DNA of 64,000 nucleotides from an uncultured Planctomycetota bacterium (GCA_963823665.1 CAWGMQ010000004.1:2528001-2592000), one strand, 5' to 3'. Numbered from the stretch's first letter, positions 1 through 64,000 are shown. Notes: a model not told the origin generated them from the sequence alone. Made by a program: numbers and translations.

Positions 1-196
1 TGGGCAACTGATAGTGAAGTCCGCGCAGCACGCCCTGTTCGGAGTAGGATACGTTGTCTTGCACGAACTGCGTGGGCAGTCCCGCCGTGGCGAAGCTTCC
101 GACGTGGAAGCTTTCGAAGAAGAAGCCCCGGTCATCGCGAAACCGGCGCGGCTCGAGGACCAGCACGCCCGGCAATTCAGTCGTCACGACGTTCAT
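1..196 (-). CDS. rfbC: dTDP-4-dehydrorhamnose 3,5-epimerase (5' part, runs off window)
   Basis: Manual minus-strand translation MNVVTTELPGVLVLEPRRFRDDRGFFFESF...FVQDNVSYSEQGVLRGLHYQLP has the RmlC motifs DxRGxF and GVLRGLHYQ; absent from the ORF track because it is truncated. Confidence 0.93.
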   Translation of the reverse strand, partial: MNVVTTELPGVLVLEPRRFRDDRGFFFESFHVGSFATAGLPTQFVQDNVSYSEQGVLRGLHYQLP

Positions 197-542
197 TCGA
201 CGGTAGATCCGATCTAGCCAACCCCGAGCTCAAGAGAGCCGACCATCCTTGTTCCTCGATGCATCGGATCGTCTCGGGATCGGGAACCTCAGGGTGCCTT
301 CCGGTGCAACCGGCACAATCTAACAAACCGTTCCGCCCACGTCGACGAGCCGGCCAATGTCAACCATCTGGGGCAGCTCAAGCCCTGCCGATTCGGCCAC
401 GTACCCGGTGCAGCCCCGGTCTGGGGGAGAGGGGTTCCCTCGATTGACCTCTGGAGAGAGGTAGTTCTATAATGTCTTATCAGGCGGAAAGTCACGTCTC
501 GTCCGGCGGATCGCCGGTCTGCGTGCAACGTGCGAGCACGCC

Positions 543-1073
543 ATGCCGATCACGTACTACAAGCGTTTTCGAATGGAGATTGACCTTGACGGCGCAATCA
601 CTGGAGGCACGTTGCCGCGCCGTTTTCTCTGGGTTCCCTGGGACGAATCGCTGGTGGAACCGCATTCGCAGGTGAAATACCAGAGCTTCGTCGGCGAAGT
701 GGATGCTTACATTTTCCCCTGCCTAGGTGACCGAAGCGGATGCCGGCGATTGATGTGTGAGATCCGGCGTAAACCCGGATTTCTACCGGGGGCCACGTGG
801 CTGGTTGCCTGCGACGAAGGCTATGTGGGGGCGGTCCAAGGCGTGATTGACCAGGGTCCCATCGGCGCGATCCAGAACGTGGGCGTCCTGCCGGACTTTC
901 GCGGCCAAGGGCTCGGGAAGGCACTGGTTCGTCGCGCGCTCGCGGGATTCTTTCAAGCGGGATTGCAACGGGCCTACCTCGAAGTTACTGCGCAGAACGA
1001 CAGCGCTGTCCAGTTGTACCGAGATCTCGGGTTCCGTCGAGCACAAACGCTTTACAAAGCCATACGCGACTAG
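543..1073 (+). CDS. GNAT family N-acetyltransferase
   Basis: Acetyl-CoA motif VLPDFRGQGLGKAL and LEVTAQNDSAVQLYRDLGF. Confidence 0.9.
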   Translation: MPITYYKRFRMEIDLDGAITGGTLPRRFLWVPWDESLVEPHSQVKYQSFVGEVDAYIFPCLGDRSGCRRLMCEIRRKPGFLPGATWLVACDEGYVGAVQGVIDQGPIGAIQNVGVLPDFRGQGLGKALVRRALAGFFQAGLQRAYLEVTAQNDSAVQLYRDLGFRRAQTLYKAIRD

Positions 1074-1349
1074 CAAAACCGGGGTGGAAGGGAAAAATAA
1101 AGGCTGTTCGAGCGGGTCGGCTGCCGGTTGGTGCTGACGAATGAGCGGTAGAGCGGCCGGAAACGGAGTTATTCTGTGTGGGAGGTGAGTCCCGTGTGTT
1201 CGCGGCGCTCTTCAACCGGGTAGGACGGTTGTGATAGGCTTTTCTGGTCGTGCAGACTTTCGTTTCGTCGAACAGAGCCGATGGGTTCGGCAAGAATCGT
1301 TGGCTCGTCGCGACGAAGGACACTGCGAGGTTATCCCCAAGCGTACGAG

Positions 1350-2667
1350 GTGTCTGTGCCCGCCGCATCTCCATCAACGATTCAGCAGCACACGTACCCG
1401 AACGGGCTAGTCCTGGTTGCCGAGACGATGACGGGTGTGCAATCGGCGGCGTTCACGCTACTGTTGCCGGCAGGGGCGGCGTATGAGAGTGCTCTCGGTT
1501 TGAACTTGAAAGGCGGGGCCGCGACGATGGCGGCCGAGTGGATCACTCGAGGAGCTGGGCCGCGCGACAGCCGAGAGCTTCTGACAGCGCTTGACAATCT
1601 GGGGGTCAGCCACGCCGAGAGCGCACAGACGCTGCACACGTCTCTCGCGGGTGCGACAATGTCGCGTAATCTGGTTCCGGCGCTGGAGATCCTGGCGGAT
1701 ATGGTGCTTCATCCCCACCTTGAGGATGACGAGTTCGAGCCGATCCGTGCACTCTGTCTGCAGAATCTGCGCAGCCTCGAGGACGATCCGGGCTCGAAGG
1801 TCATCTACGAATTGCGGCGTCGGCACTTTCCGGATCCGTGGGGGCGACCCTCGCCGGGGACACCGGAGGGGGTGTCGTCGCTGACGCCTGGAGGATCTGC
1901 GCGGATTCCTCGCGGCATCCTACCGACCGAACGGGGCAATCCTGGGTGTGGCGGGCGCGATCGACTGGCCGAAGGCTTCGCGACTGCGTCGGCGAGCTTT
2001 TCGGCGGGTGGAAGGCACAGCCCGCGCCGAAGGTGGTGGAGCGCCCCGCCGGTCCGCATCGCGATCACATCATCCGCGAGACGCAGCAAATCCAGATTGC
2101 GCTTGCTTATCCCACAGCGACAGTCTCGAGCCCCGACTACTACCGGGCGCTGGCCACAACGGCGATCCTGGGCGGTTATTCGTCGGCTCGCCTTTTCACC
2201 GAGGTCCGTGAGAAGCGCGGATTGTGCTACTCGGTTTACGCCGCGTATGAAGGTCAGCTCGAACGAGCGGCGATGCTGTGCTATGCCGGGAACTTCGACC
2301 GACCGGGCCCAGCAGACCCTCGATGTGGTGCTCGATGAGATCGAGCGACTGGGTGAGCGGGGGCGTGGCGCTCGACGAGCTCGAGACGATGCGAGCCGGC
2401 CTCAAGAGCTCGCTGATCATGGCCCAGGAATCGAGCATGAGCCGTTCGGGCTCGCTTGCGTCCGACTGGTTCTTCCTGGGGAGGGTCAGGCCGATCGTGG
2501 AGATCGCCGCCGAGCTCGATGCTCTGACGCCGGCGGCGGTCTCAGAGTACGCCGCGCAGATGCAGAGCGAACGGCGAACCGACGATCGTGACTCTGGGGC
2601 CCAATTCCCTGCAGGCTTCCCCCTTAACTCAGGGCCGGGGTCGGCGGTTGCCGGCGGCGGCCGATGA
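1350..2667 (+). CDS. M16 (pitrilysin) family peptidase, non-catalytic subunit, frameshifted
   Basis: YPNGLVLVAE, ILGGYSSARLFTEVREKRGLCYSV across frames 1281/1838/2278; no HxxEH; stop position approximate. Confidence 0.85.
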
Positions 2668-2727
2668 CTCGCTGCCTCGGGCACCGCTTCGATCTAACCT
2701 CGTTTCTTCTGGGAACGGTCGAATATC

Positions 2728-3969
2728 ATGCAATTTCATCACGCGACACTCGACAATGGGCTCGAAGTCATCGCCGAGCTCAACGACCGCGCGCTCTCCG
2801 TCGCCGCGGGCTTCATCGTCAAGGCCGGCAGCCGCGACGAGCCAGCCAGTGTGGCCGGCGTGTCGCACTTCCTCGAGCACATGACATTCAAGGGGACGGA
2901 TCGGCGCGACGCGGTTGCCGTCAACCACGACTTCGATCGGGTCGGTGCCAAGCACAACGCGCAGACGTCGGAAGAAGACACGTTCTATCACGTGACTTGC
3001 CTGCCGGAGTACCTGCCGCAATCGTTCGACGTTCTGGCTGACATCCTCAGGCCGACGCTTGCGAGTCGACGATTTCGAGACCGAGAAGCAGGTCATCATC
3101 GAAGAGATCCGGATGTACCTGGATAACCCCATGTCGGTGGCTTACGAAGCAGCCAAACTGGCTCATTTCGGCAATCATCCGCTGGGCAACAGCATCCTGG
3201 GCACGGTGGAATCGATCACGAGCCTCGAAGCGGACCAGATGCGCGACTACTTCGCGCGGCGGTACAGTCCGTCCAACATCGTGCTCGCGTTCGCCGGCAA
3301 TGCTGGGTGGAATCGAGCTCCTCGAACTGGCGCGCGGTCACTGCGGCAAATGGGAGGGAGGCGTCGCGACCCGAGATGCCAGGTCGTATCGGGGGTCGCC
3401 GTCATTCCGGGCGATTCTCCGCGCCGATGACCAGCAACAGACGATCGTGGCCGTCTGCAGCGGGCCGCCACTGGAAAGTGCCGACCGCTATGCGGCGCAT
3501 CTGCTGGCAACCATCCTGGGCGACCACACCGGATCGCGGCTCTACTGGACGTTGATCGACCCAGGGCTTGCCGACGGCGCCGAGCTTTCGTACCAGGACT
3601 ACAACCAGGCGGGCTCGTACTTCACGTTCTTGAGTTGTGAGCCCGAACAGGCTGAAGCCAACCTCGGCCAGATCGCCGAGCTTTACAAAACAGTGAATCA
3701 CGACGGGGTGACGCAGGACGAGCTGAACCAGGCCAAGAACAAGGTCCTGGCTCGCTCGGTGCTGCGAAGCGAGCGGCCGATGGGCCGCCTGTCGTCGCTG
3801 GGGTTCCACTGGATGTATCGCCGGCTCTATATTCCGGTCGAAGAAGAGCTCGAGGCCTATACGCCGCGTCACAATCGAAGACCTGCGGCGGCTCTTGCAC
3901 GACTGGCCGCTCTGGCCGCTGTCGATTGTCTCGGTGGGCCCGACGACCGATATCCGCCCGCCGGAGTGA
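2728..3969 (+). CDS. M16 family zinc peptidase, catalytic subunit, frameshifted
   Basis: LDNGLEVI, GSRDE, GVSHFLEHMTFKGT (HxxEH), EKQVIIEEI; pieces 2728, 3059, 3300. Confidence 0.9.
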
Positions 3970-3985
3970 ACGCGAGAGACGATCG

Positions 3986-5254
3986 ATGAGCTTTGTATCC
4001 CACCTGTCGTGTTCGGTCTGTGGTGCGGAGTACCCGGCGACACGGGTGATGAACCTGTGCGAGCGCGACAACCGGCCGGTCCAGATGGTACTCGATCTGG
4101 ATCGGCTCAGAAGAATGACCGGTCCAGATGGCTGGTGGAACCCGTCGCGGCGCGATATGTGGCGTTTCGGTGGATTGCTTCCCCTCGATATCAACGACCC
4201 AGTCGATTGCCGTCACGTGATGTCGCTGGGCGAGGGGTACACACCGTGCCTGCAGATACGATCATCCGCTGGCCGAGAAGCTCGGCTGCCGGCTCGAGAT
4301 CAAGGATGAAGGGAAGCACTACCGCGGATTCGGGGGTAATCCGACGCTATCGTTCAAAGACCGGGGGATGGCCATGACGGTGGCAATGGCCCGCTCGCTG
4401 GGACTTTCGAAGCTGGCGGTGCCAACCCAGGGGAACGCGGGTGATTCGCTGGCCGAATATGCCGTCGCGGCGGGAATCGAGGCAGTGATCGTCATGGCGC
4501 CGGAGACCGATCTACCGGTGCTGGGCAAAGTGGCTGCGTACGCGCGGCTTTATCCTGAGCACGTCAAGCTGGAGATTGTACCGGGAACGATCATCGACTG
4601 CGGCAAGCGAGTGCGTGAAGAGTATGTTCCGCGAGGTTATTTCAGCGTTGCAACTTTCCAAGAGCCTGGCTGGCGCACTGAAGGAAAGAAGACGCTGGGT
4701 CTCGAGATGGCCGAGCCGGCGGGCGAGGTCCAGTCAAGGGCGCTGGCAGCTACCGGATGTGATCGTGTATCCAACCGGCGGGGGAACGGGCGTGGTGGGG
4801 ATGGCGAAGGCATTTGACGAGCTCGAGGCGCTGGGACTGGTCGGCGCCGCGCGGCCGCGGATGATTTGCGTGCAGTGCACGGCCGCCACACCGATCGTGC
4901 GTGCGTTTGATCAAGGCGCAACCGACATCGAGCCGAGACCAGCCGGGGCGCACGATCGCAACCGGTCTGAACGTGGCGCAGAACCTCGGCCATATCAACG
5001 TTCTCCGAATCATCCGCGAGACAGGCGGCTGCGCCGTGTCGGTCACGGAGGAGTCGATTCGCGAGACGATTCGCGACGAATGGAGCGAGAGACGAACAGC
5101 GTGGTCGCCGGAGGGCGCGGCGACGCTCGCGGCCCTTCCCGAGCTGGCCGATCGCGGGATGATTCACCCGGGTGACCGGGTTGTGCTGGTCAACACGGCC
5201 TCGGCGGAGAAGTATCTGCCGGCGATTCGTGAGCTGCTGGACGGAGGGTTGTGA
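3986..5254 (+). CDS. thrC: threonine synthase (PLP fold type II), frameshifted
   Basis: N-terminal CxxC, SLGEGYTP, NPTLSFKDRG (PLP Lys), EGKKT, YPTGGGTG, SPEGAA. Confidence 0.85.
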
Positions 5255-5261
5255 CTTTGCG

Positions 5262-6006
5262 TCAGTCAGTGCTCGGCTCGTCTTCGATGTCGGGGATCAG
5301 TCGCTCCATAACCGGCGACAGGCGGCCCAGACGGAGGACTGACGCGATGATTTCCTTGGCCCGGCGGGGCCAGGGCATCTCGCCGACACGGGTTACCGTC
5401 TGCTCGATCGGGTACTCCGCTCGCTTGAGCTCGATCTTGTTGTCTTCGATGATGGCGAACGCGGCCCGGGGGTCTCCGTCGCGCGGCAGACCGACGCTGC
5501 CCGGATTGACTACTACGACGCCGTTGACCGACAGGTTGAACTGCACGTGAGTGTGGCCAACGCAGACGATGTCGGCTTCCACGTTGTGAACGCGCTTGGC
5601 CCACATGCCCGGGTCTTTGAGCAGATATTCATCGAGAGGATCGCGTGGCGTGGCGTGCACGAGCAAGAATCGCCTGCCGTCGAGGGTGAAGCGGCGCGTG
5701 ACCGGCAACTGCAGCAGATAACGGCGTTCATCGGGCCCCAGCGCTTCCCACATCGACGGCCTGGTCGCCTTGGTCGAGATAGCGAAACCCGGACTCGCCG
5801 GTAACGGGGATGTCCTGGGCGACGCCGTGGTCGTGATTGCCCCGGATGGCATAAGTCGCATGCTTCATCGCCCAGCGAACACACGGAAGCGGATCGGGGC
5901 CGTAATCGACCAGGTCGCCGAGGCACAGACAGACGTCATACGGCTCATTGATGGCCGAGAGCGCCGCCCAGTTGGCGTGAATGTCCGAGACGACGAGAAT
6001 CCTCAT
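5262..6006 (-). CDS. calcineurin-like metallophosphoesterase, frameshifted
   Basis: SDIHAN, GDLVDYG, GNHD, GHTH, NPGSVG. Confidence 0.9.
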
Positions 6007-6103
6007 GCGGCAAAATCACTTGCTTTTGTTCGGGAGAGGCAGAGGAGTTATACCGAGATGGAGCGAGAACGCAACAGTTCACTCCTCCAGGATAACGAAT
6101 TGT

Positions 6104-8971
6104 TTAATTCATTTTCGACAGGAGAACGGCCAGATTGTGCCGGGCCTCGGCGTGAGCAGGATCGATTGCGAGAATCGCTCGAAGCGCGGATTCAGCGGCG
6201 TGCGGGTCGCGTCCCTCCTGGAGTAGGATATGACTGAGGATCACTCGCGGTTTCAAGGCGTGGGGATTTCTTGCGATCGGCTCCTCGAGCGCTGCACGAG
6301 CGGCCGTGAATTCCTTTCGCTTCAGCAGAGCACGAGCCTGAAAGAGGGCTGCGTCGTCGTTTGCCTCGGGTGTCTCTCGCAAACGCCGCGTCACGGCGTC
6401 GAGGTCATTCCACAGGCCCATAGCCAGGTACAGCTCGCCCAGGCCAAGCCATGCCGGGGTGAAGTCAGGCCGCTCGGCGACGACAGCTTGCCACTGGGCC
6501 CGCGCCGCGTCGAGCCGGCCTTGGTCCTGGTAGAGCACGGCGAGGTTGTGGCGGGCCTTGTATCCGCGCAGCCCTGGATCGACGCTGGCAAAGTGGTCTC
6601 GTTCGCGTGAATCTAGCAATTGCTTGAGACGAGCCTCGGCGCCGGTCCAGTCGCCCATGCCGCGAAGGATTAAACCCTCCTGAAAGAGTAACTCGGCGTC
6701 CTCGGGATAGACCTCGCGGCCATTGCGGCAGAATTCGAGAGCAGCCGTGGGCTGTTCGAGCCGCCGGTGGCACTGCACGATCAGTGCGTAGAGCTTGCGC
6801 ACGATTGAATCTGTCGGGTGCGATTGCGCCAAGCTACGTTTGAGGAGTGGAAGAGCGTCGGCCAATCTCCCCTGCTCCACGTAGACCGAGGCCATGTTGA
6901 AGAGCACAAACGGCTCATTGGGGTCTTCGGCGAGCGATTGCTCGAGCAGACGGATGTCGCGCTCGAGCTTGGCGCGGCGCAACGCAGGCGCCTGGTATCC
7001 GACGTGGCGAATGGTCACATCGGCCCATTGCACCGGGGTTCCGCGTCGGCGTAGTGATGGCATGATCTGCTCGTGAACACGATATCGCCACCGGAGTTGT
7101 GGATCGTTTCGAAACAAGCGGACGTGATCGACAACCGTGTCGGAGCCCGGCCCGAGAGCGGGGTCTGCCGGGCAGAGACATTTCATCACATAAGCAGCAT
7201 TCTCGTCTTTCAGCTCCGCGAACAGAGCACGGAGCTTCTGGCGCTCGCCTTGATCGAGCCGGTCGTCGGCGTCGAGCCAGAAAATCCACTCGCCGGTTGC
7301 ATGACGGAGCGATTCGTTGCGGGCTGCGGCGAAGTCGTCGACCCAGGGGAACTCGAAGACGCGAGCCCCCAAACGTTGGGCGATCTCTCGCGTTCGGTCC
7401 GTCGAGCCGGTGTCGACGACGATCATTTCATCCACCAAGCCGCAAACGGAGCCGAGACAATCGGCCAGATTCGCCTCTTCGTTCTTGACGATCAAACAGA
7501 GCGAGACCTGCGGCCTGGCACTCTGGGCGGCGGTGGCCGCAGGGGGCAGGCGATAGCCGGAGGAACGGGCTGGGCCCCATTTTTCGTGGAACAGCGCGAA
7601 GTTCGTCTCAAGCTGCGTCCGGCAATCGATGCCGAGAGCAGCAAAGGTACGGCTGCCGGAATGGTGGATGAAGACGTCAAGGGCGACGAGGAGACGAAAG
7701 CCGGCCTCACGAGCGCGCACGCAGAGGTCATCGTCGTCGAAGAAACCCAGGCCGAAGCGCTCGTCGAAGTTACCGATCTTGTCGAGTACCTCACGCCTGA
7801 TGAGCAAGCAGAAGCTGGTGAGGCGATCGAGCCGCATTGCGCGGCCGGCGAATTCACGGCGCCGACGGGAGGCGAAGGAATCCAGCCCGTTCAGTGTTGC
7901 GAAATCATAGTCGTACTCAACGTGCTGGGGAGAAGCCGCGGAATTACTCACGACGCCCACCAAACCGACGCTGGGCCACTCGTGGAGGGACCAGGCGATC
8001 ATGTTATCAAGCCAGCCCTCGGTAACGATGGTGTCGTTGTTAAGCAGCACGACGAATCTTCCCCGTGCGCGCTCGATCGCCTGATTGCATCCGGCAGGAA
8101 AGCCCCGGTTGGTCGCATTCGTGATCACCTCGACGCGATCCGGCTCCTGCCGCAGGCGGATCTCGTGCAAATAGCCAGGCGTTTCGTCCGTCGAGCCGTT
8201 ATCGACCAACAGTAGCTCGAAGGGGCGCCGTGTCCACCGCAGCACGCTTTCCAGGCACGCGCGGGTACATTCAATCTGGTTGCAGCACAGGATCACGATC
8301 GAGGCGCGGTCATCGTCAGAGGGTGGTGCGACGTCGAACCAGGATTCCGGCGGCACCAGCTCGGGGGCTGCTTCCGAGAGCAGCCGACGCTCGTATGCGA
8401 AGCGGCGTGCGAGCCGGCGCTCACCGGAATCGCTCAAATTGTTAAAGAGCTCGCGAGCGGCCTCGACATCGAACGGGTTATTTTCAAGAGCCCAGCCGGT
8501 GCGGTCGATCGGTTTTTCTGTGCGACGACCGGCACGTCGGCCAGCCGCCCGCGCTGTGATTGAGGGCCATTCGCGGTCAAGCAATGCGATCAGTGCGTCC
8601 CAGTCGGCTGGCGATCCGAACGAATGGATGCGTTGTGCAACCGCCCCCGCAACGATCCGGTCGCACCACTGCCAGAGCCGGCTCGCCGGGCCAGGAGCGA
8701 CATCACCGTCCGGAGCCAGGCCGATCACGGGTGGAGGCGCCGAGCACGGCCAATGCAGGGCCGGGAAGCTCCCCAGGTCGAGAAGGATGAAATCGGGCCG
8801 CCAACCTGCCGGCAGTTGCGCCTCAATCGAGGGCCAGGACGCTTCAGGCCGGGTGACGATGTCGACTCCAGGAGCGGCGCCGAATGTCAGGCACTCGCCG
8901 GAAAGGCGATGCCGTTCCGGAACTACGCGCGAATCGATCGCCAGCGGGCCGAAGAGATAACGAAGACCCAT
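6104..8971 (-). CDS. tandem GT2 glycosyltransferase with C-terminal TPR repeats
   Basis: First GT-A domain (VDNGSTD, LLNND), second GT2 (SLCLIVKNEE, DTGSTD, WLDADD, YRVHEQ), then TPR helices. Confidence 0.9.
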   Translation of the reverse strand: MGLRYLFGPLAIDSRVVPERHRLSGECLTFGAAPGVDIVTRPEASWPSIEAQLPAGWRPDFILLDLGSFPALHWPCSAPPPVIGLAPDGDVAPGPASRLWQWCDRIVAGAVAQRIHSFGSPADWDALIALLDREWPSITARAAGRRAGRRTEKPIDRTGWALENNPFDVEAARELFNNLSDSGERRLARRFAYERRLLSEAAPELVPPESWFDVAPPSDDDRASIVILCCNQIECTRACLESVLRWTRRPFELLLVDNGSTDETPGYLHEIRLRQEPDRVEVITNATNRGFPAGCNQAIERARGRFVVLLNNDTIVTEGWLDNMIAWSLHEWPSVGLVGVVSNSAASPQHVEYDYDFATLNGLDSFASRRRREFAGRAMRLDRLTSFCLLIRREVLDKIGNFDERFGLGFFDDDDLCVRAREAGFRLLVALDVFIHHSGSRTFAALGIDCRTQLETNFALFHEKWGPARSSGYRLPPAATAAQSARPQVSLCLIVKNEEANLADCLGSVCGLVDEMIVVDTGSTDRTREIAQRLGARVFEFPWVDDFAAARNESLRHATGEWIFWLDADDRLDQGERQKLRALFAELKDENAAYVMKCLCPADPALGPGSDTVVDHVRLFRNDPQLRWRYRVHEQIMPSLRRRGTPVQWADVTIRHVGYQAPALRRAKLERDIRLLEQSLAEDPNEPFVLFNMASVYVEQGRLADALPLLKRSLAQSHPTDSIVRKLYALIVQCHRRLEQPTAALEFCRNGREVYPEDAELLFQEGLILRGMGDWTGAEARLKQLLDSRERDHFASVDPGLRGYKARHNLAVLYQDQGRLDAARAQWQAVVAERPDFTPAWLGLGELYLAMGLWNDLDAVTRRLRETPEANDDAALFQARALLKRKEFTAARAALEEPIARNPHALKPRVILSHILLQEGRDPHAAESALRAILAIDPAHAEARHNLAVLLSKMN

Positions 8972-9334
8972 GAGCTAACCCCGCATCGACGGTGTTGGCC
9001 GCCGCCAATCGTACCGCGGACAGGCTCGTACTCATCAGACATCGGCGCAGCAGTACGGGCAAGCCCCTCTGCGCCAACTCGAGCGCCGAGAATCAACCGT
9101 TCGATGCAAAAATCGATAAAAAAAACAACATTGTTGACTCGTGCGCTCGTTATGGATTATCTCTCTCAGCGATTGGTCAGATTTGCCGACGAATTTGACA
9201 CCTGTGAATGCGTTTTCTATAGCTTGCACGGCGCCATAGATAGCGATTACTGAATAGCCTGCTTAGACATTACTCGTCGCGTACGTCGTTGCTACCTGAT
9301 CGAGATTCAGAAGACAAACCGGGAGAGTAACACC

Positions 9335-10207
9335 GTGTGCACGACCGTGAGTGTGCGGAGGGGCGGTGTAAGGCTGTCGTTTGCGGTAGCGATGGTGCTA
9401 CTGCTTGGGGGGGCGACGCTTGACGCGTATGCCGGCGACATCATCCTGTTCACGGCATCGACTGACTACACGTTGAATAATCCGTCCGGCGGCTACAGCT
9501 TTCCGAACGACCCCACGAATCAGAATCCCAATCTGCCGGCGATTTCGAACGGGGTGACGCTTTCGCCGACTTTGGGAGGGCTGAGCAACACGCTGGTCGG
9601 CCCGCTGCCGGACGGGACGACTTACGGCCCCGCCGGCTTCATCCCGAATGCTGGTGGTACGACCGGCTGGGTGACCACGAGCTACACTTTTGGTGCGAGT
9701 GGGACCTTCCAGATCATATGGGAGGTGGCCGAGGTCTATGCGCGCAAGGCGGCGATGCGCTGGCGACTGACAACATCAGACTCAACGGCAACGAGGTTGT
9801 GCAATTCCAGCCGGGGGGCATGCTGCCGACCGGCTACTTCGGCACCGGCAGCTTTGGGACAACAGCGGGTGTGCCCGGGCTACCGACGTCGGGAGGCGAC
9901 CCTGGATTCGCGTGGATGGACGTCCAGCCTAGCAGCAGCACTGGGGTCTCACCCATCTTCGACTCGTCGGGCGATGTGTATTCGGCATCCCAGCTTTTTT
10001 CGGCGACGATCACTGTCAACGCGCTGGACACGCTCAGCCTTGACGTCGCCTTCATGACCAATGATGGCACGCCGTACAGCGACTACGGGGTCGTCGCCCT
10101 GCAATCCATACCCGAGCCATCGAGCTTGGTCCTCGCCGTGCTGGGGCTCGTGGGCGTCGCGGGGCTGGCTGTGCGTCGTCGCCGGCACGCAAATCTGCGC
10201 AGATTGA
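9335..10207 (+). CDS. PEP-CTERM sorting domain protein, frameshift near 9740
   Basis: Signal peptide ending AYA; C-terminus IPEPSSLVLAVLGLVGVAGLAVRRRR; true stop uncertain. Confidence 0.85.
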
Positions 10208-10278
10208 AGCAATCCGGCGATTGGCCGGACGAACGATCTCTGCACCTGGGTTCTGTCTTCAAGGATCGAGGTATCCAG

Positions 10279-13200
10279 ATGAGAAGGAAGCCCTTCCTCG
10301 TTGGGTGGCGCCGATCGCGTTCCGAGCGGCCGCGGCGTGCCACGGTACACCTGCAGGTCATCCGCCTGGAGTCGCGGTGGCTGCTGTCGGGGCCCGGGAT
10401 CGTCGAGTATCCGGCGACATCGTCGGCGTCTCAGCCGTTGTCGGCGGCCGCCGGAGTCGACGGCAACCTGTGGGTGACTGAGTACGCGGCCAAGGAAGTG
10501 GTCGCGTTTTCGTCGACGGGAGCGATCGTCAAGTCGATTGCGGTTTCCGGGAACCCCTACGGCATCACGGCTGCAGCCCGACGGCACGCTCTGGGTGACC
10601 GAGAACGGGACCACTCCGTACATTGGCCACCTCTCGACGGCCGGCACGGGGTCTGTGCTGGCGCAGTATGCCCTGACCGCGGGGACCAGTCCCGAGGGAA
10701 TCACGGCGGGTCCGGACGGCAACATCTGGTTCGTCGGTTATGGCACGAGCGTGGTGGGCAAGGTGACGTCAGGGGGTGCGATCACGACGTATGCACTTTC
10801 CTCGGGCAGCCGGCCAGTGGGGATCACCACGGGGTCAGACAACAACCTGTGGGTAACCGAGGCGGTCGGCAACCGTATCGCACGAGTCACGACGGGCGGT
10901 CAGATCACGGAGTTCGCCGTTCCGACGAAGTCTGCCATGCCGTGGGGTATCGCAGCCGGTCCGGGTGGGAACATCTGGTTCACGGAGGATGGCGCGGCCA
11001 AGATTGGGCGGATCACGACGAGCGGGGTGATCACGGAGTTTTCGCTGGCCGCCGGCGTGTGCCCCTACGGCATCGTCACCGGGCCTGACGGCAACCTCTG
11101 GTTCACCGAGTACACAGCCAACGTGCTAGGGCGGATCACGCCCTCGGGGTCGATCACGCAATACACGCTGCCGACGACCAAATCGGCCCCGCAAGGCATC
11201 GCGGTCGGGCCGAAGCAGACCTCGATCTGGTGGACCGAGCCCGGCGCCGGCCAGGTGGGCAAGCTGGCGTGGCTGGTCAAGGGTCAGTCGAATATGAGGG
11301 ATCCGTCGACGCCGTACGACGACTTTGCCATGGGAGAGATCAGCCCGGATGATGGCGACGAGCAAACGGACATTCCGATCGACCCGACAGGGTCGTGCAA
11401 CTGCGGGACGGATGCCGCTGCCGACATGGACGCCGATTTATCCCTGGATTACAACTCCGACACGGTGGATGTGCGCCCGATCATCGAGACGACGTACTAC
11501 AGCGATCCGAACGGGCCGGTGCCGACGTCGATCCAGCTCACGCTCACATGGAACAACGGCGCGCCTCAGGCGCCGGTGACGTTTACCCCTGGTAGCGGCC
11601 ACAGCCCGGGCGACGTTTACGAGTTGAGCGTCCAGGTTGCGGCGCCGGTAACGACCACCGGGGTTTATTCCTGGAGCGTGGCCATCCAGACCACGTTGCC
11701 CGGTGGCAGCACAATCAATAACTCGATTAGCGGTTCCGCCGCCGTGGTGGCGAACGGCTCGACCGATCCCTACGGACAGGGATGGAGCGTGGGGGGGACG
11801 GCGAAGCTAGTTTCTGACGGCAATGGAGGCTATCTCTGGGTAGACGGCGACGGCGGTAGCCGGGACTTCATGGCGGGCAACGGTACGACGTTCGTCAGTC
11901 CGCCGAATGACTTGGGGACGCTCGTCAAGAACGGCAACGGAACCTTCACGTACACCGATCCGCAGCAGGAAACGTGGAACTTCAACAGCCAGGGGCAGCT
12001 CACCAGTACCGTATTGCCCGATGGACCGTCGCAGACCTTCAGCTACAACGGATCGGGTGCCTTGACCGAAGTTACTGATCCCGGGGGCTGGACGGCGACG
12101 TTCACCTACAACGGATCTGGCCGGCTGGCCGATGTTGTCGAGCCTGGGGGCCGCACGGTGACGTTCACGTACAACTCGTCGGATGACCTGACGGGCGTGA
12201 CGATGCCCGACGGCAGCCTGCGCACGTTTACATACGACTCGATGGGCCACATGACCAACGATTCGTTGGGCACGCAGAGCACGACGTACACCTACGATTC
12301 ACAGGGAGCACTGAGCGGCGCTAATGCGGGATTGGGTGACACGATGGGGCTGGTTCCCTCATCGATCCAGGGCTTGCAGACCACCCCGGCGATCGACGCG
12401 AGCCAGGACGTCGGCGTGGTGACCGATGGGCTGGGTCGGGTGACGAGTTACACATATAATGGGATAGGCCAGCCGACCCAGATCCAGACGCCCGATGGCG
12501 GTATTCAGACCTGGCAGCGCGATTTCGCGGGGCAGCCCACGGTCTACACCGATGAGCTGGGCCGCGTGACGACCTACACGTACCAGTACGGCGCGGGCGA
12601 CGGCGAGCTGACGCAGGTGACGAACCCCGACGGCAGCACCATCCAGTACCAGTACAATGCGACTTTCCACGAAGTTACGCAGGAAACGGATGCTCTCGGC
12701 CGCGTCACCACATATATGTACAACTCCCAGGGCGACTTGACCGAGACGATTGATCCGATGGGCAGGGTGACGACGGAGGTATGGTCGAACGGCCTGCTCC
12801 AGAGCACGACCGACCCGCTGGGCCACACCACGACTTACCAGTACAACAGCCAGCGCGAGGAGATTGACCAGATCGATCCTCTGGGCCGAGTCACGACGTA
12901 CAGCTATGACCCGGCCGGCAACCAGATTGCGGTCGACGATCCGATGGGCCGGGTGACGACCACCGTCTACGATGGGATGCGACGGGTGATCGAGACGATC
13001 GATCCTTTGGGCCGGACCACCACGACGCTTTACGACGCCAACGGTGATGTGACTGAAACCATCGACCCGATGGGTCGGATCAGCACCACGCTCTACGACG
13101 TGGACGGCCGCGTCACCGAGTCAATTGACCCGATGGGCCGGATCACCACCACTCTGTATGACGCGGATGGTGAGGTGACCGAAACCATCGACCCGCTGGG

Positions 13201-16200
13201 CCGGATCACCACGACGATCTACGACGAGATGGGCCGAGTCACCGAGACGGTCGATCCACTAGGGCGTGTGACCACGACGATTTACGACCGCGACGGCGAG
13301 GTGACGGAGTCGATTGACCCGATGGGCCGCGTCACCACGACGTTTTATGACGAGATGGGGAGAGTCACCGAGGTCATCGACCCGATGGACCGCATTACCA
13401 CCACGTTGTACGACGCGGATGGTGAAGTCACGGCGGTGATTGATCCAATGGGTCGCGTCACGACGACGCTGTACGACGCGGATGGCGAGGTCACGGCGGT
13501 GATCGATCCGATGGGTCGGGTCACAACGACGATGTACGACTTGGATGGCCGAGTCACCGCGACGATCGATCCAATGGACCGCATCACCACCACGTTGTAC
13601 GACGCGGATGGAGAGGTGACTGAGTCGATCGACCCGATGGGTCGGATCGCGACAACGATTTACGACCTGGATGGCGAGGTGACTGAGTCGATCGACCCGA
13701 TGGGCCGGATTACCACAACGGTCTACGACAAAGACGGTGAAGTGACGGAATCGATCGACCCGATGGGTCGGATCACGACAACGGTTTACGATCTGGATGG
13801 CGAGGTGACCGAGTCGATCGACCCAATGGGCCGGGTCACGACAACGGTCTACGACAACGACGGTGAAGTGACCGAGTCGATCGACCCGATGGGTCGGGTG
13901 ACGACGACTTTCTACGACCTGGACGGTGAGGTTACGGAGTCGATCGACCCGATGCGGCGGGTGACGACGACGTTGTATGACGCGGATGGCGAGGTCACCG
14001 AATCGATTGATCCACTGGGCCACATGACAACGACGCTGTACGACGCGGACGGCGAAGTCACTGAGACCATGGATCCGCTGGGTCACGTAACCACGACGCT
14101 GTACGACGCGGACGGCGAGGTTACGGAGTCGATCGACCCGGTTGGGAACGTGACGACCGCGCTGTATGACGCGGATGGCGAGGTCACCGAGACCATCGAT
14201 CCGCTGGGCCACGTGACCACCACGCTGTATGACGCGGACGGCGAGGTGACCGAGATCATCGACTCGATGGGTCGTGTGACGACGACGTTGTATGACGCGG
14301 ACGGCGAGGTGACCGAGTCGATCGACCCCTTGGGCCGCGCGATGACGAGGGTGTACGACGCGGATGGTGAGCTTACCCAGACCATCGATCCGCTGGGCCA
14401 CGTGACCACGACGCTGTATGACGCGGACGGCGAGGTGACCGAGACCATCGACCCGATGGGGAACACCAGCACGACGCTGTACGACGCCGATGGCGAGGTC
14501 ACGGAAACCATCGACCCCTTGGGGCACATCACGACGACGCTGTACGACGCGGATGGCGAGGTGACCGAGATCATCGACCCCCTGGGGAACATAACGACCA
14601 CGTTGTACGACGCGGATGGAGAGGTCACCGAGTCGATTGACCCGTTGGGGCACATCACGACGACGCTGTACGACGCGGATGGCGAGGTCACCGAAACGAT
14701 TGATGCTCTGGGACGTACCATCACCTCGCTCTACGACGCCGATGGCCGCTTGATCAGCGAGACGTGGGAGAACTCGAGCGCAATCGTTACCAACCTCGAG
14801 ACCTACACGTACGACGCCGACGGCGATCTCCTCACGGCCGGAGATTCGAACGGCACGTACACGATGACCTATGACGCCGATCGACGTCTTATCACCACTG
14901 AGGATCCGTTCGGGCTCACCCTGACCTATACCTACGACGCGGATGGGAACCGGACGGAAGTGCAGGACTCTCTTGGTGGGGTGACGACCTACGTCTACGA
15001 CGCCGACAACGAGCTGACGAGCGAGCGGTTCGACAGCTCCAGTCAAGGCCCCTTGCGCATCGATATGACTTACGACGCCGATGGCGAGATTTTGACCGAG
15101 AGCCGCTACAGCGACCTGGCCGGTACCCAGCTCGTGGTCGAGTCGAATTACACGTACAACGCCGACGGCGAGATCACGACCTTAGTCGATCAAAACGGCG
15201 GTGGCACGATCGTGGCCAACTTCACATATACCTACGACCAGGACAACCGTGTCACGACCGAGGTGAACATGGGGATGACCACGACTTACACGTACGACGC
15301 GGACAGCCAGTTGACGAGCGACGTATCTCCCCTCGCCACGATTGACTACACCTACGATGCCGGCGGCAATCGGACCAGCAACAACAGCGTGATCGGCCCG
15401 GGGAACCAGCTCCTTTCCGACAACGACTGGACCTACACCTACGACGCCGACGGCAATCTGATCGAGAAGGTCGGGGTGTCCACCGGGCCCGACAAGGGCA
15501 TCACCTGGACCTACACATACGACAATCGCAATCAGATGACGACTGCGGTGGAGGTGCAAGGGAGCACGACGCTGGCGAGTGTTACCTACACGTACGACGT
15601 CTTCGGCAACCGGATCGAAGAGGATTCTTCGGGCAGCACGCTGCCGACCCAGGTGACGCGGTTCGCTTACGACGGCCAGAACGTATGGGCCGATCTCGAT
15701 GGAAGCAACAACCTGGTGATGCGGCGGCTGTTCCTCAACGCTCTGGATTCGGTGATAGCGCGGATCTCGGCCAGCGGCACCGTGGCCTGGTATCTGGTGG
15801 ACCGACTCGGCTCGGTGAATGTCCTGACCGATGCCACGGGGGATGTGATCGACCGGATAACTTACGATGGTTACGGCAATGTCATCAGCCAGACGAACCC
15901 GTCGGCCAGCGATCGCTATATGTTCACCGGGCGCGAATTCGATCCGATCACGGGCTTACAATACAACCGGGCGCGATATTACGACCCGACCAGCGGTCGA
16001 TGGACGACGCCCGACCCGGCGGGATTCGCCGCGGGTGACACCAATCTTTACGTTTACGCGTTCAATCAGCCGACGGACCTCCTCGATCCCTCGGGTGAAT
16101 GGGAGACAGATGCACACAACGCCTTGATTGACGCGGCATTTCCCGAGAGTCAAACTCTTCGAGAGATATTCAAGGAGGCGAGCAAGGGCGTGGATGCTCT

Positions 16201-16776
16201 CGCAAACCAAACGGCGGAGCGATCGTACATGCACGGCATGAGGGCTCCCGACGAGACAGCGGCGGTGGCAAAGAAGAGGACGGATAATTTCATCTCAGAC
16301 CAAATCAAGGAAGCCGCAAAGCAGTGGTGCGCGGGCGAAGACAAGAAAGCGATGCAAGAGCTTGGTAAAGCGCTGCACGCCGTGATGGACAGCGCTCTCC
16401 CGCGCATCGTGATGTGCAGGGCAATCCGCTTCCGTGGGGGGGCGTGGGGGGAATGGTGGGCAATGTGCTAATGGGGGGGACGAGACAGGCCGTGGTCGAG
16501 GCTGCGCAAATGAACGCCCACACTGCGCTAGAAACATTGGAGGTTCTGAACAAAGATCCGAAGTTGAAAAACCAGATCGTGGAGTCGATGCGAGATACGT
16601 ACAAGAAATTCCTCGCCGAGCTCAACAAACTCAAGAATTGCAAGGGCTGCGCGAAGAAGGCGGCCAGCCAAATCGAGCCGCCGCCGCCCCCGCCGCCGGT
16701 CAACCCTAACATCAGGCCGAAAAACACTGACGAGCTGCGACGACTGCTCGAGCAGATGAACGGCAGGCCCGCATAG
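10279..16776 (+). CDS. exported Vgb-like beta-propeller + RHS/YD-repeat protein with C-terminal Zn-PLC/P1-nuclease-like domain (frameshifts ~10575, ~16395)
   Basis: RLESRWLLS planctomycete export motif; PxGITxGPDGNLWFTE repeats; YD repeats; RHS core FTGREFD...YNRARYYDPTSGRWTTPDP...NLYVYAFNQPTDLLDPSG. Confidence 0.9.
12875..14764 (+). repeat. 30 tandem in-phase 63-bp units (21-aa YD repeat DPMGRVTTTLYDADGEVTESI)
   Basis: Counted in translation; first GAT at 12875 and 30th at 14702 (29 x 63 apart). Confidence 0.95.
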
Positions 16777-16830
16777 GCGGGGCTGATTGGTCAACCTGTT
16801 CCGAGCGGAGCCGGCGCTCGTCAAATCGAC

Positions 16831-19800
16831 TCATTCTGTCGCGCGGGTCAGACACGCGCGGGCCCTCAGGTCGGCCGCCACGTGCTCGTTTACGCATGCA
16901 AGAGCGTGCGTCACATCATCCAACTCTGCCCATCGTGCCTGGGCCAGGTAGAGGGAGCCCAGACCCTGCCACGCCGGTGCGAATCGAGGCTGCTCGGCGA
17001 CGACCTGGCGCCATTGGGCCTCGGCTTCCGCCCAGCGTGCTTGGCTCTGATAAACCTCCGCCAGCAAGTGCCGGGCCTTGTAACTGCGCCGGCCGGCATC
17101 GCCCAAGGCTAGTTCCTGGCCGGGCGGGGTCTGGAGTAGGCGCAGCAAGCGTTCTTCGGCTCCGGCGAAGTGGCCCTGGGCGTGTAGGAATGCGGCTTCA
17201 AGGAAGAGGAGCTCCTCGATATCGGGATGTTTTTCCCGTCCGGCGCGGCACACCGCGAGCGCCTCGGCGATTTGGCCCAGGGATTCGTGGGCGCGGGCGA
17301 TCGCCGCGAAGAGCCGCGGGCGGATCGAGTAGTCCGGAGGCACCAGCTTCAGACTGCGCTGTAGCATCGGTAGGGCTAAGGCGGCCCGCCCCAGCCTATG
17401 ATGCATCAGGCCGAGTTGATAGAGCGTGATTGGATCGTCTGGCCGCTCGGCGTCCTGTCGCAACAGGAGCGCCAGGTTTCGCTGCAGCTTCTGCTCGGAA
17501 GAGCCGGGGGCCGCGTAGCCACCGTGGCTGATGGCCACGTCGGTTCGGCGCAGGTGGTGGCCCGCCCGGCGGATTGCGAGCAGGATCTGTTCGTGGACTC
17601 GGTATTCCCAGCGCACGGCCGGATCGCGGCGGAAGAGCCGCACGTGGTCGACGGCGACCTGCGAGCCGTGAGGATCGTCCGTCGTCGAAAGTTGTTGCAT
17701 CAAGTAGGCCGCGTTTTCGTACTTCAGATCCGCAAACACCGTCTTCAACTTCTCGCGGTTCGCTTGATCGAGTTGCTCATCGGCGTCGAGCCAGAAGATC
17801 CAGTCTCCCGTGGCGTGCTCGATGCTCTGGTTGCGCGCGGCGGCGAAATCGTCGGTCCAGGCAAAATCGATCACGCGGGCTCCGCACTCGATGGCAATTG
17901 CGCGCGTGCGGTCGGTCGAGCCTGTATCCACGACGACCATTTCATTGACGAGACCGGCGACCGATGCGAGGCAGGCGCTCAGGGTGGCTTCTTCGTTCTT
18001 GACGATCATGCAGAGCGAGATGCTAGGCCTTGCGGGGAGGTGAGAGCTGTCGCCGCGCCCCGGAACCCCCCCTGGCCCCCCCTTCGTAAGGGGGGGAAAG
18101 GGAATGGCCGTTCCGTGCGGCGGGTCGGATTTGGACACGATGGTCCCCGGAACCCCCCCTGGCCCCCCCTTTGCTAGGGGGGGAACTGTGTTTGTCTTCG
18201 CGTGGCGCACGGCCTGGCCGCGCGCCGCAGTGCGATCGCCTTTGCGGGACCGGAAGGGCATCCGGATAAACCGCCAGCAGCAGCCTCCAGGTCGTCCCAG
18301 CGTTCCTGCTTCAGGTAAAGCTCACCGAGCCGGAGCCAGCCAGTGGAAAAGTGCGGGTTTTCAATGACCGCTGCGCGCCATTGCGCTTCGGCTTCGGCCG
18401 GTCGGCCGGTTTCTTCGTAGATGACTGCCAAGTTGTGACGGGCCTTGTAGCCACGCAGCGCATCATCACCATTTGCCAAGCTGGCAACGCGTGGTGCGCA
18501 CAGCAATTGGATGAGAGTTGCCTTCGCTCCCGCCGCATCGCCCAGCTCGCGCTGTATGAGCGCATTGAGGAAAAGCAGCTCGTCGTCGTCTGGAGTGTGT
18601 TTTAGCCCCGCCTGGCACGCGTCGAGGGCTTCTTGCGGCCGCTGCAACTGGCGGAGGCAGCCGGTGATCAAGGCGTGCAGCTTGGTCACGATGGATGCGC
18701 GAGGGCGGGAACGCTCCAGGCTGCGCTGCAAGAGAGGAAGAGCCTCGGCCGGCCGGCCGGTTTCATGGTAGAGCGAGCCCAGGTTGAACAGTGTAAATGG
18801 ATCGTCGGGGCGCTCTTTGTTTTCCAACAGGAGAAGGCGCAAGTCGCGGTCGAGCTTCCGACGGCGCACGGCGAGGTCCTCATGGCCGGAATGCTGGATC
18901 ACGATATCTGACCGACGCAGATCCACGCCCGTGCGGCGCAGCGCCGGCAGGATCTGCTCGTGGACGCGGTAGCTCCAGTGGACCTCAGGCAGGCGGCGGA
19001 AGAGGCGCACCTGATCGGCAACGATGGCCGCGGTCGCGCCGGTGCTGGCGGGGGAGCGCTGACGCATCACGTAGGCGGCGTTTTCGTCGCTCAACCCGGC
19101 CAGCAACGACCTCAGCTTGAGCCGGTTTTCCTCGTCGAGCATCTCGTCGGCATCCAGCCAGAAGATCCAGTCCCCTTGTGCGTGGCGCAAGGATTCGTTG
19201 CGCACCGCGGCAAAGCTGTCGATCCACTCGAAGGAGTGCACTCGGGCGCCCCGGCGTGAGGCCACGGCGGCCGTCGCGTCGGTCGAGCCCGTGTCGACCA
19301 CGACCATCTCGTCGACCAGGTCGGCGACCGATTCCAGACATGCGGACAGATGGGCTTCCTCATTCTTGACGATCATGCACAACGAGACCCGAGGGCGGGA
19401 CGTAGGTTTGGCCGTGACTGGTGTGATGTGGGATGGGGCCGGCTCTGAGCTTGGGTCGGGGCTTCCTGGCACCTTTCCCCGCGGGACCGTGAACCGTCGA
19501 ATCGGCTGCTGGCCGAGCTGCTCCAGCCGGGCCTCGATCACGTCAAGCGTATGATCCCATGTGAAGCGGCCGCGGATGTGTGCTCCGGCCGCCCTGCCCT
19601 TCGCGCGGGCCTCATGCGGATGATCGACGACATGGCGCATTCGGTCGGCGAGAACGGTTTGGTCCGCTTCAGCCAGCCAGGGGTAGTCGACGGTTTCCAG
19701 TTCGCCGATTCGCTGATGGCGAAACCGCATGATCCGGGCTGGAACCAGGTACGCGTGGTCCTCGGAGCAGTAGTCCGGAGCGGCTCCAGATCCGGTGACG

Positions 19801-20792
19801 ATGACGGGCAATTCGCTGGCCATCGCTTCTGCGATCGGCAAGCCAAACCCCTCGCCTCGATAGGGGTGCACGAGACAGTCACAGGCTGTGTACAAGCGGG
19901 CAACATCGGCAGCGGTCAACTCCTGGTCGAGATAGAGGATCTCCGGCGCGCCGCTTTGTGCTCGAACCACGTCGATTTGATTCCGGACTTCGCTCGTACG
20001 GTAAAACGAGGCACTTCGTACATCCTTGATCACCAGAGAGACCGGGTCGCTGGCTGTGAACGCTCGGGCATACGATTGCAGGAGAATGTCGATGCCCTTG
20101 CGGTGAATCGCTCCACCGACAAAGAGGAATTTGAACGTTTTCGAAGTGCCAAGCGGCAACGGTTGTACCTGGGAATGAAATCGCGACGTATCGACTCCAA
20201 GCGGGACGACATGCACGCGATCCGCACTGATGCCGCTCTTGATATAGCAATCGCGTACGAAGCGGCTATAGGCCCAGAACTCATCGATTTTTTCTGTATT
20301 CGGACCAACCCAGTCTCGAGGCAAGCTGCCATACTCCCAGGGCTGCATCAGGATCCAGTGGCCGCTCCTTGGCGGCGTGAAATTCGGAGGCCACTCGTGA
20401 CGCACGTGAGCGAGAACCGCGTCGCGCGAAGCTCGCAGTGAAGGCGGGAAGGAGGCATCTTTTCCCGGGAAAGTGTCCGAATGTTTATCGTGAGTTTCCG
20501 GGGACAAGAAGGAGAGCTCATGCCCACGTTCAATCAGTCGCAAGCAAATTTCGCGGTTGACCCTGGCAAATGAGTGAAGGCCACGTTGGAGGCCCTCCCA
20601 AACGATGGTATATCGGGGTCGGTCTGCGCCGTCTTCGTGTGAGGCTTGCACCGGTCGTTCACCGTGCGGTGCGATGGGCGCCCCATGGTCGGGCAAATAA
20701 GCGGGCATCAGTGCACTCCGCGTCGACTTCAGCGGCTGCTGGCTATCGAGCCTCGCGCGACTTCCTGACTCATGAGACACCGGCGCCGCCAC
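16831..20792 (-). CDS. multidomain glycosyltransferase GT4 + (GT2-TPR)x2, probably one gene frameshifted near 18260
   Basis: GT4 motifs RKGID and EGFGLPIAEAMA; two SLCMIVKNEE...DTGSTD...WLDADE...YRVHEQ modules each followed by TPRs; start uncertain. Confidence 0.85.
18058..18185. repeat. two 41-bp REP-like hairpin direct repeats inside a coding linker
   Basis: ccccggaacccccccTggcccccccttcgtaagggggggaa (18058-18098) and the near-identical ...tttgctagggggggaa (18145-18185); C7TT-loop-AAG7 stem. Confidence 0.85.
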
Positions 20793-20822
20793 AGGAGCAA
20801 GCCCCTCACCGCGCGAAACTCG

Positions 20823-22697
20823 CTACCGCAGCCAGTGATCGCACCAGAGCTGGAAAATCAGCAGCGTCCAAAGCGGTTTGCGGTGGTCGTGCTCGCCCGA
20901 TTGATGCTCTACGATGCGGCGGGCGACGACCTGGGCGTTGAAAAGGCCCTGCCGCTTGAGTCGCTCGGGGGCCAAGAGCTCGTTCATCAACGGGGCCAAT
21001 GGTCCGCGCAGCCAACTCGCCACCGGGATGCCAAAGCCCTTCTTGGGACGAGCAAGGATTTCGGGCGGCAGTTTGCCCGCCACTGCTCTCTTCAGCAACC
21101 GCTTGGTCCGGTTCCGACCGAGCTTGAACGATGGGGGTAGACCCTGCATGAAGTCGACGAGGCCGGCGTCGAGGAACGGAGCACGGACCTCGAGGCCGCA
21201 GGCCATGCTGGCCCGGTCGACCTTGGTCAAGATGTCCTCGGGCAAATACGTATCCTGGTAGAGGGCGAGGGAGCGAGAGAGTGCGTCAGCGCCACCGTCA
21301 ATCAGTCGGGCGCGACGGAGATGCTCGTCCTCGATGCCGATCGGATCGCCGCCAACCAGGAGCTCGGTGATCTCGGCGCCGGAAAACGATCCCAGCCAGC
21401 GCTGGTGAGCCAGCGGCAGTGGCTCGGCGGCGCCTCGGAGAAACTGCTTGACCTTGAAATCAAAGCTGAAGTTGCGATGGTCGACGGGCAGCTTGCGAAC
21501 GGCCGCGCCGGCGAGTGCCTGGGCCGGGCGCGGCAAGCGACGAAACATCCTGGCTGCTCGCTCGGCGAGGAACGTCGGGTAGCCCGCGAGGAGCTCGTCG
21601 GCGCCGTCGCCTCCCAGGACGACCTTCACCTCACTTCGGGCGAAACGGCTGAGGAGGTGGGTCGGCAAGATCGAGGCATCGCCGAAAGGCTCGTCGAGCC
21701 AGCTTGCGACCTTGGGCAGCAACTGATAGACGGTGTCGATCGAGAACGTCTGCTCGTGATGATCGGTGCCGAGGTGATGAGCCACGGCGCGGGCGTGGCG
21801 GCTTTCGTCGAAGCTGGGGTCTTCGAATCCGATTGAAAACGTGTGAACGCTCGCGGCGGGCTCGATCTCGCAGAGCGCCGCGGCGACGCTCGAGGAGTCA
21901 ATTCCGCCGGAGAGAAAAACGCCGATCGGGACATCGGAGCGACGGTGGCGAGAGACCGCGTCGCGAAACTGAGTCCAGAATCGCGCCGCCGCGGCTTCGA
22001 AGTTGAGACCAGCGGGACTTGATTCGTGTGGATTCCAGTAGCTCGAAACGCTGACCTTGCCATCTTCCCAGCAGAGAACTTGGCCGCGAGGAAGCTTGCG
22101 GAGCGACTGCCAGATCGAATGCGGTGCGGGCACGTATTCGTAGAACAGATAGCGGGCCAAGCTGGCTTGATCGAGGGTGCGGCCAATGGCTGGGTGCGCG
22201 AGGAGAGCCTTCGGCTCGGAGCCAAATGCGAGGCCGCCGCCGGGGAACTCGCCGTAGAACAGGGGCTTCTGGCCCATACGGTCGCGGATGAGCACGAGCC
22301 GTCGGCGCCGCGAGTCCCAGATTGCGGCGGCAAACATGCCGTTCAATCGGCGGGCGAAGTTGATTCCTTCTTCTTCGTAGAGATGGATCAGGGTCTCGGT
22401 GTCGCAGGATGTGCGGTAGGTGTGGCCTTTGGCGAGGAGCTCTTTTCTGAGCTCGAATTCGTTGTAGAGCTCGCCGTTGTAGGTGAGCCAGATCGTGTTG
22501 TCTTCATTGGCCATTGGCTGGCTGCCGCCGGCCAGATCAATGATCGAGAGGCGGCGATGACCCAGGGCGGCGGGGCCTTCGCAGTAGATGCCATCGCCGT
22601 CGGGGCCGCGGTGTGCGAGGGTGGCGGTCATGCGCTCGGCGATCGCGCGATCGGCCTGTTCACCGGCCCGATTCACGAATCCGACGATGCCGCACAT
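20823..22697 (-). CDS. asnB: asparagine synthase (glutamine-hydrolysing) family amidotransferase
   Basis: MCGIVG, HRGPD, LGHRRLSIID, SGGIDSS, GDGADE, KVDRASMACGLEVRAPFLD. Confidence 0.95.
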   Translation of the reverse strand: MCGIVGFVNRAGEQADRAIAERMTATLAHRGPDGDGIYCEGPAALGHRRLSIIDLAGGSQPMANEDNTIWLTYNGELYNEFELRKELLAKGHTYRTSCDTETLIHLYEEEGINFARRLNGMFAAAIWDSRRRRLVLIRDRMGQKPLFYGEFPGGGLAFGSEPKALLAHPAIGRTLDQASLARYLFYEYVPAPHSIWQSLRKLPRGQVLCWEDGKVSVSSYWNPHESSPAGLNFEAAAARFWTQFRDAVSRHRRSDVPIGVFLSGGIDSSSVAAALCEIEPAASVHTFSIGFEDPSFDESRHARAVAHHLGTDHHEQTFSIDTVYQLLPKVASWLDEPFGDASILPTHLLSRFARSEVKVVLGGDGADELLAGYPTFLAERAARMFRRLPRPAQALAGAAVRKLPVDHRNFSFDFKVKQFLRGAAEPLPLAHQRWLGSFSGAEITELLVGGDPIGIEDEHLRRARLIDGGADALSRSLALYQDTYLPEDILTKVDRASMACGLEVRAPFLDAGLVDFMQGLPPSFKLGRNRTKRLLKRAVAGKLPPEILARPKKGFGIPVASWLRGPLAPLMNELLAPERLKRQGLFNAQVVARRIVEHQSGEHDHRKPLWTLLIFQLWCDHWLR

Positions 22698-22943
22698 GGG
22701 AGCTCGCAGTCTGGGGGCGGTGTTGAATAAGAAGCTACTCTCCCAGTGTATCGCATGGCGATGGGGATGGTCTAATTCGTTCGAGCAGGTCATCTGGTGA
22801 GAAATTGCCTCGCTGTATGTCTCTTGGTATGTTCTGCCTTCCGGTCACGATCGTTTCGTACGAACGGATCATGCTTCCCTGCGGGTTGAACTTGGCTTTC
22901 GGCGCTGGGCTGCAAGAGCGACGACATCTAACAAACGCGTCCG

Positions 22944-25095
22944 ATGGTTGAGAACACTGTCGATTCGGACTTCGACGTTGCCCGAGGGTTTCACCAGGCG
23001 GGGCGCTCCGCCGATGCTGCGCGCTGCTATCAGGCCCTGCTCGCCCGTCAGCCCGACCATGCCGGCGCTCTGCACCTCTTTGGCGTCCTGCACTACGAGA
23101 ATGGCTATTTTGCCAGGGCCGTTGAGCTGATCGGACGGGCCGTGGCTCTCGAGCGCGAGAATGCCGCGTACCACGCCAACCTGGCCGAGGCGCATCGGGC
23201 ACTCGGTCAGTACGAGCTGGCCATCGACTGCTGCCGGACCGCACTGCGGCTGCGGCCAGATTACCCCGAGGCGGCCAACAACCTCGGCCTGGCGCTGCAT
23301 GGGCTGGGCAAGTTTTCCGAAGCCGTGGCCCAGTTCCGTGCTGCGCTCGAGATGCGGCCCGATTTTGCCCTGGCCCAGAACAACCTCGGCACGTCTCTCC
23401 GCGAGCTGGGCCGGTTCAGCGAGGCCCTCCAGGCTTACCGTCAGGCGGTTGGCCTCGATCCCAAACTGGCGCTGGCGCGTAGCAACCTCGGCCAGTTGCT
23501 GGTGGATCAAGGCGAGGCCGAGGAAGGCCTGACGAACTGCGCGGAAGCTGTCGCGCTCGAGCCCAACGTGCCCGCCGCTCACAACAACCTGGGTAATGCC
23601 TTCCGTGCGCTCGAGCGCTTTGGCGAGGCGCGGGCGGCGTATGACGAGGCCTTGCGGCTCGCGAGCCTGGCGAAATCCCGACCGAGTGAGCTGGCCCAGA
23701 TCCATGCTAACCGCGGGCTGGCGCTGTTCCTCAAGGGTGACCGTGCCGGCGCCTTCGCCTGCTTTCACCATGCGGTCGAGATCGCTCCCGATGATACTAC
23801 GATCGGGCAGTATCTTGCGAACGCCCATGAGGCGGCCGAGGACTACGCCGGAGCCCTTGCTTGCTGGCAGCGGGTCGTCAAGCTCAATCCCAGGCTCGCG
23901 ATGGCGCAGAATCACCTGGGCTGGGCGCTGCTACAGGAGGGGCGGTTCGCCGAGGCCGCCGCGTGTTATCAGCGGGCGCTTGAGCTTGATCAGGATCATG
24001 TCGAGGCGATCTTGAATCAGGGCGGCCTCCACGAGGAGCTGGGCGCCCTGGCGGAGGCCGAGGCATGTTATCGTCGTGCGCAGAGCCTCCGTCCGCTGGC
24101 GCCGGCGCCGCTGGCACGGTTGGCAACGCTGTTGCGCGGCAAGTTGCCGGCGGCCGACCTCCTGGCGATTCAGACGCAGCTTGGGCTTGCTGGTGGGACG
24201 GATGGCCAGTCCGTCGCGGCAGCTCTGCCTCCACGTTCGCCAACGCGCGGGCCGTTGCTGTTTGGGCTGGCGCACGTTCTGGACGCACGGGGCGAATATG
24301 TAGCGGCCGCCGGCTGTCTCGAAGAGGCCAATGCGCTGGCGCTCAATCAGCGGCGAAGGCAGGGCAAAACGTACGACTCGGCGGCGCACTCGGGGCTGGT
24401 CGATCGGATGATCGCCGGCTTCACGCCGCGACTTTTTGAGCGACTGGCCGGCTCTGGCGGCCAAACGCGGTTACCGGTGTTTGTCTTCGGCATGCCGCGG
24501 TCCGGTACGACTCTCGTTGAGCAAGTTCTGGCCAGCCATTCTCGGGTGCATGGCGCCGGCGAGCTTGTCCTGGCCGGGAAGCTGTTTGAGTCGATCCCCG
24601 ATTTGCTCGGGCGGTCAGACGAGATGCTGCCGTGCCTGGAGGCCCTCGATGCGGCGACCGTGTACGAGCTTTCCCGGCGGCACCTCGACGGACTGGACGC
24701 GACTCTGCGGTCGATCACGCCGCGACGAGATCGGGTCGTGGACAAGATGCCCGACAATTACCTGTATCTCGGGCTCCTGGCACTACTGTTTCCGCGCGAA
24801 CGTTCATCCACGTGCGCCGCGACTTGCGCGACGTGGCGGTGTCTTGCTGGATGACCAATTTCCGGAACATTCGGTGGGCCAACGATCGTGAAGATCTGGC
24901 CGGCCGATGCCGCGATTACCGCAGACTGATGGAGCACTGGCAAGCGGTCCTGCCCGTGCGAGTGCACGAGGTGGCTTACGAAAGGCTGATCGTCGAATTT
25001 GAGGCCGAGGCCCCGCGGTTGCTCGGGGCGTGTGGTCTCGAATGGGAGCCGGCGTGCGGCCGGTTCCATGAAACAGCTCGACCGGTGCGAACGGC
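22944..25095 (+). CDS. TPR-repeat sulfotransferase family protein, frameshifted and C-terminally truncated
   Basis: Many TPRs; PAPS motif FVFGMPRSGTTLVEQVL, DKMPDNY; family similarity stops at VRTA. Confidence 0.88.
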
Positions 25096-28000
25096 GGGGG
25101 GGGACTTGGGGGTGCGGTCTTTGATGACGGCGGCAGCTTCACGGCCGAGGGTTGCACGTTCGTGAACAATCAAGCCGTGGGCGGGCAAGGCGGCGGGGGT
25201 CCCGGCACGTTGGCTTCCCGACCCGGAATTGGGGGCGGCGGCGGAGGTATGGGCGCCTCGGCTCCCACAAACGGAAACGGTGGAGGAGTTCACGGCGGTC
25301 AGCTCGAGTTGTCCGGCGGCTTCGGTGGTGGCGGTGGCGGTGCCACGATCACCGGCGGCGGCCACCGCGGCGGTTTTGGCGGTGGTGGTGGCGGTGGGGG
25401 CAGCTTGAGCCCCGGCAGCGAGGAAGGGGGCCTTGGCGGCTTCGGCGGTGGTGGTGGCGGCGGCAGCTTTGGCTATCCCAGCCTCTTCGGCGGCGGCAAG
25501 GGCGGTAGTTGGCTCTACATCGGTGGTGGCGGCGGCGGAGCCGGGCTGGGCGGAGGCATCTTCAACAATCAGGGTACGATCACGCTGGCCGATGACACTT
25601 TCACCGGTAACTCCGCCCGAGGCGGCAGCGGCGGCATTAGCGGCAGCGACAGCGGTGTTGGCGCCGGCGCCGCGGGCGAAGGGCTTGGCGGTGCAGTATT
25701 CACACGCAACGGCAGCATCGACGCCACGTTCGTGACCTTTAGCGGCAATACAGCCGCGGACGGGGCCACCGACCTCTACGTCTTGAGCGACGTGTCCAGT
25801 GGCGGCGACGGCTCGAGCCCGCCCAAGCTCCCCCGCGGCTCCGCCACGGCACAGCTCGTCAACTGCATTCTCGGCCAGAACGGGGCCACGACCGTAGCCG
25901 ATTTCTTCGCCTGGGGCGACACTATAGGCGGCTTTACCGCCACTGCGCCCAGCTTTACCGGCAGCACCGATAACCTGGTCACGCTCAATGGTGGCGGATC
26001 CGACGGGTTGCCGGCGGGCGCGCTCGTCAGCGGCACCAACCCGCATTTCGCGGCCGCCGGGCTCTCCAAGAACGGCGGGGCGACAAAGACGATCGCTCTG
26101 ACGGCGGCGAGCACGGCGGCGATCGGGACGGGAGCGACTGGAACCGGGGTCGCTGTCGATGAGCGCGGCGTGGCGCGGGCAGCGGTGCCGGACCTTGGCG
26201 CCTTTGCATTTTCCACTGGCCATAGCTACGTGGTCACCAACACCAGTTACAGCAGCATCGGCAGTCTGGGCGCCGCCATCGGGGGTGCCGTCATCGCAAA
26301 CGACCCAAGTGCCACGATCACCTTCAGCCTTCCCAACAATTCCACGATCCAGCTCGATTCGAGCGACTTCAACTCGGCTGCGGCCGAGTATGGCCCGACG
26401 GCGTACTTCATCAACGGCAAGAGCGGCACCAGCATCACCATCGACGGTTCCGGAGCACCGGGCCTGGTGATCGACGGCGGCAACGTCGTGCGCCTCTTCA
26501 CCGTGGCGGACGGTGACTCGCTGAGCTTGGAGAACTTGACGCTGCAACATGGCTATGCGTTCGGGGGCGCAGGCTCCGGGGCCGGCGGCGGCGCGGGATT
26601 GGGGGGCGCGGTCTTCGATGACGGCGGCAGTTTCACGGCTCTAGGCTGCACGTTCGTTAATAACCAAGCCGTGGGGGGGAAGGGCGGTAGCGGCACGGGC
26701 GGCGGGGGCGGCGGCCTCGGAGGTGCGGCTTCCTCAAATGGAGACGGGGGCGGAGTCAACGGCGGCGGCCTCCACGAGGACGGTGGCTTCGGCGGCGGCG
26801 GCGGCGCTGGTGGCGGCAACGGTGGCTTCGGCGCCGGGGGCGGCGGCAGCGAGAGCAGCGGCATCGGCGGCGACGGTGGCACTGGTGGCTTCGGCGGCGG
26901 GGGCGGCGGCAGCTTCGGCCACGATGGCGGCGGCGGCATGAGCGTCGGCTTCGGCGGTGGCATCGGCGGCTACGACGGCGTCGGTGGCGGCGGCGGCGGC
27001 ATGGGCGGGGGTATCTTCAGCAACCAGGGAGCCATCACGCTGACAAACGATACCTTCACCGCCAACTCCGCGATCGGCGGCAGCCGCGGCGGGCCCGACG
27101 CCACCGCAGGCGCGAGCCTCGGCGGGGCCGTCTTCGCTCGCAACGGCAGCGTCGATGCGACCTTCGTGACCTTCAGCGCCAATTCCGCCGTCGGCGGGGG
27201 CACCGACCTCTACGTCTTGAACGACGTGAGCAACGGCGGCAACAGCACGAGCCCGGCCACCGGCTCGGCCACGGCCCAGCTCGTCAACTGCATTCTGGGC
27301 CAGAACGCGGCGACGACCAAATCCGACTTCTTCGCGGGCCAGAATGGCACGCCAGTCCTGCCCACCTTTAGCGGCAGCAGCAATAACCTGGTCACTCTTG
27401 ATGGCAATGGGGCGGGATCCAACGGCTTGCCCGCGGGCGCGCTCGTCAGCGGCACCGACCCGAACTTCGCGGCCGCCGGATTGTCCAACAACGGCGGGGA
27501 CACAAAGACGATCGCTCTGACGGCGGCGAGCACGGCGGCGCTTGGGACCGGAGCGACCGGAACCGGCATCACGGTCGATCAGCGCGGCGTCTCGCGAGGA
27601 ATGGCTCCGGATCTTGGCGCCTATCAGATCGTGACCCCTGCCACGACTCCGACTGTAACGGCTGTCAGCTCTACCACGGCGAACGGGAGATACGGGGTAA
27701 GCTCGGTCATCACGCTCACCCTCGGCTGGAGCCAGGCCGTGGTGGTCACGGGCACGCCGGAACTGGCGCTCGACTCAGGCGGCACGGCCAGTTACTCAAG
27801 CGGCAGCGGCACGAGCACTCTGACCTTCATTTACACTGTCGCCGCAGGCCAGTCCGCCGATCCACTCGATGAAATGTCGAGTACCGCGCTGTCCCTCAAC
27901 GGCGGCACGATCTTTGACGCTTTGACCGACTCGAGCGCCGCCAACCTCACGTTGCCGGTGCCGGGGTCAGGCGGTTCGATCGCTGGTACCGCGTCGATCA

Positions 28001-28509
28001 TCATCGACACGACTGCTCCGACGGTCACGCAGTATGACGTCATCTTCGGAATTGATAACCTGACGTACAATCTGATCGGTTCGACCCGCTACGATCTCCC
28101 CTGGCAGATCACCGGCATCAAGATCGTCTTCAGCGAGCCGATCAGCACGGCCAACGTCAACAGCTTGACCGGCCTGTCCACGACCGGATTCAGGGGGCTG
28201 GGCACGAACACGCTGGTCTGGTCGATCAGTAGCATCACGCAGGGAACCTTCTCTACCAGCGTCATCAATAGCGGGATGAATGCCATCAAGGACGCCGCGG
28301 GCAACACTCTTGCCAGTCCGTCCAGCCAGAACTTCAAGGTCCTTTATGGAGATTTCAACGGGGACGGGGTCGTGAGCAGCGCCGACATGCTTGGCGTTTA
28401 CGACGCCATGAGCCAAACCTACAACATCTTCGCCGACTTGAACGGCGATGGCGTTGTGAATACGACGGACGTTCAGATTGCTCGCAGCCGCATCGGCGCA
28501 CAGATATGA
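25096..28509 (+). CDS. Gly-rich surface protein with duplicated choice-of-anchor-Q-like units and C-terminal type I dockerin (N-terminus missing)
   Basis: Two homologous units ending NGGxTKTIAL...DxRG...DLGA; GDFNGDGVVSSAD...ADLNGDGVVNTTD dockerin. Confidence 0.8.
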   Translation, partial: GGGLGGAVFDDGGSFTAEGCTFVNNQAVGGQGGGGPGTLASRPGIGGGGGGMGASAPTNGNGGGVHGGQLELSGGFGGGGGGATITGGGHRGGFGGGGGGGGSLSPGSEEGGLGGFGGGGGGGSFGYPSLFGGGKGGSWLYIGGGGGGAGLGGGIFNNQGTITLADDTFTGNSARGGSGGISGSDSGVGAGAAGEGLGGAVFTRNGSIDATFVTFSGNTAADGATDLYVLSDVSSGGDGSSPPKLPRGSATAQLVNCILGQNGATTVADFFAWGDTIGGFTATAPSFTGSTDNLVTLNGGGSDGLPAGALVSGTNPHFAAAGLSKNGGATKTIALTAASTAAIGTGATGTGVAVDERGVARAAVPDLGAFAFSTGHSYVVTNTSYSSIGSLGAAIGGAVIANDPSATITFSLPNNSTIQLDSSDFNSAAAEYGPTAYFINGKSGTSITIDGSGAPGLVIDGGNVVRLFTVADGDSLSLENLTLQHGYAFGGAGSGAGGGAGLGGAVFDDGGSFTALGCTFVNNQAVGGKGGSGTGGGGGGLGGAASSNGDGGGVNGGGLHEDGGFGGGGGAGGGNGGFGAGGGGSESSGIGGDGGTGGFGGGGGGSFGHDGGGGMSVGFGGGIGGYDGVGGGGGGMGGGIFSNQGAITLTNDTFTANSAIGGSRGGPDATAGASLGGAVFARNGSVDATFVTFSANSAVGGGTDLYVLNDVSNGGNSTSPATGSATAQLVNCILGQNAATTKSDFFAGQNGTPVLPTFSGSSNNLVTLDGNGAGSNGLPAGALVSGTDPNFAAAGLSNNGGDTKTIALTAASTAALGTGATGTGITVDQRGVSRGMAPDLGAYQIVTPATTPTVTAVSSTTANGRYGVSSVITLTLGWSQAVVVTGTPELALDSGGTASYSSGSGTSTLTFIYTVAAGQSADPLDEMSSTALSLNGGTIFDALTDSSAANLTLPVPGSGGSIAGTASIIIDTTAPTVTQYDVIFGIDNLTYNLIGSTRYDLPWQITGIKIVFSEPISTANVNSLTGLSTTGFRGLGTNTLVWSISSITQGTFSTSVINSGMNAIKDAAGNTLASPSSQNFKVLYGDFNGDGVVSSADMLGVYDAMSQTYNIFADLNGDGVVNTTDVQIARSRIGAQI

Positions 28510-28612
28510 TCGATCGATCTTGGCCCGAGCCAGCTCGAGCGCTGCGGGCGAATCGCTCTGGCTTCCAGACTTTGGTTTTTCCGTTCTCGACGAATAAAGA
28601 AGGAGGCTCTTC

Positions 28613-29270
28613 ATGCACGGTTCGTTCGCGGCTTGGTCACGGCGCTGCATTCTATCCGCCGCGTTTGCGGGGTTTTTGCCGTGCGCGGGCCCGCCTGCTC
28701 GCGCCGGTATCACCGTGTCGGTCCAAAGCGTTTCGGCCGCCGCGGGCACATCGGGCAATACCCTGGAGGTCGACGTGCAAAACACGGGCGCATCCGTCGA
28801 CATCGCCGCGTTTTCGTTCGAGATTTTGGTGCCTTCCGGCAGCGGCGTCACCTTTACCGGGGCCGACATCTCCACATCGCTCGCCACATATATCTTTGCG
28901 GGGAATTCGTTCTTCGGGCCCGACATCGCCTTTAGCACAGGCACGACCCTTGATGCCGGGGACCTTGCGGTCACGGGCTCCACGACCCTGGGTAGCGGTG
29001 GCACTCTAGGTCTGGGCCTGGTGTCCTTCGACCTCGCCGCTGGAGCCCCACTTGGTCCGGTGACTGTATCCCTGACAGGCTACCCGTTCACCAGCCTGAC
29101 CGACCCGGATCAGAGCAATGTCCCGATCGACACGCTGGAGGCCGGCACGATCACGATCTCGGGCGGCGCTGTTCCCGAGCCCTCGTCGCTGATTTTGGGG
29201 ACACTCGGATTCCTGGGCGCTGCTTGCCTGGTGCGCACCCATGCGGCCGTCGGCGGCGTGAACCCTGCGG
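28613..29270 (+). CDS. PEP-CTERM sorting domain protein
   Basis: Signal peptide ending PARA; VPEPSSLILGTLGFLGAACLVR; ORF reads on into the tRNA remnant, so the end is uncertain. Confidence 0.85.
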
Positions 29271-29350
29271 TACCGGTGGTGGGAATCGAACGCACACGGG
29301 GTTGCCCACACGAGCTCTCCCCCCAGTGGATTTTAGGTGCTCGACGTCTG
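29271..29350 (-). pseudogene. degenerate tRNA-Leu(UAA) 3' remnant (att-like scar)
   Basis: 32/37 identity to 63620-63656 (acceptor and T arm), then a ~15-nt insertion and a decayed anticodon arm. Confidence 0.75.
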
Positions 29351-29362
29351 ACGCGCTATTGG

Positions 29363-29583
29363 CACATAAGGTGCCTTACGTCGTGTTCATCCCGCACAAG
29401 TACGACGGGAAGACGCACCATCCCGTTCATGGCGACGCCGACCATTCCATGCCCGCTGCCAAAACCCGCGAGCTGATCGCCGCTCTCGAGAAAATCAGCG
29501 GCCATCCCAAATACACCGAGTACCCGGGTGTCGGTCACACTCCCGAGAAGGCCTATCACGAGAAGGACTCTATCACTCGCTGA
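29363..29583 (+). pseudogene. internally deleted alpha/beta-hydrolase (esterase/peptidase) remnant
   Basis: N-terminal-type YVVFIPHKYDGKT joined almost directly to C-terminal HGDAD...PKYTEYPGVGH; catalytic GxSxG region missing. Confidence 0.6.
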
Positions 29584-29763
29584 AGGAGCAAAAGAGGCCG
29601 TGACGAACGCCCGTGTCCGTTTGCGCCGTGCCGCTCGCGCTCATCATTGACGGCATAGCTCCTTCGGGCCTGCACGACACACTCGGAAAGACTTACGACT
29701 GATATCGTGCCATTCGGGACAGTCCCGCTTTCTCGTGCCCGCTTTCTCGTGGCGCGGGACGTT

Positions 29764-30399
29764 TCAGTCGCGGAGAAGGAGGGCGGCCAGCTCGTCGAGC
29801 AGGCGGCGGTCGTCGGGTTTGAGACCGTGCTGCGCGGCGCTCTGGAGCACCGTATCGCGAATGGCCGCATGCGCGCGCCGTGCTTCCTCAAGATCGCCGC
29901 GGGCAATTGCCAGGCGTGCATGGTTGAAGAGTTGAAGTGCGCTCGGATGTTTGCTGCTCAGCGCGTGCGCCACGTCGAACGGCGCGTCGGGGGCAGGCTG
30001 CTGCTGGGTCATTCGCATCCAGCCTGCGCAGACAGCACAGATGAGCAAGAGTGCGGCGAGCGCAGGCCGGCGCGGGGCGGGACGAGGAGTTGCCCGCAAC
30101 AGGATCGCCACGCTGCCGAGCTGGAGGACTTCGCCGGGCATCAGTATCCCGGTTTGGCCGGGCGGTACGATTCGCTGGCCGCAGAAGACCGGCAGGTTGC
30201 CGAGATTTTTCACGAGTGCGTGGCGGCCGTGAGGTGTGACAAGTGCCGACCCTTCGGGGACGGCGATCGTGGCATCGGGCGGCGGGGCGATGCGGCAGCC
30301 CGCGATGCCCTTGAGAGGATGGACGATGCCATCGACGACGAGCTCCAAACGACCCACATCGCGCGAATGAAGTTGTGCGGCCACGATCTCCTCCGACAC
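29764..30399 (-). CDS. FHA-like domain + TM protein, last gene of Tad operon
   Basis: LVKNLG...GQRIV...ILMPGEVLQLGSVAILL resembles the FHA C-terminal strands; TM ALAALLLICAVCAGW. Confidence 0.5.
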   Translation of the reverse strand: MSEEIVAAQLHSRDVGRLELVVDGIVHPLKGIAGCRIAPPPDATIAVPEGSALVTPHGRHALVKNLGNLPVFCGQRIVPPGQTGILMPGEVLQLGSVAILLRATPRPAPRRPALAALLLICAVCAGWMRMTQQQPAPDAPFDVAHALSSKHPSALQLFNHARLAIARGDLEEARRAHAAIRDTVLQSAAQHGLKPDDRRLLDELAALLLRD

Positions 30400-30444
30400 G
30401 CGTGATCAGCCATGAGGGAACAGGCAGCGCTTTCGAGCAGCCGG

Positions 30445-31308
30445 CTAGAACTGTTCGAATGCGTGCAAGATGAACGGAACCGTGATTACGAGGATGCATG
30501 CCAGCGATATCAAGAGCACGGGGCCCGAGAGTTTTGCGCGGGCTTCTTCTGCGACCTTCTGGTTGCGTGCGGCGTCGCGCTCGCGAAGCTGGCGGGCGAT
30601 TGACCGAAACGTGGAGACGAGCGCGACGCCGGTTTCCTCGCCGCGCGCCAGCTCGACGGCGACTTGGCGGAGGTCTGGGTGAGCGCTCATGACCACCGAC
30701 TTACGCGCGGCTGAAGCGAGAGTTTGGCCGCCGTCGACGGCGCGGGAGAGCTGGGCGAGCTCGTCTCCCGCGGGATGGCCGACGAGCTCGGCGGCGACAG
30801 ACCGGACGGATGCGGCGGGGCTGGCGCCGGCGGCGAGCTGAGCGACCATCAATTCCGCGGCGAACGAGAGGCGAGTGCGAATGCGCGCCAGGCGCGCGGC
30901 TGCTCGATGGGCGAGATCGCGCCGCGCGTAAGAGGGATACCAGAGCGCGAACAGGGCGCCGATTGCGATCCCGGGCCATCCGACGGCCAGCGCGGCAGCG
31001 GCGGATACTGAGGCGCCGCCTGCCCAGCCGGCAACGCGGGAGCGCGCCAGGAATTCGGCTCCGTTCCAGAACACCGGGTCGGCAGCGATTCGGAGCTGCT
31101 CGGTGACTGCGATGGCTTCCTTGTCAGGAATGCGGGCCGCGACGCGCGTGATCCACGAGCCGAGGTAACGGTACACGAAGTCGGATCGGCGCAGATTATC
31201 GTATCGCGCGAGCTCGTCGCCGGGTTGAGCGGGTTGAAGAACGTGGCAAGCGACGGCGACACCGACCGCAGCCCACAGAAAGATTGCAAGCCAGAAGACG
31301 AGTTGCAT
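30445..31308 (-). CDS. tadC: TadC-like T2SS F-family inner membrane protein
   Basis: TM helices, GEETGVALVSTFRSIARQLRE...AEEARAKLSGPVLL; position after tadB. Confidence 0.82.
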   Translation of the reverse strand: MQLVFWLAIFLWAAVGVAVACHVLQPAQPGDELARYDNLRRSDFVYRYLGSWITRVAARIPDKEAIAVTEQLRIAADPVFWNGAEFLARSRVAGWAGGASVSAAAALAVGWPGIAIGALFALWYPSYARRDLAHRAAARLARIRTRLSFAAELMVAQLAAGASPAASVRSVAAELVGHPAGDELAQLSRAVDGGQTLASAARKSVVMSAHPDLRQVAVELARGEETGVALVSTFRSIARQLRERDAARNQKVAEEARAKLSGPVLLISLACILVITVPFILHAFEQF

Positions 31309-31327
31309 GGGTCATGCCCTTTCTCGA

Positions 31328-32159
31328 TCAAGAATCGCCCGAGGCGCGTTCGATAATGCGCTGGCCGAGTCGGGCGCCCTGGTAGACGAGAACGCCAGCG
31401 CCAAGAGCACGAGCTGGCCGCGCCGGAGAAGAGGGAGGCAGTGCCGTCGGGAAACAGGACGAACATGATGAGCACGAACGCGATGGGGAAGGCGGTGAGC
31501 AGCCGGAGCTGCTGGCGGCCGGAGGCTGTCTGCACCTCGGCATAGCGCTCGCTGCGCTGGCGCTCTCTTACCGATTCGGCGACGGCGTCGAGGCATTCGG
31601 CCATCGGGCCGCCGGTGCGCCTGCAGGTAAGCACGGTGGTTGCGAAGAGCGTGACGCAGTCGATGTTGACGCGGTCGCGCAAGGGGGGGAGGGCCTGTTC
31701 GAGCGTAAGCCCGCCTCCGAGCTGGCGTGAAAGCTCGAGGAGCACCTCGGCGGCGAAGCCGGCGGCGTCGCGCGCGACGGTGGCCATAGCGGATTCGACA
31801 ATCGATCCGGCGCGCACGGACTCGGCGATGGCCTGCACGGCGCTGCCGAATTGATCGCGCACCTGGCGCTTGCGCTCTGCCACGCGTGCGGCCAATCGCC
31901 AGCGTGGGACCTGCGAGATCAAGAGGGCCAACCCGGCACCGAGGAGAAACGCGCCGCGATACGCGCCGATCAAGACCGCGGCGACGGCCAGGCCGGTCCA
32001 GGCACCAATCGAGGCGCGCGCCGAGTCGCCGAGCTCGGCTGAACGGCGCTCGAGGCGGGCGACTTCGCCCCCGAATCCCATGGTGCGCAGTGCGAAGGAA
32101 TAGCGGGAGCAGGTGTAAACCGCCGCGCCGATCAACGCGGCCAGCAGGAAGGTCATCAC
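31328..32159 (-). CDS. tadB: TadB-like T2SS F-family protein (frameshifts near 3' end)
   Basis: IAESVRAG, RRTGGPMAECLDAVAESVRER...QTASGR. Confidence 0.85.
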
Positions 32160-33957
32160 GCAACTCCTTTGAAAAGATCCTGGGGAGTCAAGCCGCCGGC
32201 ATTCTGGAGGCGCTGAAAATGACGAGAGACGAAGCCGGTCGGCCTGAGTCTCTGTTCGATGGGATCGAAACCGAACAGGGTCTTGATCGCGACCGAGCCG
32301 GAGAGATCGAAGCCGCTGACCTCGCTGATCGAGGAGACGAGCCGTTTGCCCGACGCGGTGCGAGAGAGCTGCACGACGAGGTGGACCGCGGATTCGATCT
32401 GATGGCGCACGGAGTGCGCGGGGATGTCGGCCCCGGCTTCCATGGCAAGGAATTCAAGGCGTGTGATGGCATCGCGGGGGGTGTTGGCGTGGATGGTGGT
32501 CATTGAGCCTTCGTGGCCGGTGTTCATTGCCTTGAGCATGTCGAGCGCCTCGTCGCCGCGGCATTCGCCGACGACGATGCGATCGGGCCGCATGCGAAGG
32601 GCGTTGCGCACGAGGTCGCGAATCGAGATCTTGCCTGCGCCTTCGGCGTTCGCCGACCGGGCCTCGAGCCGCACGACGTGTGTGGCGCCCAGGTGCAGTT
32701 CGGCGGTATCCTCGATGGTGATCACGCGGTCCCCGGCGGGAATGGAATCGGACAAGGCGTTGATGAGGGTTGTCTTACCGGTTCCGGTGCCGCCGGAGAC
32801 GATGCAGTTCAACCGGACGCGCACGGCGGCGGCCAGAAAACGGGCGGCGCCAGAAGGCATCGCGCCGCGGGCGACCAAGTCATCCAGGGTGAGGCGGATG
32901 GCGGGAAACTTGCGGATGGTGACCGCGGCACCGCCGACGGCAACCGGCTCCAATGCAACGTGAGCACGCGAACCGTCGACCAAGCGCACGTCGACGAGCG
33001 GGCATGCGGGGTCAACGCGGCGATCGGCGCGTGAGACGATTCGGACGATTACGTTCGCGAGCGAGGCGTTCGTCGGAAATGACCGGCCGGTGAAGAACAG
33101 GCGTCCGTCGCGCTCGACGTAGATCGCGCGGGGAGGGACGACCATGACCTCAGAGAGGAGCGGCGAATTGAGCAGATCCTCGAGAGGACCGTCGCCGAAG
33201 ACCATGTCCTTGATGGCCTTGGCGATGAAGCGGGACGCGAGGTAGTCGACGTCGGGCGGGTCAAGGCGGCGGCCTGGCCACCACGAGTCGAACTGTGCGT
33301 GGAGGGTGGCGAGGCGATCGGCGGCATCATTGCCGGAGGAAAGATCGAGAGCGGCGTCGGTGATCTGGGAATAGAGGGCTTCGCGGGGGGGGACGGGTAC
33401 GGCCGGCCGGCGCCAGGCAGGCCCATGTGATTCGGTACCAAGCAGCCGATCCTCGGCGGCGCTTTTGACCGCACGGCCCGCGAGATGGCGGCGCAATTCG
33501 GGCAGTAGCCAGAGGGGCGATCGCCGGGCGGCGTGGAGCGCGCTCTCTTCGACAGCGGCGACATCCGCCGGGCGAGGGTTCTTGAAATCGACGTTACCAA
33601 GGGAGGCCACGGTTTCATGGTGAATGGGGCCGAGGGCGGAGTCGACGTCGGCGTCGAGATCGTGCGCAGGCTGACCGGAGGCGATGAGCTGAAACTGGTA
33701 CGGTTGTGCCCGCGCGGGACGATTTCACCGATCGAGATCGTGCGCCGTTCTGAGCGCTCGCCGTCCCAGATGGTGATCTGAAACGGCCCGGCGGATGACA
33801 GCGGCTCGAAGTCGATGGCGCGGGCGAGGACAAGCGGGTGCTGGACGCGAGCCTGGCAGCCGGGGCCTGAGCCGAGCGTGAACGGCCGGTCGAGGGGAAG
33901 GCCTTCGATGGCCAGGACGTCGCCGTGTGAAAGCGTGAGCAACAGGGTGAGGGTCAT
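32156..33957 (-). CDS. cpaF: CpaF/TadA pilus ATPase with N-terminal FHA-like extension (frameshift ~33.6 kb)
   Basis: GPLEDLL, SGGTGTGKTT, TIEDTAEL, LRMRPDRIVVGECRG, NTGHEGSMTTIHAN; upstream frame FTLGSGPGCQARVQHPLV is FHA-like. Confidence 0.9.
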
Positions 33958-34700
33958 CGATCGGGCTCCGGCTGCGGGCTGGGGTCATCCTCCGAGCGGT
34001 GTACGATCAGCGAGCGCAAGTGGGGGCCGCCGCTGTTGCGGGCGGTTGCCCGGCGCAAGAGCGCGAGGTTTTCATCGGAGGAGCTCGCCGGGACAGCAAC
34101 CATCACGTGATCGCCGTAGCCGTCGGGTGAGACGGCCGCGATGCGGAGCGGACCGACCCTCGCCACCGTGGCGGCAAGCTTATCCTCGCGCGAAGCCGGC
34201 TCGTGCCGCGCGATTTCAAATGTGACGCTCGAGCCGACTCGCAGCCACTTCATGTTGTGAGCCACCGAGTCGAGACTGACCACGACGCCGTCTTCGCCCG
34301 GGCGCAACGGATTGGTTTCGAATCGGATATCGGACCAAAGGACGAGCGCGCTTGCGGGAAGCGCGCGATCGAGCGTCTTGCCCACGAGATCGTCGGCATC
34401 GCGCCAAGCCACGACGGATTCGGTGGTGCGGTCGCTCACGTCGGCGAGCTCGAAGCGGCTCAAGTCGGCCCGGCTCAGCATGTAGCCCGCCGGGCGCGCC
34501 GAGGAGATACGAACGACGGAGACCGAGCGCGGAACGGCGCTTGTCATCCACTGCCACGAGGCGAAGCTCGCGGCGAAGGCAAGGCCGAGAGCCGGCCATA
34601 ATCCCGCGCGCTCGGGGCTCAAGGCCGTTTTGACCCGGGACGCAAGATTCACAGGCATCGATGCGTTTGCAGTTTTGATCATCGCACTCAAGTCTCCCAT
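33954..34700 (-). CDS. cpaB: SAF-domain CpaB/RcpC-like pilus assembly protein
   Basis: N-terminal TM then RPAGYMLSRADL...LVGKTLDRALPASALVLWSD (SAF) and LRVGSSVTF. Confidence 0.65.
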   Translation of the reverse strand: MGDLSAMIKTANASMPVNLASRVKTALSPERAGLWPALGLAFAASFASWQWMTSAVPRSVSVVRISSARPAGYMLSRADLSRFELADVSDRTTESVVAWRDADDLVGKTLDRALPASALVLWSDIRFETNPLRPGEDGVVVSLDSVAHNMKWLRVGSSVTFEIARHEPASREDKLAATVARVGPLRIAAVSPDGYGDHVMVAVPASSSDENLALLRRATARNSGGPHLRSLIVHRSEDDPSPQPEPDR

Positions 34701-34788
34701 TCTCTTACGTGAAGCAGGGTTTGTATTTTCGCGCGAGGTGAGCTTGCTGGCGGTGTCGTGCACGGAGAAGGGCATGCCGGCAGAGCGG

Positions 34789-35235
34789 CTAGGGCCCGCT
34801 GAAGACGTGACGGAGCACCGGCTCGATCAGCTCGCGCGACGGATGAAAAACGGGATGAGACTCAGATAAATGCAGGTCGCGGTCGTCCCAGACGCCGGCG
34901 CCGGGCACGGCATGGCGCGACTCGGCGAAACGTTGCGGGCCGGTGATCGGTGGCAGGCCCGGGACGGGGAGGCGCGCGGTCCTTCGAACGAGGTCGGCCG
35001 CCACGGAGAGGCGGCCGGGGTTAAGGGGCGATCTTGAGTGTTCTAGATCGCGGTCTTCCCACGCCTGGCGGTGCGCCTGCATGGCCGCGGCGATCGCAGC
35101 ATTGCCGGCGTAACCCACCGCGAAGGTGAGCGCGACGACCGAAAGCAGCAAGGGGATACCGATCAGGAGCTCGATCGCGGCGGCGCCTCGCCGGGATGAC
35201 GCTGATTGCAGCATGCAAGAGCGGGCCATCGTCAA
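34789..35235 (-). CDS. TadE-like pseudopilin
   Basis: RRG/AAAIEL prepilin cleavage motif followed by TM. Confidence 0.75.
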   Translation of the reverse strand: MTMARSCMLQSASSRRGAAAIELLIGIPLLLSVVALTFAVGYAGNAAIAAAMQAHRQAWEDRDLEHSRSPLNPGRLSVAADLVRRTARLPVPGLPPITGPQRFAESRHAVPGAGVWDDRDLHLSESHPVFHPSRELIEPVLRHVFSGP

Positions 35236-36764
35236 TGACTCCAGTACTTAGCGTCAACGGGCAGCTTGCGGAAGAGTTCACGCACTTCTGGGGGAAGGTG
35301 TCCGGCGTGAAGGATCTCGGGCACACGCGAGGCCGGAACGATGGTCGCGTTCCAACCGGGGCGCATTGTGGGTGGGTCGAGGCCCAGGTCAGAGCCGAAC
35401 TCGGCGGTTGGCCCGGACCAGTTGAGCGTATCGAACCCGACGACGGGCTGGCGGCCGAAACCACCGGTTGAATGAGGGTTCGCGTTATAGACCATTGCCT
35501 GCGCGAGGGCGACGACCGGCCGCCGCGGGCCGAAGAGAGCCGGCGACGAATACCGCGGCGCGGGGCCGGAGGCGATGGCGATCAGGCCGAAAAGCATGTC
35601 GGCGCGCCGGGAGCCGACGGGAGTCGTCCAGAACTCCGATCCTTTCCAGCCGGGCGCCGACTCGCGAAGAACGTAGAGACCTTGTCCGGAGCGCAGGGAC
35701 TCGTCAGCGCGGGAGAGCAAGAGTGCGTTCGACCAACCCTTGTAGCGGCCGGCGGCGCCGGAGAGGGTGGCGCTTAACATGAGCATGGTGTGGACCGGCC
35801 GGCGCCACGAGTCGACCCAGGGATAGGCCGCACGGGTGTACTGCTTGGTACGGACAGGCCGGAGGTCAGCGTCGGGGATCAGATCGGCGCTGGGATTGGC
35901 GAACGTCCCGGGCGAGCCCGGGTAGGTTCCGGCGCTGCCGCGCTCGGGAAACTCGCGCACAACAGGCAGGCGCGGATGTTCGGGCACGATGGTGGCGACC
36001 CAGCCGTTTGCCGATGCGGTGTCGCGTGCGGCGGCGACGGCTGCCGGCCCCGCGGCATGGACAAGGCGTTCGGCGTGCAGGGCCACCACGGGCAAGAGCG
36101 CGCGATAGCCTTCGACGACGGTCGCATGTGCAACCGCAGCGGCTTCCCAGACGTCGAGCGCGTAGGATTCTTGCACGACCTTGTAAGCGATGCCGTATGC
36201 GATCGCGTACAATACCGGCGCGTAGGCGGAAAAGAAGACGCTGGCCGCCGCGGCCTTTCCCAGGGACATGTAGCCGTGCGCGACCAAGCCCCATTCGCGC
36301 AGGGCGACCCGGGCGTCATAGATGGTGGCGCCAGCGCGCACGGGCTCGGTGAGCTTGTTGGTCATGAACGACAGCTCGTAATTGAACGCTCCGGTGGTCC
36401 GGAGCGCGATCTCGAGTGAAGTCAGCAGCCAGGTGTCGACGCGCTCGCGGCGGGCGATATTGGGGCCGCCAACCGCATCGTGAAGCGCGATGAGCGCGGC
36501 GAGCTGCCCGCTCGCGTGGTTGTCGCCAACGATCCCGTTCAGAGCGCGTGTTTCTGTCTGGGCGGCGGCGATGGCCGCCGCATCGGCGGCGTTCTGCGCT
36601 TCAACCTTGGCACGGGACGAGCGGTGCACGTTGATTGCGGCGGCGAGCAGCGCAACGAGCACGATCACGACCATTCCATGAAGGGGCGCGATGGCGCCGG
36701 ATTCGTCACGGAGAAGCGTGCGTCTCGATCGGGCACACAACAGCATATTAGAATCGTGGAACAT
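35232..36764 (-). CDS. TadG-like pseudopilin/adhesin
   Basis: DESG/AIA + TM + AQNAADAAAIAAA Tad motif. Confidence 0.8.
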   Translation of the reverse strand: MFHDSNMLLCARSRRTLLRDESGAIAPLHGMVVIVLVALLAAAINVHRSSRAKVEAQNAADAAAIAAAQTETRALNGIVGDNHASGQLAALIALHDAVGGPNIARRERVDTWLLTSLEIALRTTGAFNYELSFMTNKLTEPVRAGATIYDARVALREWGLVAHGYMSLGKAAAASVFFSAYAPVLYAIAYGIAYKVVQESYALDVWEAAAVAHATVVEGYRALLPVVALHAERLVHAAGPAAVAAARDTASANGWVATIVPEHPRLPVVREFPERGSAGTYPGSPGTFANPSADLIPDADLRPVRTKQYTRAAYPWVDSWRRPVHTMLMLSATLSGAAGRYKGWSNALLLSRADESLRSGQGLYVLRESAPGWKGSEFWTTPVGSRRADMLFGLIAIASGPAPRYSSPALFGPRRPVVALAQAMVYNANPHSTGGFGRQPVVGFDTLNWSGPTAEFGSDLGLDPPTMRPGWNATIVPASRVPEILHAGHLPPEVRELFRKLPVDAKYWSH

Positions 36765-37422
36765 AATTGATTCCCAGGCCATGTTCGGGGAGGGCTGTCG
36801 GCACGGTTGCTTCGGCGTGGATTTCGTAGACCCACGGGTTGGGCGCCCAGGAGGCGCGGTGGCCGATTGCCCTACCCAGGAGTGCGATGCGGACGGGATA
36901 CCGGAAGGTGACGGCCGCATGGGTGCCGCGACCGGCGCGGTGGGTGGCGACGGAGGTGGCGGACCTTGCATAGTCGGTACGTGCGGCGATGTAGCGCGGC
37001 GGATATGGCCAGGCAGCCGCCAGGTCAGATGCGGACTGCTGGGCGGCAGCGCTCGAGGGACCGGCGTGATGCGCGGAGTCTGCGCTCGAGAACGGGACCA
37101 GAGCCAGCACGGCGGCGCGCTCGGCAGCCCGGTGGGCCAGGAGCGGCGTGGCGGCGTTCCAGGCGCCGGCGGAACGTGCAGCGGCAAAGGCCGCGTAGGA
37201 CGTGCCGCATTTCGCCAGAATCACCAGGCTCGACTCGATGAAAATGGCGATGAGAAGCATATAGAGAGGCAGCGCCATGGTGAATTCGATGGCGGCTGTG
37301 CCTTGCTCATCGTGGCGCAGCGCACGCCAGCGAGCCGTTCTGGCGAACAGGCCCCGCGCTTGCCGGACCACCCAGGCGCCCGAGCCGACCCAAGCTGCCA
37401 GCCAGAAGCTTACCGCAACCAT
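36748..37422 (-). CDS. TadE family pseudopilin
   Basis: DEQG/TAAIEFTMALP...YAAFAAARSA. Confidence 0.82.
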   Translation of the reverse strand: MVAVSFWLAAWVGSGAWVVRQARGLFARTARWRALRHDEQGTAAIEFTMALPLYMLLIAIFIESSLVILAKCGTSYAAFAAARSAGAWNAATPLLAHRAAERAAVLALVPFSSADSAHHAGPSSAAAQQSASDLAAAWPYPPRYIAARTDYARSATSVATHRAGRGTHAAVTFRYPVRIALLGRAIGHRASWAPNPWVYEIHAEATVPTALPEHGLGINYVPRF

Positions 37423-37499
37423 GGTTTCCTCGCGGTGATGATGCAGCCGTTGGTTCCGACTGACGCCGAACGTACGCGGGCCGCGCCCGAAGACGGCTT

Positions 37500-37667
37500 T
37501 CAGAGAAGCGGGCTGGTCGTGGCCTCGATGATAAATCGCTCGACGACCGAAAGGGCTTTCAATGCCAGCGCGATCAAACCGGCGGCGAGCGGGAGGACTG
37601 CGCCGAGCAACATGACTTGTTCGAAGGCGACGGCACCGCGCCGCCGCGGCTTACCACTGGGCCGCAT
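37500..37667 (-). CDS. small Flp-like minor pilin
   Basis: MRPSGKPRRRG/AVAFEQVMLLGAVLPLAAGLIAL, 55 aa. Confidence 0.65.
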   Translation of the reverse strand: MRPSGKPRRRGAVAFEQVMLLGAVLPLAAGLIALALKALSVVERFIIEATTSPLL

Positions 37668-38343
37668 TCGATACTCCATCAACGAAGATCGACACGAGTG
37701 TTCCAAGCGCCAGGAAAGGCCCGAGCGGAATGGCGGTACGAGGCGCCGGCGCATCTGCGCTTGTGCTTCGGTCGAGTTGTGGCGCGGCGAGCGGGACGGT
37801 TCCTGGTTGGCGATACATTGAAACCGCGAGCCTGCCGTAGCGCAGTGCGAGCGTGAACACGCCGGCGGCGAGCAGGCTCCAGAGCAAGGCATTGACCCCG
37901 GCCCACGGGCCGAGCAGGCCGCCGATGGCGGTTGCCAGCTTGACGTCGCCGCCGCCGCATGCCTTGAGCTCGTACATGAGCACGAATGCAAAAAAGGCCA
38001 GCGCGGAGCCGAAAAGCCAGCCGGTGAAGCCGACCGCGCCGAGAGCATGACGCACTTCGGGGGGCGAAACGGCACACATGGCATTGGTAAGCGCGCCGAA
38101 GGCGACAGCCGGAAGCGTGACCTGATTGAGTATCACGAAGCGCCTGAGATCGCTTTCAGCCGAGATGCCCAGCACGCAAAGGAGGACGAAGCCCGTCGTG
38201 GTCGGCAGCGGCGCGGGCATTCCTGCCCACGCCGCCGCGGCGAACCAGCAGGGCGCTATCGCCAGCAACAAGACTGCCGCGGCCCAGCCGCCTGGCAGCC
38301 CGGACGCGTCTGTAGAAGCCGAGCGTTCGCCGTTATTCGACAT
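37651..38343 (-). CDS. A24 prepilin peptidase (TadV/CpaA)
   Basis: SDLRRFVILN and GGGDVKL catalytic Asp motifs, IPLGPFL, multiple TMs. Confidence 0.9.
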   Translation of the reverse strand: MSNNGERSASTDASGLPGGWAAAVLLLAIAPCWFAAAAWAGMPAPLPTTTGFVLLCVLGISAESDLRRFVILNQVTLPAVAFGALTNAMCAVSPPEVRHALGAVGFTGWLFGSALAFFAFVLMYELKACGGGDVKLATAIGGLLGPWAGVNALLWSLLAAGVFTLALRYGRLAVSMYRQPGTVPLAAPQLDRSTSADAPAPRTAIPLGPFLALGTLVSIFVDGVSNAAQW

Positions 38344-38350
38344 GACAGCC

Positions 38351-38542
38351 TCAGTAAGGTTTCCAGTGGATCAGGACGTCGATTCCGTCGATGACGTACT
38401 TCTGGATCTTTGGAAAAGCGACCGTGACGGCGAACCCCATCACGGCCGCGGCGATGCCGAGCCATGCGATTTGCTCGAACGCCACGCCGCGCTCGTCGGC
38501 ATGCAGTCGTTTCAGCCAGGTCAAGAAATTGGTTGTGCGCAT
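38351..38542 (-). CDS. flp: Flp family pilin
   Basis: MRTTNFLTWLKRLHADERG/VAFEQIAWLGIAAAVMGFAV, 63 aa, directly upstream of the A24 peptidase. Confidence 0.75.
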   Translation of the reverse strand: MRTTNFLTWLKRLHADERGVAFEQIAWLGIAAAVMGFAVTVAFPKIQKYVIDGIDVLIHWKPY

Positions 38543-38782
38543 CGATTTTCCTCGATTCTTGCTCATGTTGAAGAAAGTGAATGAACCGGTCAGGAACGCG
38601 ACAGAGCCGAAGCCGTTCGCCCCGACAAGCTCCTGAACGTTGCGCGTGGTTTTTTGTTTCACCGCGGCGTCCGAGAGTGGGCAAATTGGCCGTGCGGGCT
38701 TGCAGGAACAGCGGGCGCGGCGCGAGCTGGAAAACGGACGAGCGTGCGCCGAACCCGCGATCGTCTTGCTCGAGCGCCTGGA

Positions 38783-41467
38783 TCAGTAGCCCCCGCGCTG
38801 CAAGTCGCCTGCGATCGACTTGCCGCCGGCGACGCGGACGGAGAGACAGGTGCAGGCAGCCAGGACGATGGCCGACCAAGCGAACACAGCGATGATGCCG
38901 GCGAGCGGCTGGCCCTGGCATGATGCAAAGACCTTGGCGGCGGCGGCCCCGGGGGCGGAGGGAGCGATCTGGCGTGCGACGAAGTTGTTACCGGCCCAGG
39001 CTGCGGCGCGAGCCAGCGCCAGGCCGAGGGCGCAGGCGGGAAGCACGAGAAGCGCAAGCTGGGCGAGGAAGAGGCGCCCGGCCGCGCGGGTGGGCATGCC
39101 GAGAACGCGCAACGAGGCAGTCTCGGCGGTCTTGGCGGCGGCGTGCAGGTAGGCCAGCATGCCGACGACGAACAGGAGCGCCATCACGAAGGCGCCCTCG
39201 AGCAGGATTCCGCCGCCGTCGACGATGAATCGCACGGCGCGGAACTGCTCGATCGCTTCGCGGTAGCGCACGTAGAAGCCGAGGTCAGGGCAGATCTGGC
39301 GCGCCACTCCCTCGGCCGGTAGCACGTCGCCCAGGTTGTGGAAGACCAATTCGGCTCGGGTGTATTCGCCTGGTGGCAGCGGCGGCAGGACGGGGGCCAG
39401 CGCCGAGCTGGGAACGGTCTGAAACGCGAGCAGCTCGCCATCGCCGGCGTGGATTTTCTTCATTTCGGTGACGAGATCGGCGAGCACGGCGCGTGCCATT
39501 GATTCAGTCATGAGGTGATCGGCTCGATTGGCGGGATCAAGCTTCAGAACGAGCTCCGAGCCGTCTTCAAATGTGCGCACGGGAGCGAACGGCGCGCTGG
39601 CGAGCCGGGGGATGCGGTTGTCTTTCAGCCACTCCGACGTCGCGCCGGGGATTGTGGCGCGGATTTCGGTGACAATGGGCACGTCGTCGGCCAAGGGGAT
39701 GCCGCCCTGCCCGCGCAAGACAAATCCCCAGCCGGTTTGCCATGAGGTAAGGCGCCTGAGGAAGCCGTCACTGGCCAGGAGCTTGTTCGGGTCGTCCTTC
39801 CAATCGCTGCGCAGGACGGAGTCAGGAAAGTCGACGACGACGGCCGGGACGCTAACAATTCCGCGCCAGCCTTTCATGCGAGGATCATCTTCCTGCACGG
39901 ATTCGGGGATGGGCACGCCGCCCAAGGATAGCTCGATCGAGGTTGGATACTTACCGTCCGGCTGGTCGGGGCCGATCCGCCAGTAGTACTTCCGCAGCCA
40001 GCGCAGGGGGACGAACAGCACCGGCTGGTCGACGGCGGCGGCAGGCTGGGGCGCCGGATTGGACGTGAGATAGATCATGCCGCGCGGCGCCTGCGCACGC
40101 TCACCGGGCGAAACGACGGCGAAGTGGGGATCACCGGGCTGGTACGAAACGAGCGTGGTTTTGCGGGTGCGGCCCGCGGCGTCGTGAAACTCGACGCTGG
40201 AACGTTCCATGATGAGGCTCAAGCTATCCAAGCCCGCGAGCTTGTGCTTGAGCTGATGGATTTCGTCCGGGGTGATCACTGGCCGCTCGCGGCCGGGGCG
40301 GCTGGCGAAGGCGTCGATACGATTGATCTGGGGATTGTGGGGCGGTGTTTTGCGATCGAGGTTGGCGCGTACGCCCTGAGCGAGGTCGCGAAGCGAAGCG
40401 AAGCATGCGACGGCAAGGGCGACGAGAGCGAGGACCGCCAAGCGGGCCGTGCGGCGTTCGGGCGCCATGTTCTCGCGGACGGCATAGCGGCAGATTGTGG
40501 CGAGCCTGGGGACAACGCGCCTGGGCAAGGCCCCGCCCGACGGGGGAGCCGGGGGCTCTTTTGCGAGCGGGATGGCGGTGCGGCCGTAGACGGAGAGCGC
40601 AGCGGCCAGATTGTCGGCGAGCGTGCGGACTTCGGCGCGCGAGCGCTCGCAGCCATTGACCGGGGGTAAGATCGGGCGCGGTGTGCCGTCGGGCCAGGGA
40701 TCGAGGCAGTTGGGGTCGTCGCGGTCCTGGAACGGAAATACCAGCGGTGCGGGGCCGTTGCCGCCCTGTGCGACGGTCAGCCAGAAGCGGTCGGCGACCG
40801 CCGCCGCGAGGTGAAGGTCATGGCAGGAGAAGATCACGAGCGCGCCCTGGCGTGCATAAGCGCGCGCCATTGCCAGGAGATCCGGGGCAGTGCGGGCATC
40901 GACCTGCGAGGTTGATTCGTCAAGAATGACGACGATGGGGCCGCCGTAGAGCGCACGCGCGAGCAACGCGCGCCCGACCTGGCCACCGCTCGAGACGCCG
41001 GGGTACTGATTGACGGCTTCTCGCAAGCCGACGCGCTCGAGGAGGAGGTCGACGCTGCCTGCGTCCCAGCCGCCGAGAGCCGTGCGGAGCGCGGCATTTT
41101 CGCGAAGCGTGAGGCTCGAGAGCAGCCCCGGAAGCTGCGGCCCGAAACCAATGTGGCGGTTGCGGAAGTCGCCGCAGAGCTTGGAGTCGCCGGCGAGTCC
41201 GTGCCCGCGCGCGCCGAATTCGTAAGGCTTGAGCTCATGCCCGTCGGGGACGAAGTAGCTGATCGTTCCATCGACGGGCGCGTGCATCGTGGCGAGCGTA
41301 TAAAGCAGCGTTGACTTACCGGTGGCATTGCCGCCGATCAACGCGATGATCTCTCCTGACCGACCGCTGATCGCGGGCACCTCCAGTCGAAAGCCCTGTG
41401 ACCCGAGGCCGACGATCAAGCCGTTGGTGGAAAGGACGGTTTCACCACACAATGGTTGCTTGCTCAT
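38783..41467 (-). CDS. fused ABC ATPase + FtsX/MacB-type permease
   Basis: Walker A GGNATGKST, SGGQ signature, VILDEST, CHD; one TM, large periplasmic loop, three C-terminal TMs. Confidence 0.85.
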   Translation of the reverse strand: MSKQPLCGETVLSTNGLIVGLGSQGFRLEVPAISGRSGEIIALIGGNATGKSTLLYTLATMHAPVDGTISYFVPDGHELKPYEFGARGHGLAGDSKLCGDFRNRHIGFGPQLPGLLSSLTLRENAALRTALGGWDAGSVDLLLERVGLREAVNQYPGVSSGGQVGRALLARALYGGPIVVILDESTSQVDARTAPDLLAMARAYARQGALVIFSCHDLHLAAAVADRFWLTVAQGGNGPAPLVFPFQDRDDPNCLDPWPDGTPRPILPPVNGCERSRAEVRTLADNLAAALSVYGRTAIPLAKEPPAPPSGGALPRRVVPRLATICRYAVRENMAPERRTARLAVLALVALAVACFASLRDLAQGVRANLDRKTPPHNPQINRIDAFASRPGRERPVITPDEIHQLKHKLAGLDSLSLIMERSSVEFHDAAGRTRKTTLVSYQPGDPHFAVVSPGERAQAPRGMIYLTSNPAPQPAAAVDQPVLFVPLRWLRKYYWRIGPDQPDGKYPTSIELSLGGVPIPESVQEDDPRMKGWRGIVSVPAVVVDFPDSVLRSDWKDDPNKLLASDGFLRRLTSWQTGWGFVLRGQGGIPLADDVPIVTEIRATIPGATSEWLKDNRIPRLASAPFAPVRTFEDGSELVLKLDPANRADHLMTESMARAVLADLVTEMKKIHAGDGELLAFQTVPSSALAPVLPPLPPGEYTRAELVFHNLGDVLPAEGVARQICPDLGFYVRYREAIEQFRAVRFIVDGGGILLEGAFVMALLFVVGMLAYLHAAAKTAETASLRVLGMPTRAAGRLFLAQLALLVLPACALGLALARAAAWAGNNFVARQIAPSAPGAAAAKVFASCQGQPLAGIIAVFAWSAIVLAACTCLSVRVAGGKSIAGDLQRGGY

Positions 41468-41634
41468 GTTGATTTCCTTTCATTCTGTTCAAGAAATGGG
41501 CCGGGAGCCCCTGCTCAGAAGCCCCCGGCGCCGTTATCGAGCTAGTACGGATCCACGATGGGATGAATTTCTCGAGTCCGCGGCGCTGCCGCGTGCGAGG
41601 GCACGTTGCGGCAGCAGCAGCGGAGGGTGAGAGG

Positions 41635-44262
41635 TCAGGGCAAGTCTTCGGGTTTGAGCGAGAGGTGCAGCTCGCTCGAGACCGGGTTGGCCACGACCGG
41701 GGTGCGCTCGAGGACGATCTTTTCCAGCCGGGCGGCGCGCTCCTCGAGCGTTTCGGCGAGGTTGTAGGTATCGGCGCGGGAGATCGTCCGCTTGACGCTG
41801 GACAAGCAGGCGAGGCGAATTGGCAGCTTGGAGAGTGCCGCTTCAATCTCGTCGATCGACGGGTCGTCGGGCAGATCCGTGATCGGATCGACCGAACGGG
41901 CACCGTCGGCCGCGGCGCGATCGGGCGTATCTCCGCCTGCGACCGTTTCAACGGTCGTTGCGAGCGGTTTCGGTCCCGCGGCCGGCGGGCGCTTTCGCTT
42001 CTCTCCCAGCACAGTTTTCAGGCACTGGATGATCAGCTTGTGGTAGGCCTCGGTGCCGGAATCGAGGTCGGCGGCGGCGGCGAGTGACTCCTTGAGCACG
42101 CCCCCCAGCTCGCGGCAAGTGAACGAGAGCCGCAAGACCTCGTTCTTGGTCAGAAGCACGCGCGGCAGCCAGCGCGGGCCGTGGTCGCCGGCGACGGTGG
42201 CCTGGGTGAACAGGAAGCTGAAGACGGTGTTGCCCATCCGCTTCTGCATTTCCTTGAGCACGTGCGGGGGGATGATTTCCTCGTAGCGATCGCGGCCGGC
42301 GCGGGTGTCGAAATCGAGCACGGGGGTGCCATCCTCGGTGCGGGTGTACAAGGAGGCGAACCCCGCGCGTTCCTTGGTGGCTCGTTCGCGGCGCTCTTCG
42401 ATGATCGTTTCGAGCTCGCCGGCGAGCTTGCGGGGGACCTCGCCGGCTGCGTCTCCGAACAAGTCCATGGTGGTCGAGATGCCGCGGGAGCCAGCGGAGA
42501 GGCCTGACATCTGCGAATCCCAGAGCGGGTCGGTGCGATCTCTAAAGCGTGCGAAAATCGTATTGAGCATGACGCGCGGAAACTGTCCACCGTCGTCCGT
42601 GCCCTCCAAGAGAGCCTTGACCGCCGCGGCGTCGAGCTCGGTGCATTTCTGCTGCGCGTAATCCGTGTCATTCTTGTAGTGCGGCCGAACGTCGGAGATC
42701 ACGATTCCGATCGTGGCCGCACCCGGGGTGTGGTAGGAATCACCGGTCTTGCGGAAGTACTTCTCGGTCATGTGCCGGATCGCCTCGTAGGCTTGCTCGG
42801 GTCCGTCACCGCCGCCGGAGCAGCGCGTGGCTGCTTCGGCCATGTAGGTGCGGAACCGGCTCAAGCCAAGCGAGGTCGAGATGTCGAAGAAACCGTCAGA
42901 ATCCTCGATCATCTTGTCGTGATCGGATCGGTCGCGGAACAGGATCACGCCGATCTTGAGTCGGATCTGATCGAGCTCGGACCGGGTGCGTTCGGATTCG
43001 GCGAGCTTGCCTGCGTATCGATCGACGGCATCAATGACGCGAGGGTAGATCGCATGCATGCTGCCGGTTGCGTCGATTGCGAAGACGAGCTCAATCGTTC
43101 TGGTTTGCAAGGTTGCCTTGAGGAGGCGGTCGCGATCGCGCCTGGCCTCTTCGTTGACCAAGTCCTCGACGACCACCGAGCCTCCGTCGTGCAGACGGGC
43201 GGGCACGGCGAGGTGGTAGGCCTCGAGCTTCTGGTCACCGACGACGATCGAGCGCGTGGCCAGGATGAGAAAGCCGATGGCGTTATCGGCGAGGGGAAGC
43301 GGCGCCTTGCCGTCCTTGAGTGTGGTTTCGCGGAAGATGGTGGCCACCGTTTTGCCTTCGGCATCGACCGGCTCGCCGCCAGCGGCGGCGGCAACTTGCG
43401 CAGACGAGCCGAACATCTCGATCGGTTTGCCGGCGGCCATGCGAGCGAGATAGGCTTCCCTGGCGTAGTTGGGGATGACGCTCATGCGAGTCGGCACGGG
43501 GGCGATCAACTCGATCGGCACGATGCCGGCGAGCTTGCGGCGGAAGTGGTCATTGCCCGGGTCGTACAGGACGAACTCGCTATCGTTCGAGAGCACGGCG
43601 AACGCGTTGTGGCCGCGAACGATGAATTTGACAATGTAATAAAAGCCGAATCGCGCGATCGGGTTGCCGTCGTCGGGCCCGGCGGCGGCGGCCTGCTTGT
43701 CGAACGACTCGAGTGGGACGGGCGTGTAGAAGGCAAAATAGCCGCGAGTGGGATCGGTGAGCGCCTTGAGAGGGATGTCGGCCTGGCGGTTTCCCTCCTT
43801 CACCGCGGGGAGCACTTTGTCAATCCAGGCGCGCTCGGGACTTCCCTTGGGCCAATGAGCATAGAAATACTTGCGACCGTGGTTGGCCGTCTCCGGCCGA
43901 GGGTTGTCTTGCACCCAGTCGGCCTCGACCCAGCCGAAGAGCTTGCGAAATTCGAGGGTCTTGTGGTCGAACTCGGCGACAAGAAGCCGATTCGGGACTT
44001 CGTTCCGGGCGAGGATCCACACCACCTTGCCGGCCTTGAGCGGAGGATCGGCACTGACAAGCCGGTCGGCGGCAGGACCGGCGTAAATCGGCAGGTTATC
44101 GGCGAGGATCAAGCCCAGCCAATACTTGCCCTTCACGTTGGGATGGGTCTTGACGGTGTAGGGAGGCTTCAGATCGCCGGGCGTCTCGATGTCCGAGTCG
44201 GCGACAGCGTGCGCCGAGCCGGCCAAGACAGCGATCGCGAGAGCGAAATTGCGAAGATTCAT
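41635..44262 (-). CDS. exported vWA-domain protein
   Basis: Signal peptide MNLRNFALAIAVLAGSAHA; MIDAS VFAIDATGSM, GGGDGPE, IVISD. Confidence 0.85.
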   Translation of the reverse strand: MNLRNFALAIAVLAGSAHAVADSDIETPGDLKPPYTVKTHPNVKGKYWLGLILADNLPIYAGPAADRLVSADPPLKAGKVVWILARNEVPNRLLVAEFDHKTLEFRKLFGWVEADWVQDNPRPETANHGRKYFYAHWPKGSPERAWIDKVLPAVKEGNRQADIPLKALTDPTRGYFAFYTPVPLESFDKQAAAAGPDDGNPIARFGFYYIVKFIVRGHNAFAVLSNDSEFVLYDPGNDHFRRKLAGIVPIELIAPVPTRMSVIPNYAREAYLARMAAGKPIEMFGSSAQVAAAAGGEPVDAEGKTVATIFRETTLKDGKAPLPLADNAIGFLILATRSIVVGDQKLEAYHLAVPARLHDGGSVVVEDLVNEEARRDRDRLLKATLQTRTIELVFAIDATGSMHAIYPRVIDAVDRYAGKLAESERTRSELDQIRLKIGVILFRDRSDHDKMIEDSDGFFDISTSLGLSRFRTYMAEAATRCSGGGDGPEQAYEAIRHMTEKYFRKTGDSYHTPGAATIGIVISDVRPHYKNDTDYAQQKCTELDAAAVKALLEGTDDGGQFPRVMLNTIFARFRDRTDPLWDSQMSGLSAGSRGISTTMDLFGDAAGEVPRKLAGELETIIEERRERATKERAGFASLYTRTEDGTPVLDFDTRAGRDRYEEIIPPHVLKEMQKRMGNTVFSFLFTQATVAGDHGPRWLPRVLLTKNEVLRLSFTCRELGGVLKESLAAAADLDSGTEAYHKLIIQCLKTVLGEKRKRPPAAGPKPLATTVETVAGGDTPDRAAADGARSVDPITDLPDDPSIDEIEAALSKLPIRLACLSSVKRTISRADTYNLAETLEERAARLEKIVLERTPVVANPVSSELHLSLKPEDLP

Positions 44263-46395
44263 GGGAGCTCCTGTGCGTTAAGGGACCGGGAAACACGGGT
44301 TCGGGGAAGTACGCCAGCCGCCGAGAGCGGCTTCACGCCCGCGGACTGAAGCACCTGTTCGGCCTGGATGCGAGCGCCAGCGATGATGTCAACGTCGTCC
44401 GCGGTATCGAGACGGTGGGGTTTGACGTAGCGCCGAGCGAGCTCGGCGTCTTTGATGTAATGCGGCGGGCCCACGACAACCGTTCCCAGCTTAATCTCCG
44501 CCGGCAACTGCTTGAGCGTGACGTCGAGCCAATGTGAGTTGCGGGAGGGGTCGTCGGTGCGAGGGCCGTACGGAGTGACCACGATGACGACCAGGCGGTC
44601 GGCGAGGTCGCCGGCACCCGGCGTCCGGAAGATGTTGTGCAGTGTGGCCGCGAGACCGACCGGAGCGATGGCATCATCCTGCACACGTGCGAAGGGGATT
44701 TCGCCCTTCGCGTTGAGCAGCTCGGCGCGGCCGGTTGGAGGCCAATCGCCCGCGCCGGGGCTAACCCGAGTGAATGTGAGCAAATCGTAGTGCGTGCGCC
44801 GTGCGCCCTCGACGAGATTGCGAACGACGTCGGTCTGCGCCTGCCGGATTCGGTCTTCCGTCTCGGCGCTTTCGGCCGACACTCGCCCTGGATCGTTGAT
44901 GACGAGGATGAGTGGCGGCACGTCGTTCCCAAGCACATACGAGCGCGCCGTGGATTTTTTTGCATCCGGCTGGGTTTCCGCGGCCTGGGCATCGAGGCGC
45001 TCGGCGGCGGCCCGGGCGTCGAGGCGCGGAGAATCGACCGACGGAAAGAGGAGTGGGCGCCGGTGTGACGACCGGATCTCGAGGTCGCTTCCGGCCACCA
45101 TTTCCCAGGTAAATCCCTCGGGAAGGCGGAGCCGGTTCGTGTTCGGCTCGTAGGCGAGGATTACGGGCTCAGCGGAGCCGGGGGTCGTGAGCCTGAAAAT
45201 GCTGCCGGCGGGCAGCCCACCACGCGGAGGCACGAGGTCCCAGCCGACGACGGCAGGAGAGAGCTTGATGTTGCCGGACCAGAGCGCCTCGTTGTTGATA
45301 GGCCAGTCGATCGGGGCAAAAGCGGGGCCGAGCGAGATCCGCACCCTTTCGGGCGTGCGATCCCAGGCAACCGAGCCCGGCGCAGCGGAGAGCTTCGCAT
45401 TCTCAAACGAAGCCGTGGTGACTTGCACAAATGCACCCTTTTTACCTGCGTCGATAAGAACGGATGGATCGCGCGGCCATCTTTTCACGCCTTTCGGCAG
45501 CGTGAGGTCAACATGCAACGACGTTGCCGTGACCTTGGCGATGAGCTCGACGGGCTTCCCGGAGGCAACGTTGAGCGACTGACCACTCACGAGCGCCGGA
45601 CTTGCCTGGAAGAACCGCTCGAGGCTCTGGTCGAGCGCCGGCGTGAGCGAAAGACCGGCGGCGGGGTCTCGGGGGCTCTGCACGCGCGCTGGGCTCGAGG
45701 CTCTGGCCCAGGGCGGCAACCAGAATGGCGGCAAGGGAAATTGAGCGGCCCTTGGAGCTTGTGATGAGCTTGTGCGGGCCGGCCGTGGCGCTCACTTTCT
45801 GAACTTCCAGCGCACGTCCAAGCCCGGCGACTTCGGCCTTGACGTTGAGCATGATGGGCTCGAAACGGCCGCGTGGCAACTTGGGCACGATGCGCCGGTC
45901 AACGATCTCGAATGGCACCGCGTGGTATCCGGGAACGCGTAGCTGGTCTCCGGCGACCGAGGCGTACGGTGCCAGTGTGGGATCGACGCCGAGCTTCGCG
46001 AGGTCATCGGCAGACGGTAACTGGGGCGTGCGCTTCGGGAGCTGGATCAGGAGGCGAGCAGAAGCGTTCAGGTCGAGCACAAAGGTTTGAACGCCATCCG
46101 GCTGACGTATCGTGAAGGTGAGCCGGGGGTCTGCACCGGACAAATCCAACGCACGGACACGTACGAAGATCGCGCCGTTTGTTTTGTCGCAGAGGCAGTC
46201 GGACGGTTGAAGCTTCGTGGTGTAGGATCCCGACCACCACTTGGCGGTGTAGTCGGGCAGGTCGACTTGCGTTTCCTCGGTCGCGTTTTCGAGGCGGATC
46301 GTGATCCAGGGCCCGTTGGGCTCATCGGCCGCGGCGGCGAGCGGGGTCATGAGAAACAGGAGCGGGACCAGGATTCGGGAAGAATAGATGCGCAT
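44259..46395 (-). CDS. exported hypothetical protein (frameshift ~45735)
   Basis: Signal peptide MRIYSSRILVPLLFLMTPLAAAA; start and stop overlap neighbours (coupling). Confidence 0.6.
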
Positions 46396-48196
46396 CAGCG
46401 ATTCTCCAGGAAGAGGGCGAGGCGGAAAGACACATCAAGGGGACGGTCGAAGGGCGCGAGGGTGATTGGGCGTTCGTAAGTGCTCTTACGGCCGGAGAAT
46501 GCCGATCCGAGCGCCGATGCGAGGCGCGCATCGCGGTCGAACGGGCCAAACTCGAGGACGTTTCCGGCATCGGGCGGAGAGATCCGGTAGGGACCGGGTG
46601 CCGCGTGCGCGGGTAGAAGATGAGAAACGGGGGCCCCAGGCGCGCGAGTGCCGACCAGAAGATCGGCGAGGCGGCGGTCCCAGAGCATCCAGCGGGCGGG
46701 CCTGGCGATGCCATCATTGATCCAGGCTGCGTAGGCGACCGCCTCGACGTAGCTGATGCCGATGACGGGGAGGCAATGCGTCGACTTGCCCGGCAGGTCA
46801 TCGAGATCGACGGCGATGGGTATGCTGTCAAGGAGGGATGGCGGCGCCACGCCTACGTAGGACGCGAAGTGGGGCGGCGGGGCCGGGTCGTGCATGAAGG
46901 GGCCGTCGGCGACGATCGTGGCCCAACGTTCGGGGTCGCCGCCGGAGACGGGCACGGTTCCGCGCAACGGGTTAGCGTGATATCCCTGAAACGCACGCAC
47001 CTCGGCGGGAAGCGGACCGAACTCGCGCGCGGCCTGCGCGAGGAACGGACGGCCGCTCTTGAGGAACTGATTCATGTAAGGACCGATTTTCACGGGTGCC
47101 TGGTCGACGACCCAGCAACCGCCCGTGACGGGGATGATGGAGACGGCGGCCTGGTCGCGGATGCGGACGGCGGTTGCGAACGGGCCCTCGCCGCCGGTCG
47201 TCACGGGAACGACGTCGTCAACGTAGTGCCGGAGCGCTGCGGGCAGCCGGATCTCACCGATCCGGATCTCGGACTCGGCTTTGGGCCCGGGGATCGGGAC
47301 CTCGGGTTTGGGCGTTTCCAGCGCGTCACTTGCTACGGGCTGCGCCGGACGGGACCGCGCCCAGGCGATCGCGGCCGCTCCGGCCAGGAGGCTGCAACAG
47401 AGGCCTGCGGCCGCCACGATGACGAGGCGGCGGCTGAAGCGCGAGCCGCGTCTCCTGAGCTCATCGAGGATGAGCTCGGCGGAGGGACGAGCCTCCGGGT
47501 CGGGGTGGATCATTCTGGCGAGGAGCGAGTCGAAAGGCTCGAGCTGGGCGAAGAGCTCCGGCGGGATCGGAATGGGGCCATTCATGATCTGTCTGTCATA
47601 TGATAATTCGTCGACAAAAGTGCAGACCCGGCCGATGAAGCCGGGGCCGTGCGCCACGGCGAGGACCGAGACGCCGAGTGAGTAGATATCGATTGCGGTC
47701 GTGCGCAGGCCGTACAGGAGCTCAGCGCCTGAAAGGTGCGAGCTTCGCGGCGGGCCAGAGGGACGGCCTCACCGGGCCGCAGCCAGAAACCGTCGGTGAG
47801 GCGCGAGGGGGAGTGGCTGTCGGGCAGGAGCAAGGTGCTGGGGGTGATGTTGGCATGGATCATGTCGGCCTGGTGGGCGTAAGCCAGGGCGCGCGCGCCA
47901 GCCCGGCAGCGCAGCGATCACGACGCGAACGGGCACGCGTGGAATGTTTGCAGCGCAGCGGCCGCGAGAGTCGGCGTGAGCGATCTGGGTGAGGTCATTT
48001 TCGACGTGATAGATGGGCTCGATGTGATCACAGCCCTCGTGTAGCTTCATCTGGCGGAGAGCGCCGTGGCAGCGAACCGGCTCGGATGACTTGAAGTTCC
48101 GGCAGATACCGGTGAGGTTGTGCCGGCGCAGGCCCAGGGTTCAAATTCGGTTTCCGCAGTCGTCGCCACTGGAGGGGAGAAGTGCAACACGGACAT
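46395..48196 (-). CDS. Ser/Thr pseudokinase - TM - FGE/SUMF1-like domain protein (several frameshifts)
   Basis: HIEPIY, ALAYAHQADMIHANITPSTLLL, LTDGF, IDIYSLG, MIHPDPEARPS; TM; LPVIGISYVEAVAYAAW, AGNVLEF, VSFRL. Confidence 0.75.
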
Positions 48197-48296
48197 TGCT
48201 TGCTCCTTTGCGGTCATGAAGAGAGCGTGCGCCGCGTGGCGCATGCGCGTGGAAGCGTGTGAATGTCATCCTGTACGTAAGGATGAGGGGCCGATT

Positions 48297-49385
48297 TCAC
48301 GCGAGGCCGAAGAGGCGGGCGCATTTGACGGGCTGCGTGCCGGGGCCGAGGATGGGGAGCTTGCCCGAGAACGAGCAGGAGTTTTCGGACATTTCGAGCC
48401 GCGGTCCGGTGTCGTCATACTGGGTCAAGAAGAGGGGTTTGACGCGAAAGCCGCGGGTGCGTGCCGGTGCGATCTCGGCGATCTCGGCGACGCGACGCCG
48501 GCCGTCGTGGTCGCGTGTGACCTGGACGATCATGTGGACGGCGGCGAGCTGGCGGCGCACGGCCGATTCGGGGATGGGCGGGTCCGCGGTGAGCGAGAGC
48601 GATTCGAGGCGAACGATGGCGGCGCGCGGGGACTCGGCGTGGATGGTGGTCATCACGCCGGCGTGCCCGGAGAGCATGGCCTGAGCGACGTCGAGGGCTT
48701 CGGAGCGGCGCACTTCGCCGACAATGATTCGATCGGGGCGCATGCGGAGGCTGGCCTGGAACAGGTCGCGGATGGAGATGGGGCTGGCACCCGCGCCTGC
48801 GGGCTGGGCCTCGAGCGCGACGACGTGCGGGTGGTTTTCCAGGAACAGCTCGGAGGTATCTTCGATCAAGATCACGCGCTGGGCCTTGGGAATGCAGCCG
48901 GCGAGCGCGTTGAGGACAGTGGATTTGCCGGCGCCGGTGGGACCGGAGACGACGATGTTGCGCCCCGCCAGGACGGCGATCTCGAGAAACTCGGCAGCGG
49001 CGTCGGTGATTGCACCAAGCCTCAACAGATCGTGAAGGCCGGCGGAGGCTCGCCGGTAAGGCCGGATATTCACGTGCGGTTCACTGGCGCATGGTGGTAT
49101 GATCACATGCACTCTAGAACGATCCTCGAGGCGCGCGTCGAGGATCGGCTGCTCGGGGCTGACGGTGCGCCCGACAGCCTCGGCGACGCAGTTGATCAGG
49201 GCATTGAGCTGCCAGAGGCCGCCCGGGAAGGTCCGGCCGGTGGGCTCGAGGATTCCACGGCGCTCGATCAGGACGTGGTCGGGCCCGTTGATCAAGATCT
49301 CGGAGACTTGCGGGTCGTTCACGAGGTCGAGGAGCGGGCCGAGCAGGCCTTCCTGGACACTTTGATGCACGGAATTGACCGTCAC
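48297..49385 (-). CDS. cpaF: second CpaF/TadA family ATPase (no N-terminal extension)
   Basis: VSEILING, SGPTGAGKST, IEDTSEL, LRMRPDRIIVGEVR, SGHAGVMTTIHA; GTG start with GGAG RBS. Confidence 0.9.
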   Translation of the reverse strand: MTVNSVHQSVQEGLLGPLLDLVNDPQVSEILINGPDHVLIERRGILEPTGRTFPGGLWQLNALINCVAEAVGRTVSPEQPILDARLEDRSRVHVIIPPCASEPHVNIRPYRRASAGLHDLLRLGAITDAAAEFLEIAVLAGRNIVVSGPTGAGKSTVLNALAGCIPKAQRVILIEDTSELFLENHPHVVALEAQPAGAGASPISIRDLFQASLRMRPDRIIVGEVRRSEALDVAQAMLSGHAGVMTTIHAESPRAAIVRLESLSLTADPPIPESAVRRQLAAVHMIVQVTRDHDGRRRVAEIAEIAPARTRGFRVKPLFLTQYDDTGPRLEMSENSCSFSGKLPILGPGTQPVKCARLFGLA

Positions 49386-49488
49386 GGATCGGCTCCTATG
49401 GTTGAGGTCGCGCGCGGATCGGCCGTGCGGCGGGAATGGCGCGTGCGCATTCCCGGGCGCCGGCCCGATTGGAATCAACGGCCGCGAA

Positions 49489-50292
49489 TCAGTTGTTCTT
49501 GCTGTCGGCGAGGATGAGATTGGCGATCGCGCTGAGCTTCTTGCAGAGAGCCCGGCTGATGGCTTTTGCGTCGCTCGGCTCCAAGTTCAAGGCAGCAGCC
49601 GTGAGCCGGGTGTCGAAACGATGGAGGTACCACTGGGCGGCGAAACGCCGTTCGCCGATCGTCAGTGCATTTATGAGGACGTGAACCTCACACTTCAACG
49701 CGGCAAGTTTGGCGAAACACGCTTCGAGCCAGCGGGAGACGGTTGGTCGGCTGACGCAGAAATCGCGAGCGAGGTCGATGCCGCGTGCGCCATCGTACTG
49801 TGAACGGAGAAAGAGGGTGCGTTCCTTGCTGTCGAGACAGATGAGCAGCGTAGCCAAGCGCTCGCGGTCGTGCTCGAGCTCTTCGTCGTTGACGGCAAGG
49901 CGGCCGGGATCGAGATTCTCGGGGTCGCCAATCGCCTCCACCTCGACGCTCGCATCACACTCGATCCCGCGCTTTCGAAGGCGATCGTTGAGCACGTTCG
50001 TCAGGATGCGTTTCATCCAGGTGAGGACGGTGGCCCCATCTGGCCGCCAGAAATTGCCGCGCAGGCCGGCCTCGTAAACCCGCGCGACCGTCTCCTGCTG
50101 GAGATCTTCGGCATCGTCGAGCGCGTGGGAGATCCGGGCCGTTCCGGGGCGGGGCTTCAACCGCGCCAACTCAAACTCCGCGTGCTTGATCAAGTGCGGG
50201 CGGGTGAGGCGAACCAACTCGTCGATCGCGGGAATGTCACCCTGATAAAACCGCTTGAGCAGATTCGCGTGCCGCAGGTCGTCTTTCCTCAT
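49489..50292 (-). CDS. ECF-type sigma-70 factor with C-terminal extension
   Basis: Region 2 DAEDLQQETV...W..RILTNVLNDRLRK; region 4 HTH GIDLARDFCVSRPTVSRWL. Confidence 0.85.
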   Translation of the reverse strand: MRKDDLRHANLLKRFYQGDIPAIDELVRLTRPHLIKHAEFELARLKPRPGTARISHALDDAEDLQQETVARVYEAGLRGNFWRPDGATVLTWMKRILTNVLNDRLRKRGIECDASVEVEAIGDPENLDPGRLAVNDEELEHDRERLATLLICLDSKERTLFLRSQYDGARGIDLARDFCVSRPTVSRWLEACFAKLAALKCEVHVLINALTIGERRFAAQWYLHRFDTRLTAAALNLEPSDAKAISRALCKKLSAIANLILADSKNN

Positions 50293-50350
50293 GGTTGCAT
50301 CGATCCTCGGTTGTCAGAACGATCCCTGGTGAGAACGCTGCGAGGGATTT

Positions 50351-50366
50351 AGCACGTTCGATGCCA
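50351..50366 (-). promoter_or_regulatory. sigma54 (-24/-12) promoter upstream of ECF sigma/Tad operon
   Basis: TGGCATCGAACGTGCT (GG-N10-GC), 58 bp upstream of ATG. Confidence 0.65.
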
Positions 50367-50465
50367 TGGTTCGGGAGACGGCTCGGCGACCCCTTAACCG
50401 GGCTGATCCGAGCGACTTATGGCGATTGGAGCTTTGTGCGCCACGTGTGGCGGTTGTCGGGATTG

Positions 50466-50480
50466 CCGGAATCATTCCGG
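50466..50480. promoter_or_regulatory. putative enhancer (UAS) palindrome CCGGAA-N3-TTCCGG
   Basis: CCGGAATCATTCCGG with a flanking half-site, 100 bp upstream of the sigma54 box; same motif at 56669. Confidence 0.6.
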
Positions 50481-50738
50481 ATTTTCCGGGCCGATCGTCG
50501 GGCGTGGATTCCAAAACCGCGCCAGTCTGGGACACGGGCGGGAACAAGGCAGCGCACGCAGGCCGGTCGATCCCCGGCAAGCGGGCGAACAAGCGAAACG
50601 ACGCCGACGCCGGGAGCGCCGGCCGGCCTGGGCCGTTTGACCTTAAGTAAGCGCTCGGTAATTGCTAAAAGATGGCAATGTTAACCAAGGACCGGGGAGC
50701 TAATTATATTTAATTAATCATAATATTATCTTTATATA

Positions 50739-51593
50739 TTATGAGCGAGGCGGGGATGGCGCGTGGACCTTGGCGCCGGGCTCTGGGCGAGCGTGGTTGG
50801 CGGGCTTTCGCGCCTGCACCACGATGAAGCCGCGGCTTTTGTCGTAGTGGGCTTCCCGGTCGAAGTCGTGTGCCAGCATGGCCGACCAGAGCCGATCGGT
50901 CCGGACCCAGACAGGCCCGTACTTGTAGCGGGAGACGTCGAGGATGAGCAACCGATCGCGGTCGGCGCGGGCGTCTTCGTGGTAGGCCGCCACGGGGGAA
51001 ATATGGCCGGCGCCCTCCTGTCGAATGACCCGTCGCGCGAAGTTGACGATCAGGTAGCCGTCGTCGCTTGCGAGGGTTTTGCGAGCCGTGTCCTTGAACC
51101 GGTCGATCGAGCATTCTTCGGCGTATCCGAGCTGGACATCGATCGGGTAGGTCTTGAGTGCGCCTGCGAGCTGATCGAGGCGCATTCCCTGTTGCTTGAC
51201 GAGCTCGGGCGTCGCGACGCGGGAGACCTCGGCACTGAAAAAGTTGCGCTGGGTAAAGAGGGTGTAGGAGCGTGCGTCTTTTGCGAAATGCACCGGCCGC
51301 TCGATCGGCAGTGCGTTCAGGACCATGGTGCAGGTGGCCGGTCCGCAGTAGGTGAGCGTATCTTGAGTGGTGAAGTACTGGCAGAGGGGAATGAAGCTTG
51401 CCTGGTACTGGCTGTGTGCGAGGAGATCGCGGCCGGCGGGTGAGTTGAGCGCGATCAAGGATGGGTCGAGCACCAGCGAGCCGGGCGGATCGGCTGCGTG
51501 CGCCGTAGGTGAGATGCTGAGGCCGAGCGCGGCGAGCAGCCGGAGAATTGCCGGCAGGCTCGTCTGGAGGACGTGGGTGCTGGATGTGATCAT
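50739..51593 (-). CDS. exported phytochelatin synthase-like (papain-fold) protein
   Basis: QDTLTYCGPATCTMVLNAL (Cys), GHISPVAAY (His), LILDVSRYKYGPVWV (Asp), SRGF; signal peptide ending AHA. Confidence 0.9.
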   Translation of the reverse strand: MITSSTHVLQTSLPAILRLLAALGLSISPTAHAADPPGSLVLDPSLIALNSPAGRDLLAHSQYQASFIPLCQYFTTQDTLTYCGPATCTMVLNALPIERPVHFAKDARSYTLFTQRNFFSAEVSRVATPELVKQQGMRLDQLAGALKTYPIDVQLGYAEECSIDRFKDTARKTLASDDGYLIVNFARRVIRQEGAGHISPVAAYHEDARADRDRLLILDVSRYKYGPVWVRTDRLWSAMLAHDFDREAHYDKSRGFIVVQARKPANHARPEPGAKVHAPSPPRS

Positions 51594-51609
51594 TGGTGCT
51601 CCTTGCGTG

Positions 51610-53761
51610 TCAGCGGGTTGATGGAGGATTCTTGGGAGACTCTGTGTTGGCGACGGCGGCGGTGGTGGAAGCGGCCGGCGCGGGCCAGGTCCATTCGATG
51701 CTGTAGACGGTGGGCCGCTTGTCCGCGGGAGGACACGGGATTTCCCAGACGAACCAGCCTTTGGGAGTGGAGGGGCTGGGCACGACGCGGCCGGAGGTCG
51801 GTTTGACGCCGACGCGGATGCTCTTCCAGTGGTGTGGCTCTTCCTCGACCCGCAACCAGTAGGAGACGTTGTGATATCCGCGGGGAGGCAGATGGATGGC
51901 GAGATTGGATTTCGCGGTGGCGGGGTGGACTCGGGAACCCCACCAATCGTTTAGCTTACCGCGCGCGGATTGATCCTGGGCGGCGTTGAAGTAGACCGCG
52001 TGCGCGGCGACCTCGAACTCTTCGCCGTGGTTGCCCAGTTTCGAGACATCGACCAGAATGAAGCCGGTGAACGTGGAGTTCTTGACCGCCTTGCTCTGGT
52101 ACATGCTTTTGGCGCAGCGGACGAATTCGCGGTCGGGCCGGGGGATGTAAGGCACGACGCCGCAGCCGGAGGTATTGACCTCGATTGCGACCTTGTTGAC
52201 GACCCAGCCGGGCTTCTTGCGCAGGCGCAAGACCCTGGTGAAATAGGCCGGCTCGATGGGAGCCGCGTTGATCGCGACGTCGATCTTGGTGGGGTTTGAG
52301 CCGGGGTTCACCGGCACGGGCCGCCAATCGACGCTGTCGAAGAGCTTGCTATCCTCGAGGATTTCTACGCCGGGGAGAAACGCCTCTTCGGGCGGTGAAT
52401 CAACCCAGCGGCACCAAGGAGCGCACCCGGAGCCAGATTCGCGGGTGCCGAAGCGCGCGCTGAAGAGCGCCGGGGTGGTCAGGTACTCGCTCGCGAGCCG
52501 AGCGAGGGCAGAGCGATCGTGATGGCGCATGGCCAAGGTGTAGCCGTCCTTGGCGTGGTACCAGCGGCTGGCTCCCAGCGAGAGTACTCCGCCCAAGCTG
52601 AGTGTGGCGGCCTTCGCGAGGAAGCGCCGGCGTTCCCGGACGCGTGACTGGTCGAAGTGCCGCGAAACGTCGGCGCGGCAGGTGAGCCCGAGGCGGATGA
52701 CCTTGCGTGCGATTCGACGAACTTCACCGGCGACGGGAATGAGGACCATGCCTTCAGGCGGCGCGGCCATCGACTCGGATTCGCCCGCACCGACGAGGAC
52801 GATGCGGACACCATCTTGGGCGAGTGCCTCGAGCTTGGGCGCGAGCAAGCCGACGGGACCGGCGACTTCGGGTTTGGCGGGGCTTTCCCAGTCGACGGTC
52901 GCGGTGACCACGACCCAGGGAAAGAGCGCGCGTGAGGCGGCGCGGCCGGCCAGGTGCTGAGCGAGCCAGACGGCCATCGCACCGCTGCCCCCCACTGCGC
53001 GCCTGAGCCGAGGAAGCCGCAATTGTGCTCGAGCGTGAAGTAAGAGGAATCGCCCACGCGCGAGCGGACCTGTTCCATGGCCTTGCGGAAGCTATCGCCG
53101 AAAGGCGCGGGGTCGCTCGACCAGCAGCGGTTGTTCTGGCGGAGCAGCTCCAGCTCGACGAGCAGACCGGGGCGTAGGGAATCGGGAAGCGAGCCGCAGT
53201 GATCCCATGCGAAGACAACCCGCGCGTGGGCGCGGAACGCGCGGTGCCGGATTGATGCGGCGCGTTCCAATGCAACCGCGGCCAGACGGCGTGTGGCCCA
53301 ATTCATGCGTGAATAACCCTGAAGCTCGCGAGCGCCGGCGAGCGCTAGCTGAGCGAGCGAGTGTTCGCCTTTGCGGATCGCGCTCAAGGAGTCTCCCTTG
53401 CAGGTGGCGGCGAGCGTGCCCGAGTGCTCGTTCCAGAACGCGGCCACTTCCGGTGCGCCGCACAGCGCGGGGCTGCCCAGGACCAGAAGTCCTGGAGCCG
53501 CCGCGGATCGCGCCGGGACTCGAGCCCGACGACGAGCCGGCCGAGGAGCAGGCCCAGCACCGGGTCGAATTCGGAATCCCCGTGCCGCAGCGCGGTGTCG
53601 ACCAGCCCGCCCTCGCGCATGACCCAATCGAGGATCGGCTCATGCCGCACGATCTGAAGCCAGGCCAGATGCGACGCCAGGGCGTCATGGCTAATGGACT
53701 GCTCGAGGATCGGAAAGAACGAGCCACGATGAAGCGCATCAACCTGCTCGGTCCAGTTCAT
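51610..53761 (-). CDS. membrane-anchored protein with Lon/S16-like protease domain and extracytoplasmic C-terminal domain (two frameshifts)
   Basis: GGSGAMAVWLA...VVVTATVD...PVGLLAPKLEAL...GVRIVLV follows the Lon Ser-Lys domain pattern; then RRRFL + TM. Confidence 0.55.
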
Positions 53762-53869
53762 GATCTGCCTCTTCGGTCGAACGATTCACAAGGACCGGGA
53801 GCTCGCCACGCCGCTGCGCTTCCGACCTCGATCGGCGCGTCCGATATCGGAAGGTTGAGAGAGTCGGGT

Positions 53870-54610
53870 TCACGTATGGGCATCCGTGGCTGCCGAGGGC
53901 TGCGCGACCAGCGTGAGAGCCAACTTGGTGACCAGGCTGCCGGATGGGACGGCAAGGTCGCTTGAGCGCACGACGGCATAACCGTACTCGTTGAAAGGCT
54001 GTAGCAAGGGGACGGGCCTGCCACCCAACTCGATGACGAAGTTACACGGCGAAACCGCACCGTAGAGACGAACGGTCGCCAGGCCGTCGGTCGGATGAGG
54101 GAACACGCGGAGCCGCCTGCCGTCAGCCGACTGCAAGACGGTTTCGGATGGCCCACTGCACGAGGCGCGGGCGTCACCGACGGGCACTTCGGCCGGAGCA
54201 GCGTGTTCGTTCCCGGGCCGGGAAATTGGGTCTTTCGCGGCGATGGCGAGCACGGGGACGAACGTGACTCGCTCGGCAGCGGCCCAGGGGGTTGTACAAC
54301 GGGGGCGGCTCAATGCGCGTACCGCGCCGCGGTTGTGGCGGCTGGTGACTGCCGGCCTTGCTGGGAGCCGGACATGCTCGGACGCGTTGAGTCGCGGCAC
54401 GAGCTGGTCGTCAGGGATGCTGGCGACTCGCTCGACTGCCCTGCCCTGTGACTGGCAGCGTGCACACGTCTCCACGTGGCGTAATTCGGAATCGGTCAAG
54501 GATCCGTTCCTGGCCTCGAACCAGCGCGACAATGGTACGCAGGCGCTCGAATCAACGATTGGCGCTGGGTTTGTACCGTCCGATGACTCGCCGTCACAAT
54601 TGTTCTCCAT
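53870..54610 (-). CDS. zinc-binding anti-sigma (ZAS)-like soluble protein
   Basis: C...GSLTDSELRHVETCARCQ (HxxxCxxC); no TM seen. Confidence 0.6.
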   Translation of the reverse strand: MENNCDGESSDGTNPAPIVDSSACVPLSRWFEARNGSLTDSELRHVETCARCQSQGRAVERVASIPDDQLVPRLNASEHVRLPARPAVTSRHNRGAVRALSRPRCTTPWAAAERVTFVPVLAIAAKDPISRPGNEHAAPAEVPVGDARASCSGPSETVLQSADGRRLRVFPHPTDGLATVRLYGAVSPCNFVIELGGRPVPLLQPFNEYGYAVVRSSDLAVPSGSLVTKLALTLVAQPSAATDAHT

Positions 54611-54892
54611 GGTTACCTCTTCGCCCGACCGAAGGGAGGACGGGCGCAAGATTTAGGCGAGACGGCCGCACGCCGGCGGCAACCGGGCCGATCCCGGGAT
54701 GACATCTGCGCCGAACCCTTCAGCAATCCTTTACGAGAGGGGGTTCTGGGAATTTCGCGGTGCCGGTCGTGGGACGATCTGCCGAGCACGGTCATCCGCC
54801 GGGAAGATGGGGGCGGGTGACGATCGCGGCGGCGACGGCCGAGAGGTGTTGCCTGGGACGATTGGGTGCGGAGCGGGTAAGTTTGGGCCGTA

Positions 54893-56470
54893 TCAGCTCG
54901 AGAGTCGGCGGGCAGATTGTTTGAATTGCCGATAGGCGGCTGCGAGGACGCGGACGTCGAGCGGCTTGGCGAGGAGGCCGTCCATGCCGGCGCGGAGCAC
55001 TCGCTCGTGGTTCTCGGGGGTTGCCGCGCTGGTCAGGCAGAAGATGGGAACACGGCGGCTCGAGCGGCTCTTGGCGCGCATCGCGGCGGCCGTGGCGCAG
55101 CCATCCTTGCGGGGCATTTCCAGATCCATGAGGACGAAGTCGAACTCATTCCTGGCCCAGGCCTTGAGGGCGGCCTTGTAGCCATCAACGGAGGTGACGA
55201 GGACTTTGTGACGCGCGAGGATTGCGGCGGTGTCGGCGCGCACGGCCGGATCGTCGTCGACGACCATGGCGCGGCGCTGGGACGGCTGCGTTCCAGGTAG
55301 GTGCGCCAGGGTGCTGCGCGGCGGCCGTGTTTCGCTGGCCCATTTCACCGCGCCGATCGCGGCGATGACGTGCACGGCGATGGCGATGATGGCCCCGGTG
55401 CGCGACTCTGGCTCGGGCGCGAGCAGGACGAGCGTTCCGAGGGTACCCTCGCCATCTTTGATCGCCGCCGCCTGAAGCGCGTAGTGGTTGTCACCGAAGC
55501 GGAGGACTTGCTCGTCGCCACCGGGAGCGGGACTGATGACGTGCTTTGCGGCCTGTTCGGCGCCCCATTGGATGAGCGGGTCGCGCGCATCGGCGTCGGG
55601 GCGGCCCGACGAGCGGGCCGGGGTTCCGGCCGCGTCGCCGCCCGTCACGCCGTTTGGCGAAGGTGACGTGGCAATGGGTTTTCCACTGCGGTCGGTGAAA
55701 ATGAGGATCGTATCGGAGCCGACGGTGCATTCGGCGAGTCGCGACGCGATATTCCCGAGGCCGAGACCGGCGACCAGCACGGCACCGGCGGATCGATCGT
55801 TGGTGGGGACAATCCGACAGGCGTCGGCGCGATTGCCGGAGAGGCTGAGCGGCCCCTTACCGGGGTGGACTTCACCCCATCGAGGTGGGTCAGTTCCATA
55901 CGACCCATCGAGCCAAGGCTGGGCCCAGTCATCGCCGACGGCCGGTTCCATGAGCAGATCGGGGGCAGGCCCGGACGTCTTCGGGGTGATTTTGCCTGTT
56001 TTCGGTAGTTGAACGGTCAGTCGATCGGAGGGGTATTTGCGCCAGTAAGTCCAGAGGCTGCCATCGCCCCGGCGTTCGGCGAGCGCGAGGGCGCCGCCAC
56101 GTGCCGAGAAGCCAATGAAGACGAGGTCTGGATGTTCCTCGAGCCGCACGGCGAACCGCGGGGCCATGCTCTGGACGTGATCCCGGAACCAATCGTCGGT
56201 TGTTTCCTCGAGCCAATCGAACTCGTTCCGAAGAGCGCCGGTGGCGGCCTCCGCACGGTTGGTCAATCGCGCCAGGGCGCGGCGGAACTGGGCCTGGCGC
56301 ACGTATTTTCGGAGGGGGTCAAATTCAACCGCCAACTGGCAGATCGCGAGGGTGGTCAGAAAGAAGATGGCCATGCAAACCGCGACGAGCACGGCTGCCC
56401 AGAGCGACCGACGGAAGTCGCGAGCGGAGTGCCGTGATTCGTTGAGCGCGGGTTGACGGCTCATGGTCAT
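54893..56470 (-). CDS. TM-Cache-TM-receiver protein lacking a kinase domain
   Basis: Two TMs around a Cache-like domain; REC motifs VVDDD, LMDLEMP, LTS, AKP. Confidence 0.8.
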   Translation of the reverse strand: MTMSRQPALNESRHSARDFRRSLWAAVLVAVCMAIFFLTTLAICQLAVEFDPLRKYVRQAQFRRALARLTNRAEAATGALRNEFDWLEETTDDWFRDHVQSMAPRFAVRLEEHPDLVFIGFSARGGALALAERRGDGSLWTYWRKYPSDRLTVQLPKTGKITPKTSGPAPDLLMEPAVGDDWAQPWLDGSYGTDPPRWGEVHPGKGPLSLSGNRADACRIVPTNDRSAGAVLVAGLGLGNIASRLAECTVGSDTILIFTDRSGKPIATSPSPNGVTGGDAAGTPARSSGRPDADARDPLIQWGAEQAAKHVISPAPGGDEQVLRFGDNHYALQAAAIKDGEGTLGTLVLLAPEPESRTGAIIAIAVHVIAAIGAVKWASETRPPRSTLAHLPGTQPSQRRAMVVDDDPAVRADTAAILARHKVLVTSVDGYKAALKAWARNEFDFVLMDLEMPRKDGCATAAAMRAKSRSSRRVPIFCLTSAATPENHERVLRAGMDGLLAKPLDVRVLAAAYRQFKQSARRLSS

Positions 56471-56551
56471 GCCTCGGTTCAACTTGCGGCCCATCTCGGA
56501 GCGTCGAGGCTCGCCGGCGCCGACTGAGGTGGAGATTCGTCGGAGCAATCT

Positions 56552-56567
56552 AGCTAGAGGCGTGCCA
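56552..56567 (-). promoter_or_regulatory. sigma54 (-24/-12) promoter
   Basis: TGGCACGCCTCTAGCT (perfect TGGCACG, GG-N10-GC). Confidence 0.72.
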
Positions 56568-56668
56568 TTTGGAGTGTAACCGTGAAAGCCGCTCTGCAAC
56601 ACCTTGCCAGACTGATGCTTGGGTTCGACACTGAGGATTCGGCCGTGGGGTCGAGGCAATCCGGCAAT

Positions 56669-56683
56669 CCGGAAGGATTCCGG
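56669..56683. promoter_or_regulatory. putative enhancer (UAS) palindrome CCGGAA-N3-TTCCGG
   Basis: CCGGAAGGATTCCGG within a run of TCCGG half-sites, 102 bp upstream of the sigma54 box. Confidence 0.6.
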
Positions 56684-56807
56684 AATTCCGGAAATGCGGC
56701 GTGCGGCTCGTAGATGTGATAGGCGGGTTTTTGCTAGAATCGGGCATCGACTTGAGATACCGCCAGGATTCCCTCCTCGCAACGGGCCGCGAAGGTGTGG
56801 TCGGGCC

Positions 56808-59800
56808 ATGGGACTGCGTCGACCCTTACTACCCATGCCGGCCGCGTTGCGCCGAGGAGCGCAGAACGCGTTTGATGCATTACCGTTGCGGTTGACGGTG
56901 ACGTTGCCGTTGCTGGCGGTGATTGGGTTGGCGGTGGCGGGAACCGCGGCGTGGTCGTTTCACGAGGGGCGGCTGACGGCGGAAGGATCGGCGTCGGGTT
57001 GGCGTGACGAGATTAGCTGGGGCGTGAGCCGAACGGTCGCGCTGCATCTGGGATCGTTGCGGGACATCACAGAGATGAACCTGGGGGGTCCGCGGGGAAC
57101 GACGACGATCCCGGCGAAACTGAGCGCGAAGGAGATCGGGGAATGGGAGCAGCGATTCCTCACGCAGCTCAAGGCGTTCCACGACGTTTCGTTCATCGGC
57201 CTGGGTACGGCAGGAGGCGATTTTATCGCGGCGGAGCGGCTAGAATCGGGCAGTCGGATTCGCATCGTGGTTCGCAGCGCGGAGACGCGTGGGGACGCGC
57301 GATCGTTCACTCCGCTGGACGGATTGCCGCGGGACGACGGGCACGGTGAGGCTTTGCAGCGGGGGCAAGCATACGACGCGACGAAGCGGAACTGGTACGC
57401 GAAGGCGGTGCGGGTCGACGGCGCTCCGACGTGGAGCAACGCCTTTGCGCCGGTGACCGGCGCGACGAACGCGGTGAGTGTGAGCGTGGCGGTTCTCGAC
57501 GCGAAGACCCGGGCGGTGCTGGGCGTGCTGACAGCGGGGACGAGCCTGGAGCAGCTTGGCCGCGTGCTGGAACCGGACCGGCCGATCGCCGAGGACGCCG
57601 CGCGGGCGCGGACGGTGGGCATTCTGCTTGATGGAGACGGCCAACCCGTTTGCACTGGGGATGCAACGGTGACCTCGACGCGGAGAGGCGTGGGCGAGCT
57701 TGTGCTTGCGCGGGGCGGAGGCGGAATGGATCAAGCTTCCAGAAGGAGCGCGGGCGAAGCGGGTCAGTGACCGGTCAGGCAATGCGTATTTTGTGGTGGC
57801 ACGACCGCTGGCGGACGCGGAGAGCCCTGAGCCGGGGACTGGGCCGAAACTGCCGGCGGGCTGGTCGCTCTTGATGCTGATTCCGCGAACGGAGGTGCCG
57901 TGGCTGGCCGAAGCGAGCAAGACGGCGCTGGTCGCGCTCCTCTTTTTATCGATCGCAGCCTGGACGGGGCTGGCGCTGGCGGAGGCTTTGATTCGACCGC
58001 TTGGCGAGCTGCGGGACAGAGCGGAGGCATTTGCGGAGCGGCTGGGTACGGCGTCGGTGTCGTCGACGGCACGAGGCGAGCTGCGGCAGCTTACCGAGAC
58101 AGTTGGATCGATGATCCGGAAGCTTGGCGAGCACGAGAGATCACTCTGGGCAGAGGCTCAAGCGGCAGACCGAGCGATTTGAGCTTCAATTTCGCCAGAC
58201 GGATCTTGCATTCATTGAATGGGATGACGGTTTTCGCGTTGTCCGCTGGAACGACGGGGCGAAGAAGATCTTCGGCTATTCGGAGGCAGAGGCCAAGAAC
58301 AGACCGGCGTGGGAGCTGATTCTGAGCGAGAACGCCGCGGCGGCCATAGAGCGCTTCCGGTCGATTCTCGGTGGCGAGATCGTTCCCTCGAACACGGAGA
58401 TCAACCACGACAAGCACGGGGTTCAGGTGCACTGCCGCTGGCAAAATGCGGTTCGGAAGAACAGTGACGGGCGCGTCATCGGCGTGGCCTCGGTCATTCG
58501 GGACGAGACGCGGGAGGCGAGGAGTCGCGTGGAGCTGGAGCGATTCGCTTCGTATGTGATCCACGATTGCGTTACTCCCGCCAGGGGGCTCAAGCGCGCT
58601 GGAGGAGGTCAGGAACGAAAAATACACGCAAGAGGAGCGCAGCAAGCTCCTGGAAGTCGCGGCGGAGCACTCGAAGTACCTGCACCGGAACATCGAGAAC
58701 CTCTGGGAGTCCTGCAGCTTCGGGCGGAGAACTTCGCGATCAAATCCGAGCGTTTTTCGCTGAAGTCGTGCGTCACATATGTGATTCGGAGTGCGCGACG
58801 AAAGCTGAAGCGGCGCGGCAAAACTGCCACGGTCAAGCTCGCGAAGGTAAAGCTGCCGGGAACGATTCCTGACGATCTTGTGGGGGACGAGAACAATTTG
58901 AAGCGGGTGCTGATGAATCTGCTGACGAACTCGGTCAAGTTCACCGATTCGGGGGAGATCGCGCTGGAGATTCGCGGGGGCACCCGGAATGGTCGGGCGA
59001 TCGTGGAGTTTGTGGTGAGGGACAGCGGCATCGGCATTCCGGCAGACCAGATTCCGAATGTGACGGTGGCGTTTTATCAGGTCAAGCAAGCAGACGTCGC
59101 GACTGAGGCAGGTGCGCCGCGGCGGAGGGAAGGGTGCGGACTGGGTTTGGCGATCGCGTCGGAAAGCGTTAGCGCGATGGGGGGCAAGCTGAGGATCGAA
59201 AGCAAGGTGGGGGAAGGGACGCGAGTTCGCTTCGCGCTCCGATTGGAACTGGCGCGGCGCCTGGCGACGGAGTTCCCGACACGGCGGGTGCGAGGCCGAC
59301 GGCAGAGGCCGGCGCTGGTGGCGTGGCGAGCGGCCAAGCGCGTACGGACCGGGAGTGGTGCGTTCTGCTCGTTGACGACGACAAGACACACCATAAGCTG
59401 TTCGACCTCGTTTGCAGGAGGCACGAGATCCGTACGCTGCACGCTTACAACAGCAAGGGCGCGAAACGGATGTTTGCGAAACATCACGGCGAGCTGGATG
59501 CGGTTCTTCTGGACATCCTTATGCCTGACGCGACGGGCTACGCCACTGCCGCCATGCTGCGCCGGATCGAGGCGCGATGGGCGGAGCCGCCATCCCGACA
59601 AATTCCGATCATTGCGTGCTCGGGCCTGCCCCGTAAAGAAATCTGGGAACGCTGCCGGAAATCGGGGATGAACGACTTGATCGGCAAGGGACTGGGTGCA
59701 AGCGACTTCGAGTGCGTGGTCGCGTGGTGTCGCGGCCAGGGACCGAAGGGCGCGGGCGCGACCGGATCGGCCGTTCCCGATCGCGAGGTGGCGCCGCCGC

Positions 59801-60168
59801 GGATCGGCTCAGTGCTCGAGCCCGTGAGCCTGCGGGACATGTTGCGAAGCCCGGAATGGGCGGTGAGTGTGGGAGTGGTGCTCGAGGAATTGCGCACGAT
59901 CGAGAGGGAGCTCAGCGACCGTGGATTCGAGCGGCTTGCGGATTCGGCGAGGTCGCTTCTGCTTCACAAGGTTTCGAACAAGCTCGTGGTGCTGCGGGCG
60001 GGGCGAGCCCTCGAGCTTGCGCAATCGCTGTATGCCAGGGCGGCAAGGAAGCCCGCGCAGTTTCCGTCGAGCGAGGAACGGGCGAGCCTCTTACACGAGG
60101 CGGCGATCGTGCGCGATCGCTGGCTGGAGCAAGCCGGGCGCGCGCTGCGCGCTGGCGCGAGAGGTTGA
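56808..60168 (+). CDS. hybrid sensor histidine kinase (Cache-HAMP-PAS-HisKA-HATPase-REC-Hpt-like), several frameshifts
   Basis: YDATKRNWY (Cache), PLGEL...ELRQL (HAMP), WNDGAKKIFGYS (PAS), IHDCVTP (H-box), NLLTNSVKFT, DSGIGI, GLGLAI, VLLVDDD...LLDILMP. Confidence 0.88.
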
Positions 60169-60285
60169 GCGCAGCCAAGACGGGCAAAACGGAACGGGAT
60201 GTCCACACCACAACGAGTGTCTGGCGCACGAGGTTGAGGCGGCTCGCGGGCGGTTGCTCGGCGGTCTGGAAGTGGAGACGAAGCG

Positions 60286-61710
60286 ATGAGAGTGCTTGTC
60301 GTCGACGACGAGAAGGAGATTGCCCGCCAGATCCGCGCGGGGCTCGAGAGCGACGGGTATCCGGATGTGGACGTCGCGCATGACATCGCGAGCGCACGGA
60401 AGCTCTTACAGAGCGATCAGCACGAACCATACGGGGCGATTGTGGTCGACTGGGTGCTTCCGGCGCGGCTCGATGACAAGCCCGACGAATCGGGTGGGCC
60501 CGGGTTCGTCGCCGAGCTGCGCGGCGCCGGGGAACGCAAGCCGCGCCCGTACGTGATCATGATTTCGGCACTTCCGCAAAACGCACCGGAGGCGATCGCG
60601 GCTGGCGCGGACGTGTTTTTGCCGAAGCCTGTCATATCGTTTTTGCTGGTTGCGTGCCTGATGCAGGCCGCGCGGCGGCAGGAAGCGGAGGTGGATCAGA
60701 CACGGGAATTGATCGAGGTGCTGGCCGCCGACAAGGCTGGCAATGCGTTCGTGGCGACCGGGCTTGAGGAAGTGATACGGGTCGTGAACCAGGTTGCCCG
60801 GCTTATGAGCAGCGTATTGATCACCGGCGAGACGGGAACCGGGAAAGAGTTAATCGCGTATGCACTTCACAAGCTAAGCCCGCGAGCGAAAATGCCATAC
60901 GTGGCGGCGAACTGCGCAGGGCTCTCCGAAACGCTGGCCGATAGCCAGTTGTTCGGACACAAGAAGGGAGCCTTCACCGGCGCGCACGCCGATCACCGGG
61001 GCTATTTCGAGAGTGCGCAGGGGGGCACGATTCTGCTTGACGAGGTCGGCGACTTGCCACTTTCGGTGCAATCGAAGCTGTTGAGGGCTTTGCAGGAGCG
61101 TACGATTCGGCCGCTGGGCGCGGAGCGAGATATTAACCTGAACGTGCGTGTGATCTCGGCGACCAAGCAGCCGCTCGATCGCTTGGTCGCGGACGGCCGA
61201 TTCCGGGACGACTTGTTCTATCGGCTCAATGTCGTTCGCATCGAGATGCCGACGCTTCGTCAGCGGCCGGGTGCGATCGCCGAAATGGCCCGGACGTTCT
61301 ACGCTCATTTCCGCGCGGAGCTCGGGGCTGAGGAGCGACTGGCGGACGAGTTGCCCCCGGCGCTCATTTCGCTGCTGGAGTCTCGCGAGTGGAAGGGGAA
61401 CGCGCGCGGGCTTTCGAATGCGATCGAGAGCGCGGTCGCCAGGGCGAGCGGTACCAACCTTACACCGGCGGAGTTCGTCGAGAGTGCACCGGTGCGATCG
61501 CCCGAGGAGTCGATTGAGTTCTACGCCAAATGTCTGCCCGCGTTCCCCTGCAACTTCGCGCACGAGCGCGACAACTTTATTGACGCGCTTATCCGCCAGG
61601 CGCTGTGCGCTGGTGGCAATCAATCGCAGGCGTCCAAGTTATTGAACATGAACGACTCGACGCTGAACGACAGGGTCCAGAAAATGAGGGAGCGCGGAAT
61701 CTCGCTTTGA
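60286..61710 (+). CDS. NtrC-family sigma54-dependent response regulator
   Basis: REC (VVDDE, VVDW), GETGTGKE, GAFTGA, LLDEVGD, FRDDLFYRL, WKGNARGL, Fis-type HTH. Confidence 0.95.
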   Translation: MRVLVVDDEKEIARQIRAGLESDGYPDVDVAHDIASARKLLQSDQHEPYGAIVVDWVLPARLDDKPDESGGPGFVAELRGAGERKPRPYVIMISALPQNAPEAIAAGADVFLPKPVISFLLVACLMQAARRQEAEVDQTRELIEVLAADKAGNAFVATGLEEVIRVVNQVARLMSSVLITGETGTGKELIAYALHKLSPRAKMPYVAANCAGLSETLADSQLFGHKKGAFTGAHADHRGYFESAQGGTILLDEVGDLPLSVQSKLLRALQERTIRPLGAERDINLNVRVISATKQPLDRLVADGRFRDDLFYRLNVVRIEMPTLRQRPGAIAEMARTFYAHFRAELGAEERLADELPPALISLLESREWKGNARGLSNAIESAVARASGTNLTPAEFVESAPVRSPEESIEFYAKCLPAFPCNFAHERDNFIDALIRQALCAGGNQSQASKLLNMNDSTLNDRVQKMRERGISL

Positions 61711-61917
61711 AACTCGGTTGTGCTCATCGGCGGCGGGTGCGCGGGGGAGGCGAGTGCCGCCGTAAACGTACCAGTCTCCTTCGCACCACCCGTAGTTCGT
61801 CACACCGGCTCGCCAGGCGCTGCAGGACCTGGTTTTGATGGGAATTCACTAGGCACGATTTTCCCAGGCCGTGAAGGCATCGCTAACACGCTCGAACTGC
61901 GCAACCTGCTGCGCAGC

Positions 61918-62365
61918 TTATGAGGCGACGCCCGCTTGATCGAGCAAGGTGGCGAGGCGGTCAAGCTCCTCGCGGGTCTGGTAGTCGATGATGATCTGGC
62001 CGCGATCGGAATTTCTTGCGCGGATCAAGACCGTGGTGCCCAGGTAGCGATGGAATCGCTGCTCTAGATCGAGGAAATGGGGGGCGCGGGCCACGATTTC
62101 GTGAGCGGGGTCTTTTCTGACCCGGGTGCGCGAGGGGGTGGGGATTCCGGTGGTGACCAAGGCCTCGGTCTGACGGACCGAGAGGTGTTCTTCGATGATT
62201 CGCTTGCAGGCCTCGGACTGGCTCTCGGCGTCGGGGAGGCCCAGGAGCGCGCGGGCGTGTCCCTGGGTGATTTCATTGCGGCGGACCGCTTCGAGGACGT
62301 CTTGCGGCAAGTCGAGGAACCGGATCAGGTTCGAGAGCGTGGATCGATCGACGCCCAAGCAGCCG
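61918..62365 (-). pseudogene. parB: ParB/Spo0J C-terminal fragment (HTH to C-terminus)
   Basis: LGVDRSTLSNLIRFLDLP...ITQGHARALL...LSVRQTEALV...GQIIIDY; N-terminal GERR domain absent. Confidence 0.82.
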
Positions 62366-62509
62366 GCGATTAACCTAGAGCCTTTTCGGTGCATCAGACT
62401 AAACAGATAAATTTATATCAATTCGACTAGTTTTGGCCAGCTTTTGCGTCTCAAGCTCAGTGATGGGACGGCAATTGCCCCCCCAATCGGCTCTTACGTT
62501 AACGCCTAT

Positions 62510-62567
62510 GGGGGTTCCCCCCTCGAGGATTTTAAGTCCTCAGCGTCTGCCTTTCCGCCACGCCGGC
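62510..62567 (-). pseudogene. tRNA-Leu(UAA) 5' part (acceptor 5' strand, D arm, anticodon arm, variable-arm-like hairpin; no T arm)
   Basis: GCCGGCGTGGCGGAAAGGCAGACGCTGAGGACTTAAAATCCTC then GGGGG-GAA-CCCCC, then unrelated sequence. Confidence 0.85.
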
Positions 62568-62824
62568 ACGATTCGGACCCACCGCAAGTCGAGAATCGGA
62601 CCGCCGCTCACCGCACGGATCAGCCGCCAATCAAACTCGGCGAACAGCATCCGGGGCATGGGACAGCCTGAAAGGCCGCCGCCACCGGCGATCAAATTGA
62701 CTGGTGTACCGGCGAGCCGATTGGGCGTATATTGGCTTCCAGGAGGATTCGCGCCGCAGGTCGCCCTCATCATCATGACCGGCGGCCGGTCCCGAGCGCC
62801 GTTGACTTGAATCAGGGAGCCTTG

Positions 62825-63520
62825 ATGATGTCCGTTACCGAGACCCTGAAGCCACCGCCAACGCACCTGCTCGACGGCGTTCCGCCCGACAAGCGCGTCG
62901 TCATCATCGACGTCACCTGGGACGACTATGAAAGCCTGGTCGAGCAAATCGGTGAGAGCAGAAACTGCCGCGTCGCCTTTGACGGTAAGGACATCGAGAT
63001 GATGACTCTGGGGCCGTTCCACGAACGGCAGAAGTCGCTTCTTGACTGGTTCATCATGATCGTCGCCAGCGAACTGAAGATCGAGCGCCAGCCGATGGGC
63101 TCAACGACCTGGAAGCGGAAGAAGCTCAAGCGTGCGATCGAGTCCGACGTCTGTTACTACTTCGATCCCGCCAAGCTGGCCGCAGCCGCAACCGCGGCAC
63201 ACTCGGATGACGTCGACCTTTATCCGAACCCCGACCTCGCCGCCGAGGTTGATATCTCAACGCCCAGGATCGATCGGCCGGGAATCTACGCCGCGCTGCA
63301 AGTGCCGGAATTCTGGCGCATACGCAATAAGGCAGTGTCGATTGAACAGCTCGGTCCCGATGGGACGTATCACGCAGTTCCGCGCAGCCGTTTCTTACCC
63401 GTGCGGCCCGAGGATGTCACCCGGTGGGTGTTCAGCGAGGATTCGAGCAGCCTGGTCGCGTGGGAAGAACGCCTGCGCCAATGGGTACGGGACGAGGTCG
63501 TTCCCAAGGCGGGCGCGTAG
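62825..63520 (+). CDS. Uma2 family (DUF820) PD-(D/E)XK-like protein
   Basis: VTWDDYE, GSTTW, ESDVCYY, PDLAAEVDIS, YAALQVPEFW. Confidence 0.9.
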   Translation: MMSVTETLKPPPTHLLDGVPPDKRVVIIDVTWDDYESLVEQIGESRNCRVAFDGKDIEMMTLGPFHERQKSLLDWFIMIVASELKIERQPMGSTTWKRKKLKRAIESDVCYYFDPAKLAAAATAAHSDDVDLYPNPDLAAEVDISTPRIDRPGIYAALQVPEFWRIRNKAVSIEQLGPDGTYHAVPRSRFLPVRPEDVTRWVFSEDSSSLVAWEERLRQWVRDEVVPKAGA

Positions 63521-63619
63521 GGCTTACCGCCTGGAGCTCTCTCTGGGTCGGCAGCGTGCTCGAATGTCTACAGGCTCTATCAGCGGCACCGAACCAGAAA
63601 GGACTGGCCACGAGCGAAG

Positions 63620-63676
63620 TACCGGCGGTGGGGATCGAACCCACACGGTGTTACCCCCAGAGGATTTTAAGTCCTC
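63620..63676 (-). pseudogene. tRNA-Leu(UAA) 3' part (anticodon arm to discriminator), attR-like
   Basis: GAGGACTTAAAATCCTCTGGGGGTAACACCGTGTGGGTTCGATCCCCACCGCCGGTA; upstream D-arm region degenerate. Confidence 0.85.
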
Positions 63677-63803
63677 GTTGTCTGCCACACATCTGGCATT
63701 GGCGATACGATGGAGTAGCGTTGGAATTCATCGCTGGAAAAATAGTTACGCCTTCGTCCGTCCAAAGTCACATTGAAGCCGCGTTGGGCTCGCGTGGCCA
63801 ACG

Positions 63804-63836
63804 TTGTTGCCAAATTGTTGCCAAATTGTTGCCAAC
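63804..63836. repeat. three tandem 11-bp repeats TTGTTGCCAAA/C (integrase arm-site-like)
   Basis: ttgttgccaaa ttgttgccaaa ttgttgccaac, about 130 bp from the tRNA core. Confidence 0.75.
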
Positions 63837-63869
63837 CCGACCTCCTGACAACCCCTCGGTCGTGGCACC

Positions 63870-64000
63870 TGCCACGCGATGCGGGCGACGACGCAGGAAG
63901 GTAGCTATGGAGTCCGCCGAACTTCAAACCGGGCAACATCATCGTGGGCAAGTTGGGCGAGACGTTGGCGGTCGACTGATGACTGGCCAAGCCGCTGGGG
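63870..64000 (+). pseudogene. Ser/Thr protein kinase fragment
   Basis: NFKPGNIIVGKLGETLAVD**LAKPLG: the planctomycete DWGLAK motif reads D-stop-stop, and the HRD region is frameshifted. Confidence 0.75.

Follow-up and report, generated by a model that had tools for sequence, protein, structure and literature searches.

The window, a 64,000-nucleotide stretch of DNA from an uncultured Planctomycetota bacterium, holds a run of 16 co-directional genes, about 20 kb long, that extends along the minus strand from position 49385 to 29764 (Table 1). This gene run is real; every gene named in the initial annotation was present, in the order given there. Intergenic gaps are mostly below 100 bp, and start and stop codons overlap between the kinase-FGE and exported-protein genes (-1) and between the latter and the vWA gene (-4). 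The largest gaps separate the vWA gene from the ABC gene (167 bp) and the ABC gene from the Flp gene (about 240 bp). There are two layers to the operon, a conserved planctomycete Tad type with a dedicated membrane kinase and a cassette inserted into it.

Table 1. Genes of the pilus operon and the adjoining sigma factor gene, in gene order
Feature	Position	Strand	Evidence
ECF-type sigma-70 factor	49489..50292	-	Sigma70_r2 E 7.6e-6; TIGR02937 E 5e-13
CpaF2, short Tad ATPase without FHA	48297..49385	-	T2SSE 4.8e-42
Membrane pseudokinase-TM-FGE-like protein, about 600 aa, 3 frameshifts	46395..48196	-	Motifs, profiles
Exported orphan protein, about 710 aa	44259..46395	-	Signal peptide by reading
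Exported TssR-like vWA protein, 875 aa	41635..44262	-	AlphaFold2, fold searches, Atlas
Fused ABC ATPase and FtsX/MacB-type permease	38783..41467	-	ABC_tran 5e-17; FtsX 0.0028
Flp major pilin	38351..38542	-	Prepilin G/xxxxE pattern by reading
A24 prepilin peptidase (TadV/CpaA)	37651..38343	-	Peptidase_A24 2.6e-14
Small minor pilin, 55 aa	37500..37667	-	Prepilin pattern by reading
TadE-like pseudopilin	36748..37422	-	TadE 1.2e-7; ortholog profile E 9.8e-39
Long TadG-like tip pilin, about 510 aa	35232..36764	-	Tad 1.2e-7
Second TadE-like pseudopilin	34789..35229	-	Ortholog profile E 3.4e-16
CpaB/RcpC-like protein	33954..34700	-	Ortholog profile E 9.5e-23
CpaF1, degenerate FHA, linker and Tad ATPase	32156..33957	-	T2SSE 3.9e-56
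TadB platform protein	31312..32159	-	tblastn to orthologs E 1e-14 to 1e-23
TadC platform protein	30445..31308	-	T2SSF 8.9e-14
FHA-like, TM and helical (TPR-like) adaptor	29764..30399	-	Ortholog profile E 3.4e-5

Several components of a Tad/Flp pilus were found, namely, CpaF/TadA ATPase motifs in two copies, TadB together with TadC, Flp, an A24 peptidase, and TadE/TadG proteins. Flp gave tblastn matches at the equivalent position in related loci, and the small minor pilin weakly matched a TadE2 ortholog profile (E 0.007). The TadG-like tip pilin was aligned with relatives found at E values of 1e-12 to 4e-29, and such a long TadG is a marker for the planctomycete Tad type. The CpaB label comes from a weak SAF match in one ortholog (E 0.0042) and otherwise from gene position. 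No TadZ/CpaE ORF was found among the operon genes and no secretin (RcpA/CpaC) in the locus; PF00263 matched at three places elsewhere in the genome, none of which adjoins the canonical Tad locus on contig C8 either. By inspection, a CpaE-like ORF precedes the CpaF gene of that canonical locus.

The two ATPases belong to different lineages. CpaF2 has Walker A, the Asp box, and Walker B and falls, on a long branch, in a 19-row clade of short proteins (SH-aLRT 99); CpaF1, which has the class III architecture, falls in a 27-row clade of FHA-bearing proteins (SH-aLRT 86). In the tree, which includes canonical CpaF and no KilF sequence, these clades are separate from each other and from canonical CpaF. 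The Pfam FHA model did not match the CpaF1 and FHA-TM domains even at E ≤10, and it did match CpaF1 orthologs, while orthologs of the FHA-TM adaptor, a protein with one TM segment, matched Yop-YscD_cpl/FHA. In hhalign, the CpaF1 N terminus with three close relatives scored 93% against aligned FHA domains of this genome and the FHA-TM family scored 96.6% against FHA, compared to ≤0.5% in all five control pairings. These FHA domains are real though degenerate. GR and SxxH are the names of phosphothreonine motifs in FHA domains, and the window domains have neither; among FHA-CpaF relatives, GR is present in 64 of 87 and SxxH in 3 of 87.

The membrane kinase has one TM segment and is very divergent. 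Bridged with X across its frameshifts, it scored 35.6 bits against the Tad-kinase family and 19.2 against generic kinases, with a best shuffled score of 4.3. Its catalytic loop reads HANITPST, without the catalytic Asp, and DGF replaces DFG; by these motifs, it is a catalytically dead pseudokinase. The FGE region gave E values of 0.22 with Pfam and 0.0013 with an HMM from its own genome, and 28 of 30 ESM Atlas matches (0.93) fell in the FGE set, with only 116 to 146 features shared. The FGE domain, like the FHA domains, is real though degenerate, and both folds proposed in the initial annotation were thus recovered. Among the 30 best members of the Tad-kinase family, 13 lack the catalytic Asp and 16 keep HGD[IV]KPxN; in other lineages of the family, phosphorylation is therefore probably at work.

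Members of this kinase family occur in 72 of 401 genomes of the class, as a single match in 70 of those 72. A TadG match was found in 67 of the 72 genomes with a Tad kinase versus 73 of the 328 without, counts in which kin are not independent. Of 19 related genome loci, 13 contain a family kinase, as do all 5 of the long metagenome loci, and none of these in-locus kinases matches H[RG]D[LIV]K. An FGE tip is present on the kinase in 6 of 18 loci, and in locus L205 a pseudokinase-PEGA-FGE gene sits between CpaF2 and Flp, the same place as the window kinase. Outside the training set, a Tad gene lay within 1.5 kb in only 8 of 20 family-kinase loci. Gene order is kept across the related loci, and the conserved type comprises a short CpaF2, Flp, A24, pilins, a long TadG, CpaB, an FHA-CpaF1, TadB, TadC, and an FHA-TM protein besides the kinase. 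Kinase(-FGE), FHA-ATPase, and FHA-TM genes co-occur with the same Tad type across Planctomycetia, but the vWA and ABC genes were not found with Tad genes in any of the 18 related loci described below, which counts in part against the expectation that vWA, ABC, and kinase genes accompany Tad genes in other genomes. CpaF1 has four close relatives (52 to 73% identity), and the Tad core is a divergent sub-branch. The operon apparently builds a little-studied, two-motor planctomycete adhesion pilus of a conserved Tad type. Tad/Flp systems with a class III FHA-CpaF (Yen et al. 2025, PMC12019362), as described there, share Flp, A24, TadE/TadG, a CpaB-like protein, TadB, TadC, and a CpaF with an N-terminal FHA domain and linker. 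Unlike these, the window operon has two ATPases of separate clades, FHA domains without the phosphothreonine motif, and no TadZ/CpaE, secretin, or TadD recognized in the locus, and it adds the dedicated (pseudo)kinase, the FHA-TM adaptor, and the vWA/ABC cassette.

A structural model of a related pair points to what the pseudokinase might do. The pseudokinase and CpaF1 FHA domain of relative G190, rather than the window's own proteins, were modeled as a complex with a score of 0.64, compared to 0.00 for the best of three controls; this passes a mark that 116 of the 157 solved complexes and 2 of the 215 mismatches attained. Runs agreed in at least 92% of contacts, with partner pLDDT of at least 86. 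The modeled interface comprises a PELL segment and a WxRWH motif that is specific to the family and that the window kinase lacks, and it forms without phosphate. Part of this pass may stem from kinase/FHA or YukC/YukB complexes that have already been solved. Since the window kinase is dead, a scaffold role suggests itself, and the model and the analogy point to an EssB/YukC-like scaffold. In the T7SSb accounts (PMC11217815, PMC12637312), EssB/YukC likewise is a pseudokinase-TM-external domain protein beside an FHA-ATPase, EssC/YukB, whose FHA lacks the phosphothreonine site and docks without phosphorylation. The T7SSb machine differs, as these accounts describe it, in its FtsK-type secretion ATPase, WXG100 substrates, and YukD adaptor, and YukC makes its contact through the alphaC helix and the loops between the lobes, whereas the G190 interface uses the kinase C-lobe. 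The likeness is one of analogy, not membership. By that analogy, EssB/YukC pseudokinase-FHA scaffolding is a better comparison than the phosphorylation trigger of the PpkA/Fha1 type that had been suggested at first: such a relay cannot run through the window kinase, because the kinase has no catalytic Asp and SxxH is missing from the FHA domains.

The second layer comprises the exported orphan protein, the vWA protein, and the ABC fusion. The orphan protein had no Pfam or NCBIfam match and no credible homolog among 250 other genomes of the class; to the eye, its C-terminal alpha/beta part resembles a vWA domain, and hhalign gave no confirmation. The vWA identity proposed for the second exported protein was borne out by AlphaFold2 (pLDDT 76) and by fold searches with a match to an integrin beta chain (Z 17.0, rmsd 2.9, 203 residues aligned). 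This protein carries a MIDAS-like DxTxS at residues 397 to 401, with D397, T399, and S401 unchanged in all 9 aligned rows. Atlas placed it at 0.97 to 0.98 to TssR/VWA clusters. The Pfam models TssR, TssR_VWA, and TssR_C did not match the window protein; relative P0005 gave E 0.065, and distant vWA homologs gave E 2.7e-5 with TssR_VWA and 0.007 with TssR_C, the homolog matches being below the cutoff. TssR (PMC10781749) is described as a similar exported protein of about 800 to 900 aa with an N-terminal beta region, a central vWA, and a C-terminal domain, and as a lipoprotein acting with TssNQOP, whereas the window protein shows no lipobox on inspection and adjoins an ABC transporter and pilus genes. 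The ABC fusion, with four TM segments and a large periplasmic loop, has LolD as its best NCBIfam match (7.7e-22) and matches a profile of five vWA-adjacent permeases (E 0.0034). The vWA-ABC-permease adjacency recurs at the distant vWA homologs.

The H1-T6SS threonine phosphorylation pathway resembles this operon at the level of domains. TagR is FGE-like, and an FGE-type domain is among the domains shared. The pathway of PpkA, TagQRST, Fha1, and PppA as described (PMC3224232, PMC3608642) also shares, again at the domain level only, a membrane kinase fold, a periplasmic vWA, an ABC ATPase and permease, and FHA proteins; the same sources place a PpkA/TagQRST-type pathway without T6SS, beside srfABC. 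In contrast to that pathway, the window kinase is dead, its vWA is a separate protein, its FGE is fused to the kinase, and no phosphatase or TagQ-like lipoprotein was recognized in the operon. The T6SS sheath gene PF05943 was not found in this genome (G000, 92% complete; E. coli control positive), and no link emerged when two vWA queries were run against plasmids. Overall, the initial interpretation is partly supported.

Taken together, we lean toward a planctomycete type IVc pilus organized by a dead kinase scaffold instead of TadZ/CpaE, with the cassette joined to it for sensing. The A24 peptidase would process Flp and four minor pilins, and TadB and TadC would form the platform, as their families indicate. 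The pseudokinase C-lobe may dock the non-phospho FHA of CpaF1, as modeled for the related pair, with the FHA-TM adaptor's domain as a possible second partner; docking on the pseudokinase would nucleate the motor. The two old, separately conserved ATPases would both serve the platform, either together in one mixed ring or with one motor for extension and one for retraction. The periplasmic FGE-like head would be the input, joined in this lineage by the portable cassette of exported protein, MIDAS-vWA, and MacB/LolD-type ABC. From gene coupling and homology, we infer that the cassette could gate assembly conformationally upon contact at the envelope or surface; in function it would resemble TagR/PpkA-vWA/TagST minus phosphorylation. 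The likeliest output would be contact-dependent attachment, with the secretin presumably supplied in trans.

A weaker reading, though one to be taken seriously, keeps this Tad core and makes the cassette a passenger between the kinase and Flp, working independently in vWA adhesin export or anchoring. The cassette is, as far as the sequences indicate, an insertion in this genome's operon: it was absent from all 18 related loci with a visible CpaF2-to-A24 interval. All 10 distant vWA homologs examined lie in non-Tad loci, several beside dynamin-like or Hsp70-like genes, and none of the 120 CpaF relatives listed was on a contig that equals in length any of the 9 distinct contigs of the 10 vWA relatives looked up. 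Genomes G330 and G778 hold both modules at separate places, and the two wide gaps and a hairpin after the vWA gene fit this reading as well. Arguing against it are the start and stop codons that overlap at the boundary with the conserved kinase gene and the shared codon usage (cassette and Tad core lie nearer each other, at 0.42, than either lies to the flanks, at 0.60, no null having been computed). Moreover, the Tad core is itself divergent, with its four close CpaF1 relatives, just as the vWA protein has a few close ones at 40 to 71%.

A Kil-like contact-killing machine, in which the pilus would deliver toxins to neighboring bacteria once the sensor cassette fires, is unlikely. The likeness to Myxococcus Kil (Seef et al. 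2021, PMC8460266) stood for the Tad-like core, the FHA-fused ATPase, and the further FHA proteins, which are Kil hallmarks; the vWA protein is similar to TssR, which in Bacteroidota belongs to the membrane complex of the T6SS (PMC10781749), and the canonical locus on C8 could cover plain adhesion. However, Kil is described with a single ATPase, its own short secretin KilC, and no TadG, and the word kinase is absent from the main text of that paper, whereas the window locus has two ATPases, a long TadG, a pseudokinase, and no secretin. No toxin or immunity gene was recognized in the operon. According to the published accounts, class III FHA-CpaF is mostly betaproteobacterial rather than a predator marker (PMC12019362), and the tip genes of Kil occur only in Myxococcota (PMC12075869).

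Quite unlikely, too, is a true PpkA/Fha1-type switch in which an active kinase supplied in trans would have the pseudokinase or the FHA proteins as its substrates. The 16 of 30 best family kinases that look active would suit it, as would loci with pseudokinase-FHA-active kinase fusions or canonical kinases next door, the GR kept in most relatives, and the precedent of PknB with MviN and FhaA described in PMC12599244. However, the window FHA domains have lost both motifs, the operon yielded neither a canonical kinase gene nor a phosphatase gene, and the modeled G190 interface forms without phosphate.

There are at least six frameshifts in the 20 kb: three in the kinase gene, one in the exported-protein gene near 45683, one in CpaF1 near 33715, and one at the 3' end of TadB near 31440 by frame analysis. 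One-base indels relative to short-read contigs lie at 45683, 47724, and 48123 (one contig each, depth 2 to 3), the last two in the kinase gene, and P0037, a 73% identical CpaF1 relative, is intact at 602 aa; most of the frameshifts are therefore probably assembly errors. Pilus ATPases elsewhere in the same assembly show comparable breaks. Decay of the locus by pseudogenization, as the dead kinase, eroded FHA/FGE domains, frameshifts, long CpaF2 branch, and failure to find the operon in same-genus genome G429 (84% complete) with these queries might suggest, is very improbable given those indels, the intact P0037, the breaks in other pilus ATPases, the loss of catalysis common to many intact orthologs, and the full-length vWA and ABC genes with conserved motifs.

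Directly upstream, 103 bp away and outside the operon proper, lies the ECF-type sigma-70 gene, whose product is a possible regulator of the pilus operon.

All 16 genes of the operon lie co-directionally on the minus strand, and the run of about 20 kb described in the initial annotation was borne out in extent and order. Stop-to-start overlaps link the kinase-FGE, exported protein and vWA genes. At least six frameshifts interrupt the operon. The majority of these breaks are probably assembly errors, because contigs from short-read soil runs differ by one base at three sites (each in one contig, at a depth of 2 to 3) and because in P0037, a close CpaF1 relative of 602 aa with 73% identity, one uninterrupted frame spans both the FHA and the ATPase part. 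Promoter and terminator scans of the operon gave chance-level matches only. The genome (16.46 Mb, 12 contigs, 92% complete) holds a second, canonical Tad locus on contig C8 and three secretin genes, none of which lies in the operon locus or the C8 locus; a search of this 92% complete assembly for a T6SS sheath gene found none. It also contains 56 FGE matches, 45 FHA matches and 791 kinase candidates, and the genome of the same-genus G429 is about as large.

Matches to the long TadG were found in 140 of 400 other genomes of the class, most of them weak and N-terminal. From these, 19 genome loci were fetched, picked for best or two-part matches, along with 19 metagenome loci, five of which span the operon start. 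The fetched loci share the order CpaF2, Flp, A24, pilins, long TadG, CpaB-like, FHA-CpaF1, TadB, TadC and FHA-TM, some being rearranged or ended by a contig edge. Judged from sequence and gene order, the Tad core of the window operon is a conserved planctomycete type. Two motors are a feature of it. In a quick IQ-TREE analysis of 55 ATPase cores (rooted at the midpoint, with the careful search incomplete), a branch with SH-aLRT 99 sets apart the short ATPases (19 rows); the FHA-type ATPases form a separate group (27 rows, SH-aLRT 86), and canonical CpaF makes up a third (SH-aLRT 95) along with four ungrouped rows, of which one is an FHA-fused Moraxella protein. The window CpaF2 sits on a long branch; Walker A and Walker B are kept in both the short and the FHA-type groups. 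Among named homologues, the CpaF matches include Pirellulales, Lacipirellulaceae and Planctomycetota; a relative of the vWA protein, P0008, is named Gemmataceae. A set of CpaF-family proteins of about 800 aa (P0038-P0059, named in Caldilineaceae and Thermoflexus) gave scores far exceeding their BLAST identity, which suggests two predicted ATPase domains per chain. At one locus of this Tad type (L163-L164, genome G765), a pseudokinase-PEGA-caspase-TPR gene flanks the Tad genes, and serpin-PDZ and caspase-PDZ genes lie downstream.

A Tad-linked kinase is present within 13 of the 19 genome loci and all five long metagenome loci. The window kinase reads HANITPST in the catalytic loop and DGF at the DFG position, motifs from which no catalytic function is expected. 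None of the 18 in-locus kinases matches H[RG]D[LIV]K, that of G568 keeping the Asp without Lys/Asn; a W..W[HQ] motif occurs in 17. Of the 18, six end in FGE; in the rest, the C terminus is a PEGA, Ig, TPR or caspase domain, or the chain runs on into FHA and a kinase that looks active. In locus L205, a pseudokinase-PEGA-FGE gene lies between CpaF2 and Flp, the same placing as in the window. A family profile built from 15 in-locus members, with six candidates scored per genome, finds the family in 72 of 401 genomes, as a single copy in 70 of them, and the 72 include all six genomes whose fetched locus had no family kinase. TadG matches occur in 67 of the 72 kinase-positive genomes versus 73 of the 328 others, counts in which related genomes are not independent. 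Outside the training set, 8 of 20 loci, no more, have a Tad gene within 1.5 kb. The idea that the Tad kinase is always dead was refuted: among the best 30 family members, HGD[IV]KPxN is kept in 16, the Asp is missing in 13, and the motif is partial in 1. Read through with X, the window kinase gets 35.6 bits from the Tad-kinase family profile and 19.2 from generic kinases, the best shuffle reaching 4.3; it is thus a distant member of the family, and it is without WxRWH. For the kinase-FGE piece, single-sequence folding gave a pLDDT of 36, too low for use. We place moderate confidence in the predicted FGE identity of its C-terminal part, which has an Atlas score of 0.93 (28 of 30 matches in the FGE set, shared-feature count low), a Pfam E value of 0.22 and an own-genome HMM E value of 0.0013 among 21 queries.

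The FHA domains are likewise divergent. Pfam FHA misses both of them, and HMMER profiles of ortholog FHA-CpaF N termini leave the window CpaF1 N terminus unrecognized; only profile-profile comparison succeeds. With hhalign, the FHA fold of the proposed adaptors was recovered at 93% (CpaF1) and 96.6% (FHA-TM), versus at most 0.5% for five controls. Among FHA-CpaF relatives, the phosphothreonine-site motif GR is kept in 64 of 87 and SxxH in 3 of 87. A complex model of the G190 pseudokinase with its CpaF1 FHA, relatives of the window pair, scored 0.64 versus 0.00 for the best control, with runs agreeing in at least 92% of contacts and partner pLDDT of at least 86. Of 157 solved complexes, 116 attain that level, as do 2 of 215 mismatches; with self-made alignments these counts are approximate, and the score may be partly owed to solved look-alikes. 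The model supports binding of this relative pair. On the kinase side, the predicted contacts lie in the PELL segment and the family WxRWH motif (residues 147-150, 161-165 and 208-215); on the FHA side, they lie in loops 7-9, 36-41, 60-62 and 88-89. Since catalysis is dispensable and the phosphothreonine site is eroded, docking is suggested as the conserved role. In T7SSb, EssC FHA domains without a phosphothreonine site bind the EssB pseudokinase (PMC11217815, PMC12637312). The window system resembles that scaffold in combining a pseudokinase with an FHA lacking the site and, by analogy, most likely works like it. The window operon encodes a two-motor Tad pilus, probably organized by a pseudokinase-FHA scaffold.

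The cassette between kinase and Flp is another matter. The vWA fold that had been proposed was upheld by the predicted structure (pLDDT 76, nine-row alignment) and by fold searches, which bear mainly on residues 388-660 and barely probe the remainder. That stretch resembles vWA domains, including those of integrin beta chains and pilus adhesins (Foldseek E 1.5e-6; in a second comparison, Z 17.0, rmsd 2.9, 203 aligned). In the Atlas, the protein adjoins TssR/VWA clusters (0.97-0.98); Pfam TssR models do not match it, and distant homologues match them below cut-off. A PDB sequence search with the vWA profile (A2) gave nothing significant. The fused ABC protein resembles LolD/FtsX and has four TM segments. 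The exported protein is still an orphan: its reading as a second vWA was not confirmed by profile comparison, and its best outside match was rejected as not alignable as a coding relative.

The initial annotation had joined this cassette to the Tad genes, a pairing that did not recur in the loci examined. With A2, the cassette was detected in none of the 19 genome loci, where the one weak motif match (E 0.0045) lies roughly 13 kb away from CpaF2 in G190, nor in any of the 19 metagenome loci; the CpaF2-to-A24 interval is visible in 13 plus 5 loci, and the cassette is in 0 of these 18. By locus comparison, then, it is not part of the conserved Tad type, and the insert is so far unique. Relatives of the vWA protein are few: of 1.84 billion representatives, 14 match at E up to 1e-10, and each of 10 looked up is a singleton cluster. 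No orthologue-level match was found in 400 phylum, 120 order and 400 class genomes (best E about 1e-30). Word-index searches returned self-matches only for the vWA protein and the ABC permease region, and vWA-alignment locus scans of genome, metagenome and viral contigs found nothing. In plasmid tblastn, the window vWA was unmatched and a distant homologue gave one weak unrelated match.

Among ten distant vWA homologues examined (E 1e-14 to 1e-30), most have an ABC ATPase and then an FtsX permease downstream, several have dynamin-like and Hsp70-like genes upstream, and tblastn of the ten stretches found no Tad gene. Because the trio recurs at distant loci and the window permease matches a profile of five of their vWA-adjacent permeases (E 0.0034), vWA-ABC-permease is a portable unit. 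Some of these loci (L058-L062 and L079-L080, in G511, G452, G478 and G330) share a dynamin-like GTPase, an Hsp70-like protein, a large unknown protein, TM or Calx-beta proteins, a TssR-like vWA, an ABC ATPase and an FtsX permease; this recurring planctomycete locus looks like a separate undescribed system. Its assignment as SrfABC was dropped, as Pfam gives dynamin-like and Hsp70-like genes and no SrfB match; an SrfB search of the window genome was negative, with controls equally silent. In G447 (L056-L057), the genes after vWA-ABC-permease are kinase-like, GAP1-N2/GAP1-M-WD40 and small vWA genes.

Tad pili are assumed to be driven by one bidirectional ATPase, positioned by TadZ. With its FHA-type CpaF, the window operon belongs to the class III CpaF Tad systems (PMC12019362). 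Bdellovibrio, with several tadA paralogues in separate loci (10.64898/2026.07.08.737194), already shows that a genome can have more than one ATPase; we found no precedent in print for two conserved ATPase clades within one operon. The suggested kinship with Kil fails, since Kil lacks TadG and is built with one ATPase and a short secretin (PMC8460266); its tip genes are restricted to Myxococcota (PMC12075869). The proposed PpkA/H1-T6SS-type trigger is not that pathway, because the window kinase is dead. PpkA carries a vWA sensor (PMC3224232), and TagRST is also found without a T6SS (PMC3608642). Planctomycetes are absent from the main text of two kinase surveys (PMC12599244, 10.1101/2025.01.12.632604) and appear in one reference title only in a predation review (PMC12428579). 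None of the papers listed in literature searches describes this operon, the pseudokinase in it or a Tad locus with a vWA/ABC cassette; the supplements of PMC12019362, PMC8460266 and PMC12075869 may include planctomycete proteins.

The first interpretation is supported in part: the gene run and the kinase/FHA Tad type stand, and a phosphorylation trigger of the PpkA/Fha1 type and membership in Kil are not supported. Overlaps and codon usage, with the analogy to PpkA and TagRST, may still tie the cassette functionally to the pilus; if it belongs to the machine, a TagRST/PpkA-type sensor would be uncoupled from T6SS. A further step, which we consider unlikely, is a phosphorylation-free contact trigger, in which the portable TssR/PpkA-type vWA and MacB-type ABC sensor would act through the dead FGE-tipped kinase on the two-motor pilus, fire on cell contact and perhaps kill. 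Such a device would parallel, in a planctomycete, both the T6SS counter-attack switch and the Kil system, and a single sensor cassette would be shared by T6SS, dynamin/Hsp70 loci and pili. The Tad type described here is widespread in planctomycetes and has two conserved motors; in many lineages its membrane kinase is no longer catalytic and keeps a predicted FHA-docking surface. It offers a direct test of how FHA domains on Tad/Kil motors become engaged and of whether kinase-FHA switches of secretion machines can act by conformation alone, and the modelled interface points to residues for mutation.

The surroundings of the operon are listed in the table. The RHS frame, 13 kb past the operon end, has lower GC at codon positions 1-2 and a strong AT skew, and is possibly a polymorphic toxin or adhesin.

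Coordinates of the operon and neighboring features in the window
Feature	Position	Strand	Remarks
Cluster around RHS gene	6104-24854		Glycosyltransferase-TPR fusions (one with GT4-conflict match), asparagine-synthase-like amidotransferase, TPR-sulfotransferase
RHS frame	10478-16471	+	1997-aa stop-to-stop frame; N-terminal Vgb/NHL propeller, many RHS repeats
Dockerin/choice-of-anchor Q surface protein and PEP-CTERM-like protein	25162-29476	+	Convergent on operon 3' end
Tad operon	49385 to 29764	-	16 genes
Short-read one-base differences	45683, 47724, 48123		
ECF sigma gene			Upstream neighbor of operon
Phytochelatin synthase domain gene	50739-51593	-	E 5e-56; co-directional, upstream of sigma factor
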